Source: Escherichia phage vB_EcoM_112. Taken from it: DNA of 64,000 bases. This document shows positions 1 through 64,000 of the stretch, piece by piece; position 1 is the first letter of the stretch, and each line of letters begins with the position of its first letter. The notes under the pieces are model-generated. The model worked only from the letters and a program-made list of their open reading frames with translations, was not told where the DNA came from and searched no databases. Both the position numbers and the translations under genes were made by a program. The stretch lies in the sequence record NC_024125.2; one strand, 5' to 3'.

Positions 1-1
1 T

Positions 2-1231
2 GGTGTTCAGCCGATGAACAGCCCGACTGGCCAGGTATTCGCACTGCGCGCAGTATATGGTAAAGACCCAATCGCTTCCGGCGCTAAAGAAGCATTCCAC
101 CCAATGTATGGTCCAGATGCAATGTTCTCTGGTCAGGGTGCTGCTAAGAAATTCCCAGCTCTGGCTGCTAGCACACAAACCACAGTAGGTGATATCTATA
201 CTCACTTCTTCCAGGAAACTGGTACTGTATATCTGCAAGCTTCTGCTCAAGTAACAATTAGTTCAAGTGCCGATGATGCAGCTAAATTAGATGCTGAAAT
301 TAAGAAACAAATGGAAGCTGGTGCACTGGTAGAAATCGCTGAAGGTATGGCTACTTCTATCGCTGAACTTCAGGAAGGTTTCAATGGTTCTACCGATAAC
401 CCATGGAATGAAATGGGCTTCCGTATCGATAAGCAAGTTATCGAAGCTAAATCTCGTCAGCTGAAAGCTGCTTACTCTATTGAATTAGCACAAGACCTCC
501 GCGCTGTTCACGGTATGGATGCTGATGCTGAACTGTCTGGCATTCTGGCTACAGAAATTATGCTGGAAATCAACCGTGAAGTTGTTGATTGGATTAACTA
601 CTCCGCACAGGTTGGTAAATCTGGTATGACCCTGACTCCGGGTTCTAAAGCTGGTGTATTTGACTTCCAGGATCCGATTGATATTCGTGGTGCTCGCTGG
701 GCAGGTGAATCCTTTAAAGCTCTGTTGTTCCAGATTGACAAAGAAGCAGTTGAAATTGCTCGTCAGACTGGTCGCGGCGAAGGTAACTTCATTATCGCTT
801 CCCGTAACGTAGTTAACGTTCTGGCTTCAGTTGATACAGGCATTTCTTATGCTGCACAGGGTCTGGCTACTGGCTTTAACACTGATACTACCAAGTCAGT
901 ATTTGCTGGTGTTCTGGGTGGTAAATACCGCGTATATATCGACCAGTATGCTAAACAGGATTATTTCACTGTAGGTTATAAAGGTCCGAACGAAATGGAT
1001 GCTGGTATTTACTATGCTCCATATGTAGCTCTGACTCCGCTGCGTGGTTCCGATCCGAAGAACTTCCAACCGGTAATGGGATTCAAAACTCGTTACGGTA
1101 TCGGTATCAACCCATTTGCAGAATCCGCTGCTCAGGCTCCGGCTTCTCGCATCCAGAGCGGTATGCCTTCTATTCTGAATAGCCTTGGTAAAAACGCTTA
1201 CTTCCGCCGTGTATATGTTAAAGGTATCTAA
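2..1231 (+). CDS. 23: Major capsid protein gp23, C-terminal ~409 codons (5' end lies upstream of window)
   Basis: Open frame from window start; translation ends ...AYFRRVYVKGI and matches remembered T4 gp23; followed by hairpin terminator and gene 24. Confidence 0.93.
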   Translation, partial: GVQPMNSPTGQVFALRAVYGKDPIASGAKEAFHPMYGPDAMFSGQGAAKKFPALAASTQTTVGDIYTHFFQETGTVYLQASAQVTISSSADDAAKLDAEIKKQMEAGALVEIAEGMATSIAELQEGFNGSTDNPWNEMGFRIDKQVIEAKSRQLKAAYSIELAQDLRAVHGMDADAELSGILATEIMLEINREVVDWINYSAQVGKSGMTLTPGSKAGVFDFQDPIDIRGARWAGESFKALLFQIDKEAVEIARQTGRGEGNFIIASRNVVNVLASVDTGISYAAQGLATGFNTDTTKSVFAGVLGGKYRVYIDQYAKQDYFTVGYKGPNEMDAGIYYAPYVALTPLRGSDPKNFQPVMGFKTRYGIGINPFAESAAQAPASRIQSGMPSILNSLGKNAYFRRVYVKGI

Positions 1232-1246
1232 TCTTTGACGATTTAA

Positions 1247-1275
1247 GGGACCTTCGGGTCCCTTTAGTTGTTTTT
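1247..1275 (+). terminator. Rho-independent terminator after gene 23
   Basis: GGGACCTTCGGGTCCC hairpin followed by T-rich tract. Confidence 0.75.
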
Positions 1276-1279
1276 ATGG

Positions 1280-1287
1280 TATAAATA
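1280..1287 (+). promoter_or_regulatory. Late promoter TATAAATA for gene 24
   Basis: Exact T4 late consensus ~28 nt upstream of the gene 24 ATG. Confidence 0.7.
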
Positions 1288-1314
1288 AATCATATAAACT
1301 GAAAGGAAAGCGCA

Positions 1315-2598
1315 ATGGCTAAAATCAACGAACTTCTGCGCGAATCAACCACAACGAATAGCAACTCAATCGGTCGCCCAAATCTCGTTGCTTTGACTCG
1401 CGCTACCACTAAATTAATATATTCTGACATTGTAGCAACGCAAAGAACTAATCAACCTGTTGCTGCTTTTTATGGTATCAAATACCTTAACCCAGACAAT
1501 GAATTTACATTTAAAACTGGTGCTACTTATGCTGGCGAAGCTGGATATGTAGACCGAGAACAAATCACAGAATTAACAGAAGAGTCTAAATTAACTCTCA
1601 ATAAGGGCGATTTATTCAAATATAATAATATCGTTTATAAAGTATTAGAAGATACACCATTTGCTGATATTGAAGAAAGCGACTTAGAGTTAGCTCTTCA
1701 GATTGCAATTGTTCTTTTAAAGGTTCGTCTATTTTCTGACGCAGCGTCAACAAGCAAATTTGAAAGCTCTGATAGTGAAATCGCGGATGCTAGATTCCAG
1801 ATTAATAAATGGCAAACCGCAGTTAAATCTCGCAAACTTAAAACTGGCATCACAGTTGAATTAGCACAAGATTTAGAAGCAAATGGATTCGATGCTCCTA
1901 ATTTCTTGGAAGATTTGCTTGCAACTGAAATGGCAGATGAAATCAATAAAGACATTCTGCAGTCTTTGATTACAGTGTCAAAACGCTATAAAGTTACAGG
2001 AATTACTGATAGTGGATTCATCGATTTGAGTTATGCATCTGCTCCTGAAGCTGGTCGTTCATTATACCGAATGGTATGTGAAATGGTTTCGCATATCCAA
2101 AAAGAATCAACTTATACAGCAACGTTCTGTGTTGCTTCAGCTCGTGCCGCTGCGATTCTTGCTGCATCAGGTTGGTTAAAACATAAACCAGAAGATGATA
2201 AATATCTTTCACAAAATGCCTATGGGTTCTTAGCTAATGGTTTACCGCTTTATTGCGATACTAACAGCCCATTAGATTATGTAATCGTTGGCGTAGTAGA
2301 AAATATCGGTGAAAAAGAAATTGTTGGATCAATTTTCTATGCTCCGTATACAGAAGGTCTCGACTTAGATGACCCTGAACATGTAGGTGCATTTAAAGTT
2401 GTTGTTGATCCAGAAAGCTTGCAACCGTCTATCGGTTTATTAGTTAGATATGCTTTATCTGCAAATCCTTATACCGTAGCAAAAGATGAAAAAGAAGCAA
2501 GAGTAATTGATGGTGGAGACATGGATAAAATGGCGGGCCGTTCAGATTTGTCTGTTTTATTAGGTGTTAAGCTACCAAAAATTATCATTGATGAATAA
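1315..2598 (+). CDS. 24: Capsid vertex protein gp24 (gp23 paralog)
   Basis: 427 aa, same length as T4 gp24; preceded by TATAAATA late promoter and SD GGAAAG; capsid-fold paralog of upstream gp23. Confidence 0.92.
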   Translation: MAKINELLRESTTTNSNSIGRPNLVALTRATTKLIYSDIVATQRTNQPVAAFYGIKYLNPDNEFTFKTGATYAGEAGYVDREQITELTEESKLTLNKGDLFKYNNIVYKVLEDTPFADIEESDLELALQIAIVLLKVRLFSDAASTSKFESSDSEIADARFQINKWQTAVKSRKLKTGITVELAQDLEANGFDAPNFLEDLLATEMADEINKDILQSLITVSKRYKVTGITDSGFIDLSYASAPEAGRSLYRMVCEMVSHIQKESTYTATFCVASARAAAILAASGWLKHKPEDDKYLSQNAYGFLANGLPLYCDTNSPLDYVIVGVVENIGEKEIVGSIFYAPYTEGLDLDDPEHVGAFKVVVDPESLQPSIGLLVRYALSANPYTVAKDEKEARVIDGGDMDKMAGRSDLSVLLGVKLPKIIIDE

Positions 2599-2604
2599 AA
2601 CAAA

Positions 2605-2626
2605 GGGACCGAAAGGTCCCTTTTTA
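2605..2626. terminator. Bidirectional terminator between gene 24 and rnlB
   Basis: GGGACCGAAAGGTCCC hairpin flanked by A-run and T-run. Confidence 0.75.
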
Positions 2627-2627
2627 T

Positions 2628-3632
2628 TTAGCTCACCAACTCAATCCAAGCTGGACGAAGTACATCTTGTACCATTTTAACTAATTCCTTTTTAATCAAA
2701 GAAGGATTATCTGCTTGAGTTAGAGTAATACCTTCACGAGAAGTTTCTTCCAAAATATCTTGAACAGTTAGCCCCATCACCTTTCCAAAATCTTTAGGAC
2801 CAATTTCGCCAATTTTAGAAATAACGTTATTTACTCGGTTCAGTGTAACGTAACAAGCTAAAATTCCCACCAATTTGTTATTGGCTTCTGATAGCTCAAC
2901 TTTAGCTTTAATAGGCTTATCAGACTTTTTCTTTTCACTAAATTTAGAATTCTTGCATTTGATAGCGACACGATTTCCATTACGAAGCCAAGAAGGATAA
3001 CAAGGTTTCAATACATATCCTTCAGCGGTAAATACTTCGCCTTTTGCTTCGGCATTCCAGACGCATTTATTTGCATCAACTAATCCAGCATGGTCTACTG
3101 TAAAATTATAATCTTGGACGACAGAATCTAAATCATTTGGCAATTTAATAAGCTCTTCAAATTTACCGCGACCTAAAAGTGGAGCCATTTTAAATTTAAA
3201 TGTATTGCAGAATGATTCCATCATATAATCGTCGACATAAGTCACATCACCACTTTCTGTAGTGACAATAATGTCAAATACATAAAAATCTTTATCGCCA
3301 TAATCGACATTCTTCTGAATGCCAGGTCCAGCGAATTCGCCAAAGACTTGATAAGATACAACTGCTGAAGTTTCCATAATATCTTGTACTGCTTTAATGG
3401 AATCAGCGTAATTCTTTAAAATAATTTCATACCCAAAGAAATCTTCAGCAGGAAGAATTGGTCCAGTACGTTTAGCGCAAGTTACTTTATCACGCTCAAT
3501 AATCAATGAGAAATTTGTACCATGAATCTTTTCACGAGCTACCCATTCGCCGCCAGTCAATCCCAAGCTATAAAGTTTTTCAATAAATTTAGAGTTGTAA
3601 TGATTTTCAAGACTGCTATACTTTTTAAACAT
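2628..3632 (-). CDS. rnlB: RNA ligase 2
   Basis: 334 aa; N-terminus [16 protein letters not shown]...[10 protein letters not shown] contains nucleotidyltransferase motif I (KxHG); matches remembered T4 Rnl2. Confidence 0.9.
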
Positions 3633-3641
3633 AATTAATCC

Positions 3642-3920
3642 TCAAAATGTAATTTCTAACCAATCACCATCACGCTGATCACTATTAACTTTAAAGCTGA
3701 ATCCTTCTTTTCTCAGCCAATCACCAATTTCTTCAGTAATCAATTTATCACGAGCAATACAATAATAATTAAAATGTGTTTTACCTTGTTCAGCTGCTTT
3801 ATTAGCAAGTTCTGAAAAATCTTTAATAAAACACTCTAGCTTAAACTGTTTACTTTTAAGTGCTTTTTCGCGTAATTGATTAGCAAAAGATTCATTTTCA
3901 TAAAGATCATACTGTTCCAT
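3642..3920 (-). CDS. Hypothetical protein (T4 24.2 position)
   Basis: 92-aa ORF, synteny between rnlB and hoc. Confidence 0.6.
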   Translation of the reverse strand: MEQYDLYENESFANQLREKALKSKQFKLECFIKDFSELANKAAEQGKTHFNYYCIARDKLITEEIGDWLRKEGFSFKVNSDQRDGDWLEITF

Positions 3921-4122
3921 TTTTCACCTTTTTATTAATATGTCTTTTTCTATAGACAACTTTTTCTCGAGTCTCAAATTTATTCTTAGCAGTCATAGCT
4001 CGAGCCCATAATACAGCCACTTCTTTCGCCTGTAAGTTCAATTCACGAGCAATTTCAATGAATGACTTTCCAGACTCATGGAGTGTAAACACCACAACCT
4101 CAGTTCTCATAATCAATCTCAT
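3907..4122 (-). CDS. Hypothetical protein (T4 24.3 position)
   Basis: 71-aa ORF, basic, synteny. Confidence 0.55.
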   Translation of the reverse strand: MRLIMRTEVVVFTLHESGKSFIEIARELNLQAKEVAVLWARAMTAKNKFETREKVVYRKRHINKKVKNGTV

Positions 4123-4190
4123 GTTATCGAGTTGGTGCCATTATATACATCATTTTCTGATTGTGTTTTGTGTGCTTTCAAAATGAAGAA

Positions 4191-4206
4191 AGGGGCCGAA
4201 GCCCCT
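4191..4206 (-). terminator. Hairpin terminator downstream of hoc
   Basis: AGGGGCCGAAGCCCCT. Confidence 0.6.
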
Positions 4207-4211
4207 TATGA

Positions 4212-5342
4212 TTATGGATAGGTATAGATGATACCAGTTTCTAAAGCAGTTTTATGAATGATGTATCCATTACGCGATTCTTGGACATCAACTTCTGGAT
4301 AATCTTTCATCATCTTCTGAAGAGTGTAACGATGCAGGTAGTATTTACTATCTGGATCTTCAGTTTTCCAATCTTTACCTTCTTCAGTCATTTTTTGGAT
4401 TTCATCCATAACCCACCAACCGCACCAGATGTAAGCTGAAGTACGATGTGGAAGAGGATGAACATAAGGTAATTCACCTTCTGGTTCCGGAGCAACTTTA
4501 TCAGTTACCTGAACTTGACCTTCTGCCGTAATAGTTTTGCTATCATAATCAGCAGCAGTAACAGTTGCAGTAACTTCAATAGTTTGACTTCCAATAGATG
4601 AGGTATCAACGGTATATACATTAGTTGACCCTTCTACAGGAGAAGAATCTTTCTTCCATGAATAAGCAATTTGCGCTTCTTCTGGAGCATTAGTGACATT
4701 AGCGGTAAATGTAGCCGAAGCATCTTGCTGCACGTTAATAGAAGGAGGAGTCAATGTAACCTGTGGATTCATTGTCTTCTTATTAACCGTTAATGACACT
4801 TCATTAGAAGTAACTTCCTTTGCATCATAATCTGTCGCGGTTACTTGAGCCACACACTTAATTCTTTTTACCCCGCTTTCGGCAGGAGTATAATTGAATG
4901 TAGCAGAAGTTGCTTCGCCCACAGGAGAACCGTCAACGTACCATTGATACGTAGCAGATGCACCTGATGGCTGTGAAGCTAAGGCAGCGGTAAATTCAAC
5001 AGCTGTTCCGATTACTCCTTCCGGAGGACTATTAGGAGTTACAGCTAAGGTAGTCGTTTGTGTCTTATTTTGAACTGTGATAGTTGTAGTAGCTTCTGCT
5101 GTTTCAGCTTCAGCTTCTGGAACTGTATTTGTTGCAACTACTTTAATAGTCTTTTGTCCAGCAGGTCCTTTTAATACATAATCAAAAGTTGCTTCAGCTC
5201 CATCTTGTGGAGCATCATCTACAGTCCAAGCATAGGTAATAGTTCCACTTCCAGTTTCACCACTGGGTGTAGCAGTAAACTGCTGAGTCTGATCTATAAC
5301 TCCAGTAGGTGTTTTAGGAGTTATATCAACTGTAAAAGCCAT
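4212..5342 (-). CDS. hoc: Highly immunogenic outer capsid protein Hoc (Ig-like domains)
   Basis: 376 aa (T4 Hoc length); repeated T/S/V-rich beta-strand Ig-like segments; synteny. Confidence 0.9.
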   Translation of the reverse strand: MAFTVDITPKTPTGVIDQTQQFTATPSGETGSGTITYAWTVDDAPQDGAEATFDYVLKGPAGQKTIKVVATNTVPEAEAETAEATTTITVQNKTQTTTLAVTPNSPPEGVIGTAVEFTAALASQPSGASATYQWYVDGSPVGEATSATFNYTPAESGVKRIKCVAQVTATDYDAKEVTSNEVSLTVNKKTMNPQVTLTPPSINVQQDASATFTANVTNAPEEAQIAYSWKKDSSPVEGSTNVYTVDTSSIGSQTIEVTATVTAADYDSKTITAEGQVQVTDKVAPEPEGELPYVHPLPHRTSAYIWCGWWVMDEIQKMTEEGKDWKTEDPDSKYYLHRYTLQKMMKDYPEVDVQESRNGYIIHKTALETGIIYTYP

Positions 5343-5351
5343 AAGTTATCC

Positions 5352-6032
5352 TTATTTTAATGTTACGAAAGAAGAATTGCGTGTTTCACGAATTAAAACT
5401 GATCCATCACGATTAATGTAATAAATTAAGCTAAATAAAGTTTGGTGTGCTGACGCATGTTCAAAACTAGTTGGGTGAGATTTCCAATCCGGAGTTTCAG
5501 CAATCCATTGATAAATCCACCAAGGAACAGTACAGAATCCTGGATTTTTTCCAATCAGCTGAAGATTCGGACTAAAGTTTTCCGGAAGAGTAAATACAGA
5601 CGGCTTTTCAGATTCAACAATCTCAGCTACAGCCTGTTCGAATTTTTCTTCAACAAAAGGAGTATCTTCAATCAAAACTGAGGTATTTTCAGGAATTTTA
5701 TCCGTTTCTACTACTTCAATTTTAATGTCAGATTTAACCGGAGAATCAATCAGAAGTGCTGCTTCTGGATTGACTTCTTCATCGTCATATTTTAATCCCT
5801 CTGCGGCATCAGCAGCATCAATTAGGTCTTTAATAGATAACCCATCAGTCTCAGGCATAGGTTCACTAGCGAGCTTCTGGAGGGCTTCTTCAATATCAAT
5901 AACGATATTATCAAAAGATTTATTCTTTTTGACCTTTATACCAAACTGTTCAGCATATTCAGCTAATTTAGCCTTAGCTTCTTTATTATCATCAAGAGCC
6001 TTCAGCTCTGCAATATAATCTTTATCTATCAT
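5352..6032 (-). CDS. inh: Inh, inhibitor of prohead protease
   Basis: 226-aa acidic protein at T4 inh position between hoc and uvsW. Confidence 0.8.
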   Translation of the reverse strand: MIDKDYIAELKALDDNKEAKAKLAEYAEQFGIKVKKNKSFDNIVIDIEEALQKLASEPMPETDGLSIKDLIDAADAAEGLKYDDEEVNPEAALLIDSPVKSDIKIEVVETDKIPENTSVLIEDTPFVEEKFEQAVAEIVESEKPSVFTLPENFSPNLQLIGKNPGFCTVPWWIYQWIAETPDWKSHPTSFEHASAHQTLFSLIYYINRDGSVLIRETRNSSFVTLK

Positions 6033-6046
6033 AATATTTCCTCAGT

Positions 6047-6054
6047 ATAAATAT
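6047..6054 (+). promoter_or_regulatory. Late promoter TATAAATA upstream of uvsW
   Basis: Exact consensus ~29 nt upstream of ATG. Confidence 0.65.
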
Positions 6055-6082
6055 AGATATATTTATTACATGGTATTTAGAC

Positions 6083-7594
6083 ATGACTGACATTAAAGTA
6101 CATTTTTATGATTTTAGTCACGTGAGAATTGATTGTGAAGAAAGTACATTTCATGAACTCCGTGATTTCTTTAGCTTTGAAGCTGACGGGTATCGTTTTA
6201 ATCCGAAATACAAATATGGCCACTGGGATGGACGAATCCGTCTTTTAGATTATAATCGTCTTCTTCCATTTGGCTTAGTCGGGCAAATTAAAAAGTTCTG
6301 TGATAACTTTGGCTATAAAGCCTGGATTGACCCGCAAATTAATGAAAAAGAAGAATTATCAAGAAAAGATTTTGATGAATGGCTTTCTAAATTAGAAATC
6401 TATTCAGGAAATAAAAGAATTGAACCACACTGGTATCAAAAAGATGCAGTGTTCGAAGGATTAGTTAATCGTCGTAGAATTCTTAATCTTCCAACATCCG
6501 CTGGTAAATCGTTAATTCAAGCTTTGCTTGCGCGATATTATTTGGAAAATTATGAAGGTAAAATTCTTATCATTGTTCCAACAACTGCTCTGACAACTCA
6601 GATGGCTGATGACTTTGTTGACTATCGTTTATTCAGTCATGCAATGATAAAGAAAATTGGTGGCGGAGCATCAAAAGATGATAAATATAAAAATGATGCA
6701 CCAGTCGTTGTTGGTACATGGCAAACTGTAGTTAAACAACCAAAAGAATGGTTCTCACAGTTTGGAATGATGATGAATGATGAATGCCATCTTGCTACAG
6801 GAAAAAGTATTTCATCTATCATATCAGGTTTAAATAACTGTATGTTTAAATTTGGTCTATCAGGTTCATTACGTGATGGCAAAGCTAATATCATGCAGTA
6901 TGTTGGAATGTTTGGTGAAATATTTAAGCCAGTAACGACTTCTAAGTTAATGGAAGATGGGCAAGTAACTGAGTTAAAAATTAATAGTATTTTTCTTCGC
7001 TATCCCGATGAGTTCACTACTAAATTAAAGGGAAAAACTTACCAAGAAGAAATAAAAATTATTACTGGGCTCAGTAAAAGAAATAAATGGATCGCTAAAT
7101 TAGCTATTAAGCTTGCACAAAAAGATGAAAACGCTTTTGTCATGTTTAAACATGTATCACATGGTAAAGCTATTTTCGATTTAATTAAAAATGAATACGA
7201 TAAAGTTTATTACGTATCAGGGGAAGTTGATACCGAAACCCGCAATATAATGAAAACCTTAGCTGAAAATGGTAAAGGAATAATTATAGTAGCAAGTTAT
7301 GGTGTATTTTCTACTGGTATTTCAGTTAAAAATCTGCATCATGTTGTTTTAGCGCACGGTGTTAAATCAAAAATCATTGTATTACAAACAATCGGTCGTG
7401 TATTACGTAAGCATGGTTCTAAGACAATAGCAACTGTCTGGGACCTCATAGATGATTGTGGTGTTAAGCCAAAATCTGCTAATACGAAAAAGAAATATGT
7501 TCATTTGAACTATCTTTTAAAACACGGCATTGATCGTATTCAGCGCTACGCAGATGAAAAATTTAATTACGTAATGAAAACAGTTAATTTATAA
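6083..7594 (+). CDS. uvsW: UvsW DNA/RNA helicase (SF2)
   Basis: 503 aa; Walker A LPTSAGKS, DECH box (MMMNDECH), helicase C motifs; late promoter TATAAATA upstream. Confidence 0.92.
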   Translation: MTDIKVHFYDFSHVRIDCEESTFHELRDFFSFEADGYRFNPKYKYGHWDGRIRLLDYNRLLPFGLVGQIKKFCDNFGYKAWIDPQINEKEELSRKDFDEWLSKLEIYSGNKRIEPHWYQKDAVFEGLVNRRRILNLPTSAGKSLIQALLARYYLENYEGKILIIVPTTALTTQMADDFVDYRLFSHAMIKKIGGGASKDDKYKNDAPVVVGTWQTVVKQPKEWFSQFGMMMNDECHLATGKSISSIISGLNNCMFKFGLSGSLRDGKANIMQYVGMFGEIFKPVTTSKLMEDGQVTELKINSIFLRYPDEFTTKLKGKTYQEEIKIITGLSKRNKWIAKLAIKLAQKDENAFVMFKHVSHGKAIFDLIKNEYDKVYYVSGEVDTETRNIMKTLAENGKGIIIVASYGVFSTGISVKNLHHVVLAHGVKSKIIVLQTIGRVLRKHGSKTIATVWDLIDDCGVKPKSANTKKKYVHLNYLLKHGIDRIQRYADEKFNYVMKTVNL

Positions 7595-7607
7595 GGGCTT
7601 CGGCCCT

Positions 7608-7850
7608 TTGGAGAAAAAGATGTTACTAGAATTTAAACAATTTCTTTATGAAGCTTCTATTGATGAATTTATGGGTAAAATTGCCTCCTGTCAAACATTA
7701 GAAGGTTTAGAAGAACTTGAAGCTTATTATAAGAAAAGAGTTAAAGAAACTGAATTAAAAGATACTGATGACATCTCAGTCAGAGATGCTTTGGCAGGAA
7801 AAAGAGCTGAATTAGAAGATTCAGACGATGAAGTAGAAGAAAGCTTTTAA
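7608..7850 (+). CDS. uvsW.1: UvsW.1 small acidic protein
   Basis: 80-aa ORF immediately after uvsW, SD GGAG upstream; T4 synteny. Confidence 0.75.
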   Translation: MEKKMLLEFKQFLYEASIDEFMGKIASCQTLEGLEELEAYYKKRVKETELKDTDDISVRDALAGKRAELEDSDDEVEESF

Positions 7851-7905
7851 ATTAAAAAAGGCCCAACCAAAAAGGAAGGGCCAAAACTATAGACTAAAGG
7901 TCACA

Positions 7906-8073
7906 CTATAGCAAAAGTTGTGTTTCATTTAATTGTTCTTCCGAACTTTCTGAAACTGGTAGTTCTTTAATGTAATTATAGCAAGGCCCAGGATGCACAG
8001 GACCTTTGTCTGTTTCAACAACCAATGCAGAATCGATTGGAGTTTTACAGACAACACAAATCTTATCTGACAT
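7906..8073 (-). CDS. Small 55-aa Cys-containing protein (T4 uvsY.-2 position)
   Basis: Hand-translated: MSDKICVVCKTPIDSALVVETDKGPVHPGPCYNYIKELPVSESSEEQLNETQLLL; CxxC...C pattern suggests a small zinc-ribbon; below ORF-track size cutoff. Confidence 0.45.
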   Translation of the reverse strand: MSDKICVVCKTPIDSALVVETDKGPVHPGPCYNYIKELPVSESSEEQLNETQLLL

Positions 8074-8196
8074 GATTGTCTCCTCTGAATTATATATCTA
8101 TTTATAACCCCATCTTAAAACGCATTTCTTGTACACGCTTTAAACATGCTTCCATTTCTGCTAAAAGTCTAAATACTTCTTTATAATTTGTCATAT

Positions 8197-8424
8197 TTAC
8201 CCCATATCTCTCATATGCATATCAATGCCCATATCTTTAGAATAAAAATATTCATCAAGATATCCGGCAAATTTTCCTTTAATATAAAGGACATCTTCAC
8301 CACACGGGTGGTCGGCCAGGATACGAATATCCTGACGCTTAAGATTATGCTTTTTCATTAAGAATTGAATTTCCGTTTCAAATTCTTCTTCATAATTAAA
8401 AGCATCATCAATGCTATATCTCAT
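8197..8424 (-). CDS. Hypothetical protein (T4 uvsY.-1 position)
   Basis: 75-aa ORF translationally coupled to uvsY (overlapping stop/start). Confidence 0.6.
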   Translation of the reverse strand: MRYSIDDAFNYEEEFETEIQFLMKKHNLKRQDIRILADHPCGEDVLYIKGKFAGYLDEYFYSKDMGIDMHMRDMG

Positions 8425-8837
8425 TATTTTCCAGCCTCAAATGCCCGCATGTCTTGAATATGCTTAATAGCAAATCCGCGTGATTTAATAGCATCAAGAG
8501 CTCCGCTACAGAAATCTAATAAAATCCCCCAATACTGTAACGAGGTATCAACCTTTAAAACATCCTTATCAGCTGATAGAACTGTCTTCATTTCTGATTT
8601 CTCGTAACGATCCATACTAAATTCATCACCATCTCCTCGTCCCGAGTAGTAGTCTAATTTAGCTTTAAGAGCAACTTTTTTCTGTGCTTCAATTCTAAGC
8701 ATTTCCTTTTTAATACTTGAATGCTTATTAAGCCATTTACTATATAACATCACATTATTAGCTGCTTCATACTGTAATTTAGTCGAATCTATAAACACAT
8801 CTTTCTTCAATTCTTCTTGAAGATCTTCTAATCTCAT
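8424..8837 (-). CDS. uvsY: UvsY recombination mediator protein
   Basis: 137 aa (T4 UvsY length); synteny. Confidence 0.88.
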   Translation of the reverse strand: MRLEDLQEELKKDVFIDSTKLQYEAANNVMLYSKWLNKHSSIKKEMLRIEAQKKVALKAKLDYYSGRGDGDEFSMDRYEKSEMKTVLSADKDVLKVDTSLQYWGILLDFCSGALDAIKSRGFAIKHIQDMRAFEAGK

Positions 8838-8903
8838 ATTGTTCTCTATTCAATTGTTATTGGATGGACTTAGATTCATTATACCACGTTTATACGTGAA
8901 GCA

Positions 8904-9302
8904 TTATACTCTATTACTGGAAGCCAATTGCAGTTTTATCTGTTCAATGTCATCGGGGTTATCAATGACTGAAAAGCGTATTTCTACTATAAGAGTATAA
9001 TCATCATAAACGGGTATCACATTAACTGCTAATTTATCAATACGTGGCTCATAGTTTCTTACTGCGCTTTCGATATTGCGCTCAACTGTGTCAGCAGTAA
9101 GAGGAGTCATATTTTCAAAAAGCTGGTCGGACAAATCGCATCCAAATTCAGGGTCAAACGGTCTTGAACCTTTTCTTGTTGTAATAATTCCCAAAAGACT
9201 GTTTTTAATTGACCTTAATCCAAGTGATCTGGAAACGTCTTTGTTCCAATCCATTTTCATTTCCGGGTCAATGTCAGAATAAAGCTTATTAATATTTGCC
9301 AT
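8904..9302 (-). CDS. 25: Baseplate wedge protein gp25
   Basis: 132 aa (T4 gp25 length); GPW/gp25 family; synteny. Confidence 0.88.
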   Translation of the reverse strand: MANINKLYSDIDPEMKMDWNKDVSRSLGLRSIKNSLLGIITTRKGSRPFDPEFGCDLSDQLFENMTPLTADTVERNIESAVRNYEPRIDKLAVNVIPVYDDYTLIVEIRFSVIDNPDDIEQIKLQLASSNRV

Positions 9303-9928
9303 TATAGTAACTCAAAGAACTCTTTGAGGCCTCTTATTACATGAGCATGGGTTTTTCCACACTCTGGACACTTAATTGGAACAGCCAAATAAACGGTAGG
9401 CTTTAAAAGCATATCTTTTATAGCTACAATATCTGACTCTGTGATGATAGAATATAAATCTTCTAGTTCCTTTTCATTTAAGTCTTCAACTGGAATGCTT
9501 TCCCCGTTAGCATGAATCGTTTCTATGCATGATACTATCATGTGGGCTATATTTTTATCATCAAAAATTTTAGGGTATCGGAATTTAATTTTAATGTCAC
9601 CCAGTGTATACCAGAGGTCTTCTGGTGCATCTATTTGTGCATGTAATAGATTTATATGGGTTGGTATTTCAGTTCCACAGGTGCACTTCCAGGAGTTTTC
9701 GTGATTAACTTCGCCGAGAGAATGTGCCCATAAATGAATCAGCAGTAGTTCTGATTCTTGGCGGTTTAAATCTTTTGCATTTGTGCAGTCTTTGATTAGC
9801 TTTTTAACAATTGCTTCTACAGAACCATTATTTTTGGCAGTAATAAGTTCTAGATATTCTTTAAGCGTGAATGCGCGACAATTGATTATTTTAGAACCAA
9901 CTCTCACATCAAATTTGTATTCATACAT
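9302..9928 (-). CDS. 26: Baseplate hub protein gp26
   Basis: 208 aa; synteny; divergent late promoter upstream. Confidence 0.85.
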
Positions 9929-9949
9929 ATTTAGCTCCTTTATTTATCA

Positions 9950-9961
9950 TATTTATAAATA
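9950..9961. promoter_or_regulatory. Overlapping divergent late promoters (TATTTATAAATA) for gene 26 (minus) and gene 51 (plus)
   Basis: TATAAATA on plus at 9954-9961 and its reverse complement at 9950-9957 within the 50-bp divergent intergenic region. Confidence 0.65.
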
Positions 9962-9978
9962 GAATAAAAGGAGCATCT

Positions 9979-10728
9979 ATGGCAAACATTATTCGTTGTA
10001 AATTACCAGATGGTGTTCATCGTTTTAAACCATTTACGGTAGAAGATTATCGAGATTTTTTGTTAGTTCGAAACGATATAGAACATCGGTCACCACAAGA
10101 ACAAAAAGAAATAATTACTGATTTAATTGATGATTATTTTGGAGACTATCCGAAGACTTGGCAACCATTTATATTTTTGCAGGTATTTGTAGGGTCGATA
10201 GGTAAAACTAAAGTACCAGTCACATTCGTATGTCCAAAATGTAAAAAAGAAAAGACAGTTCCATTTGAAATATACCAAAAAGAATTAAAGGAACCTGTTT
10301 TTGATGTAGCTAATGTTAAAATTAAATTAAAGTTTCCTTCTGAGTTTTATGAAAATAAAGCAAAGATGATTACTGAAAATATTCATTCTGTTCAAGTAGA
10401 TGAAATTTGGTATGATTGGAAGGAAATTAGCGAGTCTAGTCAAATAGAACTCGTTGACGCCATCGAGATAGAAACATTAGAACAAATTCTCGATGCAATG
10501 AATCCTATTAATTTAACTCTACATATGTCATGCTGTAATAAGTACATTAAAAAATACACTGATATAGTAGACGTGTTTAAGCTATTAGTTAACCCAGATG
10601 AGATATTTACTTTTTATCAAATTAATCACACACTCGTAAAAAGTAATTATAGCTTAAATTCAATAATGAAAATGATTCCTGCTGAGCGCGGATTCGTATT
10701 AAAACTGATTGAGAAGGATAAACAATAA
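9979..10728 (+). CDS. 51: Baseplate hub assembly protein gp51
   Basis: 249 aa; late promoter TATAAATA at 9954; SD AAAGGAG. Confidence 0.85.
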
Positions 10729-11903
10729 TGAGTATGTTGCAACGCCCCGGATATCCAAATCTCAGCGTTAAATTATTTGATAGCTACGACGCTTGGAGTA
10801 ATAATAGATTTGTTGAATTAGCTGCTACTATTACCACATTAACTATGCGGGATTCTCTTTATGGACGAAATGAAGGAATGCTGCAGTTTTATGATTCTAA
10901 AAATATCCACACAAAAATGGATGGAAATGAAATAATTCAAATTTCTGTAGCTAATGCAAACGATATTAATAATGTTAAAACACGAATTTATGGATGCAAG
11001 CATTTTTCCGTGTCAGTAGATTCAAAAGGTGATAACATCATTGCTATTGAATTGGGAACTATTCATTCTATAGAAAATCTTAAATTTGGTAGACCATTTT
11101 TCCCTGATGCAGGTGAATCTATAAAAGAAATGCTTGGTGTCATTTATCAAGACCGCACATTATTAACTCCAGCAATAAATGCTATAAATGCTTATGTTCC
11201 TGATATTCCATGGACTAGTACATTTGAAAATTATTTGTCCTATGTAAGAGAAGTTGCTCTAGCTGTAGGAAGTGACAAATTTGTATTTGTGTGGCAAGAC
11301 ATCATGGGAGTTAACATGATGGACTATGATATGATGATAAATCAAGAACCATATCCAATGATTGTCGGCGAGCCATCTTTAATAGGTCAATTCATCCAAG
11401 AATTAAAATATCCATTAGCATATGATTTCGTTTGGTTGACTAAATCGAATCCTCACAAACGTGACCCAATGAAAAACGCTACTATCTATGCGCATTCGTT
11501 TTTGGATTCTTCATTGCCAATGATTACTACAGGAAAGGGCGAAAACTCTATTGTAGTGTCAAGGTCAGGTGCTTATTCTGAAATGACTTATAGGAATGGA
11601 TATGAAGAAGCTATTCGTCTTCAAACTATGGCGCAATACGATGGCTATGCTAAATGTTCTACTGTCGGTAATTTTAACTTGACTCCTGGCGTTAAAATTA
11701 TTTTTAATGATAGTAAAAATCAATTTAAAACCGAATTTTACGTTGATGAAGTTATCCATGAATTATCAAATAATAATTCCGTAACTCATCTATATATGTT
11801 CACTAATGCAACGAAACTGGAAACAATAGACCCAGTTAAGGTTAAAAATGAATTTAAATCTGATACTACCACTGAAGAAAGTAGTTCTTCCAATAAGCAA
11901 TAA
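10728..11903 (+). CDS. 27: Baseplate hub protein gp27
   Basis: 391 aa (T4 gp27 length); synteny. Confidence 0.9.
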
Positions 11904-12381
11904 AGAAGTTTCTATTCCTAAAATGGGTCTTAAACACTATAACATTTTAAAAGATGTTAAAGGTCCTGATGAAAATTTAAAACTTCTTATTGATTCTATT
12001 TGTCCGAATTTATCACCGGCAGAAGTTGATTTCGTTTCTATTCATCTATTGGAATTTAATGGAAAGATTAAATCTCGTAAAGAAATAGATGGTTATACTT
12101 ATGACATTAATGATGTTTATGTATGCCAAAGATTGGAATTTCAATACCAAGGAAATACATTTTATTTTAGACCTCCTGGAAAATTTGAACAATTTTTAAC
12201 TGTAAGCGATATGTTATCCAAATGCTTGCTTAAGGTCAATGATGAAGTTAAAGAAATTAATTTTCTTGAGATGCCAGCATTCGTTTTAAAATGGGCAAAT
12301 GATATTTTTACAACTTTAGCAATTCCTGGCCCTAATGGTCCAATAACTGGAATTGGCAATATTATTGGATTATTTGAATGA
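11848..12381 (+). CDS. 28: Baseplate hub distal protein gp28
   Basis: 177 aa; overlaps gp27 3' end as in T4. Confidence 0.8.
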
Positions 12382-14150
12382 AAAAGCCACAAGAAATGCA
12401 AACGATGCGTAGAAAAGTTATTTCAGATAATAAACCAACACAGGAAGCGGCTAAATCCGCTTCCAATACTTTATCTGGACTTAATGATATATCTACGAAA
12501 TTGGATGATGCTCAAGCTGCTTCTGAATTAATAGCTCAAACTGTCGAAGAAAAATCGAATGAAATAGTTGGAGCAATTGGTAACGTAGAAAGCGCAGTGA
12601 GTGATACTACTGCCGGTTCTGAGTTAATTGCTGAAACTGTCGAAATTGGCAACAATATTAATAAAGAAATCGGTGAATCACTCGGAAGCAAATTAGATAA
12701 ATTAACAAGTTTACTAGAGCAAAAAATTCAGACAGCTGGAATTCAACAGACTGGAACTAGTTTAGCCACGGTTGAAAGCGCTATTCCTGTTAAAGTTGTT
12801 GAGGATGATACTGCTGAATCTGTGGGTCCTTTATTACCGGCTCCCGAAGCAGTTAATAATGATCCTGATGCTGATTTTTTCCCGACTCCTCAGCCAGTTG
12901 AACCCAAACAAGAATCGCCAGAAGAAAAACAGAAAAAAGAAGCATTTAACTTAAAATTATCTCAAGCTTTAGATAAATTAACAAAGACTGTTGATTTTGG
13001 ATTTAAGAAATCCATTTCAATTAGTGATAAAATATCAAGCATGTTATTTAAGTACACCATAAGTGCTGCTATTGAAGCTGCTAAAATGACTGCAATGATA
13101 TTGGCTGTTGTTGTTGGAATAGACCTGTTGATGGTTCATTTTAAATACTGGTCAGATAAATTTTCAAAAGCCTGGGATTTATTTAATACTGACTTTACTA
13201 AATTCTCTAGCGAAACCGGAACATGGGGTCCTTTATTACAGAGCATCTTTAGTTCTATTGATAAAATTCAACAATTTTGGGAAAAGGGAGATTGGGGCGG
13301 ATTGACGGCAGCTATCATAGAAGGACTCGGAAGTGTTCTTTTTAATTTAGGAGAGCTTATTCAATTAGGTATGGCTAAATTATCTGCTGCAATTCTTCGA
13401 GTCATTCCTGGCATGAAAGACACTGCTGATGAAGTAGAAGGAAGAGCACTGGAAAATTTCCAAAATACTACTGGAGCATCTCTCAATAAAGAAGACCAGG
13501 AAAAAGTTGCAAATTATCAGTACAAAAGAATGAATGGAGACCTTGGTCCGATAGCAAAAGGATTAGACAAAATTGCGAACTGGAAAACTCGTGCATCTAA
13601 CTGGATTCGTGGTGTAGATAATAAAGAAGCACTAACATCTGATGAAGAGAGAGCAGAGGAAGAAGAAAAATTAAAGCAGCTTTCTCCAGAGGAAGCTAAA
13701 ATTGCTTTAATGAAAGCTAATGAAGCTCGTGCTGCTATGAATCGTTTTGAAAAATATGCTGATTCAGCTGATATGAGTAAAGACTCAACGGTTAAATCTG
13801 TTGAATCTGCCTATGAAGACCTTAAAAAACGGATGGATGACCCGGATTTAAACAATTCACCGGCAGTTAAAAAAGAACTTGCTGCTAGATTTTCTAAAAT
13901 TGATGCTACTTATCAAGAGCTCAAGAAAAATCAGCCTAATGCCAAACCTGAAACTTCTGCTAAATCGCCAGAAGCGAAACAGGTCCAGGTTATTGAAAAG
14001 AACAAAGCACAGCAAGCTCCTGTTCAGCAAGCATCTCCTTCAATCAATAATACTAATAATGTTATTAAGAAAAATACTGTCGTTCATAATATGACACCTG
14101 TCACAAGCACAACTGCTCCTGGTGTATTTGATGCGACTGGAGTTAATTAA
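12378..14150 (+). CDS. 29: Baseplate hub / tail length determinator gp29
   Basis: 590 aa (T4 gp29 length); coiled-coil rich. Confidence 0.88.
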   Translation: MKKPQEMQTMRRKVISDNKPTQEAAKSASNTLSGLNDISTKLDDAQAASELIAQTVEEKSNEIVGAIGNVESAVSDTTAGSELIAETVEIGNNINKEIGESLGSKLDKLTSLLEQKIQTAGIQQTGTSLATVESAIPVKVVEDDTAESVGPLLPAPEAVNNDPDADFFPTPQPVEPKQESPEEKQKKEAFNLKLSQALDKLTKTVDFGFKKSISISDKISSMLFKYTISAAIEAAKMTAMILAVVVGIDLLMVHFKYWSDKFSKAWDLFNTDFTKFSSETGTWGPLLQSIFSSIDKIQQFWEKGDWGGLTAAIIEGLGSVLFNLGELIQLGMAKLSAAILRVIPGMKDTADEVEGRALENFQNTTGASLNKEDQEKVANYQYKRMNGDLGPIAKGLDKIANWKTRASNWIRGVDNKEALTSDEERAEEEEKLKQLSPEEAKIALMKANEARAAMNRFEKYADSADMSKDSTVKSVESAYEDLKKRMDDPDLNNSPAVKKELAARFSKIDATYQELKKNQPNAKPETSAKSPEAKQVQVIEKNKAQQAPVQQASPSINNTNNVIKKNTVVHNMTPVTSTTAPGVFDATGVN

Positions 14151-14158
14151 GGAATAAT

Positions 14159-15253
14159 ATGGCAATTGTTAAAGAAATAACTGCTGATTTAATTAAAAAG
14201 TCCGGTGAGAAAATTTCAGCCGGACAGAGTACTAAATCAGAAGTAGGAACTAAAACATACACAGCCCAGTTTCCAACTGGGCGTGCTAGTGGTAATGACA
14301 CTACAGGGGACTTCCAGGTAACAGATCTATATAAGAATGGATTATTATTTACTGCATACAATATGTCATCTAGGGATTCTGGAAGTCTTAGATCGATGAG
14401 ATCTAACTACTCTTCTTCATCTTCGAGTATTTTACGTACAGCCAGAAACACTATCAGTAATACAGTATCAAAACTATCAAATGGATTAATATCAAATAAT
14501 AATTCAGGAACAATAAGTAAAGCTCCTATCGCAAACATTCTTTTACCGAGATCTAAATCTGATGTTGATACATCATCACATAGATTTAATGATGTTCAAG
14601 AAAGCCTTATCAGTAGAGGCGGAGGTACTGCTACTGGAGTGCTAAGTAATATTGCTTCAACCGCAGTATTTGGGGCACTGGAAAGTATAACACAAGGTAT
14701 AATGGCTGATAATAATGAACAGATTTATACGACAGCCAGAAGTATGTATGGTGGTGCTGAAAATAGAACTAAAGTGTTTACTTGGGATTTGACTCCACGT
14801 TCAACAGAAGATTTAATGGCTATTATTAATATCTATCAATATTTTAACTATTTTTCTTATGGTGAAACTGGTAAATCTCAATATGCTGCTGAAATAAAGG
14901 GGTATTTAGATGATTGGTATCGTTCTACGTTAATTGAACCTTTATCTCCGGAAGACGCAGCTAAAAATAAAACACTATTTGAGAAAATGACATCGAGTTT
15001 AACTAACGTTCTAGTAGTTTCAAACCCGACAGTTTGGATGGTGAAAAACTTTGGTGCAACATCTAAGTTTGATGGAAAAACGGAAATATTTGGTCCATGC
15101 CAAATACAGAGCATTAGATTTGATAAAACACCTAATGGTAACTTTAACGGATTAGCTATTGCTCCAAACCTCCCTAGTACATTTACTCTCGAGATTACTA
15201 TGAGAGAAATTATCACGTTAAACCGTGCTTCTTTATATGCGGGGACTTTTTAA
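14159..15253 (+). CDS. 48: Baseplate tail-tube junction protein gp48
   Basis: 364 aa; synteny. Confidence 0.88.
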   Translation: MAIVKEITADLIKKSGEKISAGQSTKSEVGTKTYTAQFPTGRASGNDTTGDFQVTDLYKNGLLFTAYNMSSRDSGSLRSMRSNYSSSSSSILRTARNTISNTVSKLSNGLISNNNSGTISKAPIANILLPRSKSDVDTSSHRFNDVQESLISRGGGTATGVLSNIASTAVFGALESITQGIMADNNEQIYTTARSMYGGAENRTKVFTWDLTPRSTEDLMAIINIYQYFNYFSYGETGKSQYAAEIKGYLDDWYRSTLIEPLSPEDAAKNKTLFEKMTSSLTNVLVVSNPTVWMVKNFGATSKFDGKTEIFGPCQIQSIRFDKTPNGNFNGLAIAPNLPSTFTLEITMREIITLNRASLYAGTF

Positions 15254-16176
15254 TGTATTCTTTAGAGGAATTTAATAATCAAGCAATAAACGCAGATTTC
15301 CAACGTAATAATATGTTTAGCTGCGTTTTTGCGACAACTCCATCAACTAAAAGCTCTTCGTTGATAAGTTCAATTAGCAACTTTTCTTATAATAACTTGG
15401 GCCTAAATTCAGATTGGTTAGGATTGACTCAAGGTGATATTAATCAGGGAATTACCACGCTAATTACTGCTGGCACACAAAAACTGATAAGAAAATCAGG
15501 GGTTAGTAAATATCTTATTGGTGCCATGAGTCAACGTACAGTTCAAAGTTTATTAGGCTCATTTACAGTTGGTACATATTTAATTGACTTCTTTAACATG
15601 GCATATAACTCATCTGGATTGATGATATACTCTGTAAAAATGCCAGAGAATAGATTATCCTATGAAACTGACTGGAACTATAATTCTCCTAATATTCGTA
15701 TAACTGGGAGAGAATTAGACCCTTTGGTTATTTCATTTAGAATGGATTCAGAAGCTTGTAACTATCGTGCAATGCAAGACTGGGTTAACTCCGTTCAAGA
15801 CCCAGTAACTGGACTGCGTGCTTTGCCACAGGATGTCGAGGCAGATATTCAGGTTAATCTTCATTCTCGTAATGGATTGCCTCATACTGCGGTGATGTTC
15901 ACTGGATGCATTCCAATATCAGTGAGCGCTCCTGAGTTATCATATGATGGAGATAACCAAATAACTACATTTGATGTTACTTTTGCGTATAGAGTGATGC
16001 AGGCTGGAGCAGTTGATAGGCAAGCTGCGCTTGAATGGCTTGAATCTGCTGCTATAAATGGTATTCAAAGCGTTCTCGGAAATAGTGGAGGTGTTACTGA
16101 ACTATCTAATTCGCTTTCACGACTCAGTAGATTAGGTGGAACTGCAGGAAGCATTTCAAATATTAGTATACTATGA
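15253..16176 (+). CDS. 54: Baseplate tail-tube junction protein gp54
   Basis: 307 aa; synteny; followed by bidirectional terminator. Confidence 0.88.
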   Translation: MYSLEEFNNQAINADFQRNNMFSCVFATTPSTKSSSLISSISNFSYNNLGLNSDWLGLTQGDINQGITTLITAGTQKLIRKSGVSKYLIGAMSQRTVQSLLGSFTVGTYLIDFFNMAYNSSGLMIYSVKMPENRLSYETDWNYNSPNIRITGRELDPLVISFRMDSEACNYRAMQDWVNSVQDPVTGLRALPQDVEADIQVNLHSRNGLPHTAVMFTGCIPISVSAPELSYDGDNQITTFDVTFAYRVMQAGAVDRQAALEWLESAAINGIQSVLGNSGGVTELSNSLSRLSRLGGTAGSISNISIL

Positions 16177-16224
16177 CAGGGATTGTCAATTCGCAGAGTA
16201 AAATATTAGGAGCAATATAACAAC

Positions 16225-16248
16225 GGGGACCTTTCGGTCCCCATATTT
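16225..16248. terminator. Bidirectional terminator between gene 54 and the alt region
   Basis: GGGGACCTTTCGGTCCCC + TATTTTTATTT. Confidence 0.75.
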
Positions 16249-16539
16249 TTATTTGCGGAATGAAATGAAAGCAGAAACTGAAGCAACTAAACTGTCTTCA
16301 ATATAAACTTCAATTTTTACCGGAGCTTCTGACTCAAATTTACCTGTTACTACACCCTGAAAAATACTTTCAGTCTGTTCTGGCTTTGAAAAATTTTCAG
16401 AAGGAAAAATTCCAAACTTTTTATCTGTTCCGAAAATTTTGATAAATTCATCATAAACTGCTTCATTAAAAGCATTATCAGCAGGAATAACGCCTTCAAC
16501 TACAAGTTCTTGACCTAAAAAGCGTAAAGAAGATTTCAT
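16249..16539 (-). CDS. Hypothetical protein (T4 alt.-3 position)
   Basis: 96-aa ORF with SD GAGGAA, downstream of an early promoter cassette. Confidence 0.6.
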   Translation of the reverse strand: MKSSLRFLGQELVVEGVIPADNAFNEAVYDEFIKIFGTDKKFGIFPSENFSKPEQTESIFQGVVTGKFESEAPVKIEVYIEDSLVASVSAFISFRK

Positions 16540-16546
16540 TTTGTGT

Positions 16547-16600
16547 TCCTCATGTTATGTCAGTAAGACTACTATAACACAACACGAGGGACTTGTAAAC
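16547..16600. repeat. 54-bp perfect direct repeat, copy A (promoter-leader cassette)
   Basis: TCCTCATGTTATGTCAGTAAGACTACTATAACACAACACGAGGGACTTGTAAAC identical at 30140-30193. Confidence 0.9.
16571..16600 (-). promoter_or_regulatory. Early promoter (GTTTAC -35, TATAGT -10), copy 1 of 54-bp repeat
   Basis: Minus-strand GTTTAC-18-TATAGT followed by leader and SD GAGGAA. Confidence 0.6.
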
Positions 16601-16957
16601 TACATTTTGAACTTTTTAGTACGCGTAATAGGCATGCGTCGATTTTATACTGTTTCATTGTTTGAAGAGCAGTATCAAAAACAGCATTAATGACACCAAT
16701 TGGATTTCCACCCAAGTTTTTAAGCTTAACTAATGATAGTTTCTCATTAACACCTATCATTACGATATGCATCATTTTATCGCCCGGCTTAACGTTTTAT
16801 TCGTATCACCGCCAGAGGTGTATGTACAAAATCTAAATCCAGGAAGCACGCTTTCTTCGCCGGCTTGAATAGCAAAAATTTGTGGTATTTTATGCTTAGG
16901 ATTTAAGTTAACAACCGGCGCCGAAGCGCCGTCAAATAATTCTGTAATAAGTTCCAT
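16572..16957 (-). pseudogene. Two adjacent ORFs (16772-16957, 16572-16775) that are frame-shifted paralogous copies of the alt N-terminus (T4 alt.-1/alt.-2 position)
   Basis: MELITELFDGASAPVVNLNPKHKIPQIF...GFRFCTYTSGGDTN aligns to Alt residues ~2-60; MMHIV...LGGNPIGVINAVFDTALQTMKQYKIDACLLRVLKS aligns to Alt ~65-125. Confidence 0.6.
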
Positions 16958-16960
16958 GAT

Positions 16961-19012
16961 TTATCCTTGAACGAACTTGTAAGGCATGTTTGCAATATCT
17001 ATGCAAGACGCAATAATTCCAAGAGATGATTCTACTTTCTGTTTAACATTTGATGAAACAAATGATGCAAAGTCAACTCTATCTTCTATATCACCTGTCA
17101 TTGTAACCAATTCACCAGTTTCCATTAAACGGTCACCGTCATAAATTACCGATTCGGTGAGTTCTTCTGTGGTCATAACTTCAGCTTGAATAAGCTTGTT
17201 GTTAGTTCTAACTGTTCCATCGTTGTAAGATGCATCGGTTATTTTATTAACTTTGACCATTAATCCACGTGGCAAAATGACTTCCATTTCATTTGAAGGC
17301 GCTAAACTTCCACCGGGTAAAACAACATTGACCTTATCAGCCCCAGTAATAACCCATCCAATTCCAACTAAATTATCGCTAGAATTTACAAGTCCTTCAT
17401 CAGTTTTATCAATAGAAACACTTAAACGCTTTTCGTCTGGTAAAACACCCACAGATGAATCAGTCATCCAAGTACCAAAAATATTTGGATATAATGATGT
17501 TGACACAAAGTTTCTAAAATAAAAAACTCGATTTTTTACCATTGCTTCATATATTGAAGGTAACATTCGTTGTGAACGATACAAAGTAATACCTTTTGGT
17601 AATCGTTCACCATTTTTAAAGGCTGAATCTAAATTATCAATGGCTTGTTCTATTTCAGGTGCTGTTAAAATACTTGTACGCTCATCTGGATTATATAATC
17701 CCAAAAGAGCATTATTTATGTCTACATATCCTGAACCTACATATTCACGAATTCCGCGTTTTTGCGCTGGTGTGTATTTAGATGAATCTTTATTTTCGAC
17801 TATAGGATGTAATGACCATCCAGCGGTAAGAGCATATCCACGTAATTCTCTTCGAATAATCTTTGTTTTTATTGCATTCCAAGAATTTTGTACTAACTCA
17901 TTTGCAGCATCTTGGTTTAAATGCGAATGTCTGTTAATATTTCTTTCAAACCAAGCACCTTTATATTTTTCTAAAGTATCATCGACGATAGAAGCAATAG
18001 TTTCTAAAGTTTTTATTGAAGTAATAGATTCTTTTCGTAATTTTTCTAAAGCTTTATTTTTTATTTCTGCATTAATAATGGATTCTTTATCTTCAGGAAT
18101 TATAGAAGCTTCTCTGAATGCCATCCCAGCTGTAACACTGCTAAGAGCATTCTCTAGTGCAAATCCTGAAGTAGAAATTACCGTTAATTCATTAGAATCA
18201 GAAATTAAAGGAGCGTCCGCTGGTTTATTTAATTCTGCCGCTGAAGCCTCAAATTTTTGAAACATCGGTGTTTCAAATCTAGAAGATTCCAATGACTGAC
18301 TTTGTGCAATTGCTCTACGGGAAATTTTAACTTTAACGATTACAGCTTGGTCAGAACGTTTATCATTTTCTTGTGCAATAGATGCTGCAATTGCCTCATT
18401 TTTAGTTACTTGAGCTCCAGTATCTTTATTGATATAAACATCACCGACCTTCGATTCAACTTTAGTAAAGAGCTCGGTACTAATTTCCGGAACCCCTGGA
18501 ATGTCTTCTAGTGATACATTTTTGCGATGTATAAGAATATATGCATACTTTTTATCATAATCCCAGAGTTCCTTAAGAAGGACGTATCTGCCACCTGAAC
18601 GACTACGGATAAGTCTATCAGCAATAACTTGAATTTGTCGAGCTTGGCCAGCAGTTTTAGACTTAAGAATACGAAGCATACAAGCATCAATTTTATACTG
18701 ACGCATTGTTTGCAATGCAACAGTAAAAACCGAATTGATATAATTAATTGGGCTTGGACCAAGACCTTTCAATTTAGCAATTGAACCTTTAGCGGTTAAT
18801 GTAAAAGGAACAATATGCATCATTTTATCGCCCATCTTTAAATCACGATTAGTATCACCTCCAGATGTATAGGTACATAAACGAAAGCCTGGTTGTTCAA
18901 TTGCGTCATCAACATGAACTGAAAAAATTTGCGGTATTTTCTTCTTTGGATTTAAGTTTGTAATCGGAAGAGTAGTATCTTCGTCAAATAATTCTGTAAT
19001 TAGTTCCATCAT
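16961..19012 (-). CDS. alt: Alt, ADP-ribosyltransferase packaged in the head
   Basis: 683-codon ORF (T4 Alt 682 aa); N-terminus MELITELF; late-promoter-like TATAAATA on minus strand at 19033-19040. Confidence 0.9.
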   Translation of the reverse strand: MMELITELFDEDTTLPITNLNPKKKIPQIFSVHVDDAIEQPGFRLCTYTSGGDTNRDLKMGDKMMHIVPFTLTAKGSIAKLKGLGPSPINYINSVFTVALQTMRQYKIDACMLRILKSKTAGQARQIQVIADRLIRSRSGGRYVLLKELWDYDKKYAYILIHRKNVSLEDIPGVPEISTELFTKVESKVGDVYINKDTGAQVTKNEAIAASIAQENDKRSDQAVIVKVKISRRAIAQSQSLESSRFETPMFQKFEASAAELNKPADAPLISDSNELTVISTSGFALENALSSVTAGMAFREASIIPEDKESIINAEIKNKALEKLRKESITSIKTLETIASIVDDTLEKYKGAWFERNINRHSHLNQDAANELVQNSWNAIKTKIIRRELRGYALTAGWSLHPIVENKDSSKYTPAQKRGIREYVGSGYVDINNALLGLYNPDERTSILTAPEIEQAIDNLDSAFKNGERLPKGITLYRSQRMLPSIYEAMVKNRVFYFRNFVSTSLYPNIFGTWMTDSSVGVLPDEKRLSVSIDKTDEGLVNSSDNLVGIGWVITGADKVNVVLPGGSLAPSNEMEVILPRGLMVKVNKITDASYNDGTVRTNNKLIQAEVMTTEELTESVIYDGDRLMETGELVTMTGDIEDRVDFASFVSSNVKQKVESSLGIIASCIDIANMPYKFVQG

Positions 19013-19032
19013 ATCCTCTCTAGTGTTTATTC

Positions 19033-19040
19033 TATTTATA
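19033..19040 (-). promoter_or_regulatory. Late promoter (TATAAATA on minus strand) upstream of alt
   Basis: Plus-strand TATTTATA ~20 nt upstream of the alt start. Confidence 0.55.
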
Positions 19041-19045
19041 AAATT

Positions 19046-19063
19046 AAAGGCCCGAAGGCCTTT
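19046..19063 (-). terminator. Hairpin downstream of the gene 30 operon
   Basis: AAAGGCCCGAAGGCCTTT. Confidence 0.55.
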
Positions 19064-19250
19064 AGTAATCTAGTGGTAAGAGAGTACGATATATTTCAAA
19101 CTTTGGTCCTTTTTCATAGGCATCAAATGTTTCTGTGAATTTATTATAAGCGTATGCATCTACAAATTCGAGAACGATTTGTGATACAGAAGTAGAAACA
19201 TCTCCACCTTCTTTTTGAGCAATGACAATTGCTTCTAAGTAAGCTTTCAT
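19062..19250 (-). CDS. Hypothetical 62-aa protein between alt and gene 30
   Basis: ORF translationally coupled to gene 30 stop. Confidence 0.55.
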   Translation of the reverse strand: MKAYLEAIVIAQKEGGDVSTSVSQIVLEFVDAYAYNKFTETFDAYEKGPKFEIYRTLLPLDY

Positions 19251-20710
19251 AGACCAGTTACCTCATGAAAATCGCCAAATACATCTTCGAACGTATTAGC
19301 TTTAGTTTTATCTTCGCGTAAACGAATCGCAATCGGAAGAAATAATTTAACGTAATCAGTGCGGCCATCAGATTTTAACCAACCGTTGCATTCGCACTCT
19401 AGAATTTTTCCAATATAATAATTTTGGTTTTCCATAATGCGAGTACGGTCAAGTTCATGCGATTTTACACCGGCTTTATCTTTTAAGCCTGAACCAGCAT
19501 TTACCTTAATTTTTCCACACTCTGACTCAAGAATAAATCCACCTGCTTTAGTAGGGTCTTTACGGTGAGGATAAATTCCTACAATTTTTAAATCAACATC
19601 AATTACTTCTTTAAATTTATAAAGATTTTTTGAACGGGCATTTTCCCATAACCCATCAACGTTTTTGAGAATAATACCTTCAAGACCTTGGTCAATATAC
19701 TTTTTATAAATTACCTTGGCTTCGTCTAGGTTATTTACTACCTGGTTTTCAATTAAAATTACTTTATCATAGCCTGATGTCATTTGTTCTAGTTTAGAAA
19801 AACGTACATCATATTTCAAACGAAATGCAGGAAGACCGTATATTTCTACCAACGGTACATAATCCCAGACCTGAAACTTCATGCATTGAGCTTCTTTTTC
19901 AGAAATGGTTCCCTTTAAAGATTTATTAGCGATTCCATTAGAAGTAGTACGTGATTCAGCTACTTCGGCGAATTCTTTGGCTTTACTAATTTCAGGATAA
20001 GCATCAAAAAGAAAATCTAGGCCTTCTGGTTCCTTTTTAACTTGCTCATGGTATACCAATTCGCCATCAATTAACACACCTTCTGGATGAATCTGGCGGG
20101 CTTCAGCAGTCATTTTGATTAACTCTTCCTTAAGAAGATCTAATCCTAGATATTCATTACCAGCTCGTGATAAAAGACGAACATCATCTAATTCATCACC
20201 TCTGACTTCGGCAAAGCACCGAGCTCCATCAGCTTTTAATTGGGCAAAGGCTGGAAATTTGATATTCTTATTAATGCCTTTTTCATCATAAGAACTTGCC
20301 AGCATTTGAGGTTGTTCAGGAATTAAACCTGGCCAAACTTTGTTTGCAATAGATACTGAAGCACCGCATTCAAGGTCTCGCATCATCACCCGACGCAAAA
20401 CTTCAACATCATCTTTTTTACCGTCAGTAATATATCCAGTTAATTCCTCAATTGCTGCATTGCCAGTTAATTTCCGAGTAGCTAACGTGAATTCAATGAA
20501 GTCAAGCATATCGGTAATAGTCAGCATTCCAAAACTCTGGGTAGCAATACCAGGTTTAGGCCATTTCTTGATATAATACTGCAACCCACGAGAATAAGTT
20601 AAACGATATACTCGTTTAAGCAATTCATTATCTTTATTCTTTTCAAGAATTGCTTGCTTCTGCTTAGTTGAACCAATAGATGCTATTTCGTTCAGAATTT
20701 TAAGAATCAT
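19247..20710 (-). CDS. 30: ATP-dependent DNA ligase gp30
   Basis: 487 aa; near-identical to remembered T4 DNA ligase; motif I AQLKADGAR (KxDG). Confidence 0.95.
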   Translation of the reverse strand: MILKILNEIASIGSTKQKQAILEKNKDNELLKRVYRLTYSRGLQYYIKKWPKPGIATQSFGMLTITDMLDFIEFTLATRKLTGNAAIEELTGYITDGKKDDVEVLRRVMMRDLECGASVSIANKVWPGLIPEQPQMLASSYDEKGINKNIKFPAFAQLKADGARCFAEVRGDELDDVRLLSRAGNEYLGLDLLKEELIKMTAEARQIHPEGVLIDGELVYHEQVKKEPEGLDFLFDAYPEISKAKEFAEVAESRTTSNGIANKSLKGTISEKEAQCMKFQVWDYVPLVEIYGLPAFRLKYDVRFSKLEQMTSGYDKVILIENQVVNNLDEAKVIYKKYIDQGLEGIILKNVDGLWENARSKNLYKFKEVIDVDLKIVGIYPHRKDPTKAGGFILESECGKIKVNAGSGLKDKAGVKSHELDRTRIMENQNYYIGKILECECNGWLKSDGRTDYVKLFLPIAIRLREDKTKANTFEDVFGDFHEVTGL

Positions 20711-20976
20711 TGTTCATCCTTTAGAGTTTGGTTTACAGCTCTATTATAAATCAATTCATCATTAAGCTCAGTCAAAGACCTATGATATGTAGTTCTAACT
20801 TTATTTCCTTGCATCCAGTGCTTGACGTAAATGAAACCTTGTTCTACGCATTTTTTAAAAATTCGTTCGTCTTTTTGAGCACGGAATTCTGGATTGCATC
20901 TAAAAAATTGATTTACGTGACCGTAATCACGTGTAGTATTACCTTCATTTTCATAAATAGTATGAACAACAAACAT
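20707..20976 (-). CDS. Hypothetical protein (30.1 position)
   Basis: 89-aa ORF, coupled to neighbours. Confidence 0.6.
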   Translation of the reverse strand: MFVVHTIYENEGNTTRDYGHVNQFFRCNPEFRAQKDERIFKKCVEQGFIYVKHWMQGNKVRTTYHRSLTELNDELIYNRAVNQTLKDEQ

Positions 20977-21815
20977 TAGAATGCTCCTTGGAAAATATTA
21001 TCACCACTAGTAGGTCTATTATACAAATACTCTATACCGCCGGGTTTAATATAGTTCCATGTCTGAAACGGATGTGTCTGATATGGATGATATAGATGAT
21101 TATAAGGATTAAATCCAGGAGTTCTCCAGGTAGTGTTCCAAGGAAAAGAATCGTTTTTAATCATCTTTTCAATTACATCTTTTATAGCTTTTTCACTATC
21201 AAAACTTTCTTTATTTTCCTTCGGTGAAAAAAGCTTATTCTCTACATCGTTCCATGTATAAACTCGCTGAGCAGTTTTTGGAATACTGTCACGTTCCCCT
21301 CGAGCCATCCAATAAACAGGAACATTTAATATTTCACTCGCGTGATCGCAGTGGTGAGCGAGATCGTCAATATAACAAATCACGTTATATTTCTCTTTTG
21401 CCTTTTTAAACAACTCTTCTTTTGAAGAATCATGACCACACATCAGTACTTCTGAGAAGGCACCAGGAAAAAGAGCATTCAAATTAAATTGACGATTCAG
21501 CAGAGCGTCAATAGAATCACCCAATGCTGTAACAGCTACAAAATTATAATCTTCTTTTAATTTGTTAATTACACACAGGGCATCTTTATATGGAGACAAG
21601 TAACGAATAAAATCTGAACGATTGTATTTTTCAATTAACTTGACGCCAAGTTCTTCATCACAATTAAAAAGTTTACCAGGAGAAATAAATTTTTCATCTT
21701 GGATCATTTTTAAAATATGTTCCAATGGAAGATTATATTTCTGAGCAAAATAAGGAAGGCCTGATTGCCAGCTTAAACATACTCCATCAATATCAGTTAA
21801 AATAGTAGGCTTCAT
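20976..21815 (-). CDS. HAD-superfamily hydrolase / 5'-deoxynucleotidase-like protein (30.2 position)
   Basis: 279 aa; N-terminal ILTDIDGVC matches HAD motif I (DxDGV). Confidence 0.7.
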   Translation of the reverse strand: MKPTILTDIDGVCLSWQSGLPYFAQKYNLPLEHILKMIQDEKFISPGKLFNCDEELGVKLIEKYNRSDFIRYLSPYKDALCVINKLKEDYNFVAVTALGDSIDALLNRQFNLNALFPGAFSEVLMCGHDSSKEELFKKAKEKYNVICYIDDLAHHCDHASEILNVPVYWMARGERDSIPKTAQRVYTWNDVENKLFSPKENKESFDSEKAIKDVIEKMIKNDSFPWNTTWRTPGFNPYNHLYHPYQTHPFQTWNYIKPGGIEYLYNRPTSGDNIFQGAF

Positions 21816-22276
21816 AGAGAGTCTCTTAATAGGTTTAACACATCAATAAATTCAGCTTCGGTTAGTATTGTATCATCTTTTGTTAGACCACTAGCCATGC
21901 TGTGCTTCAAAACTTTTCCTTTCGAGGCTTGTAATGCATCACGAAAGCCCTTGTTTTGGATTGCTGCTTCAAAATATGCATTTGTGTATAATTCTTTCCA
22001 CGCCGGGGAGTATCTTGAAAACGGAACTCCAAGCCAGAAGAGGGTCCCACGGTCCTGAGCTCTAGCATAAGACCTTCCAGCTTGTTGAGCGGCAAGCCCG
22101 GATAACCCAAATATACGACGTTGTTGTTCAACATTTTTCACCTTGCATCCTTGGAGGAATCCTTCAAGACCTCCAAATTGAATACCATCCATAACGAAAG
22201 GCCATTGGGCGAAATTACTTAATGCACATGATGGCCACCTAAAATTGCTTCTAATCTCTAACTCAGACATTTTCAA
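21812..22276 (-). CDS. NADAR (YbiA/DUF1768-like) domain protein (30.3 position)
   Basis: 154 aa; LSNFAQWPFVMDGIQFGGLEGFLQGCK resembles YbiA/NADAR core (SNFxxWP...DG...E.fQ..K). Confidence 0.65.
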   Translation of the reverse strand: MKMSELEIRSNFRWPSCALSNFAQWPFVMDGIQFGGLEGFLQGCKVKNVEQQRRIFGLSGLAAQQAGRSYARAQDRGTLFWLGVPFSRYSPAWKELYTNAYFEAAIQNKGFRDALQASKGKVLKHSMASGLTKDDTILTEAEFIDVLNLLRDSL

Positions 22277-22469
22277 TGCTTATAATTTCAACATCAGCCC
22301 AATGACCATAGCAAGGAAGACGAAATTCAACTGGCCAGTTAGGGTCCTTTTCTAATATAATAGACTCAACTCGTGGTTCTTCATGTTCATCAGTATATGG
22401 ATTTTTATCTGTTACTTTATATGTGACCTTAATGTACTGAATTCCAAAAATCTTATTAATTATATTCAT
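22263..22469 (-). CDS. Hypothetical 68-aa protein
   Basis: ORF in operon, overlapping starts/stops. Confidence 0.5.
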   Translation of the reverse strand: MNIINKIFGIQYIKVTYKVTDKNPYTDEHEEPRVESIILEKDPNWPVEFRLPCYGHWADVEIISIENV

Positions 22470-22663
22470 ACTAATTCCTTTAATCCGTAGATAGGAGATA
22501 ATTCATCGCCCATATGAAGGTCTTCATTTCCATCTACCCAAGAAACAATATAAGCCTCTTTTACTTGAACATCTCCCAATTTAAATGCGGGTAAAACCTT
22601 AGAAATTAATCCAGGTATACCAACTCCCTTTAATTCAACGGTTTGACCTAAAAAGAATTTCAT
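22466..22663 (-). CDS. Hypothetical 65-aa protein
   Basis: ORF in operon. Confidence 0.5.
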   Translation of the reverse strand: MKFFLGQTVELKGVGIPGLISKVLPAFKLGDVQVKEAYIVSWVDGNEDLHMGDELSPIYGLKELV

Positions 22664-22953
22664 TAGAACCTCATCTGAAACCCATGTGATTTAACATTAC
22701 CGCCATTAATATCAGAACTATTAATTTCGCGTGCAATTGAGGGATCAATGTCAATTTCACGATTGAGTTTAGCGATAGCTAGAGTATCACGCCCATTTAC
22801 AGTACGAAACTCTAAAGGGCAGACTGCATTAACATAGTTTTTAATCGATTCACTGGTAGGTTGCAAATGAGCAGGAAGGTCTTTAGGCGCCTTAGAGAAA
22901 ACCACTTCACAGAAATTTTTGCGGGTATCAAAATAAGTAGTCATAAACATAGT
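22663..22953 (-). CDS. Hypothetical protein (start moved to MFMTTYF)
   Basis: SD GAGGAAAA 7 nt upstream of ATG at 22953; the longer track ORF would run through terminator hairpin 22967-22982. Confidence 0.55.
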   Translation of the reverse strand, partial: TMFMTTYFDTRKNFCEVVFSKAPKDLPAHLQPTSESIKNYVNAVCPLEFRTVNGRDTLAIAKLNREIDIDPSIAREINSSDINGGNVKSHGFQMRF

Positions 22954-22966
22954 ATTTTCCTCAGTA

Positions 22967-22982
22967 AGGGGCCGAAGCCCCT
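22967..22982 (-). terminator. Hairpin terminator within the 30.x cluster
   Basis: AGGGGCCGAAGCCCCT. Confidence 0.6.
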
Positions 22983-22990
22983 GTTTTATT

Positions 22991-23356
22991 TTAAATATCA
23001 AATTCGTTAAGAACTACATCAAAGATTGCTTCAAGATGCTCAGGTTTAGCTCTGTTACTCAGAATATGACGAATCCAAGTTTTAACCAGAAGCTTACGAT
23101 TGACGCCATTCCAGCAAGGATGAGTCCCTAAATCACGTTGACGAAAATCATCATCTAATGCGATTTTAAAAGAAGAACCTTCTTTCGTGATTGAAACCGT
23201 GATGCCATTTTCAAATCGCATATAAACGTAGTTAGGAGTCATATACTGTTCAATTTCGCATACTGATCCATTTTGATGTTTCCAAAGGCAGATAGTATCA
23301 ATAGAACCTGCAATACCGTTAGAAACATATTTACGTTCAAAGTTGATGTAGTTCAT
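22991..23356 (-). CDS. Hypothetical 121-aa protein
   Basis: Preceded by early promoter (GTTTAC-17-TATTAT) at 23393-23422 and SD GGAGAA. Confidence 0.6.
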   Translation of the reverse strand: MNYINFERKYVSNGIAGSIDTICLWKHQNGSVCEIEQYMTPNYVYMRFENGITVSITKEGSSFKIALDDDFRQRDLGTHPCWNGVNRKLLVKTWIRHILSNRAKPEHLEAIFDVVLNEFDI

Positions 23357-23392
23357 TTTTATTCTCCGAGATGTTTAATTGCGGTACAGATA

Positions 23393-23422
23393 TATAATAT
23401 CATATCCTGTACCAAAGTAAAC
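23393..23422 (-). promoter_or_regulatory. Early promoter GTTTAC-17-TATTAT
   Basis: Sigma-70 / T4 early consensus upstream of ORF 22991-23356. Confidence 0.6.
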
Positions 23423-23424
23423 AA

Positions 23425-23757
23425 TTATTTTACTACTTTCCAATGCTTCATGTCAAGTTTACCAACTTTTTTCATCTTCTCAATTAAGCGTTCGGCACGT
23501 TGGCGAGCTGTAACATAATACCATTCACCTAATTCATTTTGTTCAATTTTTCCAACGATTACTGTATTCAATTCATAAATCCAACCAGTAAAGAAATTAT
23601 GAACTTGGATTGTAAAGGTGAAATCTGTTCCCATACCTTCTGTTGTTTCTACTTCAATAATATCACCTTCAACTGCCATTAAGAACCACATAGTTTCATC
23701 ATATTTACCATTGAAGCATTTAGTTTTAACTGTAGCGTTCAGATTAATCGTTTTCAT
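23425..23757 (-). CDS. Hypothetical 110-aa protein
   Basis: ORF with SD AAGGAG upstream. Confidence 0.6.
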   Translation of the reverse strand: MKTINLNATVKTKCFNGKYDETMWFLMAVEGDIIEVETTEGMGTDFTFTIQVHNFFTGWIYELNTVIVGKIEQNELGEWYYVTARQRAERLIEKMKKVGKLDMKHWKVVK

Positions 23758-23843
23758 TTTATTCTCCTTTGTTTGTGTAAGATAATACTATCACAAAGGA
23801 ACCGTACTGTAAACAACTTTATGCAATCTTTGGAAAATAAAAA

Positions 23844-23863
23844 AGGACTCCCGAAGGAGTCCT
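23844..23863 (-). terminator. Hairpin terminator
   Basis: AGGACTCCCGAAGGAGTCCT with flanking A/T runs. Confidence 0.65.
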
Positions 23864-23867
23864 CAAC

Positions 23868-24044
23868 TTATGCTTTCTGCTTACCAAAACGAGAAGCATC
23901 ATCTCGAAGAACCGCACGTGCTCGGCGCATGATCTTCTCAACAGTTTGATTGATACGAGAGTTCGACCCACGCTTGTAGCCAGCGCGTTTAGAATCACCA
24001 ACTTTCTTTTCAACTGCTTTCTTTGCTTTAGCTTGTTTTGCCAT
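23868..24044 (-). CDS. Small basic protein (MAKQAKAKKAVEKK...)
   Basis: Start moved to internal ATG preceded by SD AAGAG; lysine/arginine rich. Confidence 0.5.
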   Translation of the reverse strand: MAKQAKAKKAVEKKVGDSKRAGYKRGSNSRINQTVEKIMRRARAVLRDDASRFGKQKA

Positions 24045-24332
24045 TATAAATTCTCTTTTAAATGAAAATGCAGGACTTATTGGCATTGCCTGCGCAAGCC
24101 CTCAAGGGGAACATAGGTTTTGAATATTTACCGACAGGATAACCATAAACCTCGTCAACATACCACCAAGACTTACACAGATAACACTTTTCTGACGCAT
24201 GATAGTAACATTCAAGAGGTACACCATAAAACTGCCGGGGTCTTAAAACTATAATGATTCGCAAATCATTAATCAGACAGTTCGATGGCTCCTCGATTTT
24301 AGCTCACACTAAGGCAGTGAATCTCCAATAAA

Positions 24333-24581
24333 TTACTTCAGTGTTACCACAAAGTGACGAACTGCTTTTCGTGCAGCAGAAGCCAAAGGCTTAGCATACT
24401 TAAGTTCATCTTTTTCCTGGAGCTCAGCAGCTAATGCAGTTTGAGCAGGATTTAGATGTTTGAAATAACGCAGGATTTCAAGAGCTTCGGCTTCAACATC
24501 AATAGATGCGCCATAGTTTTCGTGACCATTATTCCATGCGTTTCGTTGCAGTTCAAGAGCGTGTTGTAATTGTTTAATCAT
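24333..24581 (-). CDS. rIII: rIII lysis inhibition accessory protein
   Basis: 82 aa (T4 rIII length); position between 30.x cluster and gene 31. Confidence 0.82.
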   Translation of the reverse strand: MIKQLQHALELQRNAWNNGHENYGASIDVEAEALEILRYFKHLNPAQTALAAELQEKDELKYAKPLASAARKAVRHFVVTLK

Positions 24582-24728
24582 TTAAAAATTCTCGTTAGAG
24601 ATTAAAACTCGGTAGTCACGTTCTTCTGAATTTCATCTTCTTTCGACAGATCTCTCAGTTGTAGACTACCACATAGAATTGTTCGGTTAACTTATTATTC
24701 CGACACCCAATTCATATTATTATTTATA

Positions 24729-25064
24729 TCACTTATAAAGACATGGAATAGCTTTATAGTGACAAGTAACGAATTTTTGTTTAATTTCTTTTGGCTGCTT
24801 AAGACCCAGAGCTACAAAAGGATGCGGAACATTTCGAATTTGACCAACTGGAAGAGAAGTCAAATCACCAACTTCGCAGAAACCTTCAGGAACATCAGGA
24901 CCAACAGAGTGAACTACACACAATTCAGGAACTTCACCTTGAACACGTTTACCGATAATAAGCCCTGATTCTGTGACTTCTTCATCGCCAGCTTGTGCAG
25001 GTTCAGAAACTAAAATAACATATTCACCGACAGCACGAATTGGTAGCTGTTGTACTTCAGACAT
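24729..25064 (-). CDS. 31: gp31 co-chaperonin (GroES analog)
   Basis: 111 aa; matches remembered T4 gp31 ([18 protein letters not shown]...). Confidence 0.92.
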
Positions 25065-25120
25065 CGTTTTTCCTTTTTGTTAACAGATGAATTAATAATA
25101 ACAAATAATTCTTAAAGCAT

Positions 25121-25429
25121 TTATTTACCAATAAATTGGAGCAAATGCTCAACTTTCATACCATTAACGGAAATCAATTTGTCAATAGAAAAACCTCGCC
25201 ATGCGCCAAGTTCAACATCAAATACTGGAATCATGTCAGTAGATTCTTTCCGAGTAGATTCAGTCAATTTACCAGTTTGCATGGTTGGCATAAAGTCTGC
25301 ATCACGAGTACCTTTCATAGTACGAATAGTACCATCAGACTTTTCAAAAACTACGTTTGAAACACCCATGGACAATTTAGTTTTCAAAATTTCGCGAATT
25401 GCTACTTTCTGCTCAGTTGTCAGTTTCAT
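25121..25429 (-). CDS. Hypothetical protein (31.1 position)
   Basis: 102-aa ORF. Confidence 0.6.
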   Translation of the reverse strand: MKLTTEQKVAIREILKTKLSMGVSNVVFEKSDGTIRTMKGTRDADFMPTMQTGKLTESTRKESTDMIPVFDVELGAWRGFSIDKLISVNGMKVEHLLQFIGK

Positions 25430-25669
25430 TTATTTACCTATTACAGTTTTAATATGAGTTGTTCCACGTTCTTTAAGGGTGGAAAGTAATTTTTGGCATT
25501 TTTCTAAATCAGATTTCCAACTATATGGTTTATCAATACAAACCCAATTTGTCTTATAATACTGTTTCCATTTAGAGAAAAAATATTTCTTATACTCTAC
25601 AGCAAATGAGATGTTCTCATTAGAATAAGAACTAATTGCTGTGAGCTTTACCAAACGAAATTTCATCAT
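25430..25669 (-). CDS. Hypothetical protein (31.2 position)
   Basis: 79-aa ORF coupled to cd. Confidence 0.55.
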   Translation of the reverse strand: MMKFRLVKLTAISSYSNENISFAVEYKKYFFSKWKQYYKTNWVCIDKPYSWKSDLEKCQKLLSTLKERGTTHIKTVIGK

Positions 25670-26247
25670 TCACCACAGAATTCGTTGATATTTTCCCAGT
25701 TTAACTTATTCAAGTTTTTCTTAGGAACATTAAACACTTCAATACCTGCATTTCGCAAAATATCATCCCAACCAGGTTTATTTTTATCATATGTTTCGCA
25801 ATAAACCAGCTTTTTAATACCAGATTGAGCTATCGCTTTTGCACAATCTGGACAAGGAGAAAGTGTTACATACATAGTAGCACCTTCAATAGAAGAACCA
25901 TTTCGTGCAGCAAACAAAATTGCATTTAATTCAGCATGAATTTCATTTTTAGATGACCATTCCGAGTGAGCGCTGCGGTGTTCTTTCGCCAAGACAAAAC
26001 GATCAGTTGAACCAAATGATACACATTCAGGCTTATGACCTTGAATGATAGTATGTTTAGGCTTATTCAATAACCAACCTTGCTCAGCAGCATAATCACA
26101 ACAGTTCACACCCCCTGCGGGTGAACCATTATACCCAGTAGAAATAATACGTCCATTCTTTTCAATTACTGCTCCTACCTTCCAGGAGCAACATTTTGAT
26201 TCTTGTGATACTAAATATGCAATTTGAAGTACTGTACTCGCTTTCAT
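25666..26247 (-). CDS. cd: dCMP deaminase
   Basis: 193 aa; cytidine/deoxycytidylate deaminase zinc motifs HAELNAI and PCPDCAKAI. Confidence 0.9.
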   Translation of the reverse strand: MKASTVLQIAYLVSQESKCCSWKVGAVIEKNGRIISTGYNGSPAGGVNCCDYAAEQGWLLNKPKHTIIQGHKPECVSFGSTDRFVLAKEHRSAHSEWSSKNEIHAELNAILFAARNGSSIEGATMYVTLSPCPDCAKAIAQSGIKKLVYCETYDKNKPGWDDILRNAGIEVFNVPKKNLNKLNWENINEFCGE

Positions 26248-26582
26248 TTCATAATCACCAGATAAGCAGATTTAGCAGTTTCAACACGATAAATTTCGTG
26301 ACGAAGTTTAGTTATACTTTTAATAACAGAACTAATTATATTCTGCCCATCTTTAAAGCGGTTTTTCTTATCAATAAAAACTGCGCCAGTCATCTTTTTG
26401 TGAAGCTCAACTGGATACTTCGTCACAATAATAGCATCATATACAGAAGGATGAATACTATTTACTAGAGTGTCATTCATTAAAGTTATTCTAATGAACT
26501 GTGCCGTTTCAGAGTCAAGCGCTCTATGATCGCCAGTATCATTTTCAAGACAATTATCAATTATATCAGTTAAATTCATCAT
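26244..26582 (-). CDS. Hypothetical protein (cd.1 position)
   Basis: 112-aa ORF. Confidence 0.55.
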   Translation of the reverse strand: MMNLTDIIDNCLENDTGDHRALDSETAQFIRITLMNDTLVNSIHPSVYDAIIVTKYPVELHKKMTGAVFIDKKNRFKDGQNIISSVIKSITKLRHEIYRVETAKSAYLVIMK

Positions 26583-26818
26583 AGTACGCCATACACCCTT
26601 TGTGCTTCAACTAATCCATCAAAATCTAATTTAAGATGCGATATTTGATCGCCATCACCTGGATTCACAATTACTAATACTGAGCGAGGAGTTTCGGTAA
26701 TAACACGAACCGATGTTTCAGGAAATCGTTCAGAAACCTTATTTACCAATTCCTGTGCAAATAGCTTAACTTTTTCTTGGAATTCTTTAACAGTAATCGG
26801 TTTTTCACTTAACAGCAT
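26579..26818 (-). CDS. Hypothetical protein (cd.2 position)
   Basis: 79-aa ORF; early promoter at 26848-26877. Confidence 0.55.
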   Translation of the reverse strand: MLLSEKPITVKEFQEKVKLFAQELVNKVSERFPETSVRVITETPRSVLVIVNPGDGDQISHLKLDFDGLVEAQRVYGVL

Positions 26819-26847
26819 TTTGTTTTCCTCATTTGTTTGGTAGAGCT

Positions 26848-26877
26848 ATAATATCACAACTCTACCGTAAAGTAAAC
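26848..26877 (-). promoter_or_regulatory. Early promoter GTTTAC-18-TATTAT with -10 inside an inverted repeat
   Basis: Upstream of ORF 26579-26818; -10 lies between 7-bp inverted repeats GGTAGAG/CTCTACC. Confidence 0.55.
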
Positions 26878-26879
26878 TA

Positions 26880-27185
26880 TTAAATTGCTTTGAATTCTGC
26901 TGTCTGCGATTCAAAACGAATATCGCCTTGGATAACTAGCTCAGCATCAAGACCGAATACAACAATGATATGTGCAGAACCTGGATACAGCGTAATTGCA
27001 ATAGAATCCACCTGGTCTGGAAGCAAAGTGTTCAATACATGAGTCACTTGAGCATGGATTCGAAGTTCGGCTGCGTTATCAAGCTTTTCAAACATATTAT
27101 TAGCGATAATTTGACTAAACACTACTTCTACGATTTTAGAATAAGTCGGAAACATATTTACCTCACATAATTTTCTTCGAGCCAA
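26880..27185 (-). CDS. Hypothetical protein (cd.3 position)
   Basis: 101-aa ORF. Confidence 0.55.
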   Translation of the reverse strand: MARRKLCEVNMFPTYSKIVEVVFSQIIANNMFEKLDNAAELRIHAQVTHVLNTLLPDQVDSIAITLYPGSAHIIVVFGLDAELVIQGDIRFESQTAEFKAI

Positions 27186-27350
27186 TCAATAACATCCAAC
27201 GCATTATCAAAAGTTGAACCATCTACTTTGTCTTCTGTTTCATAATCAAGAACATCTAAACCTACTCTTCCATCAACAATAGGCCATAAACAAAACAGGT
27301 ATTTCTTTTCTTTTTCAATTTTATCGCAAAGACGATAAATCTTTTCTATG

Positions 27351-27358
<8 letters not shown>
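27158..27358 (-). CDS. Hypothetical protein (cd.4 position)
   Basis: 66-aa ORF. Confidence 0.5.
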
Positions 27359-28764
<1,406 letters not shown>

Positions 28765-28992
28765 TTATTTTTTCTCAACCAGTGATTGAATATAATCATG
28801 CAGGTCTTTAGATGCTTTGCCCCACTTATTTTGATATTCATTTTTGAGATTAGCACGTGATTGAGCTAATAAAACATCATTAGTTGGAGGTAAAGATTCT
28901 AACCGCTGAATTTGGCGTCCATAAATCATTGCTGCCATCTCGGATTCATAAATCAATCCTTTGAGATGTTCAAATTGATGCCATGAAATCAT
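28765..28992 (-). CDS. Hypothetical protein (pseT.2 position)
   Basis: 75-aa ORF. Confidence 0.5.
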   Translation of the reverse strand: MISWHQFEHLKGLIYESEMAAMIYGRQIQRLESLPPTNDVLLAQSRANLKNEYQNKWGKASKDLHDYIQSLVEKK

Positions 28993-29288
28993 TTACATTT
29001 ATCCTCTTTTAACTCTTGACGATAATAACATATCATAGTTTTCTGGTCATGTACATATCGTTTTACATCATTAAGCCAAATACGGAATTCCTGAGAATCT
29101 TCAAATGGCATACCGACCCAAGCTTTACCATCGATAACTTTAACTTGCCAAGATAGTTTAGCTTCGTCATATGACTTTATTTGTACAGGCCAATTAGGAT
29201 GAACTGTTTCTTTCTTTACTTCTAGAGGCTTTGTCGAACAACCAACTAGAAGACCAATAGATAATATTACTGCTGATAGTTTAATCAT
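28989..29288 (-). CDS. Predicted lipoprotein
   Basis: N-terminus MIKLSAVILSIGLLVGCS = signal peptide with lipobox L-V-G-C. Confidence 0.6.
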   Translation of the reverse strand: MIKLSAVILSIGLLVGCSTKPLEVKKETVHPNWPVQIKSYDEAKLSWQVKVIDGKAWVGMPFEDSQEFRIWLNDVKRYVHDQKTMICYYRQELKEDKCK

Positions 29289-29638
29289 TTAGAAAGGTCC
29301 TGGATGTCTTCTGCGAACTTGTTGAAGGAGTTGTTGATTTGTTTTTCAACCAATCCTGGCTTATGAGCCACCACATCCGCCTTCTTTGCGGCTTTGCGCA
29401 GTGTTTCATTTTCACGCTCAATAGCAGCAATTGCCTCACGATTTTTATTATTCATCGCATCAATATAATTATACTGAATTCGCAAATTATTTAATGCTAA
29501 AGCGTTTTCATTGGCTGTTTTTGTAATTTCAGTAACTGATGTTTCTAATCTTTCTACCTTATTTTTTAAAATAATAGATGTTCCGCCAAATGCTATTACA
29601 AGTAATAGCAATCCAGCTGTAAAATTACTTACATGCAT
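29285..29638 (-). CDS. Predicted membrane-anchored coiled-coil protein
   Basis: N-terminal hydrophobic helix LLLLVIAFGGTSIIL followed by heptad-rich sequence. Confidence 0.55.
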   Translation of the reverse strand: MHVSNFTAGLLLLVIAFGGTSIILKNKVERLETSVTEITKTANENALALNNLRIQYNYIDAMNNKNREAIAAIERENETLRKAAKKADVVAHKPGLVEKQINNSFNKFAEDIQDLSK

Positions 29639-30135
29639 AAAGTTTTAATAACCTCTATAATATCGTCTTGAGAAAGACCGTTAATTAAAATATGATGTTC
29701 AGCTGGAGATTTAGAAATTTTAAAGCATGCCTCAACATCTTCTGCCATATCCGATGCACTACGATTTGGATTACTAATCCCAAGGCGGTGTTTTCCCGTC
29801 AAAGGATTAACAATAATGTAGCATTTACAACTATTGATATGAACATTAGGCTGAGTCTGATTAATGAACACTTCACAATCATACTTAGCGAGTTGATTTT
29901 CTAAAAAGACTTTCATCTCTTCAACCGCATCAGGAAGCATATCACGGGCTTGCTCAAGACGACGATTTCGATATTCTTTAATGGTCGTTTTCCGCTTGAC
30001 TTGCTTAGCTAAATCTTTCTTAAGATCAGTGATATATCCAACTCGACGATTTCCTTTGAATACCGAAATCCCATCTGTAGTATCACCGTATGCTTCAACG
30101 ACCATTTCAGTAGTAATAAGCTGCAAATCCATCAT
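29629..30135 (-). CDS. alc: Alc, host transcription (unmodified-cytosine DNA) inhibitor
   Basis: 168-codon ORF (T4 Alc ~167 aa); early promoter cassette and SD GAGGA upstream. Confidence 0.78.
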   Translation of the reverse strand: MMDLQLITTEMVVEAYGDTTDGISVFKGNRRVGYITDLKKDLAKQVKRKTTIKEYRNRRLEQARDMLPDAVEEMKVFLENQLAKYDCEVFINQTQPNVHINSCKCYIIVNPLTGKHRLGISNPNRSASDMAEDVEACFKISKSPAEHHILINGLSQDDIIEVIKTLCM

Positions 30136-30139
30136 AAAG

Positions 30140-30193
30140 TCCTCATGTTATGTCAGTAAGACTACTATAACACAACACGAGGGACTTGTAAAC
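30140..30193. repeat. 54-bp perfect direct repeat, copy B
   Basis: Identical to 16547-16600. Confidence 0.9.
30164..30193 (-). promoter_or_regulatory. Early promoter upstream of alc, copy 2 of 54-bp repeat
   Basis: Identical to 16547-16600 over 54 bp. Confidence 0.6.
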
Positions 30194-30196
30194 AGC

Positions 30197-31784
<1,588 letters not shown>

Positions 31785-31811
31785 AATAAAATGGGCCTTA
31801 CGGCCCACTCC

Positions 31812-32314
31812 TTAAAAATATTTTTTAAAACTCATCATAACTTTATCATCAACATCATTATCAATCTGTGCAACAAGGTAAGATGACAGTTCTACTTCTT
31901 GTGGCGCGGATTGAACATTATCAGAATTAAGATATTCACGAATCCAAGGATACGGATGTTTAACCGGAGCATCGGTAATTGGGCATGGAAGACCACACTG
32001 TTTCATACGAGATACAGTTAAGTAATCAATAAAGCTCCACATGCTATTTGTATTTAATCCAGGAACATCGCCATCTTTAAATAAATGAACTGCCCAATCT
32101 TTTTCTTGGCGGTTAACTTCCATGAAAATATCAACTGCTTCTTGTTCACACTCTTGAGCAATTTTAACCCATTCATCGCCATCAGTGCCAAGTTGAAGTT
32201 GACGAATAATATATTGAGTGCCTTTAAGGTGAAGCTGCTCATCACGTGCAATGAACTTCATAATCTTGGCATTACCTTCCATGATTTCCATGTTCTTATG
32301 GAAGTTGAAAGTAC
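31812..32314 (-). CDS. nrdB: Ribonucleotide reductase beta subunit, exon 2
   Basis: MEIMEGNAKIMKFIARDEQLHLKGTQY aligns to E. coli NrdB [20 protein letters not shown]; exon start inferred at 32314 so that junction reads YVSFA-C-TFNF. Confidence 0.85.
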
Positions 32315-33405
32315 CGTTATGTTCGATTGAGCTCGCTAATTCTCAACCCGTTCTCTTATGAACTGCTACATATTACTATGCAGACCAGACTATATCACAA
32401 TCCCAGAGGGATTCTCCCCATTTCGAGTCGCTTGACCCTACGTCCGAAGACTAGTCGTTGAACCTTGCTTTGCAATTGTCGCCGTGCCATCGTTTATATG
32501 TTGATGGTGATAAATCTTTCTTATCACAATATGGACAATTCAATTGAATTCTATTTGGATTTAATTTACATCTGTCATTATGTTTTAGATAAAATCCAGG
32601 ACCTTTACCAATGTGACCGCAGAAATCACATGTGATTTCTTTTTGTGCAGGATGGGTCCCGTTCTTAACCATTTCTAATGTTTTTGCTGATGTTCTTTTC
32701 TTATGGTCTTCTGACAAGAAATGATGTGAACCGTCATTTACCCGTTTTGATTGAGTTTCTGACTGCATTTTACCACCGCAAAATACATGAGTACCTTCTT
32801 TTATAGCTGCAATATTGCGTTCTTTAACTTTTGCAATATGCTCAGCTTGTTGAAAATTATGTATACCTAATGCAACTCTATTTAAATTAGATTTACGCTG
32901 TATTTCACCATCTAAAAGATGAAATGTACCATTTTCTATCTTAGATTTAATAGAGGCAATATTTTTAGCTCGTACTTCAGGGATATTAAAAATCTGGATT
33001 TCTCTAGATTTTGCGGCTTTAGAAGCTAATTCAGAAATTTCTTCAGGAGAATATTTCATTCTAAGCTTTATAGCATGACAAGCCTGGTAATCTTTTTGAG
33101 CTAAATGTATATCATAATGTTCCTGTATAGAAAGGCACATCAAATTATCTAAATCATTATTTTCACGGTTACCGTCTTTATGATGGATTTCGTATGTTCT
33201 TCCATCAGAATCTTTAGGTATAGGTCCGTTAGCATCTATCCAAATTTTTCTATAGTTCAATTGTGCATCCTCTTAAAAGTATAATCATATTTATATTATA
33301 CTAATTAAAGGTGCAAGCAAAACCTTGGCTGCTAGTTTTCCTATAAAGGACTTTCCAGCAATTAAAGGAGTTTTCGATAAACGTTACCGTTTAAAGGCGC
33401 ATTTT
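32315..33405 (-). ncRNA. Group I self-splicing intron in nrdB (1091 nt) carrying I-TevIII ORF
   Basis: Interrupts conserved NrdB sequence; exon 1 ends in U, intron ends in G; joining restores conserved FYVSFAC; internal HNH ORF. Confidence 0.8.
32451..33260 (-). CDS. I-TevIII: HNH homing endonuclease, full length (I-TevIII-like)
   Basis: 269 aa; HNH motif EIHHKDGNRENNDLDNLMCLSIQEH; C-terminal Cys-rich zinc-finger-like region (CDFCGH...CPYCDKK). Confidence 0.82.
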   Translation of the reverse strand: MNYRKIWIDANGPIPKDSDGRTYEIHHKDGNRENNDLDNLMCLSIQEHYDIHLAQKDYQACHAIKLRMKYSPEEISELASKAAKSREIQIFNIPEVRAKNIASIKSKIENGTFHLLDGEIQRKSNLNRVALGIHNFQQAEHIAKVKERNIAAIKEGTHVFCGGKMQSETQSKRVNDGSHHFLSEDHKKRTSAKTLEMVKNGTHPAQKEITCDFCGHIGKGPGFYLKHNDRCKLNPNRIQLNCPYCDKKDLSPSTYKRWHGDNCKARFND

Positions 33406-34081
33406 ACGCAAAAGATACATAAAAACGAATAGCTTCTAAGGCATTAATAACGTGCAAACAGAGGTAAAGAGATTTCATTAAAGCACGTTTAGCTTCGGCT
33501 TCTTGCTTAATAGCTCGGTTTAAACGAAAGTCGGCATCAGGAGATTCTTTAGCTAGTTCTACAAATTCTTTAGCATTTTCCCATTCACGGGTTTTAACCA
33601 AGACATCATCATAATAGCGACCAATAGATTCAGCACGTTTCATGATAGCTTCATCTAATACAATCTCATCAAATACCTTTGACGGATCAGTATAAAGATT
33701 TCGCATGATATGTGTATATGAACGGCTGTGAATAGTTTCACTAAAAGTCCACGTAGCAATCCATGTATCAAGGCTTGGGTCTGAAATTAATGACATAAGT
33801 ACAGCAGATGGCGCACGACCCTGAATGCTATCCAAAAGTGATTGATACTTCAGATTATTAGTAAAAATATTTTGCTGATACTGAGGAAGCTTATTAAACT
33901 GTGCAGCATCCATCATCAAGTTTACTTCTTCAGGACGCCAGAAAAATGACAACTGCTTTTCGGTCAAATCTTCAAAAACTTTATGACGTTGAATATCATA
34001 ACGCGCAATACCAAGACCTGAACCAAAAAACATGGGTTCTTTTAAAACATCAACTGGATTTGTATTAAAAACTGTGCTCAT
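33406..34081 (-). CDS. nrdB: Ribonucleotide reductase beta subunit, exon 1
   Basis: 225 codons ending ...EAIRFYVSFA, matching class Ia R2 up to the conserved FYVSFA segment. Confidence 0.85.
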
Positions 34082-34132
34082 AAATTTTCCGCTTAGTTAA
34101 TAGTTGGTGACTCGTCCGTGAGTCAAATTATA

Positions 34133-35122
34133 TCATAATTTACAGGATGAACAATCTTCAGCTTTTGGAGTTTCTATTTCATAATCATCAGTACCAGAAC
34201 CATCACGGGTATTATGATAATAGAAATTTTTTCCGCCAAAATACCAGAAATACAAAAGGTCATCAATCATTATTGACATTGGAACCTTTCCTTTAGGGAA
34301 GATTTGGGGGTCATAGTATGTATTCGCTGAAGCTGATTGACATACCCATTTCAGCATAATAGCTACCTGCGTAAGATAAGGTTTATTACCTTTCTTAGCT
34401 AATTTCCATGTATAATCATAGAGGTCTATGTTATGCTCAATATTGGGCACGACTTGATTAAAGGAGCCCTCTTTTGATTCTTTAACAGAGACTGGTCCAC
34501 GTGGAGGCTCGATACCGTTTGTACTGTTAGAAACTTGGGAAGATGACTCACATGGCATAAGTGCTGATAATGTGCTATTACGGATGCCAAAGAGCTTAAG
34601 GTCTTCCCGCAGCGACGACCAGTCACAAACGTATTTTGGAGCTGCGATTTGGTCAATCTTTTTATTGTACCAGTCGATAGGTAGTTCGCCTCGAGACCAA
34701 CGAGTGTCTGAATAATATTCGCAAGGTCCTTTTTCTTTGGCGAGCTTAATGGATGCTTTAATGAGTCCATACTGTAATCTCTCAAATAGTTCATGTGTTA
34801 AATCGTTAGCATCTTCATAAGAAGCAAAGTTACTTGCCAGCCAAGCTGCATAGTTAGTAACACCTACACCAAGGTTTCGACGCTTTTTAGCTTTTTCTGC
34901 TTCAGGAACTGGATATCCTTGGTAATCCAAAAGATTATCAAGAGCACGAACTTGAACTTCTGCCAATTCATTAATTTTATCTTGGTCTTGCCAGTCAAAA
35001 TTATCTAGTACGAATGCAGAGAGAGTACAAAGCCCCACTTCTCCCTTGTTTTCAATAACTTTTATTGTAGTATACTCATCATCTTCGTAAAATTCATCTA
35101 CAAATTCATAATCAATATTCAT
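34133..35122 (-). CDS. nrdA: Ribonucleotide reductase alpha subunit, C-terminal piece (NrdA-b-like)
   Basis: 329 aa; from ...IENKGEVGLCTLSAF aligns to E. coli NrdA DENGEIALCTLSAF onward, including C-terminal CxxC (DCSSCKL); has its own ATG and a 22-aa non-homologous N-terminal extension. Confidence 0.85.
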   Translation of the reverse strand: MNIDYEFVDEFYEDDEYTTIKVIENKGEVGLCTLSAFVLDNFDWQDQDKINELAEVQVRALDNLLDYQGYPVPEAEKAKKRRNLGVGVTNYAAWLASNFASYEDANDLTHELFERLQYGLIKASIKLAKEKGPCEYYSDTRWSRGELPIDWYNKKIDQIAAPKYVCDWSSLREDLKLFGIRNSTLSALMPCESSSQVSNSTNGIEPPRGPVSVKESKEGSFNQVVPNIEHNIDLYDYTWKLAKKGNKPYLTQVAIMLKWVCQSASANTYYDPQIFPKGKVPMSIMIDDLLYFWYFGGKNFYYHNTRDGSGTDDYEIETPKAEDCSSCKL

Positions 35123-35960
35123 TTAATTCTTTTACCTTTTTTCTAGTAATTCCTAAAGCTTTAGATGCTCGATGTATTGATTGATATTCTATACCGTTTA
35201 TTTTTACAGCAATTAAGTTATGGGGTTTTAATCCCTTTGGATGAGGTTTACTGACGAAAACTAAATTATCAAGTTCTGAAATCTTATCCAATTTCTTACA
35301 CTTAAATCCTTTGTGATGCGACCGTTTACCTTTACAAACGGCTGACATTGCAGATGGATTTAAATTATGCTCTTTACAAAATTCGTTAAGACCTCGATGA
35401 ATTTCCTCATGACCATCCGGAAATGTAAACACCCAAGATGTTTGAAGTCGAGATTTAACTTCTGGAGACATAGGAATACCTTTGTTCCAAGCTGGTTTGC
35501 CTTTATTATTTTCAGATACAGAAATAGCCAATTTTCTTCTAAGCCACCCATGGCGTTTATTGGTGTTCTTTCGTTCAATATTATCTTCAGAATAAACACA
35601 CATCATATTAGCGGCAAATATCAATTTATGATTATTTGGATATATCTTTACTAATAATTGATGAGCTATGTAATGCTCTTCTGGTGTCAAATCTACCAGG
35701 TTTTCCTTTGTATCAGAACCACCAATACACAGAGGTATAATATGGTGTGATTCGGTATAGCAATCTAATTTTCTATTCTTAGCTTTAGAAATAAGGTTAT
35801 TGTAAATTTTAAAATAATCCATAACTTTTCCTCTTGTTATGGATTATTTATTAACGGTCTGTGTACTTTATTTGCTTTGAATTATACCGCCAGGATTAGC
35901 TTCATAAAACTTAGCTACATCCGACTTCTTAATTTTGATTAAACGGGTTTGTTGGCTATT
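35057..35960 (-). mobile_element. ~0.9 kb insertion carrying the HNH endonuclease gene that interrupts nrdA
   Basis: Boundaries defined by loss of NrdA homology: after ...CCEIAIPTNDV (35961) and before IENKGEVGLC (35056). Confidence 0.75.
35112..35822 (-). CDS. Free-standing HNH homing endonuclease inserted in nrdA (MobE-like)
   Basis: 236 aa; HNH motif ESHHIIPLCIGGSDTKENLVDLTPEEHYIAH; NUMOD-like GKPAWNKGIPMSPEVKSRL; C-terminal helix-turn-helix-like segment; own SD AGAGGAAAAG. Confidence 0.85.
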   Translation of the reverse strand: MDYFKIYNNLISKAKNRKLDCYTESHHIIPLCIGGSDTKENLVDLTPEEHYIAHQLLVKIYPNNHKLIFAANMMCVYSEDNIERKNTNKRHGWLRRKLAISVSENNKGKPAWNKGIPMSPEVKSRLQTSWVFTFPDGHEEIHRGLNEFCKEHNLNPSAMSAVCKGKRSHHKGFKCKKLDKISELDNLVFVSKPHPKGLKPHNLIAVKINGIEYQSIHRASKALGITRKKVKELNEY

Positions 35961-37301
35961 CACATCATTTGTTGGAATAGCAATTTCACAGCACAAGTTA
36001 CTCTGACGAATAGGTGCCTTTTCACGAATAAATGGAGTATAGTTATTCGTATTATCAATGAACTGCACATAAATCCTTGCTGTTCCTGAACGTTCAGTCA
36101 TGAGCAATTCAAATAGTTCACGGGCTTTAATACGCTTTTTACGAATATTAGGGTCTTTTTCTGCTGCTTCGTATAATTCACGGAAACGGTCTTGGTCTTT
36201 AAAATAAGAATAATAAAGCTCGCCACCCATTTCATGCGGACTGAACAAAGTAATGTAATCGTTCTTTCCGAATCGTTCCATCATCAAATCATTCAGTTGA
36301 ACACCATAATCCATATGACGAATGCGGTTTTCTTCTACGCCTTTGTTATTTTTCAAAACGAGAAGATTTTCAACTTCCAAATGCCAAATAGGATAATAAG
36401 CAGTAGCAGCGCCGCCACGAATTCCACCCTGTGAACATGATTTAACAGCAGTCTGAAAATGTTTCCAAAAAGGAATAACACCAGTATGGCGTACTTCACC
36501 CATGCCAATCTTAGAACCTTCAGCACGAATCATACCAACGTTAATACCAATTCCAGCGCGTTTAGAGATATATTCAACAATTGAAGCGGAAGCCTTATTG
36601 ATAGACTTCAATGAATCTCCTGCCTCAATAACAACACATGAACTAAACTGTCGAGTCGGAGTACGGCAACCAGCCATAATAGGAGTTGGCAATGAAATCT
36701 GTCGAGTAGATACTGCTTCATAAAAACGAATAACATGTTTTAATCTATCAACAGGTTCATCTTGATGCAATGCCATTCCAATAGTCATAAATGCAAACTG
36801 TGGAGTTTCATAAATTTGACCAGTGGTTTTATCTTTAACTAGATATTTTTCTTTTAATTGCATCGCCCCGGAATAAGTAAATTCCATATCCCGTTCGTGC
36901 TTAATTTTTGATTCTAAAAATGTAATTTCTTCTGCTGAATATTTTGACAATAATTCAGGGTCATATTTACCTTCATTTACACAGTAAGAAATATGGTCAA
37001 TAAATGAACGTGGTTCATACTGCCCATAAACATGCTTACGAAGAGCAAACATTAAACAGCGTGCAGCTACATATTGATAATCAGGTTCTTCAACCGAAAT
37101 AGAATTCGCAGCAGCCTTAATGACAATAGTCTGAATGTCATCAGTTGTCATTCCATCACGGAGATATGATTTAATATTTTCATATAATTCATAAGGATCT
37201 ACTGATGTTCCCTCAGCTGCCCAAGATAAAACTTTAATAATTTTTTGTGGGTCAAAGCTCTGAGAAACACCACTACTTTTGATAACATTAATTAATTGCA
37301 T
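35868..37301 (-). CDS. nrdA: Ribonucleotide reductase alpha subunit, N-terminal piece (NrdA-a-like)
   Basis: 477 aa; class Ia R1 homology through active-site region PIRQSNLCCEIAIPTNDV, then 30 non-homologous residues and a stop. Confidence 0.85.
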   Translation of the reverse strand: MQLINVIKSSGVSQSFDPQKIIKVLSWAAEGTSVDPYELYENIKSYLRDGMTTDDIQTIVIKAAANSISVEEPDYQYVAARCLMFALRKHVYGQYEPRSFIDHISYCVNEGKYDPELLSKYSAEEITFLESKIKHERDMEFTYSGAMQLKEKYLVKDKTTGQIYETPQFAFMTIGMALHQDEPVDRLKHVIRFYEAVSTRQISLPTPIMAGCRTPTRQFSSCVVIEAGDSLKSINKASASIVEYISKRAGIGINVGMIRAEGSKIGMGEVRHTGVIPFWKHFQTAVKSCSQGGIRGGAATAYYPIWHLEVENLLVLKNNKGVEENRIRHMDYGVQLNDLMMERFGKNDYITLFSPHEMGGELYYSYFKDQDRFRELYEAAEKDPNIRKKRIKARELFELLMTERSGTARIYVQFIDNTNNYTPFIREKAPIRQSNLCCEIAIPTNDVNSQQTRLIKIKKSDVAKFYEANPGGIIQSK

Positions 37302-37618
37302 AAGTCCTCAACTTGAAAATCGTCTTTAAACAATCGGTTAACTATATGAGCTATTATATCACCATGACACGGCTTTGGTTTACATGTGCATCCTAGCCTC
37401 ATTCCACGTAAAGGCTCTAAATGTGCTTTAGTTATTTCTCCGGATTTAATTCGACGTATAAAATCTTTTTTGAATAATTCAATGGCAGCCTCTCGGCTGC
37501 CAGCATCTTTACCGACGTAATTTCCCCAAAATGTACCACGGTGAATATTAACATCAAAGTCGGATTTATATTTATTCACTACCCGGCATAAACGGTCCGC
37601 GCGGTGATAATTCGGCAT
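37292..37618 (-). CDS. Hypothetical protein (nrdA.1 position)
   Basis: 108-aa ORF between td and nrdA. Confidence 0.6.
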
Positions 37619-37835
37619 ATTGTTTTTCCGTTAAAACAGTAATATCGTAGTAACAGTCAGAAGAAGTTTTAACTGTGGAAATTTTATTATCAAAATACTC
37701 ACGAGTCATTTTATGAGTATAATATTTTTTGCCATAAATGATAATAGGCTGATTTGGTCCTGGAACTTCTAACTCGCTTGGGTTAGGAAGTGTAAAAAGA
37801 ACTACACCAGAAGTGTCTTTAAATCGTAAAATCAT
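37572..37835 (-). CDS. Hypothetical protein (nrdA.2 position)
   Basis: 87-aa ORF; 5' part overlaps neighbour so the true start may be internal. Confidence 0.5.
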
Positions 37836-38143
37836 ATTGCCATTTTCCCTTTAATTGCTGGATGCGATTCATAATTTTCAAGGATAAAATCTTTCGGTTT
37901 CATGTATTCAGTTAACCAGTAAAGCTGTGTTTCGGTGTCACAATTTCCAAACTCTATAGGCCAATCAATTTTAAGTTCACACAGTTCTTTAGGCTCACGA
38001 CGTAAAATTTCTTTACATTGCTCAGTATGATTCATATAGATGTGAGTATTACCACCAGAAAATATCAAATCTCCTGGGATAAGATTACACATCTTAGCCA
38101 CAATATGTGTCAAGGCAGCGTACGAGGCAATGTTAAACGGTAG
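37832..38143 (-). CDS. td: Thymidylate synthase, exon 2
   Basis: [36 protein letters not shown] matches ThyA C-terminal half; exon start CTACCGTTTAAC follows intron 3' end ...CATAATG. Confidence 0.9.
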
Positions 38144-38585
38144 CATTATGTTCAGATAAGGTCGTTAATCTTACCCCGGAATTATATCCAGCTGCATGTC
38201 ACCATGCAGATCAGACTATATCTCCATCTTGATAAAGCAAGATGTCTATCGTTTCGAGTCACTTGACTCTACTCCCTAAAGGGATAGTCGTTAGGCATTT
38301 ATGTAGAACCAATTCCAGTTATCAGATTTTACACGATAAGTAACTAATCCAGACGAAATTTTAAAATGCCTCTTCCATCTCTTTTCAAAATCTTTAGCAC
38401 TTCCTACATATACTTTATTGTTTAAAGTATTTTTAATCTGATAAATTCCGCTTTTCATAAATACCTCTTTAAATATAGAAGTATTATTAAAGGGCAGTCC
38501 TACAATTTAGCACGGGATTGTCTACTAGAGAGGTTCCCCGTTTAGATAGATTACAAGTATAAGTCACCTTATACTCAGGCCTCAA
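38144..38585 (-). ncRNA. td group I intron, shortened (442 nt) by deletion within the I-TevI ORF
   Basis: 5' end TAATTGAGGCCTGAGTATAAGGTGACTTATACTTGTAATCTATCTAAACGGGGAACC and 3' end ...GGGGTAAGATTAACGACCTTATCTGAACATAATG match the T4 td intron as I recall it. Confidence 0.85.
38291..38458 (-). pseudogene. I-TevI: I-TevI remnant: in-frame fusion of N-terminal 34 and C-terminal 21 codons (55 aa)
   Basis: Hand-translated MKSGIYQIKNTLNNKVYVGSAKDFEKRWKRHFKISSGLVTYRVKSDNWNWFYINA; keeps GIY-YIG start and C-terminal tail but lacks catalytic and DNA-binding domains. Confidence 0.75.
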
Positions 38586-39960
<1,375 letters not shown>

Positions 39961-39970
39961 ATTATTTTCC

Positions 39971-40213
39971 TTAAACAGACTTTTTCACAATTTTCCAATC
40001 AGCTTTAAACTGATTAACATCAGAATGATAAATCCAGAATCCTGCGCTTTCTCCGTCTTCATAAAGAGGACACCCATCGCATTCATCTTCCCATCCCATA
40101 TCACGTAAAAGATGTTCAGCTTTTTCAACGAGCTCAGAATCTTTACCGATGATATTAAAATACCATTTACCTCTAACTTCTGAATCTTTGATGCTTTGGC
40201 GTTGTAATCTCAT
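39971..40213 (-). CDS. Hypothetical protein (frd.2 position; start moved to MRLQRQ)
   Basis: SD GAGGAG upstream of ATG at 40213; the longer track ORF would begin inside the early promoter at 40225-40256. Confidence 0.55.
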   Translation of the reverse strand: MRLQRQSIKDSEVRGKWYFNIIGKDSELVEKAEHLLRDMGWEDECDGCPLYEDGESAGFWIYHSDVNQFKADWKIVKKSV

Positions 40214-40224
40214 TTTATTCTCCT

Positions 40225-40256
40225 CATGTAGTTGATAGGGTAATAGTATCACACTA
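40225..40256 (-). promoter_or_regulatory. Early promoter GTTTAC...TACTAT with CTATCAACTAC leader
   Basis: Upstream of the frd.2 re-called start. Confidence 0.5.
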
Positions 40257-40271
40257 CTACCCTACTGTAAA

Positions 40272-40658
40272 CTACTTTTTGAAAGTTTTTCGCAAAAGTT
40301 CAATGATTTCATCTACATTGTTTTCGTCTACAATGCAGTGAATTTTTGTTACACCAGAAACTATACCTTCATTAGCGGATTGAGGCTTTTCTAAAGTTAC
40401 CTCAGTAAAGTATTTGAATTCTTCAGAGTAAATCTCAAAATACGTCTCAAGTGGGCCACCCGCCATGTATTCAGTGCCATCTTCCATAGTTACACGTACC
40501 ACACATTCACCAGCACAATCATCACTTTCCATTTCATCTACAACAAAACTAGGTCCGTGCTTCTCTATTAAATTTAGCATCATTACATTGCAACGGCACT
40601 CGTTAGCAAAGTCATTTTTAAATAAAGGGTTAATGATATAAGTTTTTCCAACTTCCAT
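40272..40658 (-). CDS. Hypothetical protein (frd.3 position)
   Basis: 128-aa ORF. Confidence 0.6.
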   Translation of the reverse strand: MEVGKTYIINPLFKNDFANECRCNVMMLNLIEKHGPSFVVDEMESDDCAGECVVRVTMEDGTEYMAGGPLETYFEIYSEEFKYFTEVTLEKPQSANEGIVSGVTKIHCIVDENNVDEIIELLRKTFKK

Positions 40659-40704
40659 TTTGATTTCCTCATTTTAACGGGGCTATCAAATAGCCCCTTG
40701 ATAA

Positions 40705-40932
40705 TTATTGTTCAATCAGTCCCATGTAAAATTCTGCGTCTTCAGAACCCATGTCATCACAATATTCATTAGCCATAAAGAGGGTGAGGTCTTCAAGAGG
40801 ACCTTTAATAACGATTTGAATACTCCAAAACTTAGAATCTTGCACGCTTGTGATACTAAGTTCAGGATAACGATTACGAATAATTTCTTCGATATATTCA
40901 AAATCAACGATGTCAATATCAACTTTAGCCAT
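40705..40932 (-). CDS. Hypothetical 75-aa acidic protein (start MAKVDIDIV)
   Basis: SD AAGAGGAAA upstream; early promoter cassette at 40976-41005. Confidence 0.55.
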
Positions 40933-40975
40933 ATTATTTTCCTCTTTAATCATCAGCAGTATTGCCGATAGTTGT

Positions 40976-41005
40976 ATAGTACCATGGAAGGACAAGGATG
41001 TAAAC
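40976..41005 (-). promoter_or_regulatory. Early promoter cassette (GTTTAC-18-TACTATAC) with A/T-rich UP element
   Basis: Shares ~75 bp with 58261-58336. Confidence 0.6.
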
Positions 41006-41036
41006 AGTTTTGTGAAAAAATTTTTGAAATAAAAAA

Positions 41037-41055
41037 GGGGACCTCTAGGGTCCCC
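41037..41055 (-). terminator. Hairpin terminator downstream of gene 32
   Basis: GGGGACCTCTAGGGTCCCC. Confidence 0.65.
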
Positions 41056-41077
41056 AATTAATTAGTAATATAATCTA

Positions 41078-41983
41078 TTAAAGGTCATTCAAAAGGTCAT
41101 CCAGGTCCGTGTCATCAGCACTAGATGAACTGCCAGAGCTTGAGCTCATAAAATCATCTTCAGTTTTTGTATTGAAGTCATCAACATTGAATGCATCCAA
41201 ATCATCAGCAACTTTATCAGCTTTCTTAGCAGCAGTTGCAGCGGCACCGCCCATCACAGCAGTTCCCATGACTTGACCGAATTTAGTATTCAGTTCTTCA
41301 AATGATTTGAATTTATCTTTAGAAGTCATTTCAGAAAGGTCAACCATTTGTTCGAACAGTTCTTTCTGGAAAGATTCATCGTCAATGTTTGGAATCGCAG
41401 ATTGATTCAGGAATTTAGATTCATCGTAGTTACTAAATCCAGAAACCTGTTTAACTTTCAGTACAAAGTTAGCACCTTCCCACGGACAAGTTACATCAAC
41501 TGGAGTTTCACCCATTTCAACATCAACTGCAATCATTGCATTGATTTTATCCCAGATTTTCTTACCGAAACGGTATTTAAATACTTTACCTTCATTTTCT
41601 GGAGCAGCTGGGTCTTTTACAACAAGAATGTTAGCCCAGTAAGAAGTTTTACGTTTAACAAGACCATACTCTTTATTGTCAGTGTTGTACAGATCATTTT
41701 TACTGATGTATTGACATACTGGGCAAGAATCGTAATCACCATGGGTAGATGAACATGTTTCAATATACCATTTACCATTTTTCTTGAAACCGTGATTTAC
41801 AAGAATTGCGAATGGTGCTTGTTCATCATTTTTAGACGGAAGAAAACGAATTACTGCTTGACCGTTACCCGCATTATCGAGTTTCAGTTTCCACTCGCCT
41901 TTATCTTCAGAAGAAAAACCTTTATTGCCATTCAGTTTAGCCATTTGTGCAGCAAGTTCAGCAGTAGATTTACGTTTAAACAT
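41078..41983 (-). CDS. 32: Single-stranded DNA-binding protein gp32
   Basis: 301 aa; matches remembered T4 gp32 incl. acidic Ser-rich C-terminus. Confidence 0.93.
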
Positions 41984-42042
41984 TTTATTTCCTTTTTAAT
42001 TTAATTTAATTTAATTAACAGTTGGTGCTATGACACTTTACC

Positions 42043-42675
42043 TCATAGCTGGCATAATTCGCAATACTCTGGGTCTTCGAGAGGTATCCAACCTGAGTTG
42101 AAATACTTTACCATCGATTTAGCAGTTGTATCAGTTATATTTATATTACCTTTAACTCTTCGCCATCCAGGAGTTTTACCGTACAGATTAGAGGATAATA
42201 ATAACACATAATTCTCGTAAGCAATATGAGATAATTTCCAAGACTCTATATTAGCTCGTGATGTTTTCCAAGGTCTAAAATCGTCACGGTTCATATAATT
42301 AGCCAATCTCATATGCTCTCTAACTTCCGGGTCTTTGGCTGGATGAGTTTCACCACTCACACCAAATCCACCACCAGCATATACCAGATTAAAATAGTCT
42401 GGATTATCTCTGGCATTTACTTCAAGTTGGTATTTTCGTTCTGCTTCAATAACATCCAAGTCATCATCAATTTGAATTATTTTAACGCTCGGTTTTTGAA
42501 GCATTAGCGCATTCAAAAATCTTTTTTGTTTACATGAGCTCCAGTATTCCTTTCCGGAAGAGTCATATATTATTCCGTTCTCAAATGAGCAATTTAATTT
42601 ACTACCGATATAGTAGTATGGCGGAGTCTTATTTTTGACACGGTCTTCAAATGTAAACCAATATACTATATTCAT
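42043..42675 (-). CDS. segG: GIY-YIG-type putative site-specific endonuclease between genes 32 and 59 (SegG-like)
   Basis: 210 aa; N-terminal IVYWFTF...YYYIGSKLN resembles GIY-YIG motif; position corresponds to T4 segG (formerly 32.1). Confidence 0.65.
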   Translation of the reverse strand: MNIVYWFTFEDRVKNKTPPYYYIGSKLNCSFENGIIYDSSGKEYWSSCKQKRFLNALMLQKPSVKIIQIDDDLDVIEAERKYQLEVNARDNPDYFNLVYAGGGFGVSGETHPAKDPEVREHMRLANYMNRDDFRPWKTSRANIESWKLSHIAYENYVLLLSSNLYGKTPGWRRVKGNINITDTTAKSMVKYFNSGWIPLEDPEYCELCQL

Positions 42676-42676
42676 A

Positions 42677-43330
42677 TCAATACTTACAAGATTTCACAGT
42701 TTCAATGAAAACATTTTTAGCTTTCTGTGAATCAATATTTAAAATTTTTCTATAAGCCTTTAACTTTATAGAATAATTATTCCAGACTAAATTATCAGTC
42801 TGTTCATCATGTTTATCAATTATATTTAAAAACGAATCAAGCAAGATAAACGTCTCAAACGAAATTATATTCGATTGTAGAAGTTTAAAAATATAACTTG
42901 ACTGAACCTTTGGATTATATTCAAAGATTTCTTTAAAAGCAGAAACTTCAACTTTTTTACTAAAATAATAAATGTTGCGAATATCTTCTTCAAACTTAAA
43001 TTTAATTTGCTTTAAGCGTCCGATATATTCACGATAAAACACAAGTGCATCAGCGTCAGAGATGTCACCAATCCAAGCATCTTGGTTAGCAACCAAATTA
43101 CTTATAAAAATTAAAGCAAGTTCCTTTAATTTATATTTTTCTGATAACTTCTGGAAAAAATACTTATCCCTTCGCTTTTGATAAGCGGCATCAGACACCC
43201 GCATGCACCAATTATACTTAATTACATCATACTTTCCATTCATATGCTGTTTTATCATTAAGTATAATTTATAAACTGATTTACCATCAATGTATCTTTC
43301 ACCACCAGCAGGCATGCGGAGTTTAATCAT
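42677..43330 (-). CDS. 59: gp59 helicase loader
   Basis: 217 aa (T4 gp59 length); synteny. Confidence 0.9.
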   Translation of the reverse strand: MIKLRMPAGGERYIDGKSVYKLYLMIKQHMNGKYDVIKYNWCMRVSDAAYQKRRDKYFFQKLSEKYKLKELALIFISNLVANQDAWIGDISDADALVFYREYIGRLKQIKFKFEEDIRNIYYFSKKVEVSAFKEIFEYNPKVQSSYIFKLLQSNIISFETFILLDSFLNIIDKHDEQTDNLVWNNYSIKLKAYRKILNIDSQKAKNVFIETVKSCKY

Positions 43331-43665
43331 AGCAGAAAATCTAATGTATTAGTTTTTTCACAACGAACAACAGAAGGACGTAAAAGATTTTCGTCAATAG
43401 CTTCTGACTGAATTTTTTCAATTATACCCGAAGGAATAAATTTAGCAAATTGAGTTTCAGGAATAGAATTTTCTTCCAAGAATGCTGTCGTAGCTTCAAG
43501 ATAACTCATTCCAAACTCTTCTACCATTTTTTCAATAATAAATCCATTTTCTTGACGATCAAGAAGCTTTGCTATTTCATCCTTTTCTTTCTTAATTGAA
43601 AGTTCTTTTTCTGAAAGACCGGTCTCATCGACCGGACGAATATCATTTAGAGAAAACTGTGTCAT
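43327..43665 (-). CDS. 33: gp33 late transcription co-activator
   Basis: 112 aa from MTQFSLNDIRP; track ORF has 3 extra N-terminal codons. Confidence 0.85.
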   Translation of the reverse strand: MTQFSLNDIRPVDETGLSEKELSIKKEKDEIAKLLDRQENGFIIEKMVEEFGMSYLEATTAFLEENSIPETQFAKFIPSGIIEKIQSEAIDENLLRPSVVRCEKTNTLDFLL

Positions 43666-43912
43666 AAAGTTCAACTACCTCTTCAGTTTCAGCTTCAAAC
43701 ACATCACGGTTATCTTTATGATACAAAGCTAATAGACGATTAAACATCTTACCATCAACGCCAAGTTCATCTTTGGCACGAATTCGAATATCTTTAATCA
43801 GTTCATTATAACCGGAAATTTTCAGTTTATGATCAGATGCTTCTTTAATAAATTTAGCCAAGTCTTCGCCATGGATAGCTTCATCAAATTCAACCATTTC
43901 TTTTTTAGCCAT
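43643..43912 (-). CDS. dsbA: DsbA, dsDNA-binding late transcription enhancer
   Basis: 89 aa; synteny between rnh and gene 33. Confidence 0.82.
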   Translation of the reverse strand: MAKKEMVEFDEAIHGEDLAKFIKEASDHKLKISGYNELIKDIRIRAKDELGVDGKMFNRLLALYHKDNRDVFEAETEEVVELYDTVFSK

Positions 43913-43920
43913 TATTCACC

Positions 43921-44838
43921 TCAAAATTCATTAATGCTATTAGTTAATTTAGAAAGACCCGCTTTTACAAAATATGAATAAATTTTGCCACGCGGTGGTA
44001 ATTTATATGAATTATAGTAATTCACAATGTTTGAAGCAATATTATCAGGAATATAATCAAAATCAATTAGAACTAAATTTTCTTTATAACGATTATATTC
44101 AGATTCTGTGAGAAGCACCTTAGCTTGCTCACGGTCATTAGCAATAGCTTCAACGATTGAAGTTTTCATTGAAGGAGTTCGTTCACCTTCAACTTTGGTA
44201 AACCAAAAGTCAGATCGTACTTTAACTGAAGCAACGTTATCCTTTTTATCGCCTTTAAGGATTTTAGTCATACAGTCAATTTCAGCAGAACCGCTTTTAA
44301 TTTTAACCCATTTCTTGTGCATCGGTGACCATTGCTTAACATTTGGATATTTGTGAAGTTGAGTAAAGTCACCATCCGACGAAATGATTAAAATCTTATG
44401 TCCTTCTAAAGAGAACTTTTTAACAAGAACAGCAATGTGGTCATCCGCTTCATACTTATCAATATCCATAACAATGTATGGCATATAAGCTTTCAATTCA
44501 TCTATAACTTTATGGCTGGATTCAAAATAACCTTCCCAGTCCCAAGTAGATTCTTCTCGTGCTTTTCCACGGTTTTTCTTATAATAATACGCGAAATCAC
44601 GACGCCAGTATCCAGATTTCGCATTATCAATACACAGTACAATTTTAGTGTATCCAAGAGTTTTTGCTTTTTTGACATTAAACTTAATTGAGTTCAATAT
44701 CAAATGACGAACCATTGATAAATTAATTTTTTCTTTATCTGGGAAGTTTACCAAAGCAGTTGAAAGAGCAATTTGACTAAAGTCAATTAAGCAGATTCCT
44801 TCTTTGTAATCTTCATCCAGCATCATTTCTAAATCCAT
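43921..44838 (-). CDS. rnh: RNase H (5'-3' exonuclease, FEN family)
   Basis: 305 aa from MDLEMMLDEDYKEG; early promoter GTTTAC-18-TATAAT at 44868-44897. Confidence 0.9.
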   Translation of the reverse strand: MDLEMMLDEDYKEGICLIDFSQIALSTALVNFPDKEKINLSMVRHLILNSIKFNVKKAKTLGYTKIVLCIDNAKSGYWRRDFAYYYKKNRGKAREESTWDWEGYFESSHKVIDELKAYMPYIVMDIDKYEADDHIAVLVKKFSLEGHKILIISSDGDFTQLHKYPNVKQWSPMHKKWVKIKSGSAEIDCMTKILKGDKKDNVASVKVRSDFWFTKVEGERTPSMKTSIVEAIANDREQAKVLLTESEYNRYKENLVLIDFDYIPDNIASNIVNYYNSYKLPPRGKIYSYFVKAGLSKLTNSINEF

Positions 44839-44867
44839 ATGAACCTCGTTCAATTAGTGAGATTTCT

Positions 44868-44897
44868 ATTATATACCATCCAAATCTTAAAGTAAAC
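44868..44897 (-). promoter_or_regulatory. Early promoter GTTTAC-18-TATAAT for rnh
   Basis: Consensus -35 and -10; back-to-back with the gene 34 late promoter. Confidence 0.6.
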
Positions 44898-44900
44898 AAG

Positions 44901-44908
44901 TATAAATA
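44901..44908 (+). promoter_or_regulatory. Late promoter TATAAATA for gene 34
   Basis: Exact consensus ~35 nt upstream of ATG. Confidence 0.7.
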
Positions 44909-44942
44909 CTTATTATTGAAAACACAATAGGAGCCCGGGAGA

Positions 44943-47900
44943 ATGGCCGAGATTAAAAGAAAGTTCAGAGCAGAAGATGGTCTGGACGCAGGTGGTGATA
45001 AAATAATCAACGTAGCTTTAGCTGATCGTACCGTAGGAACTGACGGTGTTAACGTTGATTACTTAATTCAAGAAAACACAGTTCAACAATATGATCCAAC
45101 TCGTGGATATTTAAAAGATTTTGTAATCATTTATGATAACCGCTTTTGGGCTGCTATAAATGATATTCCAAAACCAGCAGGAGCTTTTAATAGCGTACGA
45201 TGGAGAGCGTTACGTACCGATGCAAACTGGACAACTGTTTCATCAGGACCTTATCAATTAAAGTCAGGTGAATCAATTTCAGTTAATACTGCAGCAGGAA
45301 ATGATATCACATTTACTTTACCATCTTCTCCAATTGATGGTGATACTATCGTTCTCCAAGATATTGGAGGAAAACCTGGAGTTAACCAAGTTTTAATTGT
45401 AGCTCCAGTGCAAAGTATTGTAAACTTTAGAGGTGAACAGGTACGTTCAGTACTAATGACTCATCCAAAGTCACAGCTAGTTTTAATTTTTAGTAATCGT
45501 CTGTGGCAAATGTACGTTGCTGATTATAGCAGAGAAGCTGTAGTTGTAACACCGGCAAGTCTCTATCAGGCGCAATCTAACGATTTTATCGTGCGTAGAT
45601 TTACTTCTGCTGCACCAATTAATGTTAAACTTCCAAGATTTGCTAATCATGGCGATATTATTAATTTCGTCGATTTAGATAAACTAAATCCGCTTTATCA
45701 TACAATTGTTACTACATACGATGAAACGACTTCAATACAAGAAGTTGGAACTCATTCCATTGAAGGCCGTACAACGATTGACGGTTTCTTGATGTTTGAT
45801 GATAATGAGAAATTGTGGAGATTGTTTGACGGGGATAGTAAAGCGCGTTTACGTATTATAACAACTAATTCTAATATTCGTCCAAATGAAGAAGTTATGG
45901 TATTTGGTGCGAATAACGGAACAGCTCAGACAATTGAGCTTAAGCTTCCGACTGATATTTCTGTTGGTGATACTGTTAAAATTTCCATGAATTACATGAG
46001 AAAAGGACAAACAGTTAAAATCAAAGCTGCCGGTGAAGATAAAATTGCTTCTTCAGTTCAATTGCTGCAATTCCCAAAACGCTCAGAATATCCGCCTGAA
46101 GCTGAATGGGTTACAGTCCAAGAATTAGTTTTTAATGGTGAAACTAATTATGTTCCGGTTTTACAACTTGCTTATATAGAAGATTCTGACGGAAAATACT
46201 GGGTAGTACAGCAAAACGTTCCAACTGTAGAAAGAGTAGATTCTTTAAATGATTCTACTAGAGCAAGATTAGGCGTAATTGCTTTAGCTACACAAGCTCA
46301 AGCAAATGCTGATTTAGAAAATTCTCCACAAAAAGAATTGGCAATTACTCCAGAAACGTTAGCTAATCGTACTGCTACAGAAACTCGTAGAGGTATCGCA
46401 AGAATAGCAACTACTGCTCAAGTTAACCAGGATACTACATTCTCTTTTGCAGATGACCTTATCATTACTCCTAAAAAGCTGAATGAAAGAACAGCTACTG
46501 AAACTCGCAGAGGTGTTGCTGAAATTGCTACGCAGCAAGAAACTAATGCAGGAACCGATGATACTACAATCATCACTCCTAAAAAGCTTCAAGCTCGCCA
46601 AGGTTCTGAATCATTATCTGGTATTGTAACTTTTGTATCTACTGCAGGAGCTACTCCAGCTTCTAGTCGTGAATTAAATGGTACGAATGTTTATGATAAA
46701 AACACTAATAATTTAGTTGTTTCACCTAAAGCTTTGGATCAGTATAAAGCTACTCCAACGCAACAAGGCGCAGTAATTTTAGCAGTTGAAAGTGAAGTAA
46801 TTGCTGGACAAAGCCAAGAAGGATGGGCAAATGCGGTTGTAACGCCAGAAACGTTACATAAAAAGACATCAACTGATGCAAGAATTGGTTTAATTGAAAT
46901 TGCTACGCAAAGTGAAGTTAACACAGGAACTGACTATACTCGTGCAGTCACTCCTAAAACTTTAAATGACCGTAGAGCAACTGAAAGTTTAAGTGGTATA
47001 GCTGAAATTGCTACGCAAGTTGAATTCGACACAGGCGTCGACGATACTCGTATCTCTACACCATTAAAAATTAAAACCAGATTTAATAGTACTGATCGTA
47101 CTTCTGTTGTTGCTCTATCTGGATTAGTTGAATCAGGAACTCTCTGGGACCATTATACCCTCAATATTCTTGAAGCAAATGAGACACAACGTGGTACACT
47201 TCGTGTAGCTACACAAGTTGAAGCTGCTGCAGGAACATTAGATAATGTTTTAATAACTCCTAAAAAGCTTTTAGGTACTAAATCTACTGAAGCGCAAGAA
47301 GGTGTTATTAAAGTTGCAACTCAGTCTGAAACTGTGACTGGAACATCAGCAAATACTGCTGTATCTCCAAAAAATTTAAAATGGATTGTGCAGAGTGAAC
47401 CTACTTGGGCAGCAACTACTCTGATAAGAGGTTTTGTTAAAACTTCATCTGGTTCAATTACGTTTGTTGGTAATGATACAGTCGGTTCTACCCAAGATTT
47501 AGAACTGTACGAGAAAAATAGTTATGCAGTATCACCATATGAATTAAATCGCGTATTAGCAAATTATTTGCCGTTAAAAGCAAAAGCGGTAGATAGTAAT
47601 TTATTAGATGGTCTAGATTCACTCCAGTTCATTCGTAGGGATATTGCGCAGACAGTTAATGGATCATTAACCTTAACCCAACAAACGAATCTGAGTGCCC
47701 CTCTTGTATCATCTAGTACTGCTACGTTTGGTGGTTCAGTTTCGGCAAATAGTGTACTAACTATTTCTAATACTGGAACAGAAACTCATCTGATTTTTGA
47801 GAAAGGACCTCAAACTGGAACTAACCAAGCGCAGACGGTGACTATTAGAGTGTGGGGTAATCAATTTAGTGGGGAATCAGACACAACACGTTCTACTGTA

Positions 47901-48812
47901 TTTGAAGTTGGTGATGAAACGTCTAATCATTTTTATTCTCAGCGCAATAAAGCTGGAAATATAACATTTAATATCAACGGTACAGTAACACCTATAAATG
48001 TTAATGCTTCAGGAACATTGAATGCAAATGGTGTAGCAACATTTGGTAATTCAGTCACTGCAACTGGTGAAATTATTTCTCGAAGCGCAAATGCTTTCCG
48101 TGCTATTAACGGAAATTATGGTTTCATTGTTCGCAATGATGGATCAGTAACGAATTTTATGCTTACTGCATCGGGTGATCAGACTGGCGGATTTAATGGA
48201 TTGCGTCCTTTAGCTATCAATAATGCATCTGGTCAAGTAACGATTGGCGAAAGCTTAATCATTGCCAAAGGTGCTACTATAAATTCAGGCGGTTTGACTG
48301 TTAACTCGAGAATTCGTTCTCAGGGTACTAAAACATCTGACTTATATACCCGTGCGCCAACATCTGATACTGTAGGATTCTGGTCAATCGATATTAACGA
48401 TTCAGCCACTTATAACCAGTTCCCGGGTTATTTTAAAATGGTTGAAAAAACTAATGAAGTGACTGGACTTCCATACTTAGAACGTGGTGAAGAGGTTAAA
48501 TCTCCTGGTACACTGACTCAGTTTGGTAACACACTTGATTCGCTTTACCAAGATTGGATTACTTATCCAACAACACCAGAAGCGCGTACCACTCGTTGGA
48601 CGCGCACATGGCAGAAAACCAAAAACTCTTGGTCAAGTTTTGTTCAGGTATTTGACGGAGGTAACCCTCCTCAACCATCTGACATCGGTGCTTTACCATC
48701 TGATAATGCTATAATGGGTAATCTTACTATTCGTGATTTCTTACGAATTGGTAATGTTCGCATTGTTCCTGACCCAGTGAATAAAACGGTTAAATTTGAA
48801 TGGGTTGAATAA
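44943..48812 (+). CDS. 34: Long tail fibre proximal subunit gp34
   Basis: 1289 aa (T4 gp34 length); internal ~40-aa repeats (ITPKKL...TRRG...IATQ); late promoter TATAAATA at 44901. Confidence 0.93.
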   Translation: MAEIKRKFRAEDGLDAGGDKIINVALADRTVGTDGVNVDYLIQENTVQQYDPTRGYLKDFVIIYDNRFWAAINDIPKPAGAFNSVRWRALRTDANWTTVSSGPYQLKSGESISVNTAAGNDITFTLPSSPIDGDTIVLQDIGGKPGVNQVLIVAPVQSIVNFRGEQVRSVLMTHPKSQLVLIFSNRLWQMYVADYSREAVVVTPASLYQAQSNDFIVRRFTSAAPINVKLPRFANHGDIINFVDLDKLNPLYHTIVTTYDETTSIQEVGTHSIEGRTTIDGFLMFDDNEKLWRLFDGDSKARLRIITTNSNIRPNEEVMVFGANNGTAQTIELKLPTDISVGDTVKISMNYMRKGQTVKIKAAGEDKIASSVQLLQFPKRSEYPPEAEWVTVQELVFNGETNYVPVLQLAYIEDSDGKYWVVQQNVPTVERVDSLNDSTRARLGVIALATQAQANADLENSPQKELAITPETLANRTATETRRGIARIATTAQVNQDTTFSFADDLIITPKKLNERTATETRRGVAEIATQQETNAGTDDTTIITPKKLQARQGSESLSGIVTFVSTAGATPASSRELNGTNVYDKNTNNLVVSPKALDQYKATPTQQGAVILAVESEVIAGQSQEGWANAVVTPETLHKKTSTDARIGLIEIATQSEVNTGTDYTRAVTPKTLNDRRATESLSGIAEIATQVEFDTGVDDTRISTPLKIKTRFNSTDRTSVVALSGLVESGTLWDHYTLNILEANETQRGTLRVATQVEAAAGTLDNVLITPKKLLGTKSTEAQEGVIKVATQSETVTGTSANTAVSPKNLKWIVQSEPTWAATTLIRGFVKTSSGSITFVGNDTVGSTQDLELYEKNSYAVSPYELNRVLANYLPLKAKAVDSNLLDGLDSLQFIRRDIAQTVNGSLTLTQQTNLSAPLVSSSTATFGGSVSANSVLTISNTGTETHLIFEKGPQTGTNQAQTVTIRVWGNQFSGESDTTRSTVFEVGDETSNHFYSQRNKAGNITFNINGTVTPINVNASGTLNANGVATFGNSVTATGEIISRSANAFRAINGNYGFIVRNDGSVTNFMLTASGDQTGGFNGLRPLAINNASGQVTIGESLIIAKGATINSGGLTVNSRIRSQGTKTSDLYTRAPTSDTVGFWSIDINDSATYNQFPGYFKMVEKTNEVTGLPYLERGEEVKSPGTLTQFGNTLDSLYQDWITYPTTPEARTTRWTRTWQKTKNSWSSFVQVFDGGNPPQPSDIGALPSDNAIMGNLTIRDFLRIGNVRIVPDPVNKTVKFEWVE

Positions 48813-48820
48813 GAGGTATT

Positions 48821-49939
48821 ATGGAAAAATTTATGGCAGAGTTTGGACAAGGATATGTCCAAACGCCATTTTTATCGGAAAGCAATTCAGTAAGATACAA
48901 AATAAGTATAGCGGGTTCTTGTCCGCTTTCTACTGCAGGACCACCATATGTTAAATTTCAGGATAATCCTGTAGGAAGTCAAACATTTAGCGCAGGCCTT
49001 CATTTAAGAGTTTTTGACCCTTCCACCGGAGCATTAGTTGATAGTAAGTCATATGCTTTTTCGACTTCAAATGATACTACATCAGCTGCTTTTGTTAGTT
49101 TCATGAATTCTTTTTCAAACAACAGACTTGTTGCTATATTAACAAGTGGAAAGGTTAATTTTCCTCCTGAGGTAGTATCTTGGCTAAGAGCCGCGGGAAC
49201 GTCTGCTTTTCCATCTGATTCTATATTGTCAAGATTTGACGTATCATATGCTGCCTTTTATACTTCTTCTAAAAGAGCTATTGCATTAGAACATGTTAAA
49301 CTAAGTAATAGAAAAAGCACAGACGATTATCAAACTATTTTAGATGTTGTATTTGATAGTTTAGAAGACGTTGGAGCTACAGGATTTCCTAAAAGAACAT
49401 ACGAAAGCGTTGAGCAATTTATGTCAGCGGTTGGTGGAACTAATAACGAAATTGCACGTTTACCAACTTCATCCGCGATAAGTAAACTCTCTGATTATAA
49501 TTTAATTCCTGGCGATGTTCTTTATCTTAAAGCACAGCTATATGCTGATGCCGATTTACTTGCGCTTGGAACTACAAATATATCTATCCGTTTTTATGAT
49601 GAATCGAATGGATATATTTCTTCAACACATGCTGAGTTTACTGGACAAGCTGGGTCATGGGAATTAAAGGAAGATTATGTAGTTATTCCAGAAAATGCAG
49701 TAGGATTTACGATATATGCACAAAGAACTGCCCAAGCAGGTCAAGGAGGCATGAGAAATTTAAGCTTTTCTGAAGTATCAAGAAATGGCGGCATTTCAAA
49801 ACCTGCTGAATTTGGCGTCAACGGTATTCGCGTTAATTATGTCTGTGAATCCGCTTCGCCTCCAGATATAATGGTACTTCCTACACAAGCATCGTCTAAA
49901 ACTGGTAAAGTGTTTGGGCAAGAATTTAGAGAAGTTTAA
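48821..49939 (+). CDS. 35: Long tail fibre hinge protein gp35
   Basis: 372 aa; synteny. Confidence 0.9.
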   Translation: MEKFMAEFGQGYVQTPFLSESNSVRYKISIAGSCPLSTAGPPYVKFQDNPVGSQTFSAGLHLRVFDPSTGALVDSKSYAFSTSNDTTSAAFVSFMNSFSNNRLVAILTSGKVNFPPEVVSWLRAAGTSAFPSDSILSRFDVSYAAFYTSSKRAIALEHVKLSNRKSTDDYQTILDVVFDSLEDVGATGFPKRTYESVEQFMSAVGGTNNEIARLPTSSAISKLSDYNLIPGDVLYLKAQLYADADLLALGTTNISIRFYDESNGYISSTHAEFTGQAGSWELKEDYVVIPENAVGFTIYAQRTAQAGQGGMRNLSFSEVSRNGGISKPAEFGVNGIRVNYVCESASPPDIMVLPTQASSKTGKVFGQEFREV

Positions 49940-49944
49940 ATTGA

Positions 49945-49968
49945 GGGAGCCTTCGGGTTCCCTTTTTC
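49945..49968 (+). terminator. Terminator after gene 35
   Basis: GGGAGCCTTCGGGTTCCC + TTTTTCTTT. Confidence 0.7.
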
Positions 49969-49970
49969 TT

Positions 49971-49978
49971 TATAAATA
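49971..49978 (+). promoter_or_regulatory. Late promoter TATAAATA for gene 36
   Basis: Exact consensus ~24 nt upstream of ATG. Confidence 0.7.
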
Positions 49979-50001
49979 CTATTAAAATAAAGGGGCATAC
50001 A

Positions 50002-50658
50002 ATGGCTGATTTAAAAGTAGGTTCAACAACCGGAGGCTCTGTCATTTGGCATCAAGGAAATTTTCCATTGAATCCAGCCGGTGACGATGTACTCTATAAA
50101 TCATTTAAAATATATTCAGAATATAATAAACCACAAGCTGCTGATAACGATTTCGTTTCTAAAGCTAATGGCGGTACTTATTTAAATAAAGTAATTTTTA
50201 ATAAAGGAATGACTGTTCCTGGCGCAGGGTCAGGTGATAATGGTATTTTTGCTGGTCCTGGTGATAGTGCCACGTATGATACTACAAATATGGATATTGT
50301 TTCGTGGTATGGTATTGGTTTTAAATCATCACAAGGAACAGCAGGTAGAACTGTAGTAATTAACACACGAAATGGAGATATTAGCTCAAAGGGCGTAATT
50401 GAAGCATCACAAATCCGTGTAACTTCGTTATCACCAGTAAATAATTATGACCTTACGCGGAAAGATTATGTTGATGGAGCAATAAATATTGTTACAGCAA
50501 ACGCAAACTCTAGGGTATTACGCTCTGGAGACACTATGACAGGAAATTTAACTGCGCCAAACCTTTTTTCACAGAATCCTGCATCTCAACCCTCGCATGT
50601 TCCACGATTTGACCAAATTGTTATTAAGGATTCTGTTCAAGATTTCGGCTATTATTAA
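50002..50658 (+). CDS. 36: Long tail fibre distal subunit connector gp36
   Basis: 218 aa; late promoter TATAAATA at 49971; synteny. Confidence 0.88.
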   Translation: MADLKVGSTTGGSVIWHQGNFPLNPAGDDVLYKSFKIYSEYNKPQAADNDFVSKANGGTYLNKVIFNKGMTVPGAGSGDNGIFAGPGDSATYDTTNMDIVSWYGIGFKSSQGTAGRTVVINTRNGDISSKGVIEASQIRVTSLSPVNNYDLTRKDYVDGAINIVTANANSRVLRSGDTMTGNLTAPNLFSQNPASQPSHVPRFDQIVIKDSVQDFGYY

Positions 50659-50666
50659 GAGGACTT

Positions 50667-54819
<4,153 letters not shown>

Positions 54820-54849
54820 TTTGAATAAATATCCTTAAAAGGAGGGTCT

Positions 54850-55506
54850 ATGTCAGCACCTAGAATATCATTTTCGCCCTCTGATATTCTATTTGGTGTT
54901 CTAGATCGCTTGTTCAAAGATAACGCTACCGGGAAAGTTCTTGCTTCCCGGGTAGCTGTCGTAATTCTTTTGTTTATGATGGCGATTGTTTGGTATAGGG
55001 GAGATAGTTTCTTTGAGTACTATAAGCAATCAAAGTATGAAACATACAGTGAAATTATTGAAAAGGAAAGAACTGCACGCTTTGAATCTGTCGCCCTGGA
55101 ACAACTCCAGATAGTTCATATATCATCTGAGGCAGACTTTAGTGCGGTGTATTCTTTCCGCCCTAAAAACTTAAACTATTTTGTTGATATTATAGCATAT
55201 GAAGGAAAATTACCTTCAACAATAAGCGAAAAATCACTTGGAGGATATCCTGTTGATAAAACTATGGATGAATATACAGTTCATTTAAATGGACGTCATT
55301 ATTATTCCAACTCAAAATTTGCTTTTTTACCAACTAAAAAGCCTACTCCCGAAATAAACTACATGTACAGTTGTCCATATTTTAATTTGGATAATATCTA
55401 TGCTGGAACGATAACCATGTACTGGTATAGAAATGATCATATAAGTAATGACCGCCTTGAATCAATATGTGCTCAGGCGGCCAGAATATTAGGAAGGGCT
55501 AAATAA
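54850..55506 (+). CDS. t: Holin T
   Basis: 218 aa (T4 T length); N-terminal TM segment VAVVILLFMMAIVWY; position after gene 38. Confidence 0.88.
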   Translation: MSAPRISFSPSDILFGVLDRLFKDNATGKVLASRVAVVILLFMMAIVWYRGDSFFEYYKQSKYETYSEIIEKERTARFESVALEQLQIVHISSEADFSAVYSFRPKNLNYFVDIIAYEGKLPSTISEKSLGGYPVDKTMDEYTVHLNGRHYYSNSKFAFLPTKKPTPEINYMYSCPYFNLDNIYAGTITMYWYRNDHISNDRLESICAQAARILGRAK

Positions 55507-55779
55507 TTATTTGTTTGTATACATCTCTAGATATCGATATACACCCTCAAAACCCTCGTTGAATTCGTCGATGAGGGTTTTCTTATCTTCTTGGGTTAAT
55601 TCAGAAACAATTTTACGAAATGAATTCTGATTTAACTTTCTACCTTCATGCGTTACTCCAATCTCATTCAGAAATGCAATAAAATTAGCACGATTCTCAA
55701 CAATATCTTCTCTGGAAAATTTAATCAAAATAGACGCAACAGTAATAATTTCACGAACTGTATCAATGTTTTTATTCAT
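55507..55779 (-). CDS. asiA: AsiA anti-sigma-70 factor
   Basis: 90 aa; matches remembered AsiA (MNKNIDTVREIITVASILIKFSRE...); early promoter at 55811-55840. Confidence 0.9.
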   Translation of the reverse strand: MNKNIDTVREIITVASILIKFSREDIVENRANFIAFLNEIGVTHEGRKLNQNSFRKIVSELTQEDKKTLIDEFNEGFEGVYRYLEMYTNK

Positions 55780-55810
55780 TAACTATACCACTCAATTAGT
55801 TGACTTTGTT

Positions 55811-55840
55811 ATAATATCATCAGACGCTTGATTTGTAAAC
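55811..55840 (-). promoter_or_regulatory. Early promoter GTTTAC-18-TATTAT for asiA
   Basis: ~30 nt upstream of asiA ATG. Confidence 0.6.
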
Positions 55841-55940
55841 TGGTCTGTGTTATTTTCTTCAAAAATTTTTTCTGCGAATTCCTTGAACGACTCACGTTCC
55901 TGAGCTACATTGTGCTCGATTACCTTTTCAAGATTATGAC

Positions 55941-56219
55941 TCATTCGAAATAATCTTCAATTTCGTAATCATGGACATAAATCATTATAGTTTTTAATAC
56001 ATCATCAATACTTTTTCCTGGAGCTGGAATTACGTAAAAATATCCTGCTTTTGAGAGGTCTTTATAAGTTCCAACCAAGAAATCATTATTCTCAAGATGT
56101 AGTTCTTCAACTAATTCATTGACAATTGAATGGTATAAATTTGGTAGAAACTTATATAGCTTTTCTAGAATATCAATTTTGATTGTGTATTGAACCACAG
56201 ATTGAGAATCAATAATCAT
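55941..56219 (-). CDS. arn: Arn-like acidic protein (anti-restriction nuclease position)
   Basis: 92 aa, acidic; synteny adjacent to asiA. Confidence 0.7.
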   Translation of the reverse strand: MIIDSQSVVQYTIKIDILEKLYKFLPNLYHSIVNELVEELHLENNDFLVGTYKDLSKAGYFYVIPAPGKSIDDVLKTIMIYVHDYEIEDYFE

Positions 56220-56302
56220 AGACCTTCCCCTTATGTTTCTGTTTGCGATTAGATTCTTTAAACGCTTTCTTCTTATCTTTATGGACAGAAGCTTTATTAA
56301 AA

Positions 56303-56521
56303 TTATGTTTTGCGACTAAATTGTTCATAATGCTGAATTACCTCTCTCAAACATTTGCATGTGAATGAAAACTTTTTAGCTACACCACATTCAAATATAT
56401 GTTCTCTTAAATCGCGTGTATCGGTATATCCCATCTCAACAATAAAATGCCGTATTAGATTTTTATCTTTATCATTGAGAGAATTAAAATAATCAGATTT
56501 TGAATTAATTTCCCTGGCCAA
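56303..56521 (-). CDS. Hypothetical 72-aa protein (arn.x cluster)
   Basis: ORF; contains CxxC...C pattern. Confidence 0.5.
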   Translation of the reverse strand: MAREINSKSDYFNSLNDKDKNLIRHFIVEMGYTDTRDLREHIFECGVAKKFSFTCKCLREVIQHYEQFSRKT

Positions 56522-56801
56522 ATTGAATCACCTTCAGTTGACGTTTTAATTCTTTTATCATTTCTTCGTTCATCGCAATATAAAGATCGCGTAAAGCAGG
56601 TTTTAGCATTCCATTTACTGGAGAACTAAATGGACATACATAATCTTTTCCTACAAGCTTTTTGGTGAATTCCATATCACAGAACTTAAATCCCGGTTCA
56701 TTGGTATAAATTCCCCAATTAGTTGACATCATTTTATTGGCATATTCTAGTGCCTGGATTTGATTCATAATTCCATCAATTTGAAACTTTTTAATATTCA
56801 T
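56505..56801 (-). CDS. Hypothetical 98-aa protein (arn.x cluster)
   Basis: ORF in operon. Confidence 0.55.
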   Translation of the reverse strand: MNIKKFQIDGIMNQIQALEYANKMMSTNWGIYTNEPGFKFCDMEFTKKLVGKDYVCPFSSPVNGMLKPALRDLYIAMNEEMIKELKRQLKVIQFGQGN

Positions 56802-57262
56802 TAGTAAAGGTCCTCAGAGTAAAGTTCTTTTTCATTACCACCACGTTCAATACGTACTTGTCCAGCGTAAGTTGCAATAATCATTGCTTCTTCACGTGTC
56901 CAATAATTACTATATTGGTCAATAAACCCTTGGTCATCATTACAAACTTGCTGAGTAACTAATTGAGGTTTAACTACATCTAAAACTTCTGCCATATCTT
57001 TAGAATAATGACGAGCACCTGGAATAACAAGAGTTCGTCCATCTTTTAATTTAAAACGGTTGGCTGCACAGACAATTCGTCGTTGATACTTTTGGTTTTC
57101 ATCCCAGTACGCAGTCTGCCAACAGATTTCAGGAACTTCTTTCAGAATATCTTCTTCTGTGCATTTATAACCATGCGCTTTAAATTTTTCAACAAGACTT
57201 TCTGGAGTCTCACGAGATAAAGGAACATTCAGCATTTTTAAACGATTAATAAATGGGTTCAT
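56801..57262 (-). CDS. Hypothetical 153-aa protein (arn.x cluster)
   Basis: ORF in operon. Confidence 0.55.
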
Positions 57263-57588
57263 TTAAACCATCCTTTAATACGCTGCCACAAAGTTTTCTG
57301 TTGAGCTTTGTTAACACCAATTGAACGAATAACTGGTTGAGATTCCTGGAATTCTTTATAATCAGCAAGGTAAATTTCGTAAGCTGCATCCGTAAATGAA
57401 CTTATCGCTGCCATAAAATTATTGCGAATACCTACTGGAGCATCTTTACTTTCACGAATAATCATGTATTTACCAGTCTTAATCTTTACGATAGTTCCAA
57501 GATAAGCTCCATGGTACCAAATATCCCAACCCTCTTGAGTAGGTTCTGCACAACGACGAAGTTCATTGACAATTTCTAACTTGTTCAT
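57259..57588 (-). CDS. Hypothetical 109-aa protein (motA.1 position)
   Basis: ORF immediately downstream of motA. Confidence 0.55.
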
Positions 57589-57598
57589 TATTTATTCC

Positions 57599-58234
57599 TC
57601 ACAGTTCAGATGCTACAGTGATTACAGCTTCAATGTTTTCTGCCGAGCGTTTAATGTCAAGATACACATTACCGTTTTTAGCGATTTTACATGACATTCC
57701 GATGTCAGTAAATTTCTGAATATGATGTTCCATCATTTTGTATCCAAAAATTCGCATATTTCCATTATTGTTAATTTCAAAATTACGAATTCCGTGAGTG
57801 CGTTTTTCTAAAATAGCGAGATAGTTACTGCGATAAGTTTCAACCTTTTTAAGAACAAATCCATTTTCATCTAAAAGTTTTAACATGAAGTCTTTATCTT
57901 CTTCCATATCGGAAGTAATCTCGCGAGCTTTACGAGTTGCTCGTTTTTTCAGCAGTTCCGGAGCATTTTCTTGTGCGTATAAAGTTGCTGCATTTGAAAT
58001 AATATCCTGAGCTTCACCAGTAATGATTAATCCATCACCAGATTTCTCCACCAGGCCTTTTTTAATCAATACCCCAATATTACTATTAACTACTGCGTTA
58101 CCTAAATCTGGATGCACCTCACGAACTTCTGCAGCTGTAATGAAATCTTTCTTAGCAATAGTAATTAAAATCGCAGCAGTTTTTTCATTCAGAACATCGT
58201 TAGAAGCTTTGATGATGTAAGTTACTTTAGACAT
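57599..58234 (-). CDS. motA: MotA middle transcription activator
   Basis: 211 aa; matches remembered T4 MotA; early promoter cassette at 58276-58305. Confidence 0.92.
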   Translation of the reverse strand: MSKVTYIIKASNDVLNEKTAAILITIAKKDFITAAEVREVHPDLGNAVVNSNIGVLIKKGLVEKSGDGLIITGEAQDIISNAATLYAQENAPELLKKRATRKAREITSDMEEDKDFMLKLLDENGFVLKKVETYRSNYLAILEKRTHGIRNFEINNNGNMRIFGYKMMEHHIQKFTDIGMSCKIAKNGNVYLDIKRSAENIEAVITVASEL

Positions 58235-58275
58235 TTTCTAATCTCCGTAATTCTGTATCAGTAGTTGATAGTTGT

Positions 58276-58305
58276 ATAGTACCACAGTATGCTTTGGTTG
58301 TAAAC
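58276..58305 (-). promoter_or_regulatory. Early promoter cassette upstream of motA
   Basis: GTTTAC-18-TACTATAC plus UP element TTTTGTGAAAAAATTTTTGAAATAAAAAA; repeated at 40976-41036. Confidence 0.65.
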
Positions 58306-58336
58306 CGTTTTGTGAAAAAATTTTTGAAATAAAAAA

Positions 58337-58356
58337 GGGAGAGCCTCGGCTCTCCC
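58337..58356 (-). terminator. Hairpin terminator downstream of gene 52
   Basis: GGGAGAGCCTCGGCTCTCCC. Confidence 0.7.
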
Positions 58357-58507
58357 TAAAATTACTGTATGACTGTGATAACTGTCATGATAACACGCTG
58401 AATACCAAAAGCAAGAAGACCTCCTGCTACGGCTGGAACAACACCTAAACCCGCCAGTAAAATGGCACCAGATACTAACGCAGCGCTTGTAATACCTACG
58501 AATGGAC

Positions 58508-59836
58508 TCATTTGATTTCCTCTAAATCTTTGGTGTATTCTGTAACTACATCAGTAGTTTTCCAATATTCGTTTTCTTCTTTCTTAGCTTTAGCTTCTTC
58601 GGCAAGTTTCTTTGCTTCATCGGAAGTCATATGAAAAATATTCATTCCAACTAGTTTATCAACATAAGAAGAATACATATCGATTTTCGAAAGTTCTTCG
58701 GTCAGTTCTTTGCGAGTTTTACCCTGTACAACGATTTCACCTGAAATTACTTTCTTAATGAAATGTGCCTTGGCAAAGGCTAAACGAAATGCTGATTCAG
58801 TTTCTTTGATTTTGTTATCAATTCGTTTTTGGACATAAGTTTTACGAACTTCAACGAAGTCTTTGATTAAATCAACTACGTTATCGTAAACTTGCAGCTT
58901 TCCTTTCTCATTAATAACCGTAATATTCTGAGAACGACGCTCAATCAGTCCGAAGTCTTTCATAATTTTTGCATGGCGTTCTTCTTCATTATCGCTCAAA
59001 GAATATTCTTTGCGGAATTTAACTTTGAATCCAAAACCATGCTCACCACAAGCATCATCCCATGTAATGAAGCCTTTATCTTCAAGTGGGTCTAAGATTT
59101 TACTCACATAAGTTTCACGATCATACTTATACGGAATCTCAGTGATATGCATTTGAGTTCGTGAAGTAAACTTATATGTTCCACGAATTTCATATTGACC
59201 ATCAATCTCAACGACTTCACCACGAAATTCTGGGAATTCTACCTTCGGTTTAGTTACTTTCTTTCCTTGAAGAGCTTGCAGTACAGCTTTCTTAACAGAA
59301 GAAACACTATGAGGAAGAATGTAAGTTGCATAACCAGTTGCAATACCGGAAACGCCATTAAGAAGAACAGTAGGAATAATAGGCAAATAGAAAGCAGGCG
59401 GAATGTGTTCTTTATCTTGATGTACCGGAGCATATTCAGTATCTTTATATACGTTATAGAAATTTTTACTTACACGAGCAAAAATATAACGACTTGCTGC
59501 TGCTTTTTGGACGGTACGAGAACCAAAGTTTCCTTGACCATCTAACAGAGGAAAGTTATTATTCCAAGTGTTAGCCATCAAAGCACCTGCGTCTTGCGCA
59601 GAGTTTTCACCATGATGATATCCAAGGTCCGCTACACCACCTGCAATAGAAGCGAGTTTGTGAAACTTATCTTTATTCCCTCGTGCCAAATCAAGAGCTC
59701 GAGCAATAACAAATCGTTGAACTGGCTTAAATCCGTCAATCATATTTGGGATAGCACGATTTTCAACCGTGTACATAGCATAAGCCAATGCTTCATTATC
59801 AATGATACTTTTTAAATCGCGATTATTCAGTTGCAT
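58508..59836 (-). CDS. 52: DNA topoisomerase II medium subunit gp52
   Basis: 442 aa; GyrA/ParC-like N-terminal region (...AIPNMIDGFKPVQRFV...). Confidence 0.92.
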   Translation of the reverse strand: MQLNNRDLKSIIDNEALAYAMYTVENRAIPNMIDGFKPVQRFVIARALDLARGNKDKFHKLASIAGGVADLGYHHGENSAQDAGALMANTWNNNFPLLDGQGNFGSRTVQKAAASRYIFARVSKNFYNVYKDTEYAPVHQDKEHIPPAFYLPIIPTVLLNGVSGIATGYATYILPHSVSSVKKAVLQALQGKKVTKPKVEFPEFRGEVVEIDGQYEIRGTYKFTSRTQMHITEIPYKYDRETYVSKILDPLEDKGFITWDDACGEHGFGFKVKFRKEYSLSDNEEERHAKIMKDFGLIERRSQNITVINEKGKLQVYDNVVDLIKDFVEVRKTYVQKRIDNKIKETESAFRLAFAKAHFIKKVISGEIVVQGKTRKELTEELSKIDMYSSYVDKLVGMNIFHMTSDEAKKLAEEAKAKKEENEYWKTTDVVTEYTKDLEEIK

Positions 59837-59840
59837 AAAT

Positions 59841-59981
59841 TTACCATACTAGTGAATGTAGTGCCATAATAACATCAGAAATGAAAAGCACGACTTGAAT
59901 TAATCCGAACATTACTCCATAATATAGTGCTACTAATAAAGTAGCAAGGGCTAATGAATAGCCCAAGATTTTCTTAATCAT
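59841..59981 (-). CDS. Small hydrophobic protein (~46 aa; T4 52.1 position)
   Basis: Hand-translated MIKKILGYSLALATLLVALYYGVMFGLIQVVLFISDVIMALHSLVW; coordinates approximate. Confidence 0.45.
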   Translation of the reverse strand: MIKKILGYSLALATLLVALYYGVMFGLIQVVLFISDVIMALHSLVW

Positions 59982-60132
59982 TAGTAGATAACAACACAAA
60001 TGTTAAATATGCACACATACCCTGGGCTAAAGCTTGTGAAAACACACTGCTAGCATCGATACAGATAGTTAAAACACATGCTACTATCCAACAAATAAAT
60101 GAAATAACTCCTAATAATTTTGCGATATTCAT
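59974..60132 (-). CDS. ac: Small membrane protein (~51 aa; Ac-like)
   Basis: Hand-translated MNIAKLLGVISFICWIVACVLTICIDASSVFSQALAQGMCAYLTFVLLSTND; size and position fit T4 ac; coordinates approximate. Confidence 0.5.
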   Translation of the reverse strand: MNIAKLLGVISFICWIVACVLTICIDASSVFSQALAQGMCAYLTFVLLSTND

Positions 60133-60139
60133 ATTTTCC

Positions 60140-60220
60140 TCACTGGCGTCCGAAGACGCCTTTAGTTTTAAGATTATTACGATAGAACTGCATCACGTGT
60201 TCGTTGTGGAAATTACTCAT
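60140..60220 (-). CDS. stp: Stp peptide (26 aa)
   Basis: Hand-translated [26 protein letters not shown], matching the T4 Stp peptide as I recall it; ATG overlaps ndd stop (TAATG). Confidence 0.7.
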
Positions 60221-60678
60221 TAATATGCCTGCAAAACGAATTTAAAATTATCAGCCAACATACGGTTCATTTCTTCAAGTGTTTGATACTCAGAATGATG
60301 ATTACGAGTAAACGCTAAAGCTAACTGTCCTTTTCCAAATCCCGTCGTCAGAGGTTTCATCTTAGAAGCAGGCAGATAAAATACTGTGTATGGAACATTG
60401 TTATTTGCAATAGTACGTGCAAGCTGAGACCGACGTTGACGAATATGACTTAGAACTGCACTGAATCCTTGCTTAGAACGCTGATTACCTACATAAAATC
60501 GCGCAGACACACATGGATTACTAAATGGACGACCATCTAATTTACTTACTAAAAAGTAAAATCCAGGTTTAGACAAAATGTCTTTGTGCGGAGTTCCCAA
60601 AAACCACTCACCACCCTTGATTGTACCAATAACAGTTGCGCCTGCATTGTTCAAATCAGTAACAGTCATGTATTTCAT
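60220..60678 (-). CDS. ndd: Ndd nucleoid disruption protein
   Basis: ~152 aa from [18 protein letters not shown] (SD AGAGGAAA upstream); track ORF has a 17-codon extension lacking an RBS. Confidence 0.85.
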
Positions 60679-60738
60679 ATTAATTTCCTCTAAATTATTT
60701 TCTACTCCAAGGCCGCATGAATACACACGGCCATTAAA

Positions 60739-60954
60739 TTAATCGTCGCAGTCGACGCTCAATTCCCAAAACTCTTCTACGGTATAAGTTTCAATATCAT
60801 TTTCAATACAGAAACGTTCATTACTGTTGTTTGCTAAAGTAGCGTTAACTGTCATTTTTTCGCTAGTGCTCTTAAGAGGTGAAATACGAATTAACTGATC
60901 ACCGTTATCTAAACAAAAAATTTCACCAACTTTTACATCTTTAAAACTTTTCAT
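60739..60954 (-). CDS. Hypothetical 71-aa protein (ndd.1 position)
   Basis: ORF. Confidence 0.5.
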   Translation of the reverse strand: MKSFKDVKVGEIFCLDNGDQLIRISPLKSTSEKMTVNATLANNSNERFCIENDIETYTVEEFWELSVDCDD

Positions 60955-61069
60955 AATTCACCTCAAGGAGTATAAAATCCAAACGCAGTTGTTGACCATC
61001 CCATCCAATACGGGAAATTTGCGCCAATGTAAAACATAAGAATATAAAACCAACCGCTCAGCAAATTCA

Positions 61070-61288
61070 TCATTTTACACCATTCCAAATTGTTTCAACC
61101 ACGGATTTTAAACCATTTTGATGAATATCCATTCCGACTACCGCCATCAAATAGATTCCAACTACAACTGAACCTAAGGCAAAAATCAGCATGAAAATGA
61201 ATAAAGCCGGAAAAATATTATCGAAAAACCATTCAATAAATGTAAAAGCACTGCGTTTACGCTTCATATTTTCCTCACATAAATCCAA
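61070..61288 (-). CDS. Small membrane protein (72 aa)
   Basis: Two predicted TM helices (IFPALFIFMLIFALGSVVVGIYLMAVVGM). Confidence 0.5.
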   Translation of the reverse strand: MDLCEENMKRKRSAFTFIEWFFDNIFPALFIFMLIFALGSVVVGIYLMAVVGMDIHQNGLKSVVETIWNGVK

Positions 61289-61388
61289 AGTAAACGTTTA
61301 ATACATCAATCATTAAAACGATTGGGAATATACTCAAAACTATTAGTATTATAACTACATTCCATATAGCTTTAATAATCTTTTTCAT
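61275..61388 (-). CDS. Small membrane protein (37 aa; start MKKIIKAIW)
   Basis: SD GGAGGAAC 6 nt upstream of internal ATG; the longer track ORF begins upstream of the early promoter at 61417-61446. Confidence 0.5.
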   Translation of the reverse strand: MKKIIKAIWNVVIILIVLSIFPIVLMIDVLNVYFGFM

Positions 61389-61416
61389 TTTCTGTTCCTC
61401 CGTAGTTGATAGGGTA

Positions 61417-61446
61417 ATAGTACCACGGAAGAACAGTCTTGTAAAC
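61417..61446 (-). promoter_or_regulatory. Early promoter cassette (GTTTAC...TACTAT, leader CTATCAACTACGGAGGAAC)
   Basis: Repeat family member. Confidence 0.55.
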
Positions 61447-61630
61447 AACTTTTTAAAAATATTCGTAATAAATGTGAATACCAACTACTACCGCTGAAAC
61501 CTGCGCAACCCACCACGCACAAGCAATAAGTACAGAATTCAAAATTTTCATAATAACCTCATCACAAAAGTAAATGTTAAACAAATTACTGGAATACTAA
61601 TTAACCAAACAAAACACCACCATAGTGAAC

Positions 61631-61894
61631 TCATAGCTCAATCTCAATGATTTCAAGATTATTTTCTTTAATAGCTTTCTTTAAATCATCGTAAATAAGA
61701 ACTTCCCAAGAATTGTTTAAATCACCATTCAACAAACGCTCTTGCTGCAATTTATCAGTAAGATATGGTTGATCTGATTCATATTTAGACAATCCCAATG
61801 AAATAAATGATGTTGCATCGTCAATTTCAGAATATTGTACATGAACAAATTCACCTGTGATTTTATGTTTAACATAAAAGAATTTAAATTTCAT
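61631..61894 (-). CDS. Hypothetical 87-aa protein
   Basis: SD GGAGGAAC upstream; early promoter cassette at 61922-61951. Confidence 0.6.
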   Translation of the reverse strand: MKFKFFYVKHKITGEFVHVQYSEIDDATSFISLGLSKYESDQPYLTDKLQQERLLNGDLNNSWEVLIYDDLKKAIKENNLEIIEIEL

Positions 61895-61921
61895 TTTTGT
61901 TCCTCCGTAGTTGATAGTTGT

Positions 61922-61951
61922 ATAGTACCACGGTCCTTGTGGTATGTAAAC
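61922..61951 (-). promoter_or_regulatory. Early promoter cassette (GTTTAC-18-TACTATAC, leader CAACTATCAACTACGGAGGAAC)
   Basis: Repeat family member; drives ORF 61631-61894. Confidence 0.6.
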
Positions 61952-61972
61952 CGTTTTGTGAAAAAATTTTTT

Positions 61973-62530
61973 TTAAATGGAAAGATACCATCCGTTGTAG
62001 TTGCTTTTTCTTACAACCTTACGAAGGTCTTCTCTATCACCAATGAACTTCGGAGTGTACTGGATGACACCTGGATGAATTTCTTTAGTGTTGAATATAA
62101 TTATACAGTCAGCGACTTGATGATTCAGAATGGGCCCTAGATTTATTCCAGAACCGTATGGATACTCTCCGCTGCATCCGGTTGTTACCGAAATCCATCG
62201 TGAGTCAGTTTGATGTGTTTTGACTTCTACACGAAGCCCACAGTATTTTGGATGCGCCAATACATCCCATGCATATGTATATGGGTCATTAACATCCTCT
62301 TGGCCTTTGTTAACATACCCGCTTAGCCAATCTGCTACAAAAAATTCTGCGTACACAGCGATACGGCATCTTTCGATAACTTCTGCCTTATCCTGATTCG
62401 GATTTTGTTTTAAAGAGTATCTTGCTGTATCAGCAATTTTGACCTTCATTTCACTAGTCAAGTCACTGTTCGATAGGGTAAATGTCGGAATCTGAAATAG
62501 TCTCTGTAACCCCGGATTCGTTTTCTGCAT
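61973..62530 (-). CDS. denB: DenB endonuclease IV
   Basis: 185 aa (T4 DenB length); synteny next to rIIB. Confidence 0.78.
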   Translation of the reverse strand: MQKTNPGLQRLFQIPTFTLSNSDLTSEMKVKIADTARYSLKQNPNQDKAEVIERCRIAVYAEFFVADWLSGYVNKGQEDVNDPYTYAWDVLAHPKYCGLRVEVKTHQTDSRWISVTTGCSGEYPYGSGINLGPILNHQVADCIIIFNTKEIHPGVIQYTPKFIGDREDLRKVVRKSNYNGWYLSI

Positions 62531-62792
62531 TTAAACTTTCCTTTTTACCACTAAGATAAGCGTTATACACTTTAAGAGTACCATAGTAAATTCGATCATT
62601 TTCATCTAAAGAATTACGATCAAGTTCATCGAGATTCTTTTTGTCCATGACTATAACATCATTGCAGTAAAGAACTCCAAGTTTTTCATGCCCAAACTCG
62701 AATTTATTGCAGTACACAATATTAGCGTAATGATTACCATGTAGAGAAATTTCTTTTATGTCGGTGTCACCGATATTCATACAATAAATCAT
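62463..62792 (-). CDS. Hypothetical 109-aa protein
   Basis: ORF; 3' end overlaps the denB 5' region. Confidence 0.5.
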   Translation of the reverse strand: MIYCMNIGDTDIKEISLHGNHYANIVYCNKFEFGHEKLGVLYCNDVIVMDKKNLDELDRNSLDENDRIYYGTLKVYNAYLSGKKESLNAENESGVTETISDSDIYPIEQ

Positions 62793-62809
62793 AATTTACC
62801 TTAAAACAA

Positions 62810-62825
62810 AAGGGCCGAAGCCCTT
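62810..62825 (-). terminator. Hairpin (GGGCCGAAGCCC) between rIIB-proximal small ORFs
   Basis: Same hairpin core repeated at 63037-63054. Confidence 0.55.
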
Positions 62826-62828
62826 ATT

Positions 62829-63023
62829 TTATTTGAATTGTTCAATTCTTTTCTCTAAACAGTCAGCATAAGATTTCATTGAGATAAACTGCGAAAGTAA
62901 CAGTTCTTGCTCAACTGCACTAACTGTTAGAAACTTTGCGCTTTCTAAAAATTTGCTCAGTGCATTAATTTTGAGCATTAATTGATCGTATTCTTCTTTT
63001 ACTCGTGCTTGATAACCTAACAT
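62829..63023 (-). CDS. Hypothetical 64-aa coiled-coil protein
   Basis: ORF flanked by GGGCCGAAGCCC hairpins. Confidence 0.5.
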   Translation of the reverse strand: MLGYQARVKEEYDQLMLKINALSKFLESAKFLTVSAVEQELLLSQFISMKSYADCLEKRIEQFK

Positions 63024-63051
63024 AATTTTCCTTAGTTAAGGGCCGAAGCCC

Positions 63052-63990
63052 TTATTTAAATTGTTCAGTAGCGTCTTCAACTACTTCGTATTGACAGGTA
63101 CGCATTTTAGCATCGTTGTAATCAATCGGAATTGATACTACATCACGCGGATGTACTTTAACTTTTACAACTCGACTAGTTGAACTGCCAAAGTGACGAA
63201 TATAAGATTTAGAACACACATGCAGACCACGAGAACAAGTTTGTGTATCATCGTCATTCACACGAGTACGTGGCATTTTAACTACTTTACCAGGACTGTT
63301 ATCAAAGGTATTTGAGTGACAGTCAAAGTAATTGCTACGAACTACTTTCCAAGCATAGAAGTAACCATCTTCTGTAATTTCAATATCGTTTGCTACCAAG
63401 AAATCAAAGAGTCGAGATACCGCTTTTTGGCTTGGGTTTTCCAGCAGATTTTCCAAGAACGGAAAATAAAATTCAAAGTTTTCGCCTTTTTCCATCGAGT
63501 CAAGAATACGATCAACCAAACCAGACCGCAATTCAATATTTTGATAGAACAAGCTTCCACCTTCAATTCGAACATCGCCGGAAATATATTTTTCAACAGC
63601 GCGACGAACATTAATTTTTTGTGCCGCTTCTTCCAACTTATCCGCTACAAGCAGATTAAGAATTTCCTGGAAGTTTGAATGAGTATTAGGAGTTGCATTA
63701 TAAGTTACACCGTCAACAGTAATTGAAATGAATTTTTTAGATGCATTCCAAATAATGTCAGATTTAGCAACTGGAGCAATAACTGCATCGCTATTAACTT
63801 TAACTGTAATATCACCGCTAATAGTAACTTTAGGGCGTTTAGCTTCTTCAGCATTTTTCAAAACACGACGGATTGTGTCAACCGATACACCTTGCCAATC
63901 AGCCAATTCCTGTTGGGTGTAATTACCACTTGAATACAGTTTAACAATTTCAGCTTGTTCGTTTTTGGTCAGGCATTTAATATTGTACAT
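63052..63990 (-). CDS. rIIB: rIIB
   Basis: 312 aa; matches remembered T4 rIIB (MYNIKCLTKNEQAEIVKLYSSGNY...). Confidence 0.92.
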   Translation of the reverse strand: MYNIKCLTKNEQAEIVKLYSSGNYTQQELADWQGVSVDTIRRVLKNAEEAKRPKVTISGDITVKVNSDAVIAPVAKSDIIWNASKKFISITVDGVTYNATPNTHSNFQEILNLLVADKLEEAAQKINVRRAVEKYISGDVRIEGGSLFYQNIELRSGLVDRILDSMEKGENFEFYFPFLENLLENPSQKAVSRLFDFLVANDIEITEDGYFYAWKVVRSNYFDCHSNTFDNSPGKVVKMPRTRVNDDDTQTCSRGLHVCSKSYIRHFGSSTSRVVKVKVHPRDVVSIPIDYNDAKMRTCQYEVVEDATEQFK

Positions 63991-64000
63991 AATTTTCCTT

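What the first reader, a model, noticed from the sequence alone, without database searches (positions are those of the whole stretch)
34133..37301. nrdA is split into two ORFs by a free-standing HNH endonuclease insertion
Class Ia RNR large-subunit homology runs through the active-site region (...IRQSNLCCEIAIPTNDV) in ORF 35868-37301, then continues for 30 non-homologous codons to a stop. A 236-aa HNH endonuclease ORF with its own SD follows (35112-35822). NrdA homology resumes only in a third ORF (34133-35122) that starts with its own ATG and a 22-aa non-homologous leader before IENKGEVGLCTLSAF. The three ORFs are in different frames, so this is not an intein. Only 138 nt and 55 nt of non-ORF insert flank the HNH gene, which is short for a group I intron core. 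The homologous parts sum to about 754 codons, the size I recall for intact T4 NrdA. The arrangement resembles the Aeromonas phage Aeh1 case, where a mobE insertion splits nrdA into two pieces that still assemble; here it sits in a T4-like coliphage backbone, and no HNH gene lies in the nrdA-nrdB intergenic space (51 bp), where T4 carries mobE. The HNH protein also has NUMOD-like and C-terminal HTH-like segments.
Basis: partly seen in the sequence, partly recalled or inferred. Interest (0 to 1): 0.85.

Follow-up and report, generated by a model that had tools for sequence, protein, structure and literature searches.

The report
Split nrdA with mobile endonuclease cassette
In this T4-like coliphage a mobile HNH endonuclease gene cuts the ribonucleotide reductase large-subunit gene in two, bringing two short, oppositely charged tails homologous to those that reassemble the same split enzyme in Aeromonas phage Aeh1; it is a real but known kind of arrangement.

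Summary
On the minus strand, nrdA-a (37301-35868, 477 aa), an HNH gene (35822-35112, 236 aa) and nrdA-b (35122-34133, 329 aa) replace a single 754-codon nrdA. Compared with intact nrdA, 926 nt (35955-35030) replace 22 nt.

It is not a group I intron. Rfam finds the td and nrdB introns in the same window but nothing in the insert. It is not an intein either: stop codons, a frame change and no intein blocks.

It is homologous to the Aeh1 nrdA-a/mobE/nrdA-b cassette, not merely similar:
- The HNH protein is 45% identical to Aeh1 MobE over 227 aa.
- The geometry matches (45/46-nt spacer, 11/14-nt overlap).
- The basic C-terminal and acidic N-terminal tails align significantly, with identical spacing to the catalytic motifs.
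- A hairpin covers the endonuclease start site, as in Aeh1.

The cassette is about 99% identical between phages whose nrdA flanks are only 77-79% identical. It occurs in 33 of about 800 T-even records, so it looks recently mobile.

A 2022 preprint already mentions "MobE_split" insertions (including HY01) with conserved tails, marked unpublished. Function is inferred from Aeh1 biochemistry. Verdict: new member of a known kind, moderate interest.

The parts
35868..37301 (-). nrdA-a: the N-terminal 477-aa fragment of the class Ia RNR large subunit. It holds the ATP-cone, the first half-barrel with C222 (E. coli C225 equivalent), and the finger-loop residues N435/C437/E439 (E. coli N437/C439/E441).
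   Evidence: ORF list. Pfam and NCBIfam PRK09103 profile positions 4-452. 98.8% DNA identity to AR1 nrdA up to 35956. Residue mapping; the E. coli numbering is from Crona et al., PMC3045599.
35871..35954 (-). C-terminal tail (CTE) of NrdA-a, 28 aa: QQTRLIKIKKSDVAKFYEANPGGIIQSK. It is basic (net charge about +4) and is followed by TAA at 35870-35868.
   Evidence: It is absent from intact nrdA. It is homologous to the Aeh1 NrdA-a tail (LIKIKKSDVAKF against LFKVKKSEVDKF; 4 of 20000 shuffles score as well). The amino-acid sequence is invariant in the 7 related loci read, and the only nucleotide variants are synonymous.
35812..35849 (-). RNA hairpin over the endonuclease translation start. The 5' arm is 35849-35836. 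The loop (35835-35826) holds the Shine-Dalgarno sequence AAGAGGAAAA. The 3' arm is 35825-35812 and includes the AUG at 35822-35820.
   Evidence: A 13-14 bp perfect stem appears in both the MFE and centroid folds. It is kept in all 5 related loci folded. Aeh1 has a hairpin of unrelated sequence that sequesters the mobE RBS. This is a published regulatory scheme (PMC2988022).
35845..35852 (-). AATAAATA, a one-mismatch match to the T4 late-promoter motif TATAAATA, overlapping the start of the hairpin's 5' arm. Transcripts starting just downstream would lack most of that arm. This is a candidate only.
   Evidence: Motif search. An exact TATAAATA sits at a comparable distance upstream of the I-TevIII ORF in the same window (33295). 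The late-promoter-plus-hairpin scheme is described for T4 intron endonucleases and Aeh1 mobE (PMC2988022). It was not tested here.
35112..35822 (-). Free-standing HNH homing endonuclease gene (236 aa) of the MobE_split type. It has an N-terminal HNH nuclease, a central I-HmuI NUMOD-like module and a weak C-terminal HTH-like segment.
   Evidence: PHROG 655 'homing endonuclease', E 9e-59. PF22083 is above its cut-off and PF01844 HNH is just below. 45% identity to Aeh1 MobE over 227 aa, E 4e-57, and 45% to T4 MobE over the first 130 aa. H26, H27 and N41 are invariant and H50 and H54 nearly so in 13 relatives. There are 41 synonymous against 30 nonsynonymous codon variants among alleles.
34133..35122 (-). 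nrdA-b: the C-terminal 329-aa fragment. It holds the second half-barrel with C32 (E. coli C462 equivalent), Y269/Y270 (Y730/Y731) and the C-terminal C324/C327 pair. Its ATG overlaps the HNH 3' end by 11 nt, and an AAGG sits at 35138-35135.
   Evidence: ORF list. Profile positions 452-759 of PRK09103. 98.1% DNA identity to AR1 nrdA from 35029 onward. Residue mapping. Aeh1 nrdA-B starts in the same way, with a 14-nt overlap and an SD about 12 nt upstream.
35042..35122 (-). N-terminal tail (NTE) of NrdA-b, 27 aa: MNIDYEFVDEFYEDDEYTTIKVIENKG. It is acidic (net charge about -7.5). The last 5 residues resemble the native loop of Yersinia phage TG1-type nrdA.
   Evidence: Homologous to the Aeh1 NrdA-b tail (YEDDEYTT against YEDEEYTT; 0 of 20000 shuffles score as well) with identical spacing to the LCTL motif. 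A variant tail occurs in metagenome fragment P0121. TG1 loop comparison.
35030..35955 (-). The whole insert relative to intact T-even nrdA: 926 nt that replace 22 nt coding for S-PDA-EIG.
   Evidence: BLASTN against AR1 nrdA.
35009..35969 (-). The tract shared almost identically with phage PTE-Eco05 (6 mismatches in 961 nt), whose nrdA flanks are only 77-79% identical. This is the apparent mobile unit, with flanking conversion of at most about 14 nt and 21 nt.
   Evidence: MAFFT alignment with per-segment identities and mismatch positions.

Best explanation
This is a genes-in-pieces nrdA made by a mobile cassette. The cassette reads [basic C-terminal tail + stop] - [45-nt spacer with hairpin and SD] - [MobE-type HNH homing endonuclease] - [overlapping ATG + acidic N-terminal tail]. 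It sits between the codons for the catalytic finger loop (C437/E439) and the next barrel strand (C32 of NrdA-b).

Proposed mechanism:
1. The three ORFs are co-transcribed from the promoters upstream of nrdA.
2. [quoted passage not shown] No RNA or protein splicing takes place.
3. The two half-barrels associate into an alpha-a/alpha-b heterodimer with a composite active site. The oppositely charged tails promote assembly of (alpha-a/alpha-b)2 and of the holoenzyme with NrdB2, as shown biochemically for the homologous Aeh1 proteins.
4. Translation of the endonuclease is held down on early and middle transcripts by a hairpin that buries its AUG. It may be released on late transcripts that start inside the hairpin.
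5. In mixed infections the endonuclease cuts intact nrdA alleles. Repair then copies the cassette, tails included, so the element carries its own remedy for the damage it causes.

Shown here: the anatomy, homology of every cassette part to Aeh1, the absence of intron and intein signatures, the hairpin, purifying selection on the endonuclease, and near-identity of the cassette across diverged backbones.

Inferred: separate translation, assembly and activity, cleavage specificity, and late-promoter use.
For: - Anatomy and boundaries.
- The halves are exactly complementary on the class Ia NrdA profile (4-452 and 452-759).
- Aeh1 has the same geometry: nrdA-A 473 aa, 46-nt gap, mobE 237 aa, 14-nt overlap, nrdA-B 323 aa. 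The window has 477 aa, 45 nt, 236 aa, 11 nt, 329 aa.
- HNH against Aeh1 MobE: 45% over 227 aa, E 4e-57.
- The tails are homologous (shuffle tests 4/20000 and 0/20000), carry the same charges (+3.8/-7.5 against +5.8/-9.4), and have the same spacing to PT and LCTL.
[quoted passage not shown] The Aeh1 holoenzyme is fully active (Crona et al., PMC3045599).
- No group I intron hit in the insert at E <= 10, while the td intron (E 1.6e-7) and the nrdB intron (E 1e-5) are found.
- A hairpin covers the AUG and SD and is kept in relatives. Aeh1 has an analogous one.
- All three ORFs are intact in all 8 genomes read.
- CTE nucleotide variants are all synonymous. HNH alleles show 41 synonymous against 30 nonsynonymous variants.
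- The cassette is 99-100% identical to PTE-Eco05 inside flanks that are 77-79% identical. The two HNH alleles do not follow the backbone.
- Distribution is sporadic: 33 of about 800 matching records, in two T-even lineages including a Mosigvirus.
Against: - There are no expression, proteomic or enzymatic data for this phage or any T-even carrier. Function rests on homology to Aeh1, where NrdA identity is only 49-58%.
- From my own knowledge, T4 nrdA is dispensable in laboratory hosts, so loss of function would be tolerated.
- The SD for nrdA-b (AAGG) lies 12-13 nt from the ATG, which is longer than optimal.
- The late-promoter match has one mismatch and is untested.
- Endonuclease activity and its target are not shown. 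General recombination among co-infecting T-evens could move the cassette without it.
Confidence: 0.85

Rival explanations
1. [quoted passage not shown]
For: The td and nrdB genes next door do carry group I introns with endonuclease ORFs. A precise deletion of the insert would restore a 754-codon frame (sequence inspection).
Against: RF00028 gives no match on the insert at E <= 10, either in a 10-kb scan or in a 1-kb lax-filter scan, while both neighbouring introns are detected. Only 133 nt and 82 nt flank the ORF. Both flanks are coding sequence, conserved at the protein level with Aeh1. nrdA-b has its own ATG overlapping the HNH stop. The homologous Aeh1 locus is reported as independently translated polypeptides without an intron (PMC3045599, PMC3653736).
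Confidence: 0.03
2. The tails are a split intein, active or degenerate, as in a 'fractured gene'. Trans-splicing would join the halves.
For: Split intein plus HNH arrangements do interrupt nrdA only 10 codons upstream, in Yersinia phage TG1 and in IMG/VR contigs. Crona et al. raised a degenerate intein origin for the Aeh1 tails. The NTE and the C-inteins are both acidic.
Against: The tails are 28 and 27 aa, far shorter than an N-intein of about 100 aa. There is no Cys/Ser-start block, no terminal HN followed by Cys/Ser/Thr, and no Pfam intein or Hint hit. Local alignments of the tails to the TG1-type and Npu intein halves are no better than shuffles. The Aeh1 tails persist in the mature proteins.
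Confidence: 0.03
3. nrdA is simply inactivated by a recent endonuclease insertion. The ORFs look intact only because too little time has passed, and the phage relies on the host RNR.
For: T4 nrd genes are non-essential in the laboratory (my own knowledge). The HY01 annotators left both halves unannotated. No functional data exist for any T-even carrier.
Against: The tails and cassette geometry are conserved between Aeh1 and T-even phages even though HNH identity is only 45%. The cassette alleles have diverged (HNH 89% nucleotide identity), yet all 8 genomes keep all three ORFs, and the CTE shows only synonymous change. The Aeh1 enzyme is fully active and depends on its tails.
Confidence: 0.08

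Closest known systems
Aeromonas phage Aeh1 nrdA-a / mobE / nrdA-b (Friedrich et al. 2007, cited through PMC2988022; Crona et al. 2011, PMC3045599)
   Same: - Same insertion point between the finger loop and the next barrel strand.
- Same gene order, spacer length and overlap of the endonuclease end with the nrdA-b start.
- Endonuclease homologous over its full length (45%).
- Basic C-tail and acidic N-tail that are homologous, with identical spacing.
- A hairpin over the endonuclease translation start.

   Different: - The host phages are T-even coliphages (Tequatrovirus, Mosigvirus), not Cinqassovirus.
- In the window nrdA keeps its T4 position next to td and nrdB. In Aeh1 the nrdAB cluster lies elsewhere.
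- The hairpin sequence is unrelated, and it buries the AUG with the SD in the loop, rather than burying the SD in the stem.
- The tail ends differ (YEANPGGIIQSK against KLMVATDQYKSLRY).
- Nothing has been tested experimentally here.
'MobE_split' insertions noted in bioRxiv 10.1101/2022.08.31.505936
   Same: [quoted passage not shown] Its File S4 lists MobE_split_HY01 and a 'B. cereus' WP_100771429.1 sequence of the window's allele type.
   Different: It is only a passing remark plus an endonuclease alignment. It gives no boundaries, no tail statistics, no evidence of cassette transfer and no regulatory hairpin.
T4 MobE (free-standing HNH between nrdA and nrdB)
   Same: Homologous N-terminal HNH nuclease domain (45% over about 130 aa, E 3.5e-31) in the same RNR operon. 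Many IMG/VR relatives sit just downstream of an intact nrdA.
   Different: T4 MobE is intergenic, splits no gene, is 141 aa long and lacks the C-terminal half shared by the window protein and Aeh1 MobE. Its reported target is nrdB (PMC2988022). The window has no gene in the 51-nt nrdA-b to nrdB gap.
T4 mobA / gene 39-60 split topoisomerase cassette
   Same: A Mob-family HNH gene splits an essential enzyme gene and leaves tail-like extensions on both products. It is proposed as a general way to neutralise the split (PMC3045599; preprint).
   Different: The target gene is different, the cassette also carries the 50-nt translational bypass element, and the tails are unrelated in sequence.
Fractured genes: split intein plus free-standing endonuclease in nrdA (Dassa et al. 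2009, PMC2677866). Seen here in Yersinia phage TG1 and IMG/VR loci L031 and L036-L042
   Same: nrdA is broken in the same active-site region, 10 codons upstream, with an HNH gene between the halves. The endonuclease end overlaps the downstream half.
   Different: Those halves end and begin with recognisable intein blocks (C[VL][ST]GE/D......ILVHN|C) and are expected to be ligated by trans-splicing. The window's tails have no such blocks and no similarity to them.

Membership tests
Aeh1-type genes-in-pieces nrdA (CTE-mobE-NTE cassette) | nrdA is interrupted between the C439/E441 finger loop and the strand carrying C462, so catalytic cysteines are split between two ORFs | tested here: met
   C222 and C437/E439 are in NrdA-a and C32 is in NrdA-b. 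The profile breakpoint is at position 452 of 761 in both halves. Aeh1 has C219/C431 and C31.
Aeh1-type genes-in-pieces nrdA (CTE-mobE-NTE cassette) | The intervening gene is a free-standing HNH endonuclease homologous to Aeh1 MobE over its full length | tested here: met
   45% identity over 227 of 236 aa, E 4e-57. In the phage collection the C-terminal half matches at full length only in the 33 split-nrdA records and Aeh1.
Aeh1-type genes-in-pieces nrdA (CTE-mobE-NTE cassette) | A basic C-terminal tail on NrdA-a and an acidic N-terminal tail on NrdA-b, both absent from intact NrdA | tested here: met
   The tails are 28 aa (charge +3.8) and 27 aa (charge -7.5) and are homologous to the Aeh1 tails (shuffle tests 4/20000 and 0/20000).
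Aeh1-type genes-in-pieces nrdA (CTE-mobE-NTE cassette) | The halves are translated separately, with no RNA or protein splicing | not testable with these tools
   Supported indirectly: stop codons, nrdA-b's own ATG, no intron model hit and no intein blocks. RT-PCR and proteomics are needed.
Aeh1-type genes-in-pieces nrdA (CTE-mobE-NTE cassette) | The halves assemble into an active (alpha-a/alpha-b)2 beta2 enzyme, and the tails are required | not testable with these tools
   Shown only for Aeh1 (PMC3045599).
Aeh1-type genes-in-pieces nrdA (CTE-mobE-NTE cassette) | An RNA hairpin occludes the endonuclease translation start, with a late promoter inside it | tested here: inconclusive
   The hairpin is present and conserved. 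The promoter is only a 7-of-8 motif match at 35852-35845.
Group I intron carrying a homing endonuclease ORF | A conserved catalytic core (P3-P9) detectable with RF00028 | tested here: not met
   No hit at E <= 10 on the insert. The td and nrdB introns of the same window score 40 and 34 bits.
Intein or split intein | An in-frame insertion or split halves with the N-terminal Cys/Ser block and a C-terminal HN followed by Cys/Ser/Thr | tested here: not met
   Stops and a frame change. No Pfam intein hit. The tails are too short and no more similar to real nrdA split inteins than shuffles are.
HNH homing endonucleases of the Mob / I-HmuI type | An HNH catalytic motif plus modular NUMOD-like DNA-binding segments | tested here: met
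   PF22083 scores 37.7 bits (cut-off 27). PF01844 HNH scores 18.2 bits, just under its cut-off of 21.4, but HH...N...H is conserved in 13 relatives. PHROG 655 gives E 9e-59. There is a weak PDB match to I-HmuI 1u3e (E 0.0066).
T4 MobE proper | [quoted passage not shown] | tested here: not met
   The gene lies inside nrdA, and the 51-nt intergenic space is empty.

The most novel reading that the evidence does not exclude
The tail-endonuclease-tail module may be a third kind of self-neutralising mobile element, alongside introns and inteins. On this reading it homes as a unit into the nrdA active-site codons of distantly related phages (Cinqassovirus, Tequatrovirus, Mosigvirus) and carries a portable protein-complementation device instead of a splicing activity. 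The Aeh1 split would then be one member of an old, still active family with graded relatives in metagenomes, not a one-off transposition accident. T-even coliphages would give a tractable genetic system to test it.
Probability: 0.55. Interest if true: 0.55.

Novelty: new member of a known kind. Interest (0 to 1): 0.38.

Why it matters
The Aeh1 split reductase is the textbook case of a gene broken by a homing endonuclease that still works. Its tails were published as having no database matches and as the likely by-product of a single transposition event.

This window shows the same cassette, with homologous tails, in T4-like coliphages. It is almost identical between backbones that differ by more than 20%. 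That argues the tails travel with the endonuclease as part of the mobile unit.

It also moves the phenomenon into the T4 / E. coli system. There, crosses, tail mutagenesis, homing assays and enzyme assays are routine. Practically, annotators should not call the two halves pseudogenes, as happened for HY01.

Tried and rejected
1. Group I intron. Two Rfam scans found nothing in the insert, with positive controls nearby. Rejected.
2. Intein or split-intein remnant. No Pfam hit, and alignments to real nrdA split inteins (TG1, L031, L039, Npu) are no better than shuffles. No support.
3. An autorepression operator resembling the homing site upstream of the endonuclease. Local alignment to the intact target is not significant. 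Dropped.
4. AlphaFold model of fused NrdA-a + NrdA-b to see how the tails pair. 
5. Searches of the 5.8-billion-protein database with tail-containing queries timed out five times, and one query was rejected as too short. Only the endonuclease query ran.
6. Genomic context of the metagenomic endonuclease relatives P0004-P0011.
7. Representative-library search with the 37-aa N-tail gave one fragment (P0121). Clustering at 50% identity probably hides split halves under intact NrdA representatives.
8. IMG/VR scan for the tail motif found only Aeh1 itself.
9. Genome papers for HY01, UFV-AREG1 and fPS-2/fPS-90 do not discuss the split. Friedrich et al. 2007 is not held.

Full report
**Observation**

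On the minus strand the window has three consecutive ORFs: 37301-35868 (477 aa), 35822-35112 (236 aa) and 35122-34133 (329 aa).

The first ORF carries the ATP-cone, the all-alpha domain and the first 221 positions of the RNR barrel. The third carries barrel positions 219-523. On the NCBIfam class Ia NrdA model the two halves cover positions 4-452 and 452-759 of 761. Their scores sum to 983 bits against a cut-off of 813.

I compared the region with the intact nrdA of phage AR1. DNA identity is 98.8% up to window 35956 and 98.1% from 35029 onward. In between, 926 nt replace 22 nt. At the protein level T4/AR1 reads ...IPTNDVNS-PDA-EIGLCTLSAF. The window reads ...IPTNDVNS-QQTRLIKIKKSDVAKFYEANPGGIIQSK* and then MNIDYEFVDEFYEDDEYTTIKVIENKG-EVGLCTLSAF.

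- nrdA-a and the HNH ORF share a frame, 45 nt apart with two in-frame TAA codons. Only nrdA-b is shifted.
- The tails are 28 and 27 aa.
- The flanks of the HNH ORF inside the insert are 133 nt and 82 nt.
- The HTH-like match is weak.

**Not an intron, not an intein**

An Rfam scan of 31000-41000 at E <= 10 finds the td intron (38192-38598, E 1.6e-7) and the nrdB intron (32366-32606, E 1e-5). It finds nothing in nrdA. A 1-kb scan of the insert with laxer filters gives only chance-level snoRNA matches.

The insert flanks are protein-coding and conserved as protein. nrdA-b has its own ATG, which overlaps the end of the HNH gene. Stop codons and the frame change exclude a contiguous intein.

The tails carry no intein blocks. 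They are no more similar to genuine nrdA split inteins than shuffled sequences are.

**Homology to Aeh1**

The Aeh1 locus has nrdA-A of 473 aa, a 46-nt gap, mobE of 237 aa, a 14-nt overlap and nrdA-B of 323 aa. The window has 477 aa, 45 nt, 236 aa, 11 nt and 329 aa.

The HNH protein is 45% identical to Aeh1 MobE over 227 residues (E 4e-57). It is 45% identical to T4 MobE over the N-terminal nuclease domain only.

The tails align as follows:
- LIKIKKSDVAKF against LFKVKKSEVDKF.
- DEFYEDDEYTTIKV against YEVYEDEEYTTVEI.

Local-alignment scores for the two tails were reached by 4 and 0 of 20000 shuffles. The spacing is identical in both phages: nine residues from PT to the basic motif and eleven from YTT to LC. 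Net charges are +3.8 and -7.5 in the window, and +5.8 and -9.4 in Aeh1.

Crona et al. (PMC3045599) showed three things for Aeh1. [quoted passage not shown] Removing them lowers activity about 2000-fold through a dimerisation defect. Database searches at the time found no matches to the tails. The window supplies such matches.

**Regulation**

The 45-nt spacer and the first codons of the HNH gene form a 13-14 bp hairpin (35849-35812). The SD (AAGAGGAAAA) lies in its loop and the AUG in its 3' arm. The hairpin is kept in all five relatives I folded.

Aeh1 has a hairpin of unrelated sequence that buries the mobE SD. This matches the published scheme of an RBS-sequestering hairpin plus an internal late promoter, described for T4 intron endonucleases and Aeh1 mobE (PMC2988022).

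A 7-of-8 match to the late-promoter motif (AATAAATA, 35852-35845) overlaps the start of the 5' arm. An exact TATAAATA sits at a comparable distance upstream of I-TevIII in the same window. The promoter assignment is inference only.

**Mobility**

Megablast finds about 800 T-even records that match nrdA. Thirty-three of them, about 27 distinct phages, carry the cassette. Examples are HY01, PEC04, UFV-AREG1, fPS-2, fPS-90, IME537 and F2, and also AV111, which is a Mosigvirus.

Against PTE-Eco05 the nrdA flanks are 77-79% identical. The tract 35969-35009 has only 6 mismatches in 961 nt.

There are two endonuclease alleles. They differ mainly in a block at 35472-35257, and they occur on both backbones.

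All three ORFs are intact in the eight genomes I read. Nucleotide variants in the C-tail are all synonymous. Endonuclease variants are 41 synonymous against 30 nonsynonymous, which indicates purifying selection.

The 3' junction (VIENKGEVGLC) resembles the native loop of Yersinia phage TG1-type nrdA (AIENKREIGLC), with a 12-nt identity. This suggests donor-exon sequence carried along with the cassette.

The metagenome protein database holds a graded series of full-length endonuclease relatives at 50-67% identity (P0004-P0012), lying between the window protein and Aeh1 MobE. Most end in ...LNEY or ...LNEI, the codons that overlap the nrdA-b start. Their contexts could not be retrieved.

**Prior knowledge**

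The Aeh1 case is well studied. The genome papers of carrier phages do not mention the split.

[quoted passage not shown] Its supplementary alignment lists MobE_split_HY01. The finding is therefore real but is not a new kind of thing.

**Verdict**

This is a split, probably functional nrdA created by a mobile tail-endonuclease-tail cassette homologous to that of Aeh1. I put confidence at 0.85. Function and homing are inferred, not shown. It is a new member of a known kind, and its interest is moderate. The main value lies in evidence that the tails belong to the mobile unit, and in a tractable T4-like system in which to test this.

Noticed in passing
L094 (Yersinia phage TG1, KP202158 136000-142500): 1533-5180: nrdA of this Tegunavirus is broken 10 codons upstream of the MobE_split site by a split intein with a 316-aa HNH gene between the halves. 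The first half ends ...SNLCLSGESVVEI..., and the second begins VLKIEQLPLTIEVYDITVEDTHCFFADDILVHN|CAEIAIPT.... This is a 'fractured gene' in an isolated T-even-like phage, annotated only as two RNR CDSs.
   Followed up: partly
L031 54-3001; L036, L037, L039-L042 about 3-2954: These IMG/VR contigs were fetched through MobE-like genes that lie downstream of nrdA. Their nrdA is itself interrupted at SNLC|C. In L031 this is a split intein plus an HNH ORF. In L039 translation likewise shows intein-like ends on both halves, with stop-filled sequence between them. The active-site codons of nrdA are a hotspot for several kinds of mobile element.
   Followed up: partly
window 38192-38598 (minus strand): The td group I intron is only about 400 nt long. 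It keeps a 55-aa remnant of the I-TevI ORF (38458-38291, GIY-YIG start MKSGIYQIKN...). This looks like a deletion derivative of the T4 intron.
   Followed up: no
window 32451-33260 (minus strand), motif at 33295: The nrdB intron carries a full-length 269-aa I-TevIII-type HNH ORF. T4 itself has a truncated one. An exact late-promoter motif TATAAATA lies about 35 nt upstream.
   Followed up: no
window 35257-35472: The central, NUMOD-like part of the endonuclease gene is a mosaic block. HY01, IME537 and AV111 share one version. The window, PTE-Eco05, UoN_LDJ77_1 and BYEP01 share another. F2 is a hybrid. The pattern is independent of the phage backbone.
   Followed up: partly
proteins P0004-P0012, P0121 (metagenome database): These are full-length relatives of the endonuclease at 50-67% identity, plus a variant N-tail fragment (MNINYEFVDEFYEDEEYTTLQVIENKSEIGLC). 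They suggest a wider MobE_split family in uncultured phages. Their genomic context was not obtainable.
   Followed up: partly
L008 (phage IME537) 4688-5419: This cassette-bearing phage has an extra 244-aa 'hypothetical protein' ORF between nrdA-b and nrdB, at the canonical mobE site. Both sites can apparently be occupied at once. I did not identify the ORF.
   Followed up: no
supplementary file 13 of bioRxiv 10.1101/2022.08.31.505936: A protein labelled Bacillus cereus WP_100771429.1 is essentially the window's endonuclease allele. It is probably T-even phage DNA misassigned to a bacterial assembly.
   Followed up: no

What the first reader, a model, noticed from the sequence alone, without database searches (positions are those of the whole stretch)
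38144..38585. td intron retained but its I-TevI ORF is reduced to a 55-codon in-frame remnant
Both ends of the intervening sequence match the T4 td group I intron as I recall it, and the exon junction restores a ThyA sequence. The intron is only 442 nt, however, against about 1 kb in T4. The internal ORF reads MKSGIYQIKNTLNNKVYVGSAKDFEKRWKRHFK fused directly to ISSGLVTYRVKSDNWNWFYINA, i.e. the I-TevI N-terminus joined in frame to its extreme C-terminus. If, as I recall, I-TevI contains RHFK near both ends (RHFKDLEK... and ...ARHFKISSGL), the junction falls exactly on that short direct repeat, suggesting deletion by recombination between the two copies. The remnant lacks the catalytic and DNA-binding domains, so the intron should splice but no longer home.
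Basis: partly seen in the sequence, partly recalled or inferred. Interest (0 to 1): 0.6.

Follow-up and report, generated by a model that had tools for sequence, protein, structure and literature searches.

The report
td intron with deleted homing endonuclease
This T4-like phage keeps the classic self-splicing intron in its thymidylate synthase gene, but a 570-bp deletion between two 9-bp repeats has gutted the intron's homing endonuclease gene; it is an ordinary, already-sequenced example of selfish-gene decay.

Summary
The td gene lies on the minus strand and carries a 445-nt group I intron at 38144..38588. Compared with T4 and U5, exactly 570 bp (I-TevI codons 34-223) are missing. The junction lies in a single copy of CATTTTAAA, which is present twice, 570 bp apart, in every full-length allele examined and is the longest direct repeat inside the ORF. 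The ribozyme core is intact, including the last 20 ORF nucleotides that form P6a/P7. Joining the exons in silico gives a full 286-aa thymidylate synthase. The 55-aa remnant keeps only residues 1-33 of the catalytic domain and the last 22 of the DNA-binding domain. So the intron should splice but not home.

It is not new sequence. The window matches phage vB_EcoM_112 protein for protein, and that record annotates the remnant as 'endonuclease I-Tevi'. The same junction occurs in phages F1/FN, G28 and FL18, and 55-aa remnants are on record on roughly 60 contigs. Decay of homing endonuclease genes in T-even introns is established (T4 I-TevIII).

Modest extras: the deleted allele sits in several different td backgrounds, and a 1-nt deletion in the orphaned I-TevI late promoter is found only on deleted alleles.

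The parts
38589..39137 (-). td (thymidylate synthase) exon 1, 549 nt, ending ...TTCTTGGGT
   Evidence: The exact 183-aa product matches AHY83438.1 of phage vB_EcoM_112.
38144..38588 (-). Group I (T4 td-type) intron, 445 nt, starting TAATTGAGGCC and ending CATAATG
   Evidence: Alignment to T4 and U5. Rfam RF00028 covers model positions 1-253 at 40 bits, E=1e-8, below the gathering score of 50. An unconstrained minimum-free-energy fold recovers P2, P3, P4, P5, P6/P6a, P7.1, P7.2, P8, P9 and P9.1.
37832..38143 (-). td exon 2, 312 nt including the stop codon, starting CTACCGTTTAAC
   Evidence: Exon 1 plus exon 2 gives 286 aa, matching Pfam Thymidylat_synt 1-266/266 at E=2e-96, and is 85% identical to T4 Td.
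38291..38458 (-). 55-codon remnant of the I-TevI gene: codons 1-33 fused in frame to codons 224-245
   Evidence: Pfam GIY-YIG and I-TevI_DNA-bd match only as fragments. PDB 1MK0/1LN0 match residues 1-33, and 1I3J/1T2T match its last 26 residues to remnant residues 30-55, overlapping the RHFK junction.
38360..38368 (-). Deletion junction: the single surviving copy of the 9-bp repeat CATTTTAAA
   Evidence: Full-length alleles have two copies 570 bp apart, with 11 of 12 bases matching when the flanks are included. It is the only 9-mer direct repeat within the ORF.
38291..38310 (-). Last 20 nt of the ORF, which also form part of the ribozyme's P6a/P6/P7
   Evidence: Identical to T4. The role of these 20 nt in T4 is stated in PMC3073962. 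The helix UGUAGGACU/GGUUCUACA appears in the fold.
38483..38491 (-). Orphaned I-TevI late promoter/operator: AATAAATA reduced to AATAATA by loss of one A
   Evidence: The octamer is annotated as a promoter in phage Lutter. In the phage collection the 1-nt deletion occurs only in Δ570 records, 3 of 166. The overlap of promoter and operator is described in PMC2988022.
38457..38487 (-). Hairpin that sequesters the remnant ORF's ribosome-binding site and start codon
   Evidence: The fold gives -14.6 kcal/mol here against -16.6 in U5 and G8. Its regulatory role in T4 is described in PMC2988022.
38225..38244 (-). P8 hairpin carrying a compensatory A-U to U-A change (38242/38227) relative to T4
   Evidence: The change is shared only with phage U5 among 223 records.
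38319..38328 (.). 3' arm of a 10-bp inverted repeat whose partner is 38435..38444; the pair is 12 bp and perfect in T4 and brackets nearly the whole ORF
   Evidence: It forms a helix in the fold. Significance is uncertain: my rough estimate, not a tool result, is about a 6% chance of such a repeat arising by chance.

Best explanation
This is the T4-type self-splicing group I intron of the thymidylate synthase gene, in a state where its homing endonuclease gene has decayed.

How it arose (inferred). A 570-bp deletion, formed by replication slippage or short-homology recombination between two in-frame copies of CATTTTAAA, removed I-TevI codons 34-223. The deleted stretch lies wholly in the dispensable P6a loop.

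What it does now (inferred).
- The ribozyme is untouched, so the pre-mRNA should still splice and yield a full 286-aa enzyme.
- The 55-aa leftover has no complete catalytic, linker, zinc-finger or DNA-binding module. It therefore cannot cut intronless td alleles, and the intron can no longer home.
- The intron persists because only a precise excision would be tolerated, and because it interrupts the I-TevI target site, which protects the allele from I-TevI made by co-infecting phages.
- With the endonuclease/autorepressor gone, its late promoter and operator are also decaying (a 1-nt deletion).

History (inferred). The deleted allele most likely arose once or a few times. It has since been shuffled into different td backgrounds by ordinary recombination centred on the highly conserved intron.

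Shown here: the anatomy, the endpoints, the repeat, the intact core, the in-silico exon junction and the distribution. Inferred: splicing, loss of homing, and the history.
For: - Clean 570-bp gap with the junction inside the repeat.
- The repeat is present twice in all six full-length alleles examined and is the longest direct repeat inside the ORF.
- The only longer repeat pair in the region (12 nt, 588 bp apart) has one copy in P2 of the ribozyme. A deletion there would remove core sequence, and none is seen.
- The core is intact. Rfam group I matches across the whole model, and native helices are recovered in an unconstrained fold.
- All differences from T4 in the 3' core are structure-neutral or compensatory, by my reading of the sequence and of the helices: P8 A-U to U-A, P7.2 G.U to A-U, and loop changes.
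- The last 20 ORF nucleotides needed for P6a/P7 are retained.
- The joined exons give a complete thymidylate synthase.
- The remnant covers only residues 1-33 of the 97-aa catalytic domain and the last 22 of the DNA-binding domain.
- A laboratory td intron deleted for I-TevI (tdΔ1-3) is inherited 33-fold less often than the wild type, 1% against 33% (PMC1865063).
- td variants with shortened P6a regions are used as active ribozymes (PMC2729099).
- The same junction occurs in F1/FN, G28, FL18 and 6 metagenome contigs.
- Five 55-aa sequence variants are on record on about 60 contigs.
Against: - No RNA or activity data exist, so splicing and loss of homing are inferred.
- The Rfam score of 40 bits is below the family's gathering score of 50. 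This is plausibly due to the 196-nt insert in P6 and to the intron's subgroup.
- The remnant is still an intact ORF with a ribosome-binding site, so a residual role for the peptide is not formally excluded.
- The history is unresolved. The window's 3' intron half is identical only to U5, which has a full ORF. Its 5' half shares a private 1-nt deletion with other deleted alleles. Either recombination within about 40-120 nt intervals or parallel mutation is required.
Confidence: 0.9

Rival explanations
1. The 570-bp deletion arose independently in this (U5-like) lineage. On this reading the 9-bp repeat is a recurrent deletion hot spot, rather than one deleted allele being spread by recombination.
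For: - The window's exon 1, 3' intron half and exon 2 are U5-like: 15 of 549, 2 of 226 and 4 of 315 differences. The other deleted isolates differ from the window by 66-80 positions in exon 1.
- The U5-type 3' half occurs in only 1 of 223 phage records.
- The repeat is the longest in the ORF.
- Deletions between short direct repeats are a known T4 mutation class (my knowledge: Singer and Westlye 1988).
Against: The 1-nt deletion 117 nt upstream of the junction is shared with FL18, G28 and most of the metagenome contigs, and is absent from about 160 full-length records. Independent origin would therefore need a second parallel event. Alleles from different phages are nearly identical across the intron while the flanking exons diverge, which is the kind of place where crossovers are expected to concentrate.
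Confidence: 0.3
2. The short intron is the ancestral ORF-less form, and full-length I-TevI arose by insertion into it.
For: ORF-less group I introns exist in phages (general knowledge).
Against: The remnant consists of in-frame fragments of two different structural domains of I-TevI, identical to T4 I-TevI apart from one K-to-N change. The junction is one copy of a repeat that is duplicated in the full-length gene. The orphaned promoter, ribosome-binding-site hairpin and start codon are still present. An insertion would have to rebuild a complete enzyme around those fragments.
Confidence: 0.02
3. The deletion is a sequencing or assembly artefact of this genome.
For: The likely source genome was sequenced on the 454 platform (PMC4241651), which is prone to homopolymer errors. 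This could in principle affect the 1-nt A deletion.
Against: A 9-bp repeat cannot collapse an assembly. The identical junction and the same 1-nt deletion occur in independently sequenced isolates (G28, FL18; F1/FN for the junction) and in ENA and Logan metagenome contigs.
Confidence: 0.01
4. The 55-aa peptide has been retained because it does something, for example by acting as a small regulator or by interfering with I-TevI from co-infecting phages.
For: The ORF is intact in all variants on record, and its ribosome-binding site and hairpin are preserved.
Against: - The in-frame fusion follows automatically from two in-frame repeats 570 bp (190 codons) apart.
- The protein cluster lists mainly 55-aa forms, so the apparent intactness is an ascertainment effect.
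- Changes among the variants are mostly non-synonymous (S20N, T11I, K33T, V-to-I, K-to-N, against one synonymous change), as expected under relaxed constraint.
- Neither fragment is a foldable domain.
- The late promoter is damaged.
Confidence: 0.04

Closest known systems
Phage T4 td group I intron with I-TevI (also the U5, RB3, LZ2, T6 and TuIa alleles, GenBank AY262149-AY262157)
   Same: The insertion site in td is the same. The ribozyme matches the sampled full-length alleles at all but 1-3 of 221 positions (5' part) and 2-9 of 226 (3' part). The ORF start, ribosome-binding-site hairpin and ORF 3' end within P6a/P7 are the same. The 3' half is 100% identical to U5 over the 116 nt queried.
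   Different: Codons 34-223 of I-TevI are missing (570 bp). One A is lost from the late promoter/operator. The intron is 445 nt against 1,016-1,017 nt.
The same deleted allele in deposited genomes: vB_EcoM_112 (AHY83437.1), vB_EcoM_F1/FN, vB_EcoM-G28 and FL18
   Same: The junction is identical and the ORF is 55 codons. vB_EcoM_112 matches all six window proteins looked up exactly, so it is almost certainly the source of the window.
   Different: F1, G28 and FL18 have the common-type 3' intron half and different td exons. F1 has A651C instead of the 1-nt deletion. None of the annotations or the genome announcement (PMC4241651) notes the truncation; they label the ORF 'homing endonuclease', 'endonuclease I-Tevi' or 'hypothetical protein'.
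T4 nrdB intron with truncated I-TevIII (full-length version in phage RB3)
   Same: This is also a natural deletion that removes the catalytic part of an intron-encoded endonuclease in a T-even phage, leaving a splicing but non-mobile intron (PMC1865063; T4 annotation).
   Different: The endonuclease belongs to the HNH family. The deletion takes the N-terminal half and is not an internal in-frame loss. In this window the situation is reversed: the nrdB intron ORF is full length (269 aa) and the td intron ORF is the defective one.
Laboratory td ORF deletions (tdΔ1-3; shortened P6a constructs; Galloway Salvo, Coetzee and Belfort 1990)
   Same: The loop that holds the ORF is removed while the ribozyme is kept. 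The deleted intron is inherited about 33-fold less often than the wild type.
   Different: Those constructs are engineered, with different endpoints. This allele is natural and bounded by a 9-bp repeat.
Goddard-Burt cycle of homing endonuclease invasion, degeneration and loss; Sandegren and Sjöberg 2004 on T-even introns (cited from memory, paper not held)
   Same: This is the degeneration stage, in which a fixed intron no longer needs its endonuclease and the gene decays.
   Different: Nothing in kind. This is one more documented instance, with a well-defined mechanism.

Membership tests
Group I self-splicing intron (T4 td type) | Conserved catalytic core (P3-P8) recognised by a covariance model | tested here: inconclusive
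   RF00028 matches the full model 1-253 at E=1e-8, but at 40 bits it is below the gathering score of 50. The 196-nt insert in P6 is a plausible reason.
Group I self-splicing intron (T4 td type) | Sequence homology to the experimentally characterised T4 td ribozyme across all core helices | tested here: met
   Outside the deleted stretch the intron differs from T4 at 10 positions, all neutral or compensatory by my reading of the sequence. Native helices appear in the unconstrained fold.
Group I self-splicing intron (T4 td type) | Splice sites: U at the end of exon 1 (the G.U pair in P1) and a terminal G in the intron; exon ligation restores the host reading frame | tested here: met
   The junctions read ...TTGGGT|TAATTGAGG and ...CATAATG|CTACCG. 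The joined exons give a 286-aa protein matching Thymidylat_synt 1-266/266.
Group I self-splicing intron (T4 td type) | GTP-dependent self-splicing activity | not testable with these tools
   Needs in vitro transcription with GTP labelling, or RT-PCR from infected cells.
I-TevI / GIY-YIG homing endonuclease | Complete GIY-YIG catalytic domain (about 90 aa, including the distal catalytic residues such as E75) | tested here: not met
   Only residues 1-33 are present.
I-TevI / GIY-YIG homing endonuclease | Linker with zinc finger, and complete C-terminal DNA-binding domain | tested here: not met
   The remnant has no I-TevI_ZnF or NUMOD3 match. Only profile positions 29-51 of 51 of I-TevI_DNA-bd are present. 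T4 I-TevI matches all four families.
I-TevI / GIY-YIG homing endonuclease | Descent from the I-TevI gene (homology) | tested here: met
   Both fragments are identical to T4 I-TevI apart from one K-to-N change, which is shared with U5.
Mobile (homing) intron | Endonuclease-dependent super-Mendelian inheritance in crosses | not testable with these tools
   Predicted to be lost. The laboratory ORF deletion tdΔ1-3 falls from 33% to 1%.

The most novel reading that the evidence does not exclude
The deleted intron may not be a dead end. One possibility is that the 9-bp repeat is a recurrent deletion hot spot. Another is that the endonuclease-less intron still spreads among divergent td backgrounds, either through intron-centred recombination or by using I-TevI supplied in trans by co-infecting phages. 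In addition, loss of the autorepressor may be followed by selected, rather than merely neutral, inactivation of the orphaned late promoter. The basis for that last idea is that the 1-nt promoter deletion is found only on deleted alleles.
Probability: 0.25. Interest if true: 0.4.

Novelty: new member of a known kind. Interest (0 to 1): 0.25.

Why it matters
The td intron with I-TevI is the model system for intron homing. A natural allele with exact, repeat-bounded endpoints gives a clean example of the degeneration stage of the homing endonuclease life cycle in phages. It also shows that current annotations label a 55-aa fragment as a 'homing endonuclease', which inflates counts of such genes. 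If the deleted allele proves to be recurrent, or to spread without its own enzyme, it would give a tractable system for measuring how fast orphaned endonuclease genes and their regulatory elements decay. As it stands, the concept is established and the sequence has been public since 2014.

Tried and rejected
- An Rfam scan of 30000..46000 at gathering threshold found nothing. Only the permissive scan of the intron alone gave the group I match.
- Exact junction searches found nothing in IMG/VR, JGI metagenome contigs or GTDB genomes. These zeros say little, because IMG/VR holds only 2 contigs with the td intron at all.
- The Sandegren and Sjöberg 2004 JBC paper is not in the library, so what I say about it is from memory.
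- NC_024125 (my guess, from memory, at the RefSeq accession of vB_EcoM_112) is not in the phage collection. Provenance therefore rests on exact protein matches.
- TuIa looked as if it had a shorter intron (a 1,517-nt record). It is a partial cds with a full 1,016-nt intron.
- The idea that both promoter-region mutations reduce expression did not hold. The window's 1-nt deletion weakens the ribosome-binding-site hairpin, while F1's A651C strengthens it, so there is no single consistent story.
- The sigma-70 and terminator scan showed nothing above chance. The one 'terminator' on the plus strand is simply the P8 hairpin.
- The ancestral ORF-less and artefact readings were rejected (see the rival explanations).

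Full report
**What is there.** The region lies in the frd-td-nrdA cluster of a T4-like phage, on the minus strand. frd is at 39134..39715. td exon 1 is 38589..39137, an intervening sequence is 38144..38588, and td exon 2 is 37832..38143. These are followed by homologues of nrdA.2 and nrdA.1, and then nrdA. A global alignment of the window's td (1,306 nt) with T4 td (1,878 nt) shows near-identity at both ends of the intervening sequence and one clean 570-nt gap, plus two 1-nt differences. The 5' splice site follows ...TTGGGT, as in the GenBank joins for the U5 and TuIa td genes. Joining the exons in silico gives a 286-aa protein. It matches the Pfam thymidylate synthase model end to end (E=2e-96) and is 85% identical to T4 Td.

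**The deletion.** The missing stretch is T4 td positions 772-1341, which are I-TevI codons 34-223. T4 I-TevI has RHFK at residues 30-33 and 220-223. At the DNA level these are two copies of CATTTTAAA, 570 bp apart (11 of 12 bases match when the flanks are included). Both copies are present in all six full-length alleles I aligned. The window keeps one copy, at 38360..38368. The upstream flank comes from the first copy (AGG) and the downstream flank from the second (ATTTCG).

This 9-mer is the only direct repeat of that length inside the ORF. The only longer repeat pair in the region is 12 nt with 588-bp spacing, and it has one copy in P2 of the ribozyme. A deletion between those copies would destroy the ribozyme core, and none is seen. 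The in-frame fusion follows automatically from the spacing of 190 codons and is not evidence of selection. This pattern is what slippage or short-homology recombination would produce.

**What is left of the endonuclease.** The 55-aa ORF at 38291..38458(-) matches residues 1-33 of the 97-aa catalytic domain structures (1MK0, 1LN0). It also matches the last residues of the 116-aa DNA-binding domain structure (1I3J/1T2T). In Pfam it hits only fragments of GIY-YIG and I-TevI_DNA-bd. T4 I-TevI additionally hits the zinc-finger and NUMOD3 models. No complete module survives, so endonuclease activity is not expected.

**What is left of the ribozyme.** A permissive Rfam scan aligns the intron to the whole group I model (positions 1-253, 40 bits, E=1e-8), with a 196-nt insert in the P6 loop. 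The score is below the gathering threshold of 50, and the default scan found nothing. An unconstrained fold recovers P2, P3, P4, P5, P6/P6a, P7.1, P7.2, P8, P9 and P9.1, as well as the hairpin over the ORF's ribosome-binding site. The last 20 nt of the ORF are reported to form part of P6a/P6/P7 in T4 (PMC3073962). They are retained unchanged.

By my reading of the sequence, the substitutions relative to T4 in the 3' core are all structure-neutral or compensatory:
- an A-U to U-A swap in P8 (38242/38227);
- a G.U to A-U change in P7.2;
- loop changes in L7.1 and L8.

Laboratory td introns with shortened P6a regions are used as active ribozymes (PMC2729099). A td intron deleted for I-TevI (tdΔ1-3) serves as the negative control for homing, at 1% against 33% inheritance (PMC1865063). 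I infer that this intron splices and does not home. Neither point is shown here.

**Provenance and prior record.** Six window proteins match proteins of Escherichia phage vB_EcoM_112 exactly. They are the I-TevI remnant, td exon 1, Frd, the NrdA N-terminal part, the HNH ORF inside nrdA and, by adjacency of accession numbers, their neighbours (AHY83432, 33, 37, 38, 39). That record (KJ668714) is not in the phage collection I could search. It annotates the remnant as 'endonuclease I-Tevi'. The genome announcement counts nine endonucleases and does not mention the truncation (PMC4241651).

**Distribution.** About 200 phage records in the collection carry the td intron. The identical junction is present in vB_EcoM_F1/FN, vB_EcoM-G28 and FL18, which together account for six records. 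The exact 55-aa protein of the window is encoded on seven metagenome contigs, including one labelled pig gut and two from one metagenome series. The 90% protein cluster holds five 55-aa sequence variants, on about 60 contigs in all. The allele is therefore a circulating natural variant, not an artefact and not unique.

**History.** The deleted isolates sit in different td backgrounds. The window's exon 1 differs from those of F1, G28 and FL18 at 66-80 of 549 positions, but from U5 at only 15. G28 has a T4-like exon 2, whereas the others do not. The window's 3' intron half carries six substitutions that are otherwise found only in U5, which has a full ORF (1 of 223 records). Its 5' half carries a 1-nt deletion in the run AATAAATA. 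That deletion is shared with G28, FL18 and most of the metagenome contigs, and is absent from about 160 full-length records. F1 has the 570-bp deletion without that 1-nt deletion and carries A651C instead.

All four combinations of '570-bp deletion or not' with 'U5-type or common 3' half' exist. At least one recombination event within a short interval, or one parallel mutation, is therefore required. I lean towards one or a few origins followed by recombination, at roughly 60:40. Two points favour this. Alleles from different phages are nearly identical across the intron while the flanking exons diverge. And the private 1-nt deletion argues for common descent. Mosaic metagenome contigs could be assembly chimeras, so I give weight mainly to the isolates.

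**The orphaned control region.** The octamer AATAAATA is annotated as a promoter in phage Lutter. It lies where the I-TevI late promoter and its overlapping operator are described in the literature (PMC2988022). The window's 1-nt deletion breaks this octamer and slightly weakens the hairpin over the ribosome-binding site (-14.6 against -16.6 kcal/mol). F1's A651C strengthens the hairpin instead (-22.3 kcal/mol).

All four private mutations I found on deleted alleles fall in the promoter or the ORF remnant, and none falls in the ribozyme core. This fits relaxed constraint on the endonuclease cassette together with continued constraint on splicing. The numbers are too small to claim positive selection.

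**Comparison with what is known.** This is the degeneration stage of the homing endonuclease life cycle. The closest precedent in the same phage group is T4's own nrdB intron, whose I-TevIII lost its catalytic half while RB3 keeps the full 269-aa enzyme (PMC1865063). From memory, Sandegren and Sjöberg (2004) reported that several T-even intron endonuclease genes carry inactivating deletions; I could not retrieve that paper. I found no paper that describes this particular 570-bp deletion.

**Verdict.** The feature is a well-defined but ordinary, already-deposited example of a known process. I score its interest as low to moderate.

Noticed in passing
window 34133..37301 (-): nrdA is split into a 477-aa N-terminal ORF (35868..37301) and a 329-aa C-terminal ORF (34133..35122). 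Between them sits a 236-aa HNH-type endonuclease ORF (35112..35822; Pfam I-HmuI_NUMOD-like). The same arrangement is present in about 33 phage records, where it is annotated as a homing endonuclease between two nrdA pieces. No group I intron was detected there by Rfam at gathering threshold.
   Followed up: partly
window 31812..34081 (-): The nrdB gene is interrupted. The intervening sequence holds a 269-aa HNH ORF (32451..33260; Pfam HNH_3), the length of the active RB3 I-TevIII. A consensus late promoter, TATAAATA, lies at 33288..33295. This is the reverse of T4, where I-TevI is intact and I-TevIII is truncated.
   Followed up: partly
L004 7721-7732 / 8409-8420 (T4); window 38319..38328 / 38435..38444: A perfect 12-nt inverted repeat, ATTTATCAGATT/AATCTGATAAAT, brackets almost the whole I-TevI ORF in T4 and is the longest inverted repeat in the region. 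Ten of its base pairs survive in the window and form a helix in the predicted fold. It could clamp the ends of the ORF loop, or it could be chance; my rough estimate, not a tool result, puts chance at about 6%.
   Followed up: partly
window 37832..37990 (-), C-terminal ~45 codons of td: The C-terminal end of Td is a divergent mosaic segment, with 86-91 differences from T4 and G28 across the 315 aligned exon 2 positions and at least three distinct types among the phages compared. Here td overlaps the next gene by ATGA, whereas G28 and HY03 show a gap of about 20 nt.
   Followed up: no
L003 1688-2035, L007 1609-1956, L009 1608-1955 (phages G8, Lutter, Pu-Krd-SF4): These relatives carry an extra 348-nt ORF ('hypothetical protein') between frd and td. 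It is absent from the window, T4, F1, FL18 and G28, where frd and td overlap.
   Followed up: no
GenBank MZ375356.1 and OL964745.1 (records labelled Escherichia phage T4): In these two records the two halves of the junction query lie 8-10 nt closer together than in other full-length alleles. This suggests small indels inside I-TevI in some T4 stocks.
   Followed up: no
protein cluster of T4 I-TevI (cluster 1): The 90% cluster that contains I-TevI also lists I-CreI PDB chains and 'Enterococcus faecalis' partial proteins. These are probably clustering or contamination oddities in the collection, not biology.
   Followed up: no

Follow-up and report, generated by a model that had tools for sequence, protein, structure and literature searches.

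T4-type early promoters (Pe) combine an UP element, a −35 element, a TGn motif and a −10 hexamer with additional consensus positions (Hinton 2010, PMC2988021). GTTTAC occupies −36 to −31, and the UP region is A-rich (Nolan et al. 2006, PMC1524935). The PeSL (promoter-early stem-loop) cassette was defined, with a T4/PST consensus of TTTACW-N17-TAYWAT, by Comeau et al. (2014, PMC4122927), who also published the exchange of ndd.4/.5 for ORF268/269 at the very locus treated below (their Fig. 6A). Crossovers have been mapped between the −10 hexamer and the Shine-Dalgarno sequence (SD) or ATG by Arbiol et al. (2010, PMC2839356), who treat the T-even elements as analogous rather than homologous to the RB49 PeSLs. 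Repeated sequences of the kind described here are already known: they are strong early promoters of T4-like phage, and some form a shuffling cassette together with the terminator upstream.

We analyzed a 64,000-nucleotide window of the Escherichia phage vB_EcoM_112 genome (NC_024125.2). The window matched 918 records and is Tequatrovirus DNA, with 97.5% identity to UPWr_E2 and about 97% to known phages. Five sites on its minus strand lie upstream of frd.3, frd.1, motA, ndd.4 and a gene resembling PST ORF268 (Table 1). Sequence comparison indicates that these are very probably T4-type early promoters, with CTATCAACTAC as their start-site and initial-transcribed consensus, with the frd.3 and motA copies as PeSL composites, and with recombination as the source of their near-identity.

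Table 1. Predicted early promoters of the window and the features around them
Feature	Position	Strand	Predicted start	T4 orthologue	Details
Terminator hairpin after gene 32	41037–41055	−		Terminator downstream of gene 32	GGGGACCCTAGAGGTCCCC then T-run; 7 pairs, 6 G-C
UP-element region, frd.3	41006–41036	−			Terminator T-run plus AAAAATTTTTTCACAAAAC; 30-mer identical to motA copy
Predicted early promoter, frd.3	40976–41005	−	40969	146,875	GTTTAC(A) −35, 17-bp spacer, TGG, TACTAT
Leader, frd.3	40933–40969	−			AUCGGCAAUACUGCUGAU..., SD GAGGAAAA; 7-bp hairpin at 5' terminus; GGAA, no GGAG
Predicted early promoter, frd.1	40243–40272	−	40236	146,143	GTTTAC, 18 nt, TACTAT; TGA before −10
Start-site motif and leader, frd.1	40214–40238	−			CTATCAACTAC (−2 to +9); SD GGAGAATAAAA at 40213–40223
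Inverted repeat around −10 hexamer, frd.1	40235–40265	−			Predicted 14-bp hairpin, −18.2 kcal/mol, z = −2.41; TAGGGTA/TACCCTA
Terminator after motA.1	58336–58357	−			9 pairs; orthologous place in NC_055724 annotated "terminator"
UP-element region, motA	58306–58335	−			Shares 30-mer with frd.3 copy
Predicted early promoter, motA	58276–58305	−	58269	163,673	NC_055724 annotation "predicted early promoter"
Start-site motif and leader, motA	58235–58271	−			CTATCAACTAC at 58261–58271; candidate RegB-type site GGAGATTAGAA at 58236–58246
Predicted early promoter, ndd.4 homologue	61417–61446	−	61410	166,807	Gene at 61275–61388
Spacer-leader hairpin, ndd.4	61392–61436	−			Predicted 15-bp hairpin, promoter spacer with CUACGGAGGAACAG (leader and SD); −22.7 kcal/mol, z = −4.98, 0/200 shuffles
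UP-element region, 87-aa ORF	61952–61975	−			AAAAAAAATTTTTTCACAAAACG; overlaps denB 3' end
Predicted early promoter, 87-aa ORF	61922–61951	−	61915	167,086	Just downstream of denB, upstream of the ORF
Start-site motif and leader, 87-aa ORF	61895–61917	−			CTATCAACTAC plus GGAGGAACAAAA; T4 homology stops immediately 3' of CTATCAACTAC, at 61904

Similarity among the loci extends well past the hexamers. The original prediction described four sites sharing GTTTAC, an 18-nt spacer and a single hexamer run. GTTTAC, 18 nt and TACTAT do recur at all four (upstream of frd.3, motA, ndd.4 and the 87-aa ORF), but the longer run TACTATAC is found at only three; the ndd.4 site reads TACTATTA, as does a fifth promoter, that of frd.1 (GTTTAC at 40267–40272). 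The fifth had been placed at 40225–40256 and is real, although that interval spans only its −10 hexamer and leader. A search for GTTTAC-N18-TACTATAC with at most two mismatches returned 8 matches (0.44 expected), and a promoter scan found a −35 TTTACA, a 17-bp spacer and TACTAT with TG ahead of the −10 hexamer at 5 of 5 sites, the extended −10 reading (G/A)TGG at four of them and GTGA at frd.1.

Upstream, AAAAATTTTTTCACAAAAC is present in the UP region of three sites and the remaining two are A/T-rich. This agrees with T4, where positions −40 to −54 have a position-specific A/T consensus, and with the published UP region (PMC1524935); the Pe class calls for A at about −40 to −44. An A/T-rich block running into the terminator had been noticed in the copies serving motA and the ORF at 40705–40932; it proved to be an exact 30-mer, TTTTTTATTTCAAAAATTTTTTCACAAAAC, located at 41007–41036 and 58307–58336 and at no other place (0 expected), and in both cases it adjoins the terminator hairpin. 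The shorter block TTTTCACAAAACNGTTTAC is also present at 61946–61964. Downstream, the leader ascribed to three copies and to the frd.1 promoter was recovered as exact CTATCAACTAC on the minus strand at 40228–40238, 58261–58271, 61402–61412 and 61907–61917 (8 matches with one mismatch or fewer, 0.96 expected), and the frd.3 copy differs, as predicted, in having CTATCGGCAAT in its place. The frd.3, motA and 87-aa ORF sites form a tight subclass with TGGTACTATACAACT and TTTTCACAAAAC. To that extent the proposal of a second promoter family stands, but the ndd.4 promoter is a hybrid of two subclasses in its −10-proximal part (TACTATTACCCT), and CTATCAACTAC is simply the consensus of T4 early-promoter start sites in general.

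The T4 genome contains 33 occurrences of GTTTAC-N18-TAnnAT on the early-transcribed strand and 0 on the other. The majority consensus over all 33 at −2 to +9 is CTATCAACTAC, and the exact copies of CTATCAACTAC in T4 lie at the same offset in 7 of 7 cases. The five sites of the window correspond one-to-one to T4 sites at 146.9, 146.1, 163.7, 166.8 and 167.1 kb and share the strand of the early genes. A Mosigvirus annotation gives the consensus as GTTTAC(N14)gtggTAttaT. For T4 Pe, GTTTAC-N14-gtggTAttaT together with an A/T-rich UP region reportedly goes back to Liebig & Ruger 1989 and Miller et al. 2003. In the reviews consulted, the Pe consensus ends at −7 and the −2 to +9 consensus receives little discussion.

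Subtracting 36 from the coordinate of the G in GTTTAC gives the published T4 starts (Pe26.4 at 27,044, Pe148.6 at 150,727 and Pe40.4 at 41,225; PMC6024815), and the same holds for "Pe133295" in the T4 record. By analogy with T4, we infer that the five promoters are active in vB_EcoM_112 and that transcription starts at the corresponding positions. Every defining element of the T4 Pe is in register here, on the early-gene strand and with the published start-site geometry, and we found no essential difference; within the class, the five copies fall at the end nearest the consensus.

Like PeSLs, the frd.3 and motA copies comprise a terminator stem-loop, an A/T-rich region, an early promoter, an SD and an ATG and belong to a set with several copies per genome. 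The early promoters, UP element and repeated cassette running into a terminator that were originally predicted have known counterparts in T4 early promoters and PeSL cassettes. The upstream terminator stem-loop, the defining PeSL part, is absent from three of the five promoters (frd.1, ndd.4 and the 87-aa ORF). PeSL cassettes are also characterized by mini-circles, which arise when neighboring cassettes recombine.

Indels, leader and spacer swaps and gene replacements distinguish vB_EcoM_112 from T4, PST and UPWr_E2 at these exact sites. The frd.3 promoter has the spacer of the T4 e.8 promoter and not that of T4 frd.3, which is of the nrdC.10 type. At frd.1, where GTTTAC overlaps the frd.2 stop codon and the final base of the SD is the A of ATG, the difference from T4 consists of an exchanged leader and an indel of a small ORF. 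The 87-aa ORF (61631–61894) is a homologue of PST ORF268 with 53% identity, and only an 8-codon remnant is left in T4. In UPWr_E2 an ORF and a promoter are inserted at the motA promoter, with repeated promoter and leader on the flanks of the insertion. The 88-nt motA cassette occurs at 3,886 places across 567 phage records, with 7 to 9 copies per Tequatrovirus genome among the records listed.

The reason for keeping the initial transcribed sequence is something we infer rather than observe. One possibility, which we consider rather unlikely, is that the motif itself is functionless and is kept by hitchhiking in a PeSL-type segment homogenized by recombination. The promoters are mosaic with breakpoints that directly adjoin the motif, only phages above 88% identity to T4 have the full block TTTTCACAAAAC...TGGTACTATACAACT, and other strong T4 early promoters are without the motif, all of which fits hitchhiking. 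Yet in T4-like contigs more than 20 different discriminators accompany ATCAACTAC (+1 to +9), about 28 of the loci being only 66 to 78% identical to T4, and the 9-mer recurs in other genera beside unrelated discriminators, spacers and leaders, with no long homology to carry it. All denV-promoter orthologues keep the 9-mer (five of five lineages) despite change all around it. Even without selection for the motif, promoters exceed base composition for A at +1, T at +2, A at +4 and A at +5. In distant genera, promoters sampled in this way have only a weak consensus (T at −1 in 86%, A at +1 in 57% and C at +3 in 29%). Functional conservation and repeated gene conversion are inseparable when sequence is the only guide.

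Less probable still is a role as an RNA 5' end, in which unstructured, G-free AUCAACUAC would set mRNA fate as an S1 or ribosome standby site, a translational enhancer or an entry point for 5'-end-dependent decay by RNase E/G. The motif is CA-rich and free of G, is predicted to be unpaired in 4 of 4 leaders and, by the starts inferred from T4, lies exactly at the 5' end. Anchoring to a 5' end is, however, computationally indistinguishable from anchoring to a promoter; Rfam gives no family match, the promoter-initiated transcript is without structure or covariation, and the frd.3 copy has a 5' hairpin instead of the motif.

The earlier suggestion of a RegB-type element in the leader would make CTATCAACTAC part of the recognition element of the RegB/S1 endoribonuclease jointly with the adjacent GGAG. 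Of the five leaders, four carry GGAG in an unstructured context. RegB cleaves motA RNA well, and sequence on the 5' and 3' flanks accelerates cleavage, albeit non-specifically (Durand et al. 2006, PMC1702504). Against this, RegB/S1 needs GGAG and 7 nt on its 3' side but no specific sequence 5' of GGAG, where the conserved motif sits: deletion analysis found nothing specific upstream to be necessary, and cleavage persists in motA RNA truncated to start at GGAG (PMC1702504). When cleaved T4 RNAs are aligned, only GGAG and the 7 nt 3' of it rise above background in a 48-nt window, and SELEX produced no other motif. The distance from motif to GGA varies (+10, +10, +14 and +24), whereas that to the −10 hexamer is invariant, and many promoters have the motif before non-GGAG SDs. 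We therefore consider this reading of the leader very doubtful.

The GGAG SDs themselves, those of motA and frd.1 above all, are by their sequence plausible or known RegB sites. Compared with the target GG*AGRAYARAA (Durand et al. 2006, PMC1702504; Uzan & Miller 2010, PMC3014915), both SDs fit and are predicted to be single-stranded; matches to GGAGRAYARAA number 11/11 at frd.1, 10/11 at motA, 9/11 at the 87-aa ORF (ORF87) and 8/11 at ndd.4. In promoter-initiated RNA, GGAG is predicted to be unpaired at these four genes, but not at frd.3, where the leader has GGAA, a poorly cut sequence. The regB gene lies at 62.3 to 62.7 kb in T4, and the corresponding part of the genome is outside the window. 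As for CTATCAACTAC (−2 to +9) being an operator through which a phage protein shuts off early promoters minutes after infection, this is pure speculation with almost nothing to recommend it: the motif overlaps the start site and the shut-off mechanism is called incompletely understood, but only about one-quarter of T4 early promoters have the full motif while shut-off is described for the whole class (PMC3014915), and neither a candidate binding protein nor a palindromic half-site was found.

A less ordinary point is that two of the five promoters, those of ndd.4 and frd.1, and many T4 early promoters sit within hairpins. The start site at ndd.4 is in the hairpin loop, and therefore the hairpin would form only in RNA from upstream promoters; the frd.1 hairpin is likewise predicted to be possible only in read-through RNA. 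The ndd.4 duplex ranks first (−23.3 kcal/mol), and variants in relatives preserve pairing through G-U pairs. The −10 hexamer is in the loop at ndd.4 and in the denV-promoter orthologues among the cases examined. In the folding model, the GGAG of ndd.4 is paired in read-through RNA, which would mask the SD. The suggestion that the leader is not just a promoter thus gained unexpected, partial support at ndd.4, where leader and SD may pair with their own spacer in read-through RNA, whereas its RegB form did not.

This arrangement resembles the translational switches of T4 e, soc, 49 and I-TevI (PMC3014915, section 29), in which the start site is inside a hairpin and the SD- or leader-masking stem forms only in read-through RNA. 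At ndd.4 and at many T4 early promoters, as in those switches, RNA from the internal promoter would be without the 5' arm. In the known switches the promoters are late ones and translation is held back until late infection, whereas the internal promoter at ndd.4 is early and any regulatory function is putative; an early promoter inside such a hairpin was not found in that review (PMC3014915).

Returning to the five sites as T4-type early promoters, we propose that unmodified host sigma-70 RNA polymerase would read them right after DNA injection. Each has four parts: an UP element, rich in A/T, that serves the alpha C-terminal domains; the −35 element G-TTTACA; a spacer of 17 bp with an extended −10 (TGn) at its end; and the −10 hexamer TACTAT. 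Transcription would start 7 nt past the hexamer, at the A of ATCAACTAC, so that the transcript begins with A and CTATCAACTAC (−2 to +9) forms the start-site and initial-transcribed portion of the promoter consensus, free of G, probably unstructured and tied to the −10 hexamer rather than to the ribosome-binding site. The GGAG-type SDs downstream would be separate RegB/S1 targets, set by GGAG and A-rich 3' sequence. At frd.3 and motA the promoter is joined to the terminator of the upstream gene as in the published PeSL cassette, and the terminator T-run flanks, on the upstream side, the A/T-rich block in which the UP element lies. The promoter copies are nearly identical and mosaic, we propose, because the phage recombination system swaps segments among paralogous promoters, with the conserved UP/−35 and −10/start-site blocks providing the homology. 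These exchanges would also insert, delete and replace the adjacent small genes.

The region at 57.8 to 62.2 kb of the window matched 918 T4-like records, and the closest relative found is Escherichia phage UPWr_E2 (97.5% identity over this region). Genes were named by comparison with the T4 record and by PHROG searches. Given these identities, the promoter sites fall in classic early regions of a Tequatrovirus.

Minus-strand genes near the five promoters, named from the T4 record and PHROG searches, with the promoter position (G of GTTTAC), the start site predicted from T4 start-site geometry, the one-to-one T4 counterpart, and the Shine-Dalgarno (SD) sequence compared with the RegB consensus GGAGRAYARAA; GGA positions are counted from the RNA 5' end
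Gene	Coordinates	Strand	Promoter	Predicted start	T4 counterpart	SD	Match	GGA
rIIB		minus						
denB	61973-62530	minus						
87-aa ORF	61631-61894	minus	61951	61915	167,086	GGAGGAACAAA	9/11	+10
ndd.4 homologue	61275-61388	minus	61446	61410	166,807	GGAGGAACAGA	8/11	+10
gp52 gene		minus						
motA.1	58362-58511	minus						
motA	57599-58234	minus	58305	58269	163,673	GGAGATTAGAA	10/11	+24
gene 32	41078-41983	minus						
frd.3	40705-40932	minus	41005	40969	146,875	GGAA only, no GGAG site		+28
frd.1	39971-40213	minus	40272	40236	146,143	GGAGAATAAAA	11/11	+14

The original prediction described four minus-strand sites (41005, 58305, 61446, and 61951) as a repeated early-promoter family, and GTTTAC, an 18-nt spacer, and TACTAT were present at all four. 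The -10-region sequence TACTATAC, said to be common to them, was exact at three; the site at 61417-61446 has TACTATTA instead, as does a fifth promoter (GTTTAC at 40267-40272), which is a small error in an otherwise confirmed observation. GTTTAC-N18-TACTATAC gave 8 matches when 2 mismatches were allowed, versus 0.44 expected. All five sites can be read as sigma-70 promoters with a TTTACA -35 element, a 17-bp spacer, TG 5' of the -10 element, and TACTAT as the -10 hexamer, and the loci could be aligned well outside the hexamers. The A/T-rich block reported upstream of two sites contains a 30-mer, TTTTTTATTTCAAAAATTTTTTCACAAAAC, whose only exact copies are those at 41007-41036 and 58307-58336; as proposed, it reaches the upstream terminators, adjoining hairpins at 41037-41055 and 58336-58357. 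The block agrees in register with 12 of the 15 specified positions of the E. coli UP-element consensus, as reportedly defined by Estrem et al. in 1998.

Judged by their sequences, the five sites are textbook T4 early promoters (Pe), a class that is already known. The reading of these sites as early promoters with UP elements, arranged in cassettes, was right and matches both the known T4 Pe and the promoter-early stem-loop (PeSL) cassettes, in which a terminator is coupled to a Pe. T4 early promoters have been reviewed by Hinton as combinations of UP, -35, TGn, and -10 elements with further consensus regions (PMC2988021). In Nolan et al. (PMC1524935), GTTTAC occupies -36 to -31 and the UP region is A-rich. 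A Mosigvirus record cites GTTTAC(N14)gtggTAttaT as the consensus of Miller et al. 2003. In the T4 genome, all 33 matches to GTTTAC-N18-TAnnAT are on the early-transcribed strand, and the other strand has none. No promoter features were found in the regions examined of T4 records NC_000866 and AF158101, and the sole promoter mention in the T4 record is a misc_feature, “Pe133295.” From coordinate offsets, we infer that the published Pe144.6 is the frd.3 promoter. The record of Yersinia phage fPS-65 annotates the orthologous motA site as “terminator” and “predicted early promoter.”

Two further sites were noted in passing. A perfect GTTTAC-N18-TACAAT lies on the minus strand at 45396-45425, antisense within late tail-fibre gene 34, and is kept in T4 (151,291); it may be an antisense or origin-related promoter or a match by chance. 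The T4 motB promoter (L002:6560-6650) has ATATAC at the -35 position rather than GTTTAC, and a perfect 13-nt inverted repeat formed by its spacer, ATCAGTAGTTGAT, and its own leader, ATCAACTACTGAT, brackets the -10 hexamer.

The shared transcribed leader, CTATCAACTAC, was confirmed as four exact minus-strand copies. Published T4 Pe coordinates (Pe26.4 at 27,044, Pe148.6 at 150,727, and Pe40.4 at 41,225; PMC6024815) and the position in the name Pe133295 are each 36 less than the coordinate of the G in GTTTAC, and therefore transcription would start at the A of ATCAACTAC, with CTATCAACTAC spanning -2 to +9. The majority base at each of these positions in the 33 T4 sites spells CTATCAACTAC (frequencies, 0.33 to 0.73), and all 7 exact copies in T4 lie at the same offset from a -10 hexamer, with none elsewhere. 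The “leader” is thus the start-site and initial-transcribed part of a general early-promoter consensus, and the promoters in the original prediction are simply its nearest copies.

In IMG/VR, GTTTAC-N18-TAnnAT-N6-ATCAACTAC was found at 56 loci, among which discriminators, spacers, and downstream genes come in more than 20 different versions; the flanking DNA of about 28 of them is 66 to 78% identical to that of T4. A Mosigvirus imm promoter also carries the motif. In same-locus promoters that had not been selected for the motif, cT|ATCAA was still seen, and it was weak in distant genera taken alone. Three IMG/VR matches are not T4-like: L023 and L064, which resemble a Ruminococcus phage, and L037, which had no match in the phage collection; L023 and L064 are counted among the 56 loci and the unselected promoters and were excluded from the inverted-repeat test on other phages described below. 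Only phages with more than 88% identity to T4 carry the tight “family A” block, TTTTCACAAAAC...TGGTACTATACAACT. Across Tevenvirinae genera, ATCAACTAC at +1 to +9 may itself be under selection, e.g., for promoter escape.

An alternative hypothesis was that the conserved leader is a site for RegB, the phage endoribonuclease that acts with S1 at GGAG. According to Durand et al., the RegB/S1 site consists of GGAG followed by 7 A-rich nucleotides (GGAGRAYARAA), with GGAGAAUAAAA as the T4 optimum (PMC1702504). The GGAG-containing SD sequences of these genes are plausible RegB sites by this consensus, and that of motA is a known one. The motif itself lies at a constant distance from the -10 hexamer and at a variable distance from GGA, and RegB specificity resides in GGAG and the nucleotides 3' of it; the idea that the leader is a RegB element is therefore not supported, and the start-site motif is not part of the RegB sites. 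Conserved RNA structure in the leader was rejected: the four promoter-initiated CTATCAACTAC leaders folded no better than shuffled sequences (z, -0.7 to +1.2), and in Rfam searches no family passed its gathering threshold, with matches at E values up to 1 being no better than chance. At the frd.3 transcript start (40952-40969, minus strand), a predicted 7-bp 5'-terminal hairpin, AUCGGCA/UGCUGAU, replaces the unstructured AUCAACUAC; one pair is mismatched in T4. This hairpin could act as a 5' stabiliser.

Many T4 early promoters have spacers complementary to their own discriminator, leader, or SD. Exact inverted repeats of 6 nt or more were present in 12 of 33 T4 promoters, compared to 7.5% of control pairs in which spacer and leader were mismatched (permutation P < 0.0005), and the mean duplex energy between the spacer and its own downstream RNA was -10.0 kcal/mol versus -7.2 kcal/mol for mismatched pairs (P < 0.0002). 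The same duplex comparison gave a P value of 0.016 for the window promoters, and in a non-redundant set from other phages the repeat was present in 13 of 58 promoters, with 5.3 expected. The stem, with the start site in its loop, can therefore form only in RNA reading through from upstream.

In the window, the predicted read-through fold at 61446 is a 15-bp hairpin (61392-61436, minus strand; -22.7 kcal/mol, z = -4.98) that buries the GGAGG of ndd.4, and that at 40272 is a 14-bp hairpin (40235-40265, minus strand; z = -2.4) enclosing the -10 hexamer. The frd.3 promoter gave a weak signal, and the read-through folds of the motA and 61951 promoters gave none (z about 0). Further promoter hairpins lie at 26802-26877 and 23739-23814 (minus strand), and T4 has sites of this type at 8218, 7215, 53943, 62797, 73939, 133331, and 166807. 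The SD is buried in the stem at ndd.4, at the window promoter at 23814 (T4 130,310), and at regB, dexA, and nrdC.8.

Among relatives, the 61446 hairpin showed no double compensatory changes, only one-sided C/T changes with G-U pairs and one edge mismatch. Of the hairpins checked, only that of the denV promoter, which lies outside the window, had double compensatory changes. This two-tier hairpin (T4 L003:15340-15413) is retained in five lineages (T4 and L022, L024, L046, and L062), with changes in the spacer arm matched in the leader/SD arm (e.g., TCTCCTGTAG/CTACAGGAGA versus TTCCTCCAAG/CTTGGAGGAA). Its predicted fold is -17 to -20 kcal/mol in read-through RNA; promoter-initiated RNA is unstructured (-0.6 to -2.2 kcal/mol).

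We tentatively propose, as a possibility about which we retain real doubt, that many early promoters, including those at 61446 and 40272, form read-through-only hairpins that mask the next ribosome-binding site and its RegB GGAG, and that, separately, +1 to +9 is perhaps under selection. The promoter spacer would supply the 5' arm and the start-site region, leader, or SD the 3' arm; the stem would hide the downstream ribosome-binding site and GGAG in read-through RNA, and RNA begun at the promoter itself would be open. Genes e, soc, 49, and I-TevI have late-promoter hairpin switches with a similar logic, of which this would be the early counterpart. No description of early-promoter hairpins was found in a 2010 review of T4 post-transcriptional control, which lists only those late cases (PMC3014915). 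The idea that -10 inverted repeats replace a missing upstream terminator was rejected; the trend lay in that direction (11/12 versus 16/21) but was not significant (Fisher P = 0.38).

At frd.3 and motA, terminator and promoter form composites consistent with the published PeSL type. The PeSL promoter consensus given for the T4/PST pair is TTTACW-N17-TAYWAT; PeSLs are reported to adjoin indels (PMC4122927), and crossovers have been mapped between the -10 hexamer and the SD/ATG (PMC2839356). Recombination between such cassettes would account for how similar the copies are, and its traces can be seen directly in the window. The 88-nt motA cassette was found at 3,886 places in 567 phage records, with 7 to 9 per genome among the records listed. 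At the frd.3 promoter, the flanks are orthologous to those of T4, but the 18-nt spacer shares 17 nucleotides with that of the T4 e.8 promoter; T4 itself has, at frd.3, the spacer of its nrdC.10 promoter (18/18).

One conserved promoter, proximal to denB, has three gene contents. Homology to T4 3' of denB ends directly after CTATCAACTAC, where the window has an nrdC.8-type leader and the 87-aa ORF; T4 has only an 8-codon remnant, MKIAEIEL* (L001:7002-7028), and PST has ORF269 and ORF268 (L066:1113-1588). The 87-aa ORF is only 53% identical to PST ORF268, compared to about 95% for the flanks. This exchange locus is an example in Fig. 6A of the PeSL paper (PMC4122927).

At frd.1, T4 has a different leader and an extra small ORF, bounded by GGAGAA(T/A)A..ATG repeats. 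The T4 ORF, in the frd.2-frd.1 interval (L004:46016-46080), is unannotated, has about 22 codons (MFAPYIMAAVMLVCLYLLIKAC*), and is missing from the window at 40213-40236. Between the motA.1 terminator/promoter and motA, UPWr_E2 (L006:1935-2410) carries an extra 75-aa ORF of unknown function together with an early promoter of its own, flanked by a direct repeat of promoter plus leader CTATCAAATAAATGAACTGAAAC. One of the four predicted sites has thus received a clean cassette insertion. We considered whether this 228-nt ORF is a transposed copy of frd.3, which was rejected on the grounds that the proteins are unrelated; the insert is instead an unrelated ORF-plus-promoter cassette.

For annotation, the five sites can be labeled as early promoters with predicted starts, two of them with terminators, and the small ORFs behind them can consequently be regarded as early genes. 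Current views of T4 early transcription are unchanged; what is less familiar is limited to the start-site consensus and the read-through hairpins, the rest being known from T4 Pe and PeSL. For phage evolution, the spacer swap at frd.3 and the leader and gene swaps at frd.1 and 3' of denB are clean new cases of promoter-mediated gene conversion and cassette exchange, at loci that already illustrate PeSL shuffling. Of interest to specialists are CTATCAACTAC as a promoter-anchored start-site consensus recurring across genera and a statistically supported subset of early promoters lying in read-through-only hairpins able to mask the next gene's SD. If the proposed masking is true, the ATCAACTAC...GGAGG leader would gain a real RNA-level role at some sites.

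What the first reader, a model, noticed from the sequence alone, without database searches (positions are those of the whole stretch)
42043..42675. GIY-YIG endonuclease between genes 32 and 59, while the 23/24 and inh/uvsW junctions lack seg genes
A 210-aa ORF with a GIY-YIG-like N-terminus (IVYWFTF...YYYIGSK) occupies the 32/59 junction, the position of segG in T4. By contrast gene 23-24 (83 bp) and inh-uvsW (50 bp) are tightly spaced with no ORF, where T4 carries segD and segE as I recall. So this phage has a different complement of free-standing homing endonucleases than T4, consistent with independent gain and loss.
Basis: partly seen in the sequence, partly recalled or inferred. Interest (0 to 1): 0.4.

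Follow-up and report, generated by a model that had tools for sequence, protein, structure and literature searches.

The report
T4 segG homing endonuclease gene copy
The ORF between genes 32 and 59 is an exact copy of phage T4's well-studied selfish endonuclease gene segG, in a T4 relative that lacks T4's segD and segE, which is the ordinary and already documented patchy pattern for these mobile genes.

Summary
Window 42043-42675 (-) is an intact 210-aa ORF between gene 32 and gene 59. It is 100% nucleotide-identical to T4 segG. The 23/24 gap (83 bp) and the inh/uvsW gap (50 bp) are clean empty sites, where the T4 reference annotates segD and segE.

The window comes from a mosaic Tequatrovirus, 92-98% identical to T4 and matching no deposited genome. 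In about 500 close relatives, segG occurs in about 140, segD in 55 and segE in 159. Alleles in the 5' part of gene 32 travel with segG, as expected from SegG-driven co-conversion.

All of this is textbook T-even biology (Liu et al. 2003; Edgell et al. 2010), so it is already known and of low interest.

The most notable side observation is that nrdA here is split in two by a mobE-like HNH gene, as in Aeromonas phage Aeh1.

The parts
42043..42675 (-). segG (T4 gene 32.1): free-standing GIY-YIG homing endonuclease gene, 210 aa, intact
   Evidence: ORF. 100% nt identity to T4 segG. PHROG 7504 'homing endonuclease', E 1.3e-133, full length. tblastn with T4 SegG gives 210/210 identical.
42361..42675 (-). 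N-terminal catalytic domain of SegG (about residues 1-105), a divergent GIY-YIG fold: IVY(3-5), YIG(22-24), E79, N96
42046..42330 (-). C-terminal helical domain of SegG (about residues 116-210), putative DNA-binding domain after a low-confidence linker (about residues 101-115)
42138..42145 (-). TATAAATA late-promoter motif inside the 3' part of segG, about 155 nt upstream of the gene 32 start codon
   Evidence: Motif match. The motif alone is not enriched in the window (12 found, 9 expected). The sequence is identical to T4, where the middle and late promoters of gene 32 are reported to lie within segG (PMC2988022).
42479..42503 (-). Middle-promoter-like site inside segG: MotA-box-like TGCTTCA (42503-42497), a 12-nt spacer, then TAAAAT (42484-42479)
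   Evidence: Read directly from the sequence. The consensus is from general knowledge of T4 middle promoters. Function was not tested here.
41984..42042 (-). segG-32 intergenic region holding the gene 32 translational operator; four TTTAA repeats here versus three in T4 and two in most relatives
   Evidence: Alignment of 14 phages. Homology with segG-less genomes resumes at CCTCATAGCTGG (42044-42055), so the last codons and the stop codon of segG lie in sequence shared with empty sites. This was noted for T4 in PMC535899.
41078..41983 (-). Gene 32 (ssDNA-binding protein, 301 aa), the published cleavage target of SegG; its 5' part (about 41757-41954) carries the alleles linked to segG
   Evidence: Pfam gp32. 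Target assignment from PMC2988022 Table 1. Sites 41757, 41917 (3-nt indel), 41927, 41931-32 and 41954 associate with segG presence across 8 segG+ and 6 segG- genomes. No such sites occur in gene 59.
42677..43330 (-). Gene 59 (helicase loader); its stop codon lies 1 nt before the segG ATG, and segG has no obvious Shine-Dalgarno sequence
   Evidence: Pfam T4_Gp59_N and T4_Gp59_C; sequence.
1232..1314 (+). Empty 23/24 junction with no segD: terminator hairpin GGGACCTTCGGGTCCC (1247-1262) and TATAAATA (1280-1287) ahead of gene 24
   Evidence: Nearly identical to the empty junction of Shigella phage SH7. In T4, 789 bp including segD replace 60 bp here.
6033..6082 (+). Empty inh/uvsW junction with no segE: TATAAATA (6046-6053) ahead of uvsW
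   Evidence: Identical to T4 up to ...TATTAC, then runs directly into uvsW (MTDIKV). In T4, 635 bp including segE are inserted here.

Best explanation
The ORF is segG, a free-standing homing endonuclease gene of the T-even phages. It sits in a mosaic Tequatrovirus that is not T4.

Protein (inferred here, shown for T4 in the literature). SegG has an N-terminal GIY-YIG-type catalytic domain (about residues 1-105), a flexible linker, and a C-terminal helical DNA-binding domain.

Mechanism (established for the identical T4 protein, inferred for this phage). In a cell co-infected with a segG-less relative of the T2 type, SegG makes a double-strand break inside that phage's gene 32, a few hundred bp from the 32/59 junction. 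Phage recombination then repairs the break using the segG+ genome as template. This copies segG together with the adjacent 5' part of gene 32 into the recipient. The outcome is called marker exclusion or co-conversion.

Retention. The gene is transcribed with gene 59 and starts 1 nt after the gene 59 stop codon. Promoters for the essential gene 32 lie inside it, which disfavours deletion.

Other junctions. The 23/24 and inh/uvsW junctions are simply unoccupied alleles of two other mobile-gene sites, segD and segE. Each seg gene spreads and is lost independently, so every T4 relative carries its own subset.
For: Identity and position:
- 100% nt identity to T4 segG, between 32 and 59.

Endonuclease family:
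- PHROG homing-endonuclease family, E 1.3e-133.
- hhalign to the T4 GIY-YIG enzymes, E 2.7e-5, aligning IVY with GIY, YIGS with YVGS, E79 with E75, and N96 with N90. These residues are invariant in 26 family members.

Mobility signature:
- The gene is present in 139 of about 497 records that are at least 95% identical across 32-59.
- Insertion boundaries against the T2-type empty site are precise.
- segG-linked alleles occur only on the gene 32 side, within about 300 bp.
- segG and the adjacent 263 bp of gene 32 have zero differences from T4, while the surrounding 10 kb is 94% identical.

Literature:
- SegG is an active GIY-YIG enzyme that targets gene 32 and excludes T2 gene 32. The gene 32 promoters lie inside segG. 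T4 is an outlier in its number of these genes (PMC2988022, PMC2330249, PMC535899).

Empty sites:
-.
Against: - Standard family searches do not recognise a GIY-YIG domain. Pfam PF01541 and NCBIfam give no hit even at E<=1-10. PDB phmmer gives nothing relevant. Only 1 of 26 family members gives a weak SegE_GIY-YIG hit, E 0.035.
- Foldseek against PDB ranks I-TevI first but non-significantly (E 1.3).
- The GIY-to-YIG spacing is 16 residues, longer than in I-TevI.
- No invariant Arg could be aligned with I-TevI R27.
- No activity, expression or homing was or could be tested for this phage.
- The allele association rests on 14 related genomes without phylogenetic correction. No site in gene 32 is perfectly fixed between the segG+ and segG- groups.
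Confidence: 0.93

Rival explanations
1. The ORF is kept only as a passive carrier of the gene 32 promoters and operator. It would be a domesticated or inactive remnant that no longer works as a mobile endonuclease in this phage.
For: The middle and late promoters of gene 32 lie inside segG, and this arrangement is said to favour retention (PMC2988022). A TATAAATA motif lies at 42138-42145. segG has no recognisable ribosome-binding site. The review also reports RNase E processing that lowers segG transcript levels.
Against: The ORF is intact and identical to the T4 gene, whose product is an active endonuclease that homes at high frequency in T4 x T2 crosses. Catalytic-motif residues are invariant across relatives down to about 30% identity. 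That indicates selection on the protein and not only on the DNA. The patchy distribution and the linked gene 32 alleles fit ongoing mobility.
Confidence: 0.04
2. The N-terminal domain is not a GIY-YIG nuclease but an unrelated fold that happens to contain IVY...YIG-like residues.
For: There are no Pfam, NCBIfam or PDB sequence hits. Foldseek E is 1.3. The hhalign probability is only 74.5%. The motif spacing is atypical.
Confidence: 0.03
3. The ancestor of this phage carried segD and segE and lost them, instead of never acquiring them. Under this reading the difference from T4 is loss only, not independent gain and loss.
For: Neither direction can be read from one genome. Homologous recombination with an empty allele would erase a seg gene without a scar. 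segD is rare (55 records) and is thought to be poorly expressed, so loss is plausible.
Against: Both junctions are clean. They are nearly identical to the empty alleles of other phages such as SH7 and contain no seg remnants. In contrast, the I-TevI deletion in this same window left both ORF ends behind. T4 is the outlier in gene number, so absence is the commoner state.
Confidence: 0.3

Closest known systems
Phage T4 SegG (gene 32.1; NP_049855; Liu, Belle, Shub, Belfort & Edgell 2003, J Mol Biol 334:13)
   Same: The 633-nt gene and 210-aa protein are identical. The position between genes 32 and 59 is the same. So are the embedded late-promoter motif and the junction sequence with the gene 32 operator.
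   Different: The genomic background differs. Flanks are 92-98% identical to T4. The operator has one more TTTAA repeat. The rest of the homing-endonuclease set differs: no segD, segE, mobE or I-TevI; an intact I-TevIII; and a mobE-like gene inside nrdA.
I-TevI catalytic domain (PDB 1LN0), the prototype of the GIY-YIG homing endonucleases
   Different: Identity is only about 11-17%. It is not detected by Pfam PF01541. There are 16 residues between the two motifs. No aligned equivalent of R27 was found. SegG is free-standing, not intron-encoded, and its C-terminal domain is different.
T4 SegD and SegE (free-standing GIY-YIG genes at the 23/24 and inh/uvsW junctions)
   Same: They are the same kind of element, with the same patchy distribution among Tequatroviruses: 55 and 159 records.
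   Different: Both are absent from this window, and both junctions are clean empty alleles. Unlike SegG, both are recognised by the Pfam GIY-YIG and SegE_GIY-YIG models.
T2-type empty 32/59 junction (T2, RB14, CM8 and others)
   Same: The flanking genes 32 and 59 are 96-98% identical, and the gene 32 operator is shared.
   Different: About 99 bp separate genes 59 and 32 instead of 633 bp of segG plus 59 bp. gp32 is 302 aa instead of 301, and the 5' gene 32 alleles differ.

Membership tests
SegG orthologue (T4 gene 32.1) | Sequence identity to T4 SegG over the full length | tested here: met
   633/633 nt and 210/210 aa identical.
SegG orthologue (T4 gene 32.1) | Located between gene 59 and gene 32, in the same orientation as both | tested here: met
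SegG orthologue (T4 gene 32.1) | Site-specific double-strand cleavage within gene 32 of segG-less phages | not testable with these tools
   Reported for T4 SegG in the literature. Inferred here from protein identity.
GIY-YIG nuclease superfamily | Match to the curated family model (Pfam PF01541 or PF19835) | tested here: not met
   No hit at E<=1 for this protein. Among 26 relatives there was one weak PF19835 hit, E 0.035. Controls: I-TevI, SegA, SegD and SegE hit, while SegF does not.
GIY-YIG nuclease superfamily | The two N-terminal motifs (GIY ... YIG) with conserved tyrosines | tested here: met
   I3-V4-Y5 and Y22-I23-G24. Y22, I23 and G24 are invariant and Y5 is at least 90% conserved in 26 sequences. 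They align with the I-TevI motifs. The 16-residue spacing is longer than in I-TevI.
GIY-YIG nuclease superfamily | Conserved catalytic Glu and Asn downstream (I-TevI E75 and N90) | tested here: met
   E79 and N96 are invariant. hhalign aligns them to E75 and N90.
GIY-YIG nuclease superfamily | Conserved Arg after the YIG motif (I-TevI R27) | tested here: inconclusive
   The I-TevI R27 segment falls in an unaligned insert. In the SegG family, R12 and K26 are invariant, but R52 is not.
GIY-YIG nuclease superfamily | GIY-YIG alpha/beta fold | tested here: met
Free-standing homing endonuclease gene (functional class) | Presence/absence polymorphism at one conserved locus among close relatives, with precise boundaries | tested here: met
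   139 of about 497 records (at least 95% identical) carry it. Boundaries against six empty-site genomes are precise.
Free-standing homing endonuclease gene (functional class) | Co-conversion of flanking markers between the gene and its cleavage site | tested here: inconclusive
   Alleles at 41757-41954 in gene 32 associate with segG, and none do in gene 59. The sample is 14 genomes with no correction for relatedness. Nucleotide diversity inside segG is not clearly lower than in the flanks.
Free-standing homing endonuclease gene (functional class) | Endonuclease-dependent super-Mendelian inheritance in mixed infection | not testable with these tools
   Shown for T4 x T2 in the literature.

The most novel reading that the evidence does not exclude
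The window may come from an undescribed mosaic Tequatrovirus that acquired a T4-identical segG recently by natural homing. On this reading the segG-linked haplotype in the 5' part of gene 32 (about 300 bp, gene 32 side only) is a footprint in nature of SegG co-conversion from its distant cleavage site. In addition, the SegG family would be a GIY-YIG clade invisible to the curated models, with unusual motif spacing, possibly a Lys or other residue in place of the canonical Arg, and swappable C-terminal DNA-binding domains.
Probability: 0.35. Interest if true: 0.2.

Novelty: already known. Interest (0 to 1): 0.08.

Why it matters
It matters little beyond correct annotation. SegG, its target (gene 32), marker exclusion, and the variable seg/mob content of T4 relatives were described between 1992 and 2010.

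Three points have practical value:
- This ORF should be annotated as segG, even though Pfam and NCBIfam give no domain.
- Standard HMM libraries miss the SegG and SegF branches of the GIY-YIG family.
- In a mixed infection this phage should impose its gene 32 region on segG-less relatives. It should in turn be a recipient for segE, and possibly segD, from T4-type phages.

Tried and rejected
- Single-sequence AF2 of the ORF gave an unusable model (pLDDT 31). It was replaced by a model built from the 26-sequence alignment (pLDDT 91).
- Pfam, NCBIfam and PDB phmmer gave nothing for the GIY-YIG question.
- The original SegG paper (PMID 14596796) is not held. The exact cleavage coordinate (about 332 bp from the insertion site, from my memory of the abstract) could therefore not be verified or mapped onto the window.
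- I tested whether nucleotide diversity is depressed inside segG relative to its flanks. No clear depression appeared, so I make no 'recent sweep' claim on that basis.
- I looked for alleles in gene 32 perfectly fixed between segG+ and segG- genomes, as candidates for target-site immunity. None were found. The apparently fixed sites lie in the intergenic boundary or are alignment artefacts.
- Rfam at gathering threshold found no intron in 31000-43000. The td intron appears only below threshold.
- The TATAAATA motif count in the window is not above chance, so the promoter assignment rests on identity with T4, not on the scan.
- I considered whether the window is T4 itself and rejected it. Identity is 92-98% with many indels, and no deposited genome matches better than about 97% over 12-20 kb.

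Full report
**What is at the coordinates**

Window 42043-42675 (minus strand) is an intact 210-aa ORF starting MNIVYWFTFEDRVKNKTPPYYYIGSK. Downstream on the same strand lies gene 32 (41078-41983; Pfam gp32, E 1.3e-66). Upstream lies gene 59 (42677-43330; both Pfam Gp59 domains), followed by gene 33. The ORF's DNA is 100% identical over all 633 nt to segG of phage T4 (NC_000866.4 147909-148541) and to segG in many T4-like records. In all, 140 phage records carry it at 95% identity or more, 117 of them at 99% or more. The T4 annotation places SegG between 32 and 59. The ORF is therefore segG, not merely something segG-like.

**The two 'empty' junctions**

A blastn comparison of the window with T4 102000-168903 shows collinearity at 92-98% identity. 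This lets the genes be named.
- Gene 23 ends at 1231 and gene 24 starts at 1315, an 83-bp gap.
- inh occupies 5352-6032 (-) and uvsW starts at 6083, a 50-bp gap.

T4 has segD (106561-107232, antisense) in the first gap and segE (112057-112674) in the second.

At the sequence level, 60 bp here replace 789 bp of T4 at the 23/24 junction. These 60 bp hold a terminator hairpin at 1247-1262 and a TATAAATA at 1280-1287. At the inh/uvsW junction, 19 bp replace 635 bp of T4. Both junctions are nearly identical to the empty junctions of Shigella phage SH7. tblastn with T4 SegA, SegD, SegE and SegF finds no remnant anywhere in the window.

**Is it a GIY-YIG enzyme?**

Standard searches fail:
- Pfam gives no family at E<=1.
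- NCBIfam gives none at E<=10.
- phmmer against all PDB sequences gives nothing relevant.
- None of 28 database homologues has a precomputed Pfam domain.
- Of 26 family members scanned individually, one gives a weak SegE_GIY-YIG hit at E 0.035.

As controls, the Pfam GIY-YIG models do hit T4 I-TevI, SegA, SegD and SegE but miss SegF. A miss is therefore not diagnostic.

More sensitive tests succeed:
- An alignment of 26 relatives down to about 30% identity has invariant R12, P19, Y22-I23-G24-S25-K26, C29, Y44, S47, E79, N96 and A100, with Y5 at 90% or more.
- hhalign of this profile against the six T4 GIY-YIG enzymes gives probability 74.5% and E 2.7e-5. It aligns IVY to GIY, YIGS to YVGS, E79 to I-TevI E75, and N96 to N90.
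- An AF2 model built from the alignment has pLDDT 91.3. It shows an alpha/beta N-terminal domain, a low-confidence linker around residues 101-115, and a helical C-terminal domain.
- Foldseek also ranks I-TevI first, but non-significantly (E 1.3).

An equivalent of I-TevI R27 could not be identified. The literature lists SegG among the experimentally active GIY-YIG enzymes.

My conclusion is that this is a divergent GIY-YIG member. That is supported by profile, fold and motif evidence, but not by the curated HMMs.

**What the phage is**

No deposited genome matches the window better than about 97% over 12-20 kb. It is a mosaic Tequatrovirus, not T4.

Around segG the match to T4 is perfect from 42000 to 42685 and again from 41691 to 41953. 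The only differences in between lie in the A/T-rich gene 32 operator. The 10-kb block containing this region is 94% identical overall.

**Population context**

A 2253-bp query spanning 32-segG-59 finds about 497 records at 95% identity or more. Of these, 139 contain segG. The rest, including T2 and RB14, align in two pieces with about 99 bp between genes 59 and 32. segD is present in 55 records and segE in 159. Since 139 exceeds 55, at least 85 segG+ records lack segD, so the window's combination is common.

The review already states that T4, with 15 such genes, is an outlier and that relatives have few. A 2023 paper repeats the point (PMC10448857).

**Anatomy of the insertion and footprint of the mechanism**

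I aligned eight segG+ genomes and six segG- genomes. Homology with empty sites resumes at CCTCATAGCTGG (42044-42055). The last codons and the stop codon of segG therefore lie in sequence shared with empty sites. This was noted for T4 by Borjac-Natour et al. (PMC535899).

Variable sites associated with segG presence all lie on the gene 32 side, within about 300 bp of the junction. They are 41757, a 3-nt indel at 41917 (giving gp32 of 301 versus 302 aa), 41927, 41931-32 and 41954. There are none in gene 59. The window carries the T4-type allele at each of these sites except 41954.

This one-sided, decaying linkage is what co-conversion from a cleavage site inside gene 32 predicts. However, it rests on only 14 related genomes, no site is perfectly fixed, and nucleotide diversity inside segG is not clearly lower than outside. 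I therefore rate it as suggestive only.

**Regulatory features**

These were read from the sequence and are identical to T4.
- The segG ATG lies 1 nt after the gene 59 stop codon, with no Shine-Dalgarno sequence.
- A TATAAATA late-promoter motif lies at 42138-42145.
- A MotA-box-like TGCTTCA followed by TAAAAT lies at 42503-42479, inside segG.

These fit the published statement that the gene 32 middle and late promoters are embedded in segG, which disfavours deletion. The motif scan itself is not above chance.

**Mechanism**

The mechanism is shown for the identical T4 protein in the literature and inferred for this phage. In a mixed infection, SegG cuts gene 32 of a segG-less co-infecting relative. 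Recombinational repair then copies segG and the neighbouring gene 32 sequence from the donor genome. The empty segD and segE sites imply that this phage would be a recipient for those elements from T4-type phages.

**Verdict**

The content is established T-even biology, so novelty is 'already known' and interest is low.

**Other differences from T4 in the same window**

These are recorded as side observations.
- I-TevIII is full length (269 aa).
- The td group I intron has lost 570 bp of the I-TevI ORF.
- mobE and nrdB.1 are absent from the nrdA/nrdB junction.
- A MobE homologue (45% identity) sits inside nrdA. It splits nrdA between the NLCCEI and GLCTLSAF active-site segments. NrdA-a ends in a basic tail and NrdA-b begins with an acidic tail. 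This is the arrangement studied in Aeromonas phage Aeh1 (PMC3045599).

Noticed in passing
window 34133-37301 (-): NrdA-a 35868..37301, HNH ORF 35112..35822, NrdA-b 34133..35122: nrdA is in two pieces, split by a 236-aa HNH gene that is 45% identical to T4 MobE (E 4e-31). The split falls between the NLCCEI and GLCTLSAF active-site segments. NrdA-a ends in a basic tail (RLIKIKKSDVAK...) and NrdA-b begins with an acidic tail (DYEFVDEFYEDDEY). The position and the charge-complementary tails match the mobE-split RNR of Aeromonas phage Aeh1, which a 2010 paper described as the only such case (PMC3045599). Thirty-three phage records carry this 924-bp insert. I did not test whether it is homologous to the Aeh1 event or independent.
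   Followed up: partly
window 34082-34136: T4's nrdB.1 and the intergenic mobE (about 700 bp) are absent from the nrdA/nrdB junction. Only 55 bp remain.
   Followed up: partly
window 32451-33260 (-): The nrdB intron carries a full-length 269-aa I-TevIII (Pfam HNH_3, E 6e-13). T4 has only a truncated 97-aa version. The window has about 476 bp that T4 lacks.
   Followed up: partly
window 38144-38585 (-): A td group I intron is present (Rfam RF00028, 40 bits, E 1.4e-8, below the gathering score of 50). The I-TevI ORF has a 570-bp in-frame deletion, and only residues 1-33 and 220-245 remain.
   Followed up: partly
window 28450-28764 (-): An extra 104-aa ORF lies between pseT and pseT.1. It has no counterpart in T4 and no significant Pfam family.
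   Followed up: no
window 41984-42042: The gene 32 translational operator has four TTTAA repeats. T4 has three and most relatives have two. Phage TadeuszReichstein shares the four-repeat form.
   Followed up: no
window 50834-54824 (ORFs 50667..54011 and 54013..54819): The distal part of gene 37 and all of gene 38 have no nucleotide similarity to T4. The gene 38 ORF is 268 aa here against 183 aa in T4, which suggests a T2-type adhesin and not the T4-type assembly chaperone. This was not verified.
   Followed up: no
alignment A1 (relatives of SegG, e.g. P0014, P0016, P0017, P0020-P0022, P0025, P0028, P0029): Some relatives share the SegG N-terminal domain (about 50-56% identity over the first 110 residues) but have a different C-terminal region with a CxxC...HxxxC motif or NUMOD modules. 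The DNA-binding domain has been swapped within this family.
   Followed up: no
window 6083-7850: uvsW is a 503-aa ORF followed by a separate 80-aa ORF (7608..7850). The T4 RefSeq record annotates a single 587-aa UvsW and flags sequence discrepancies there. The window's UvsW also starts MTDIKV, against MDIKV in T4.
   Followed up: no
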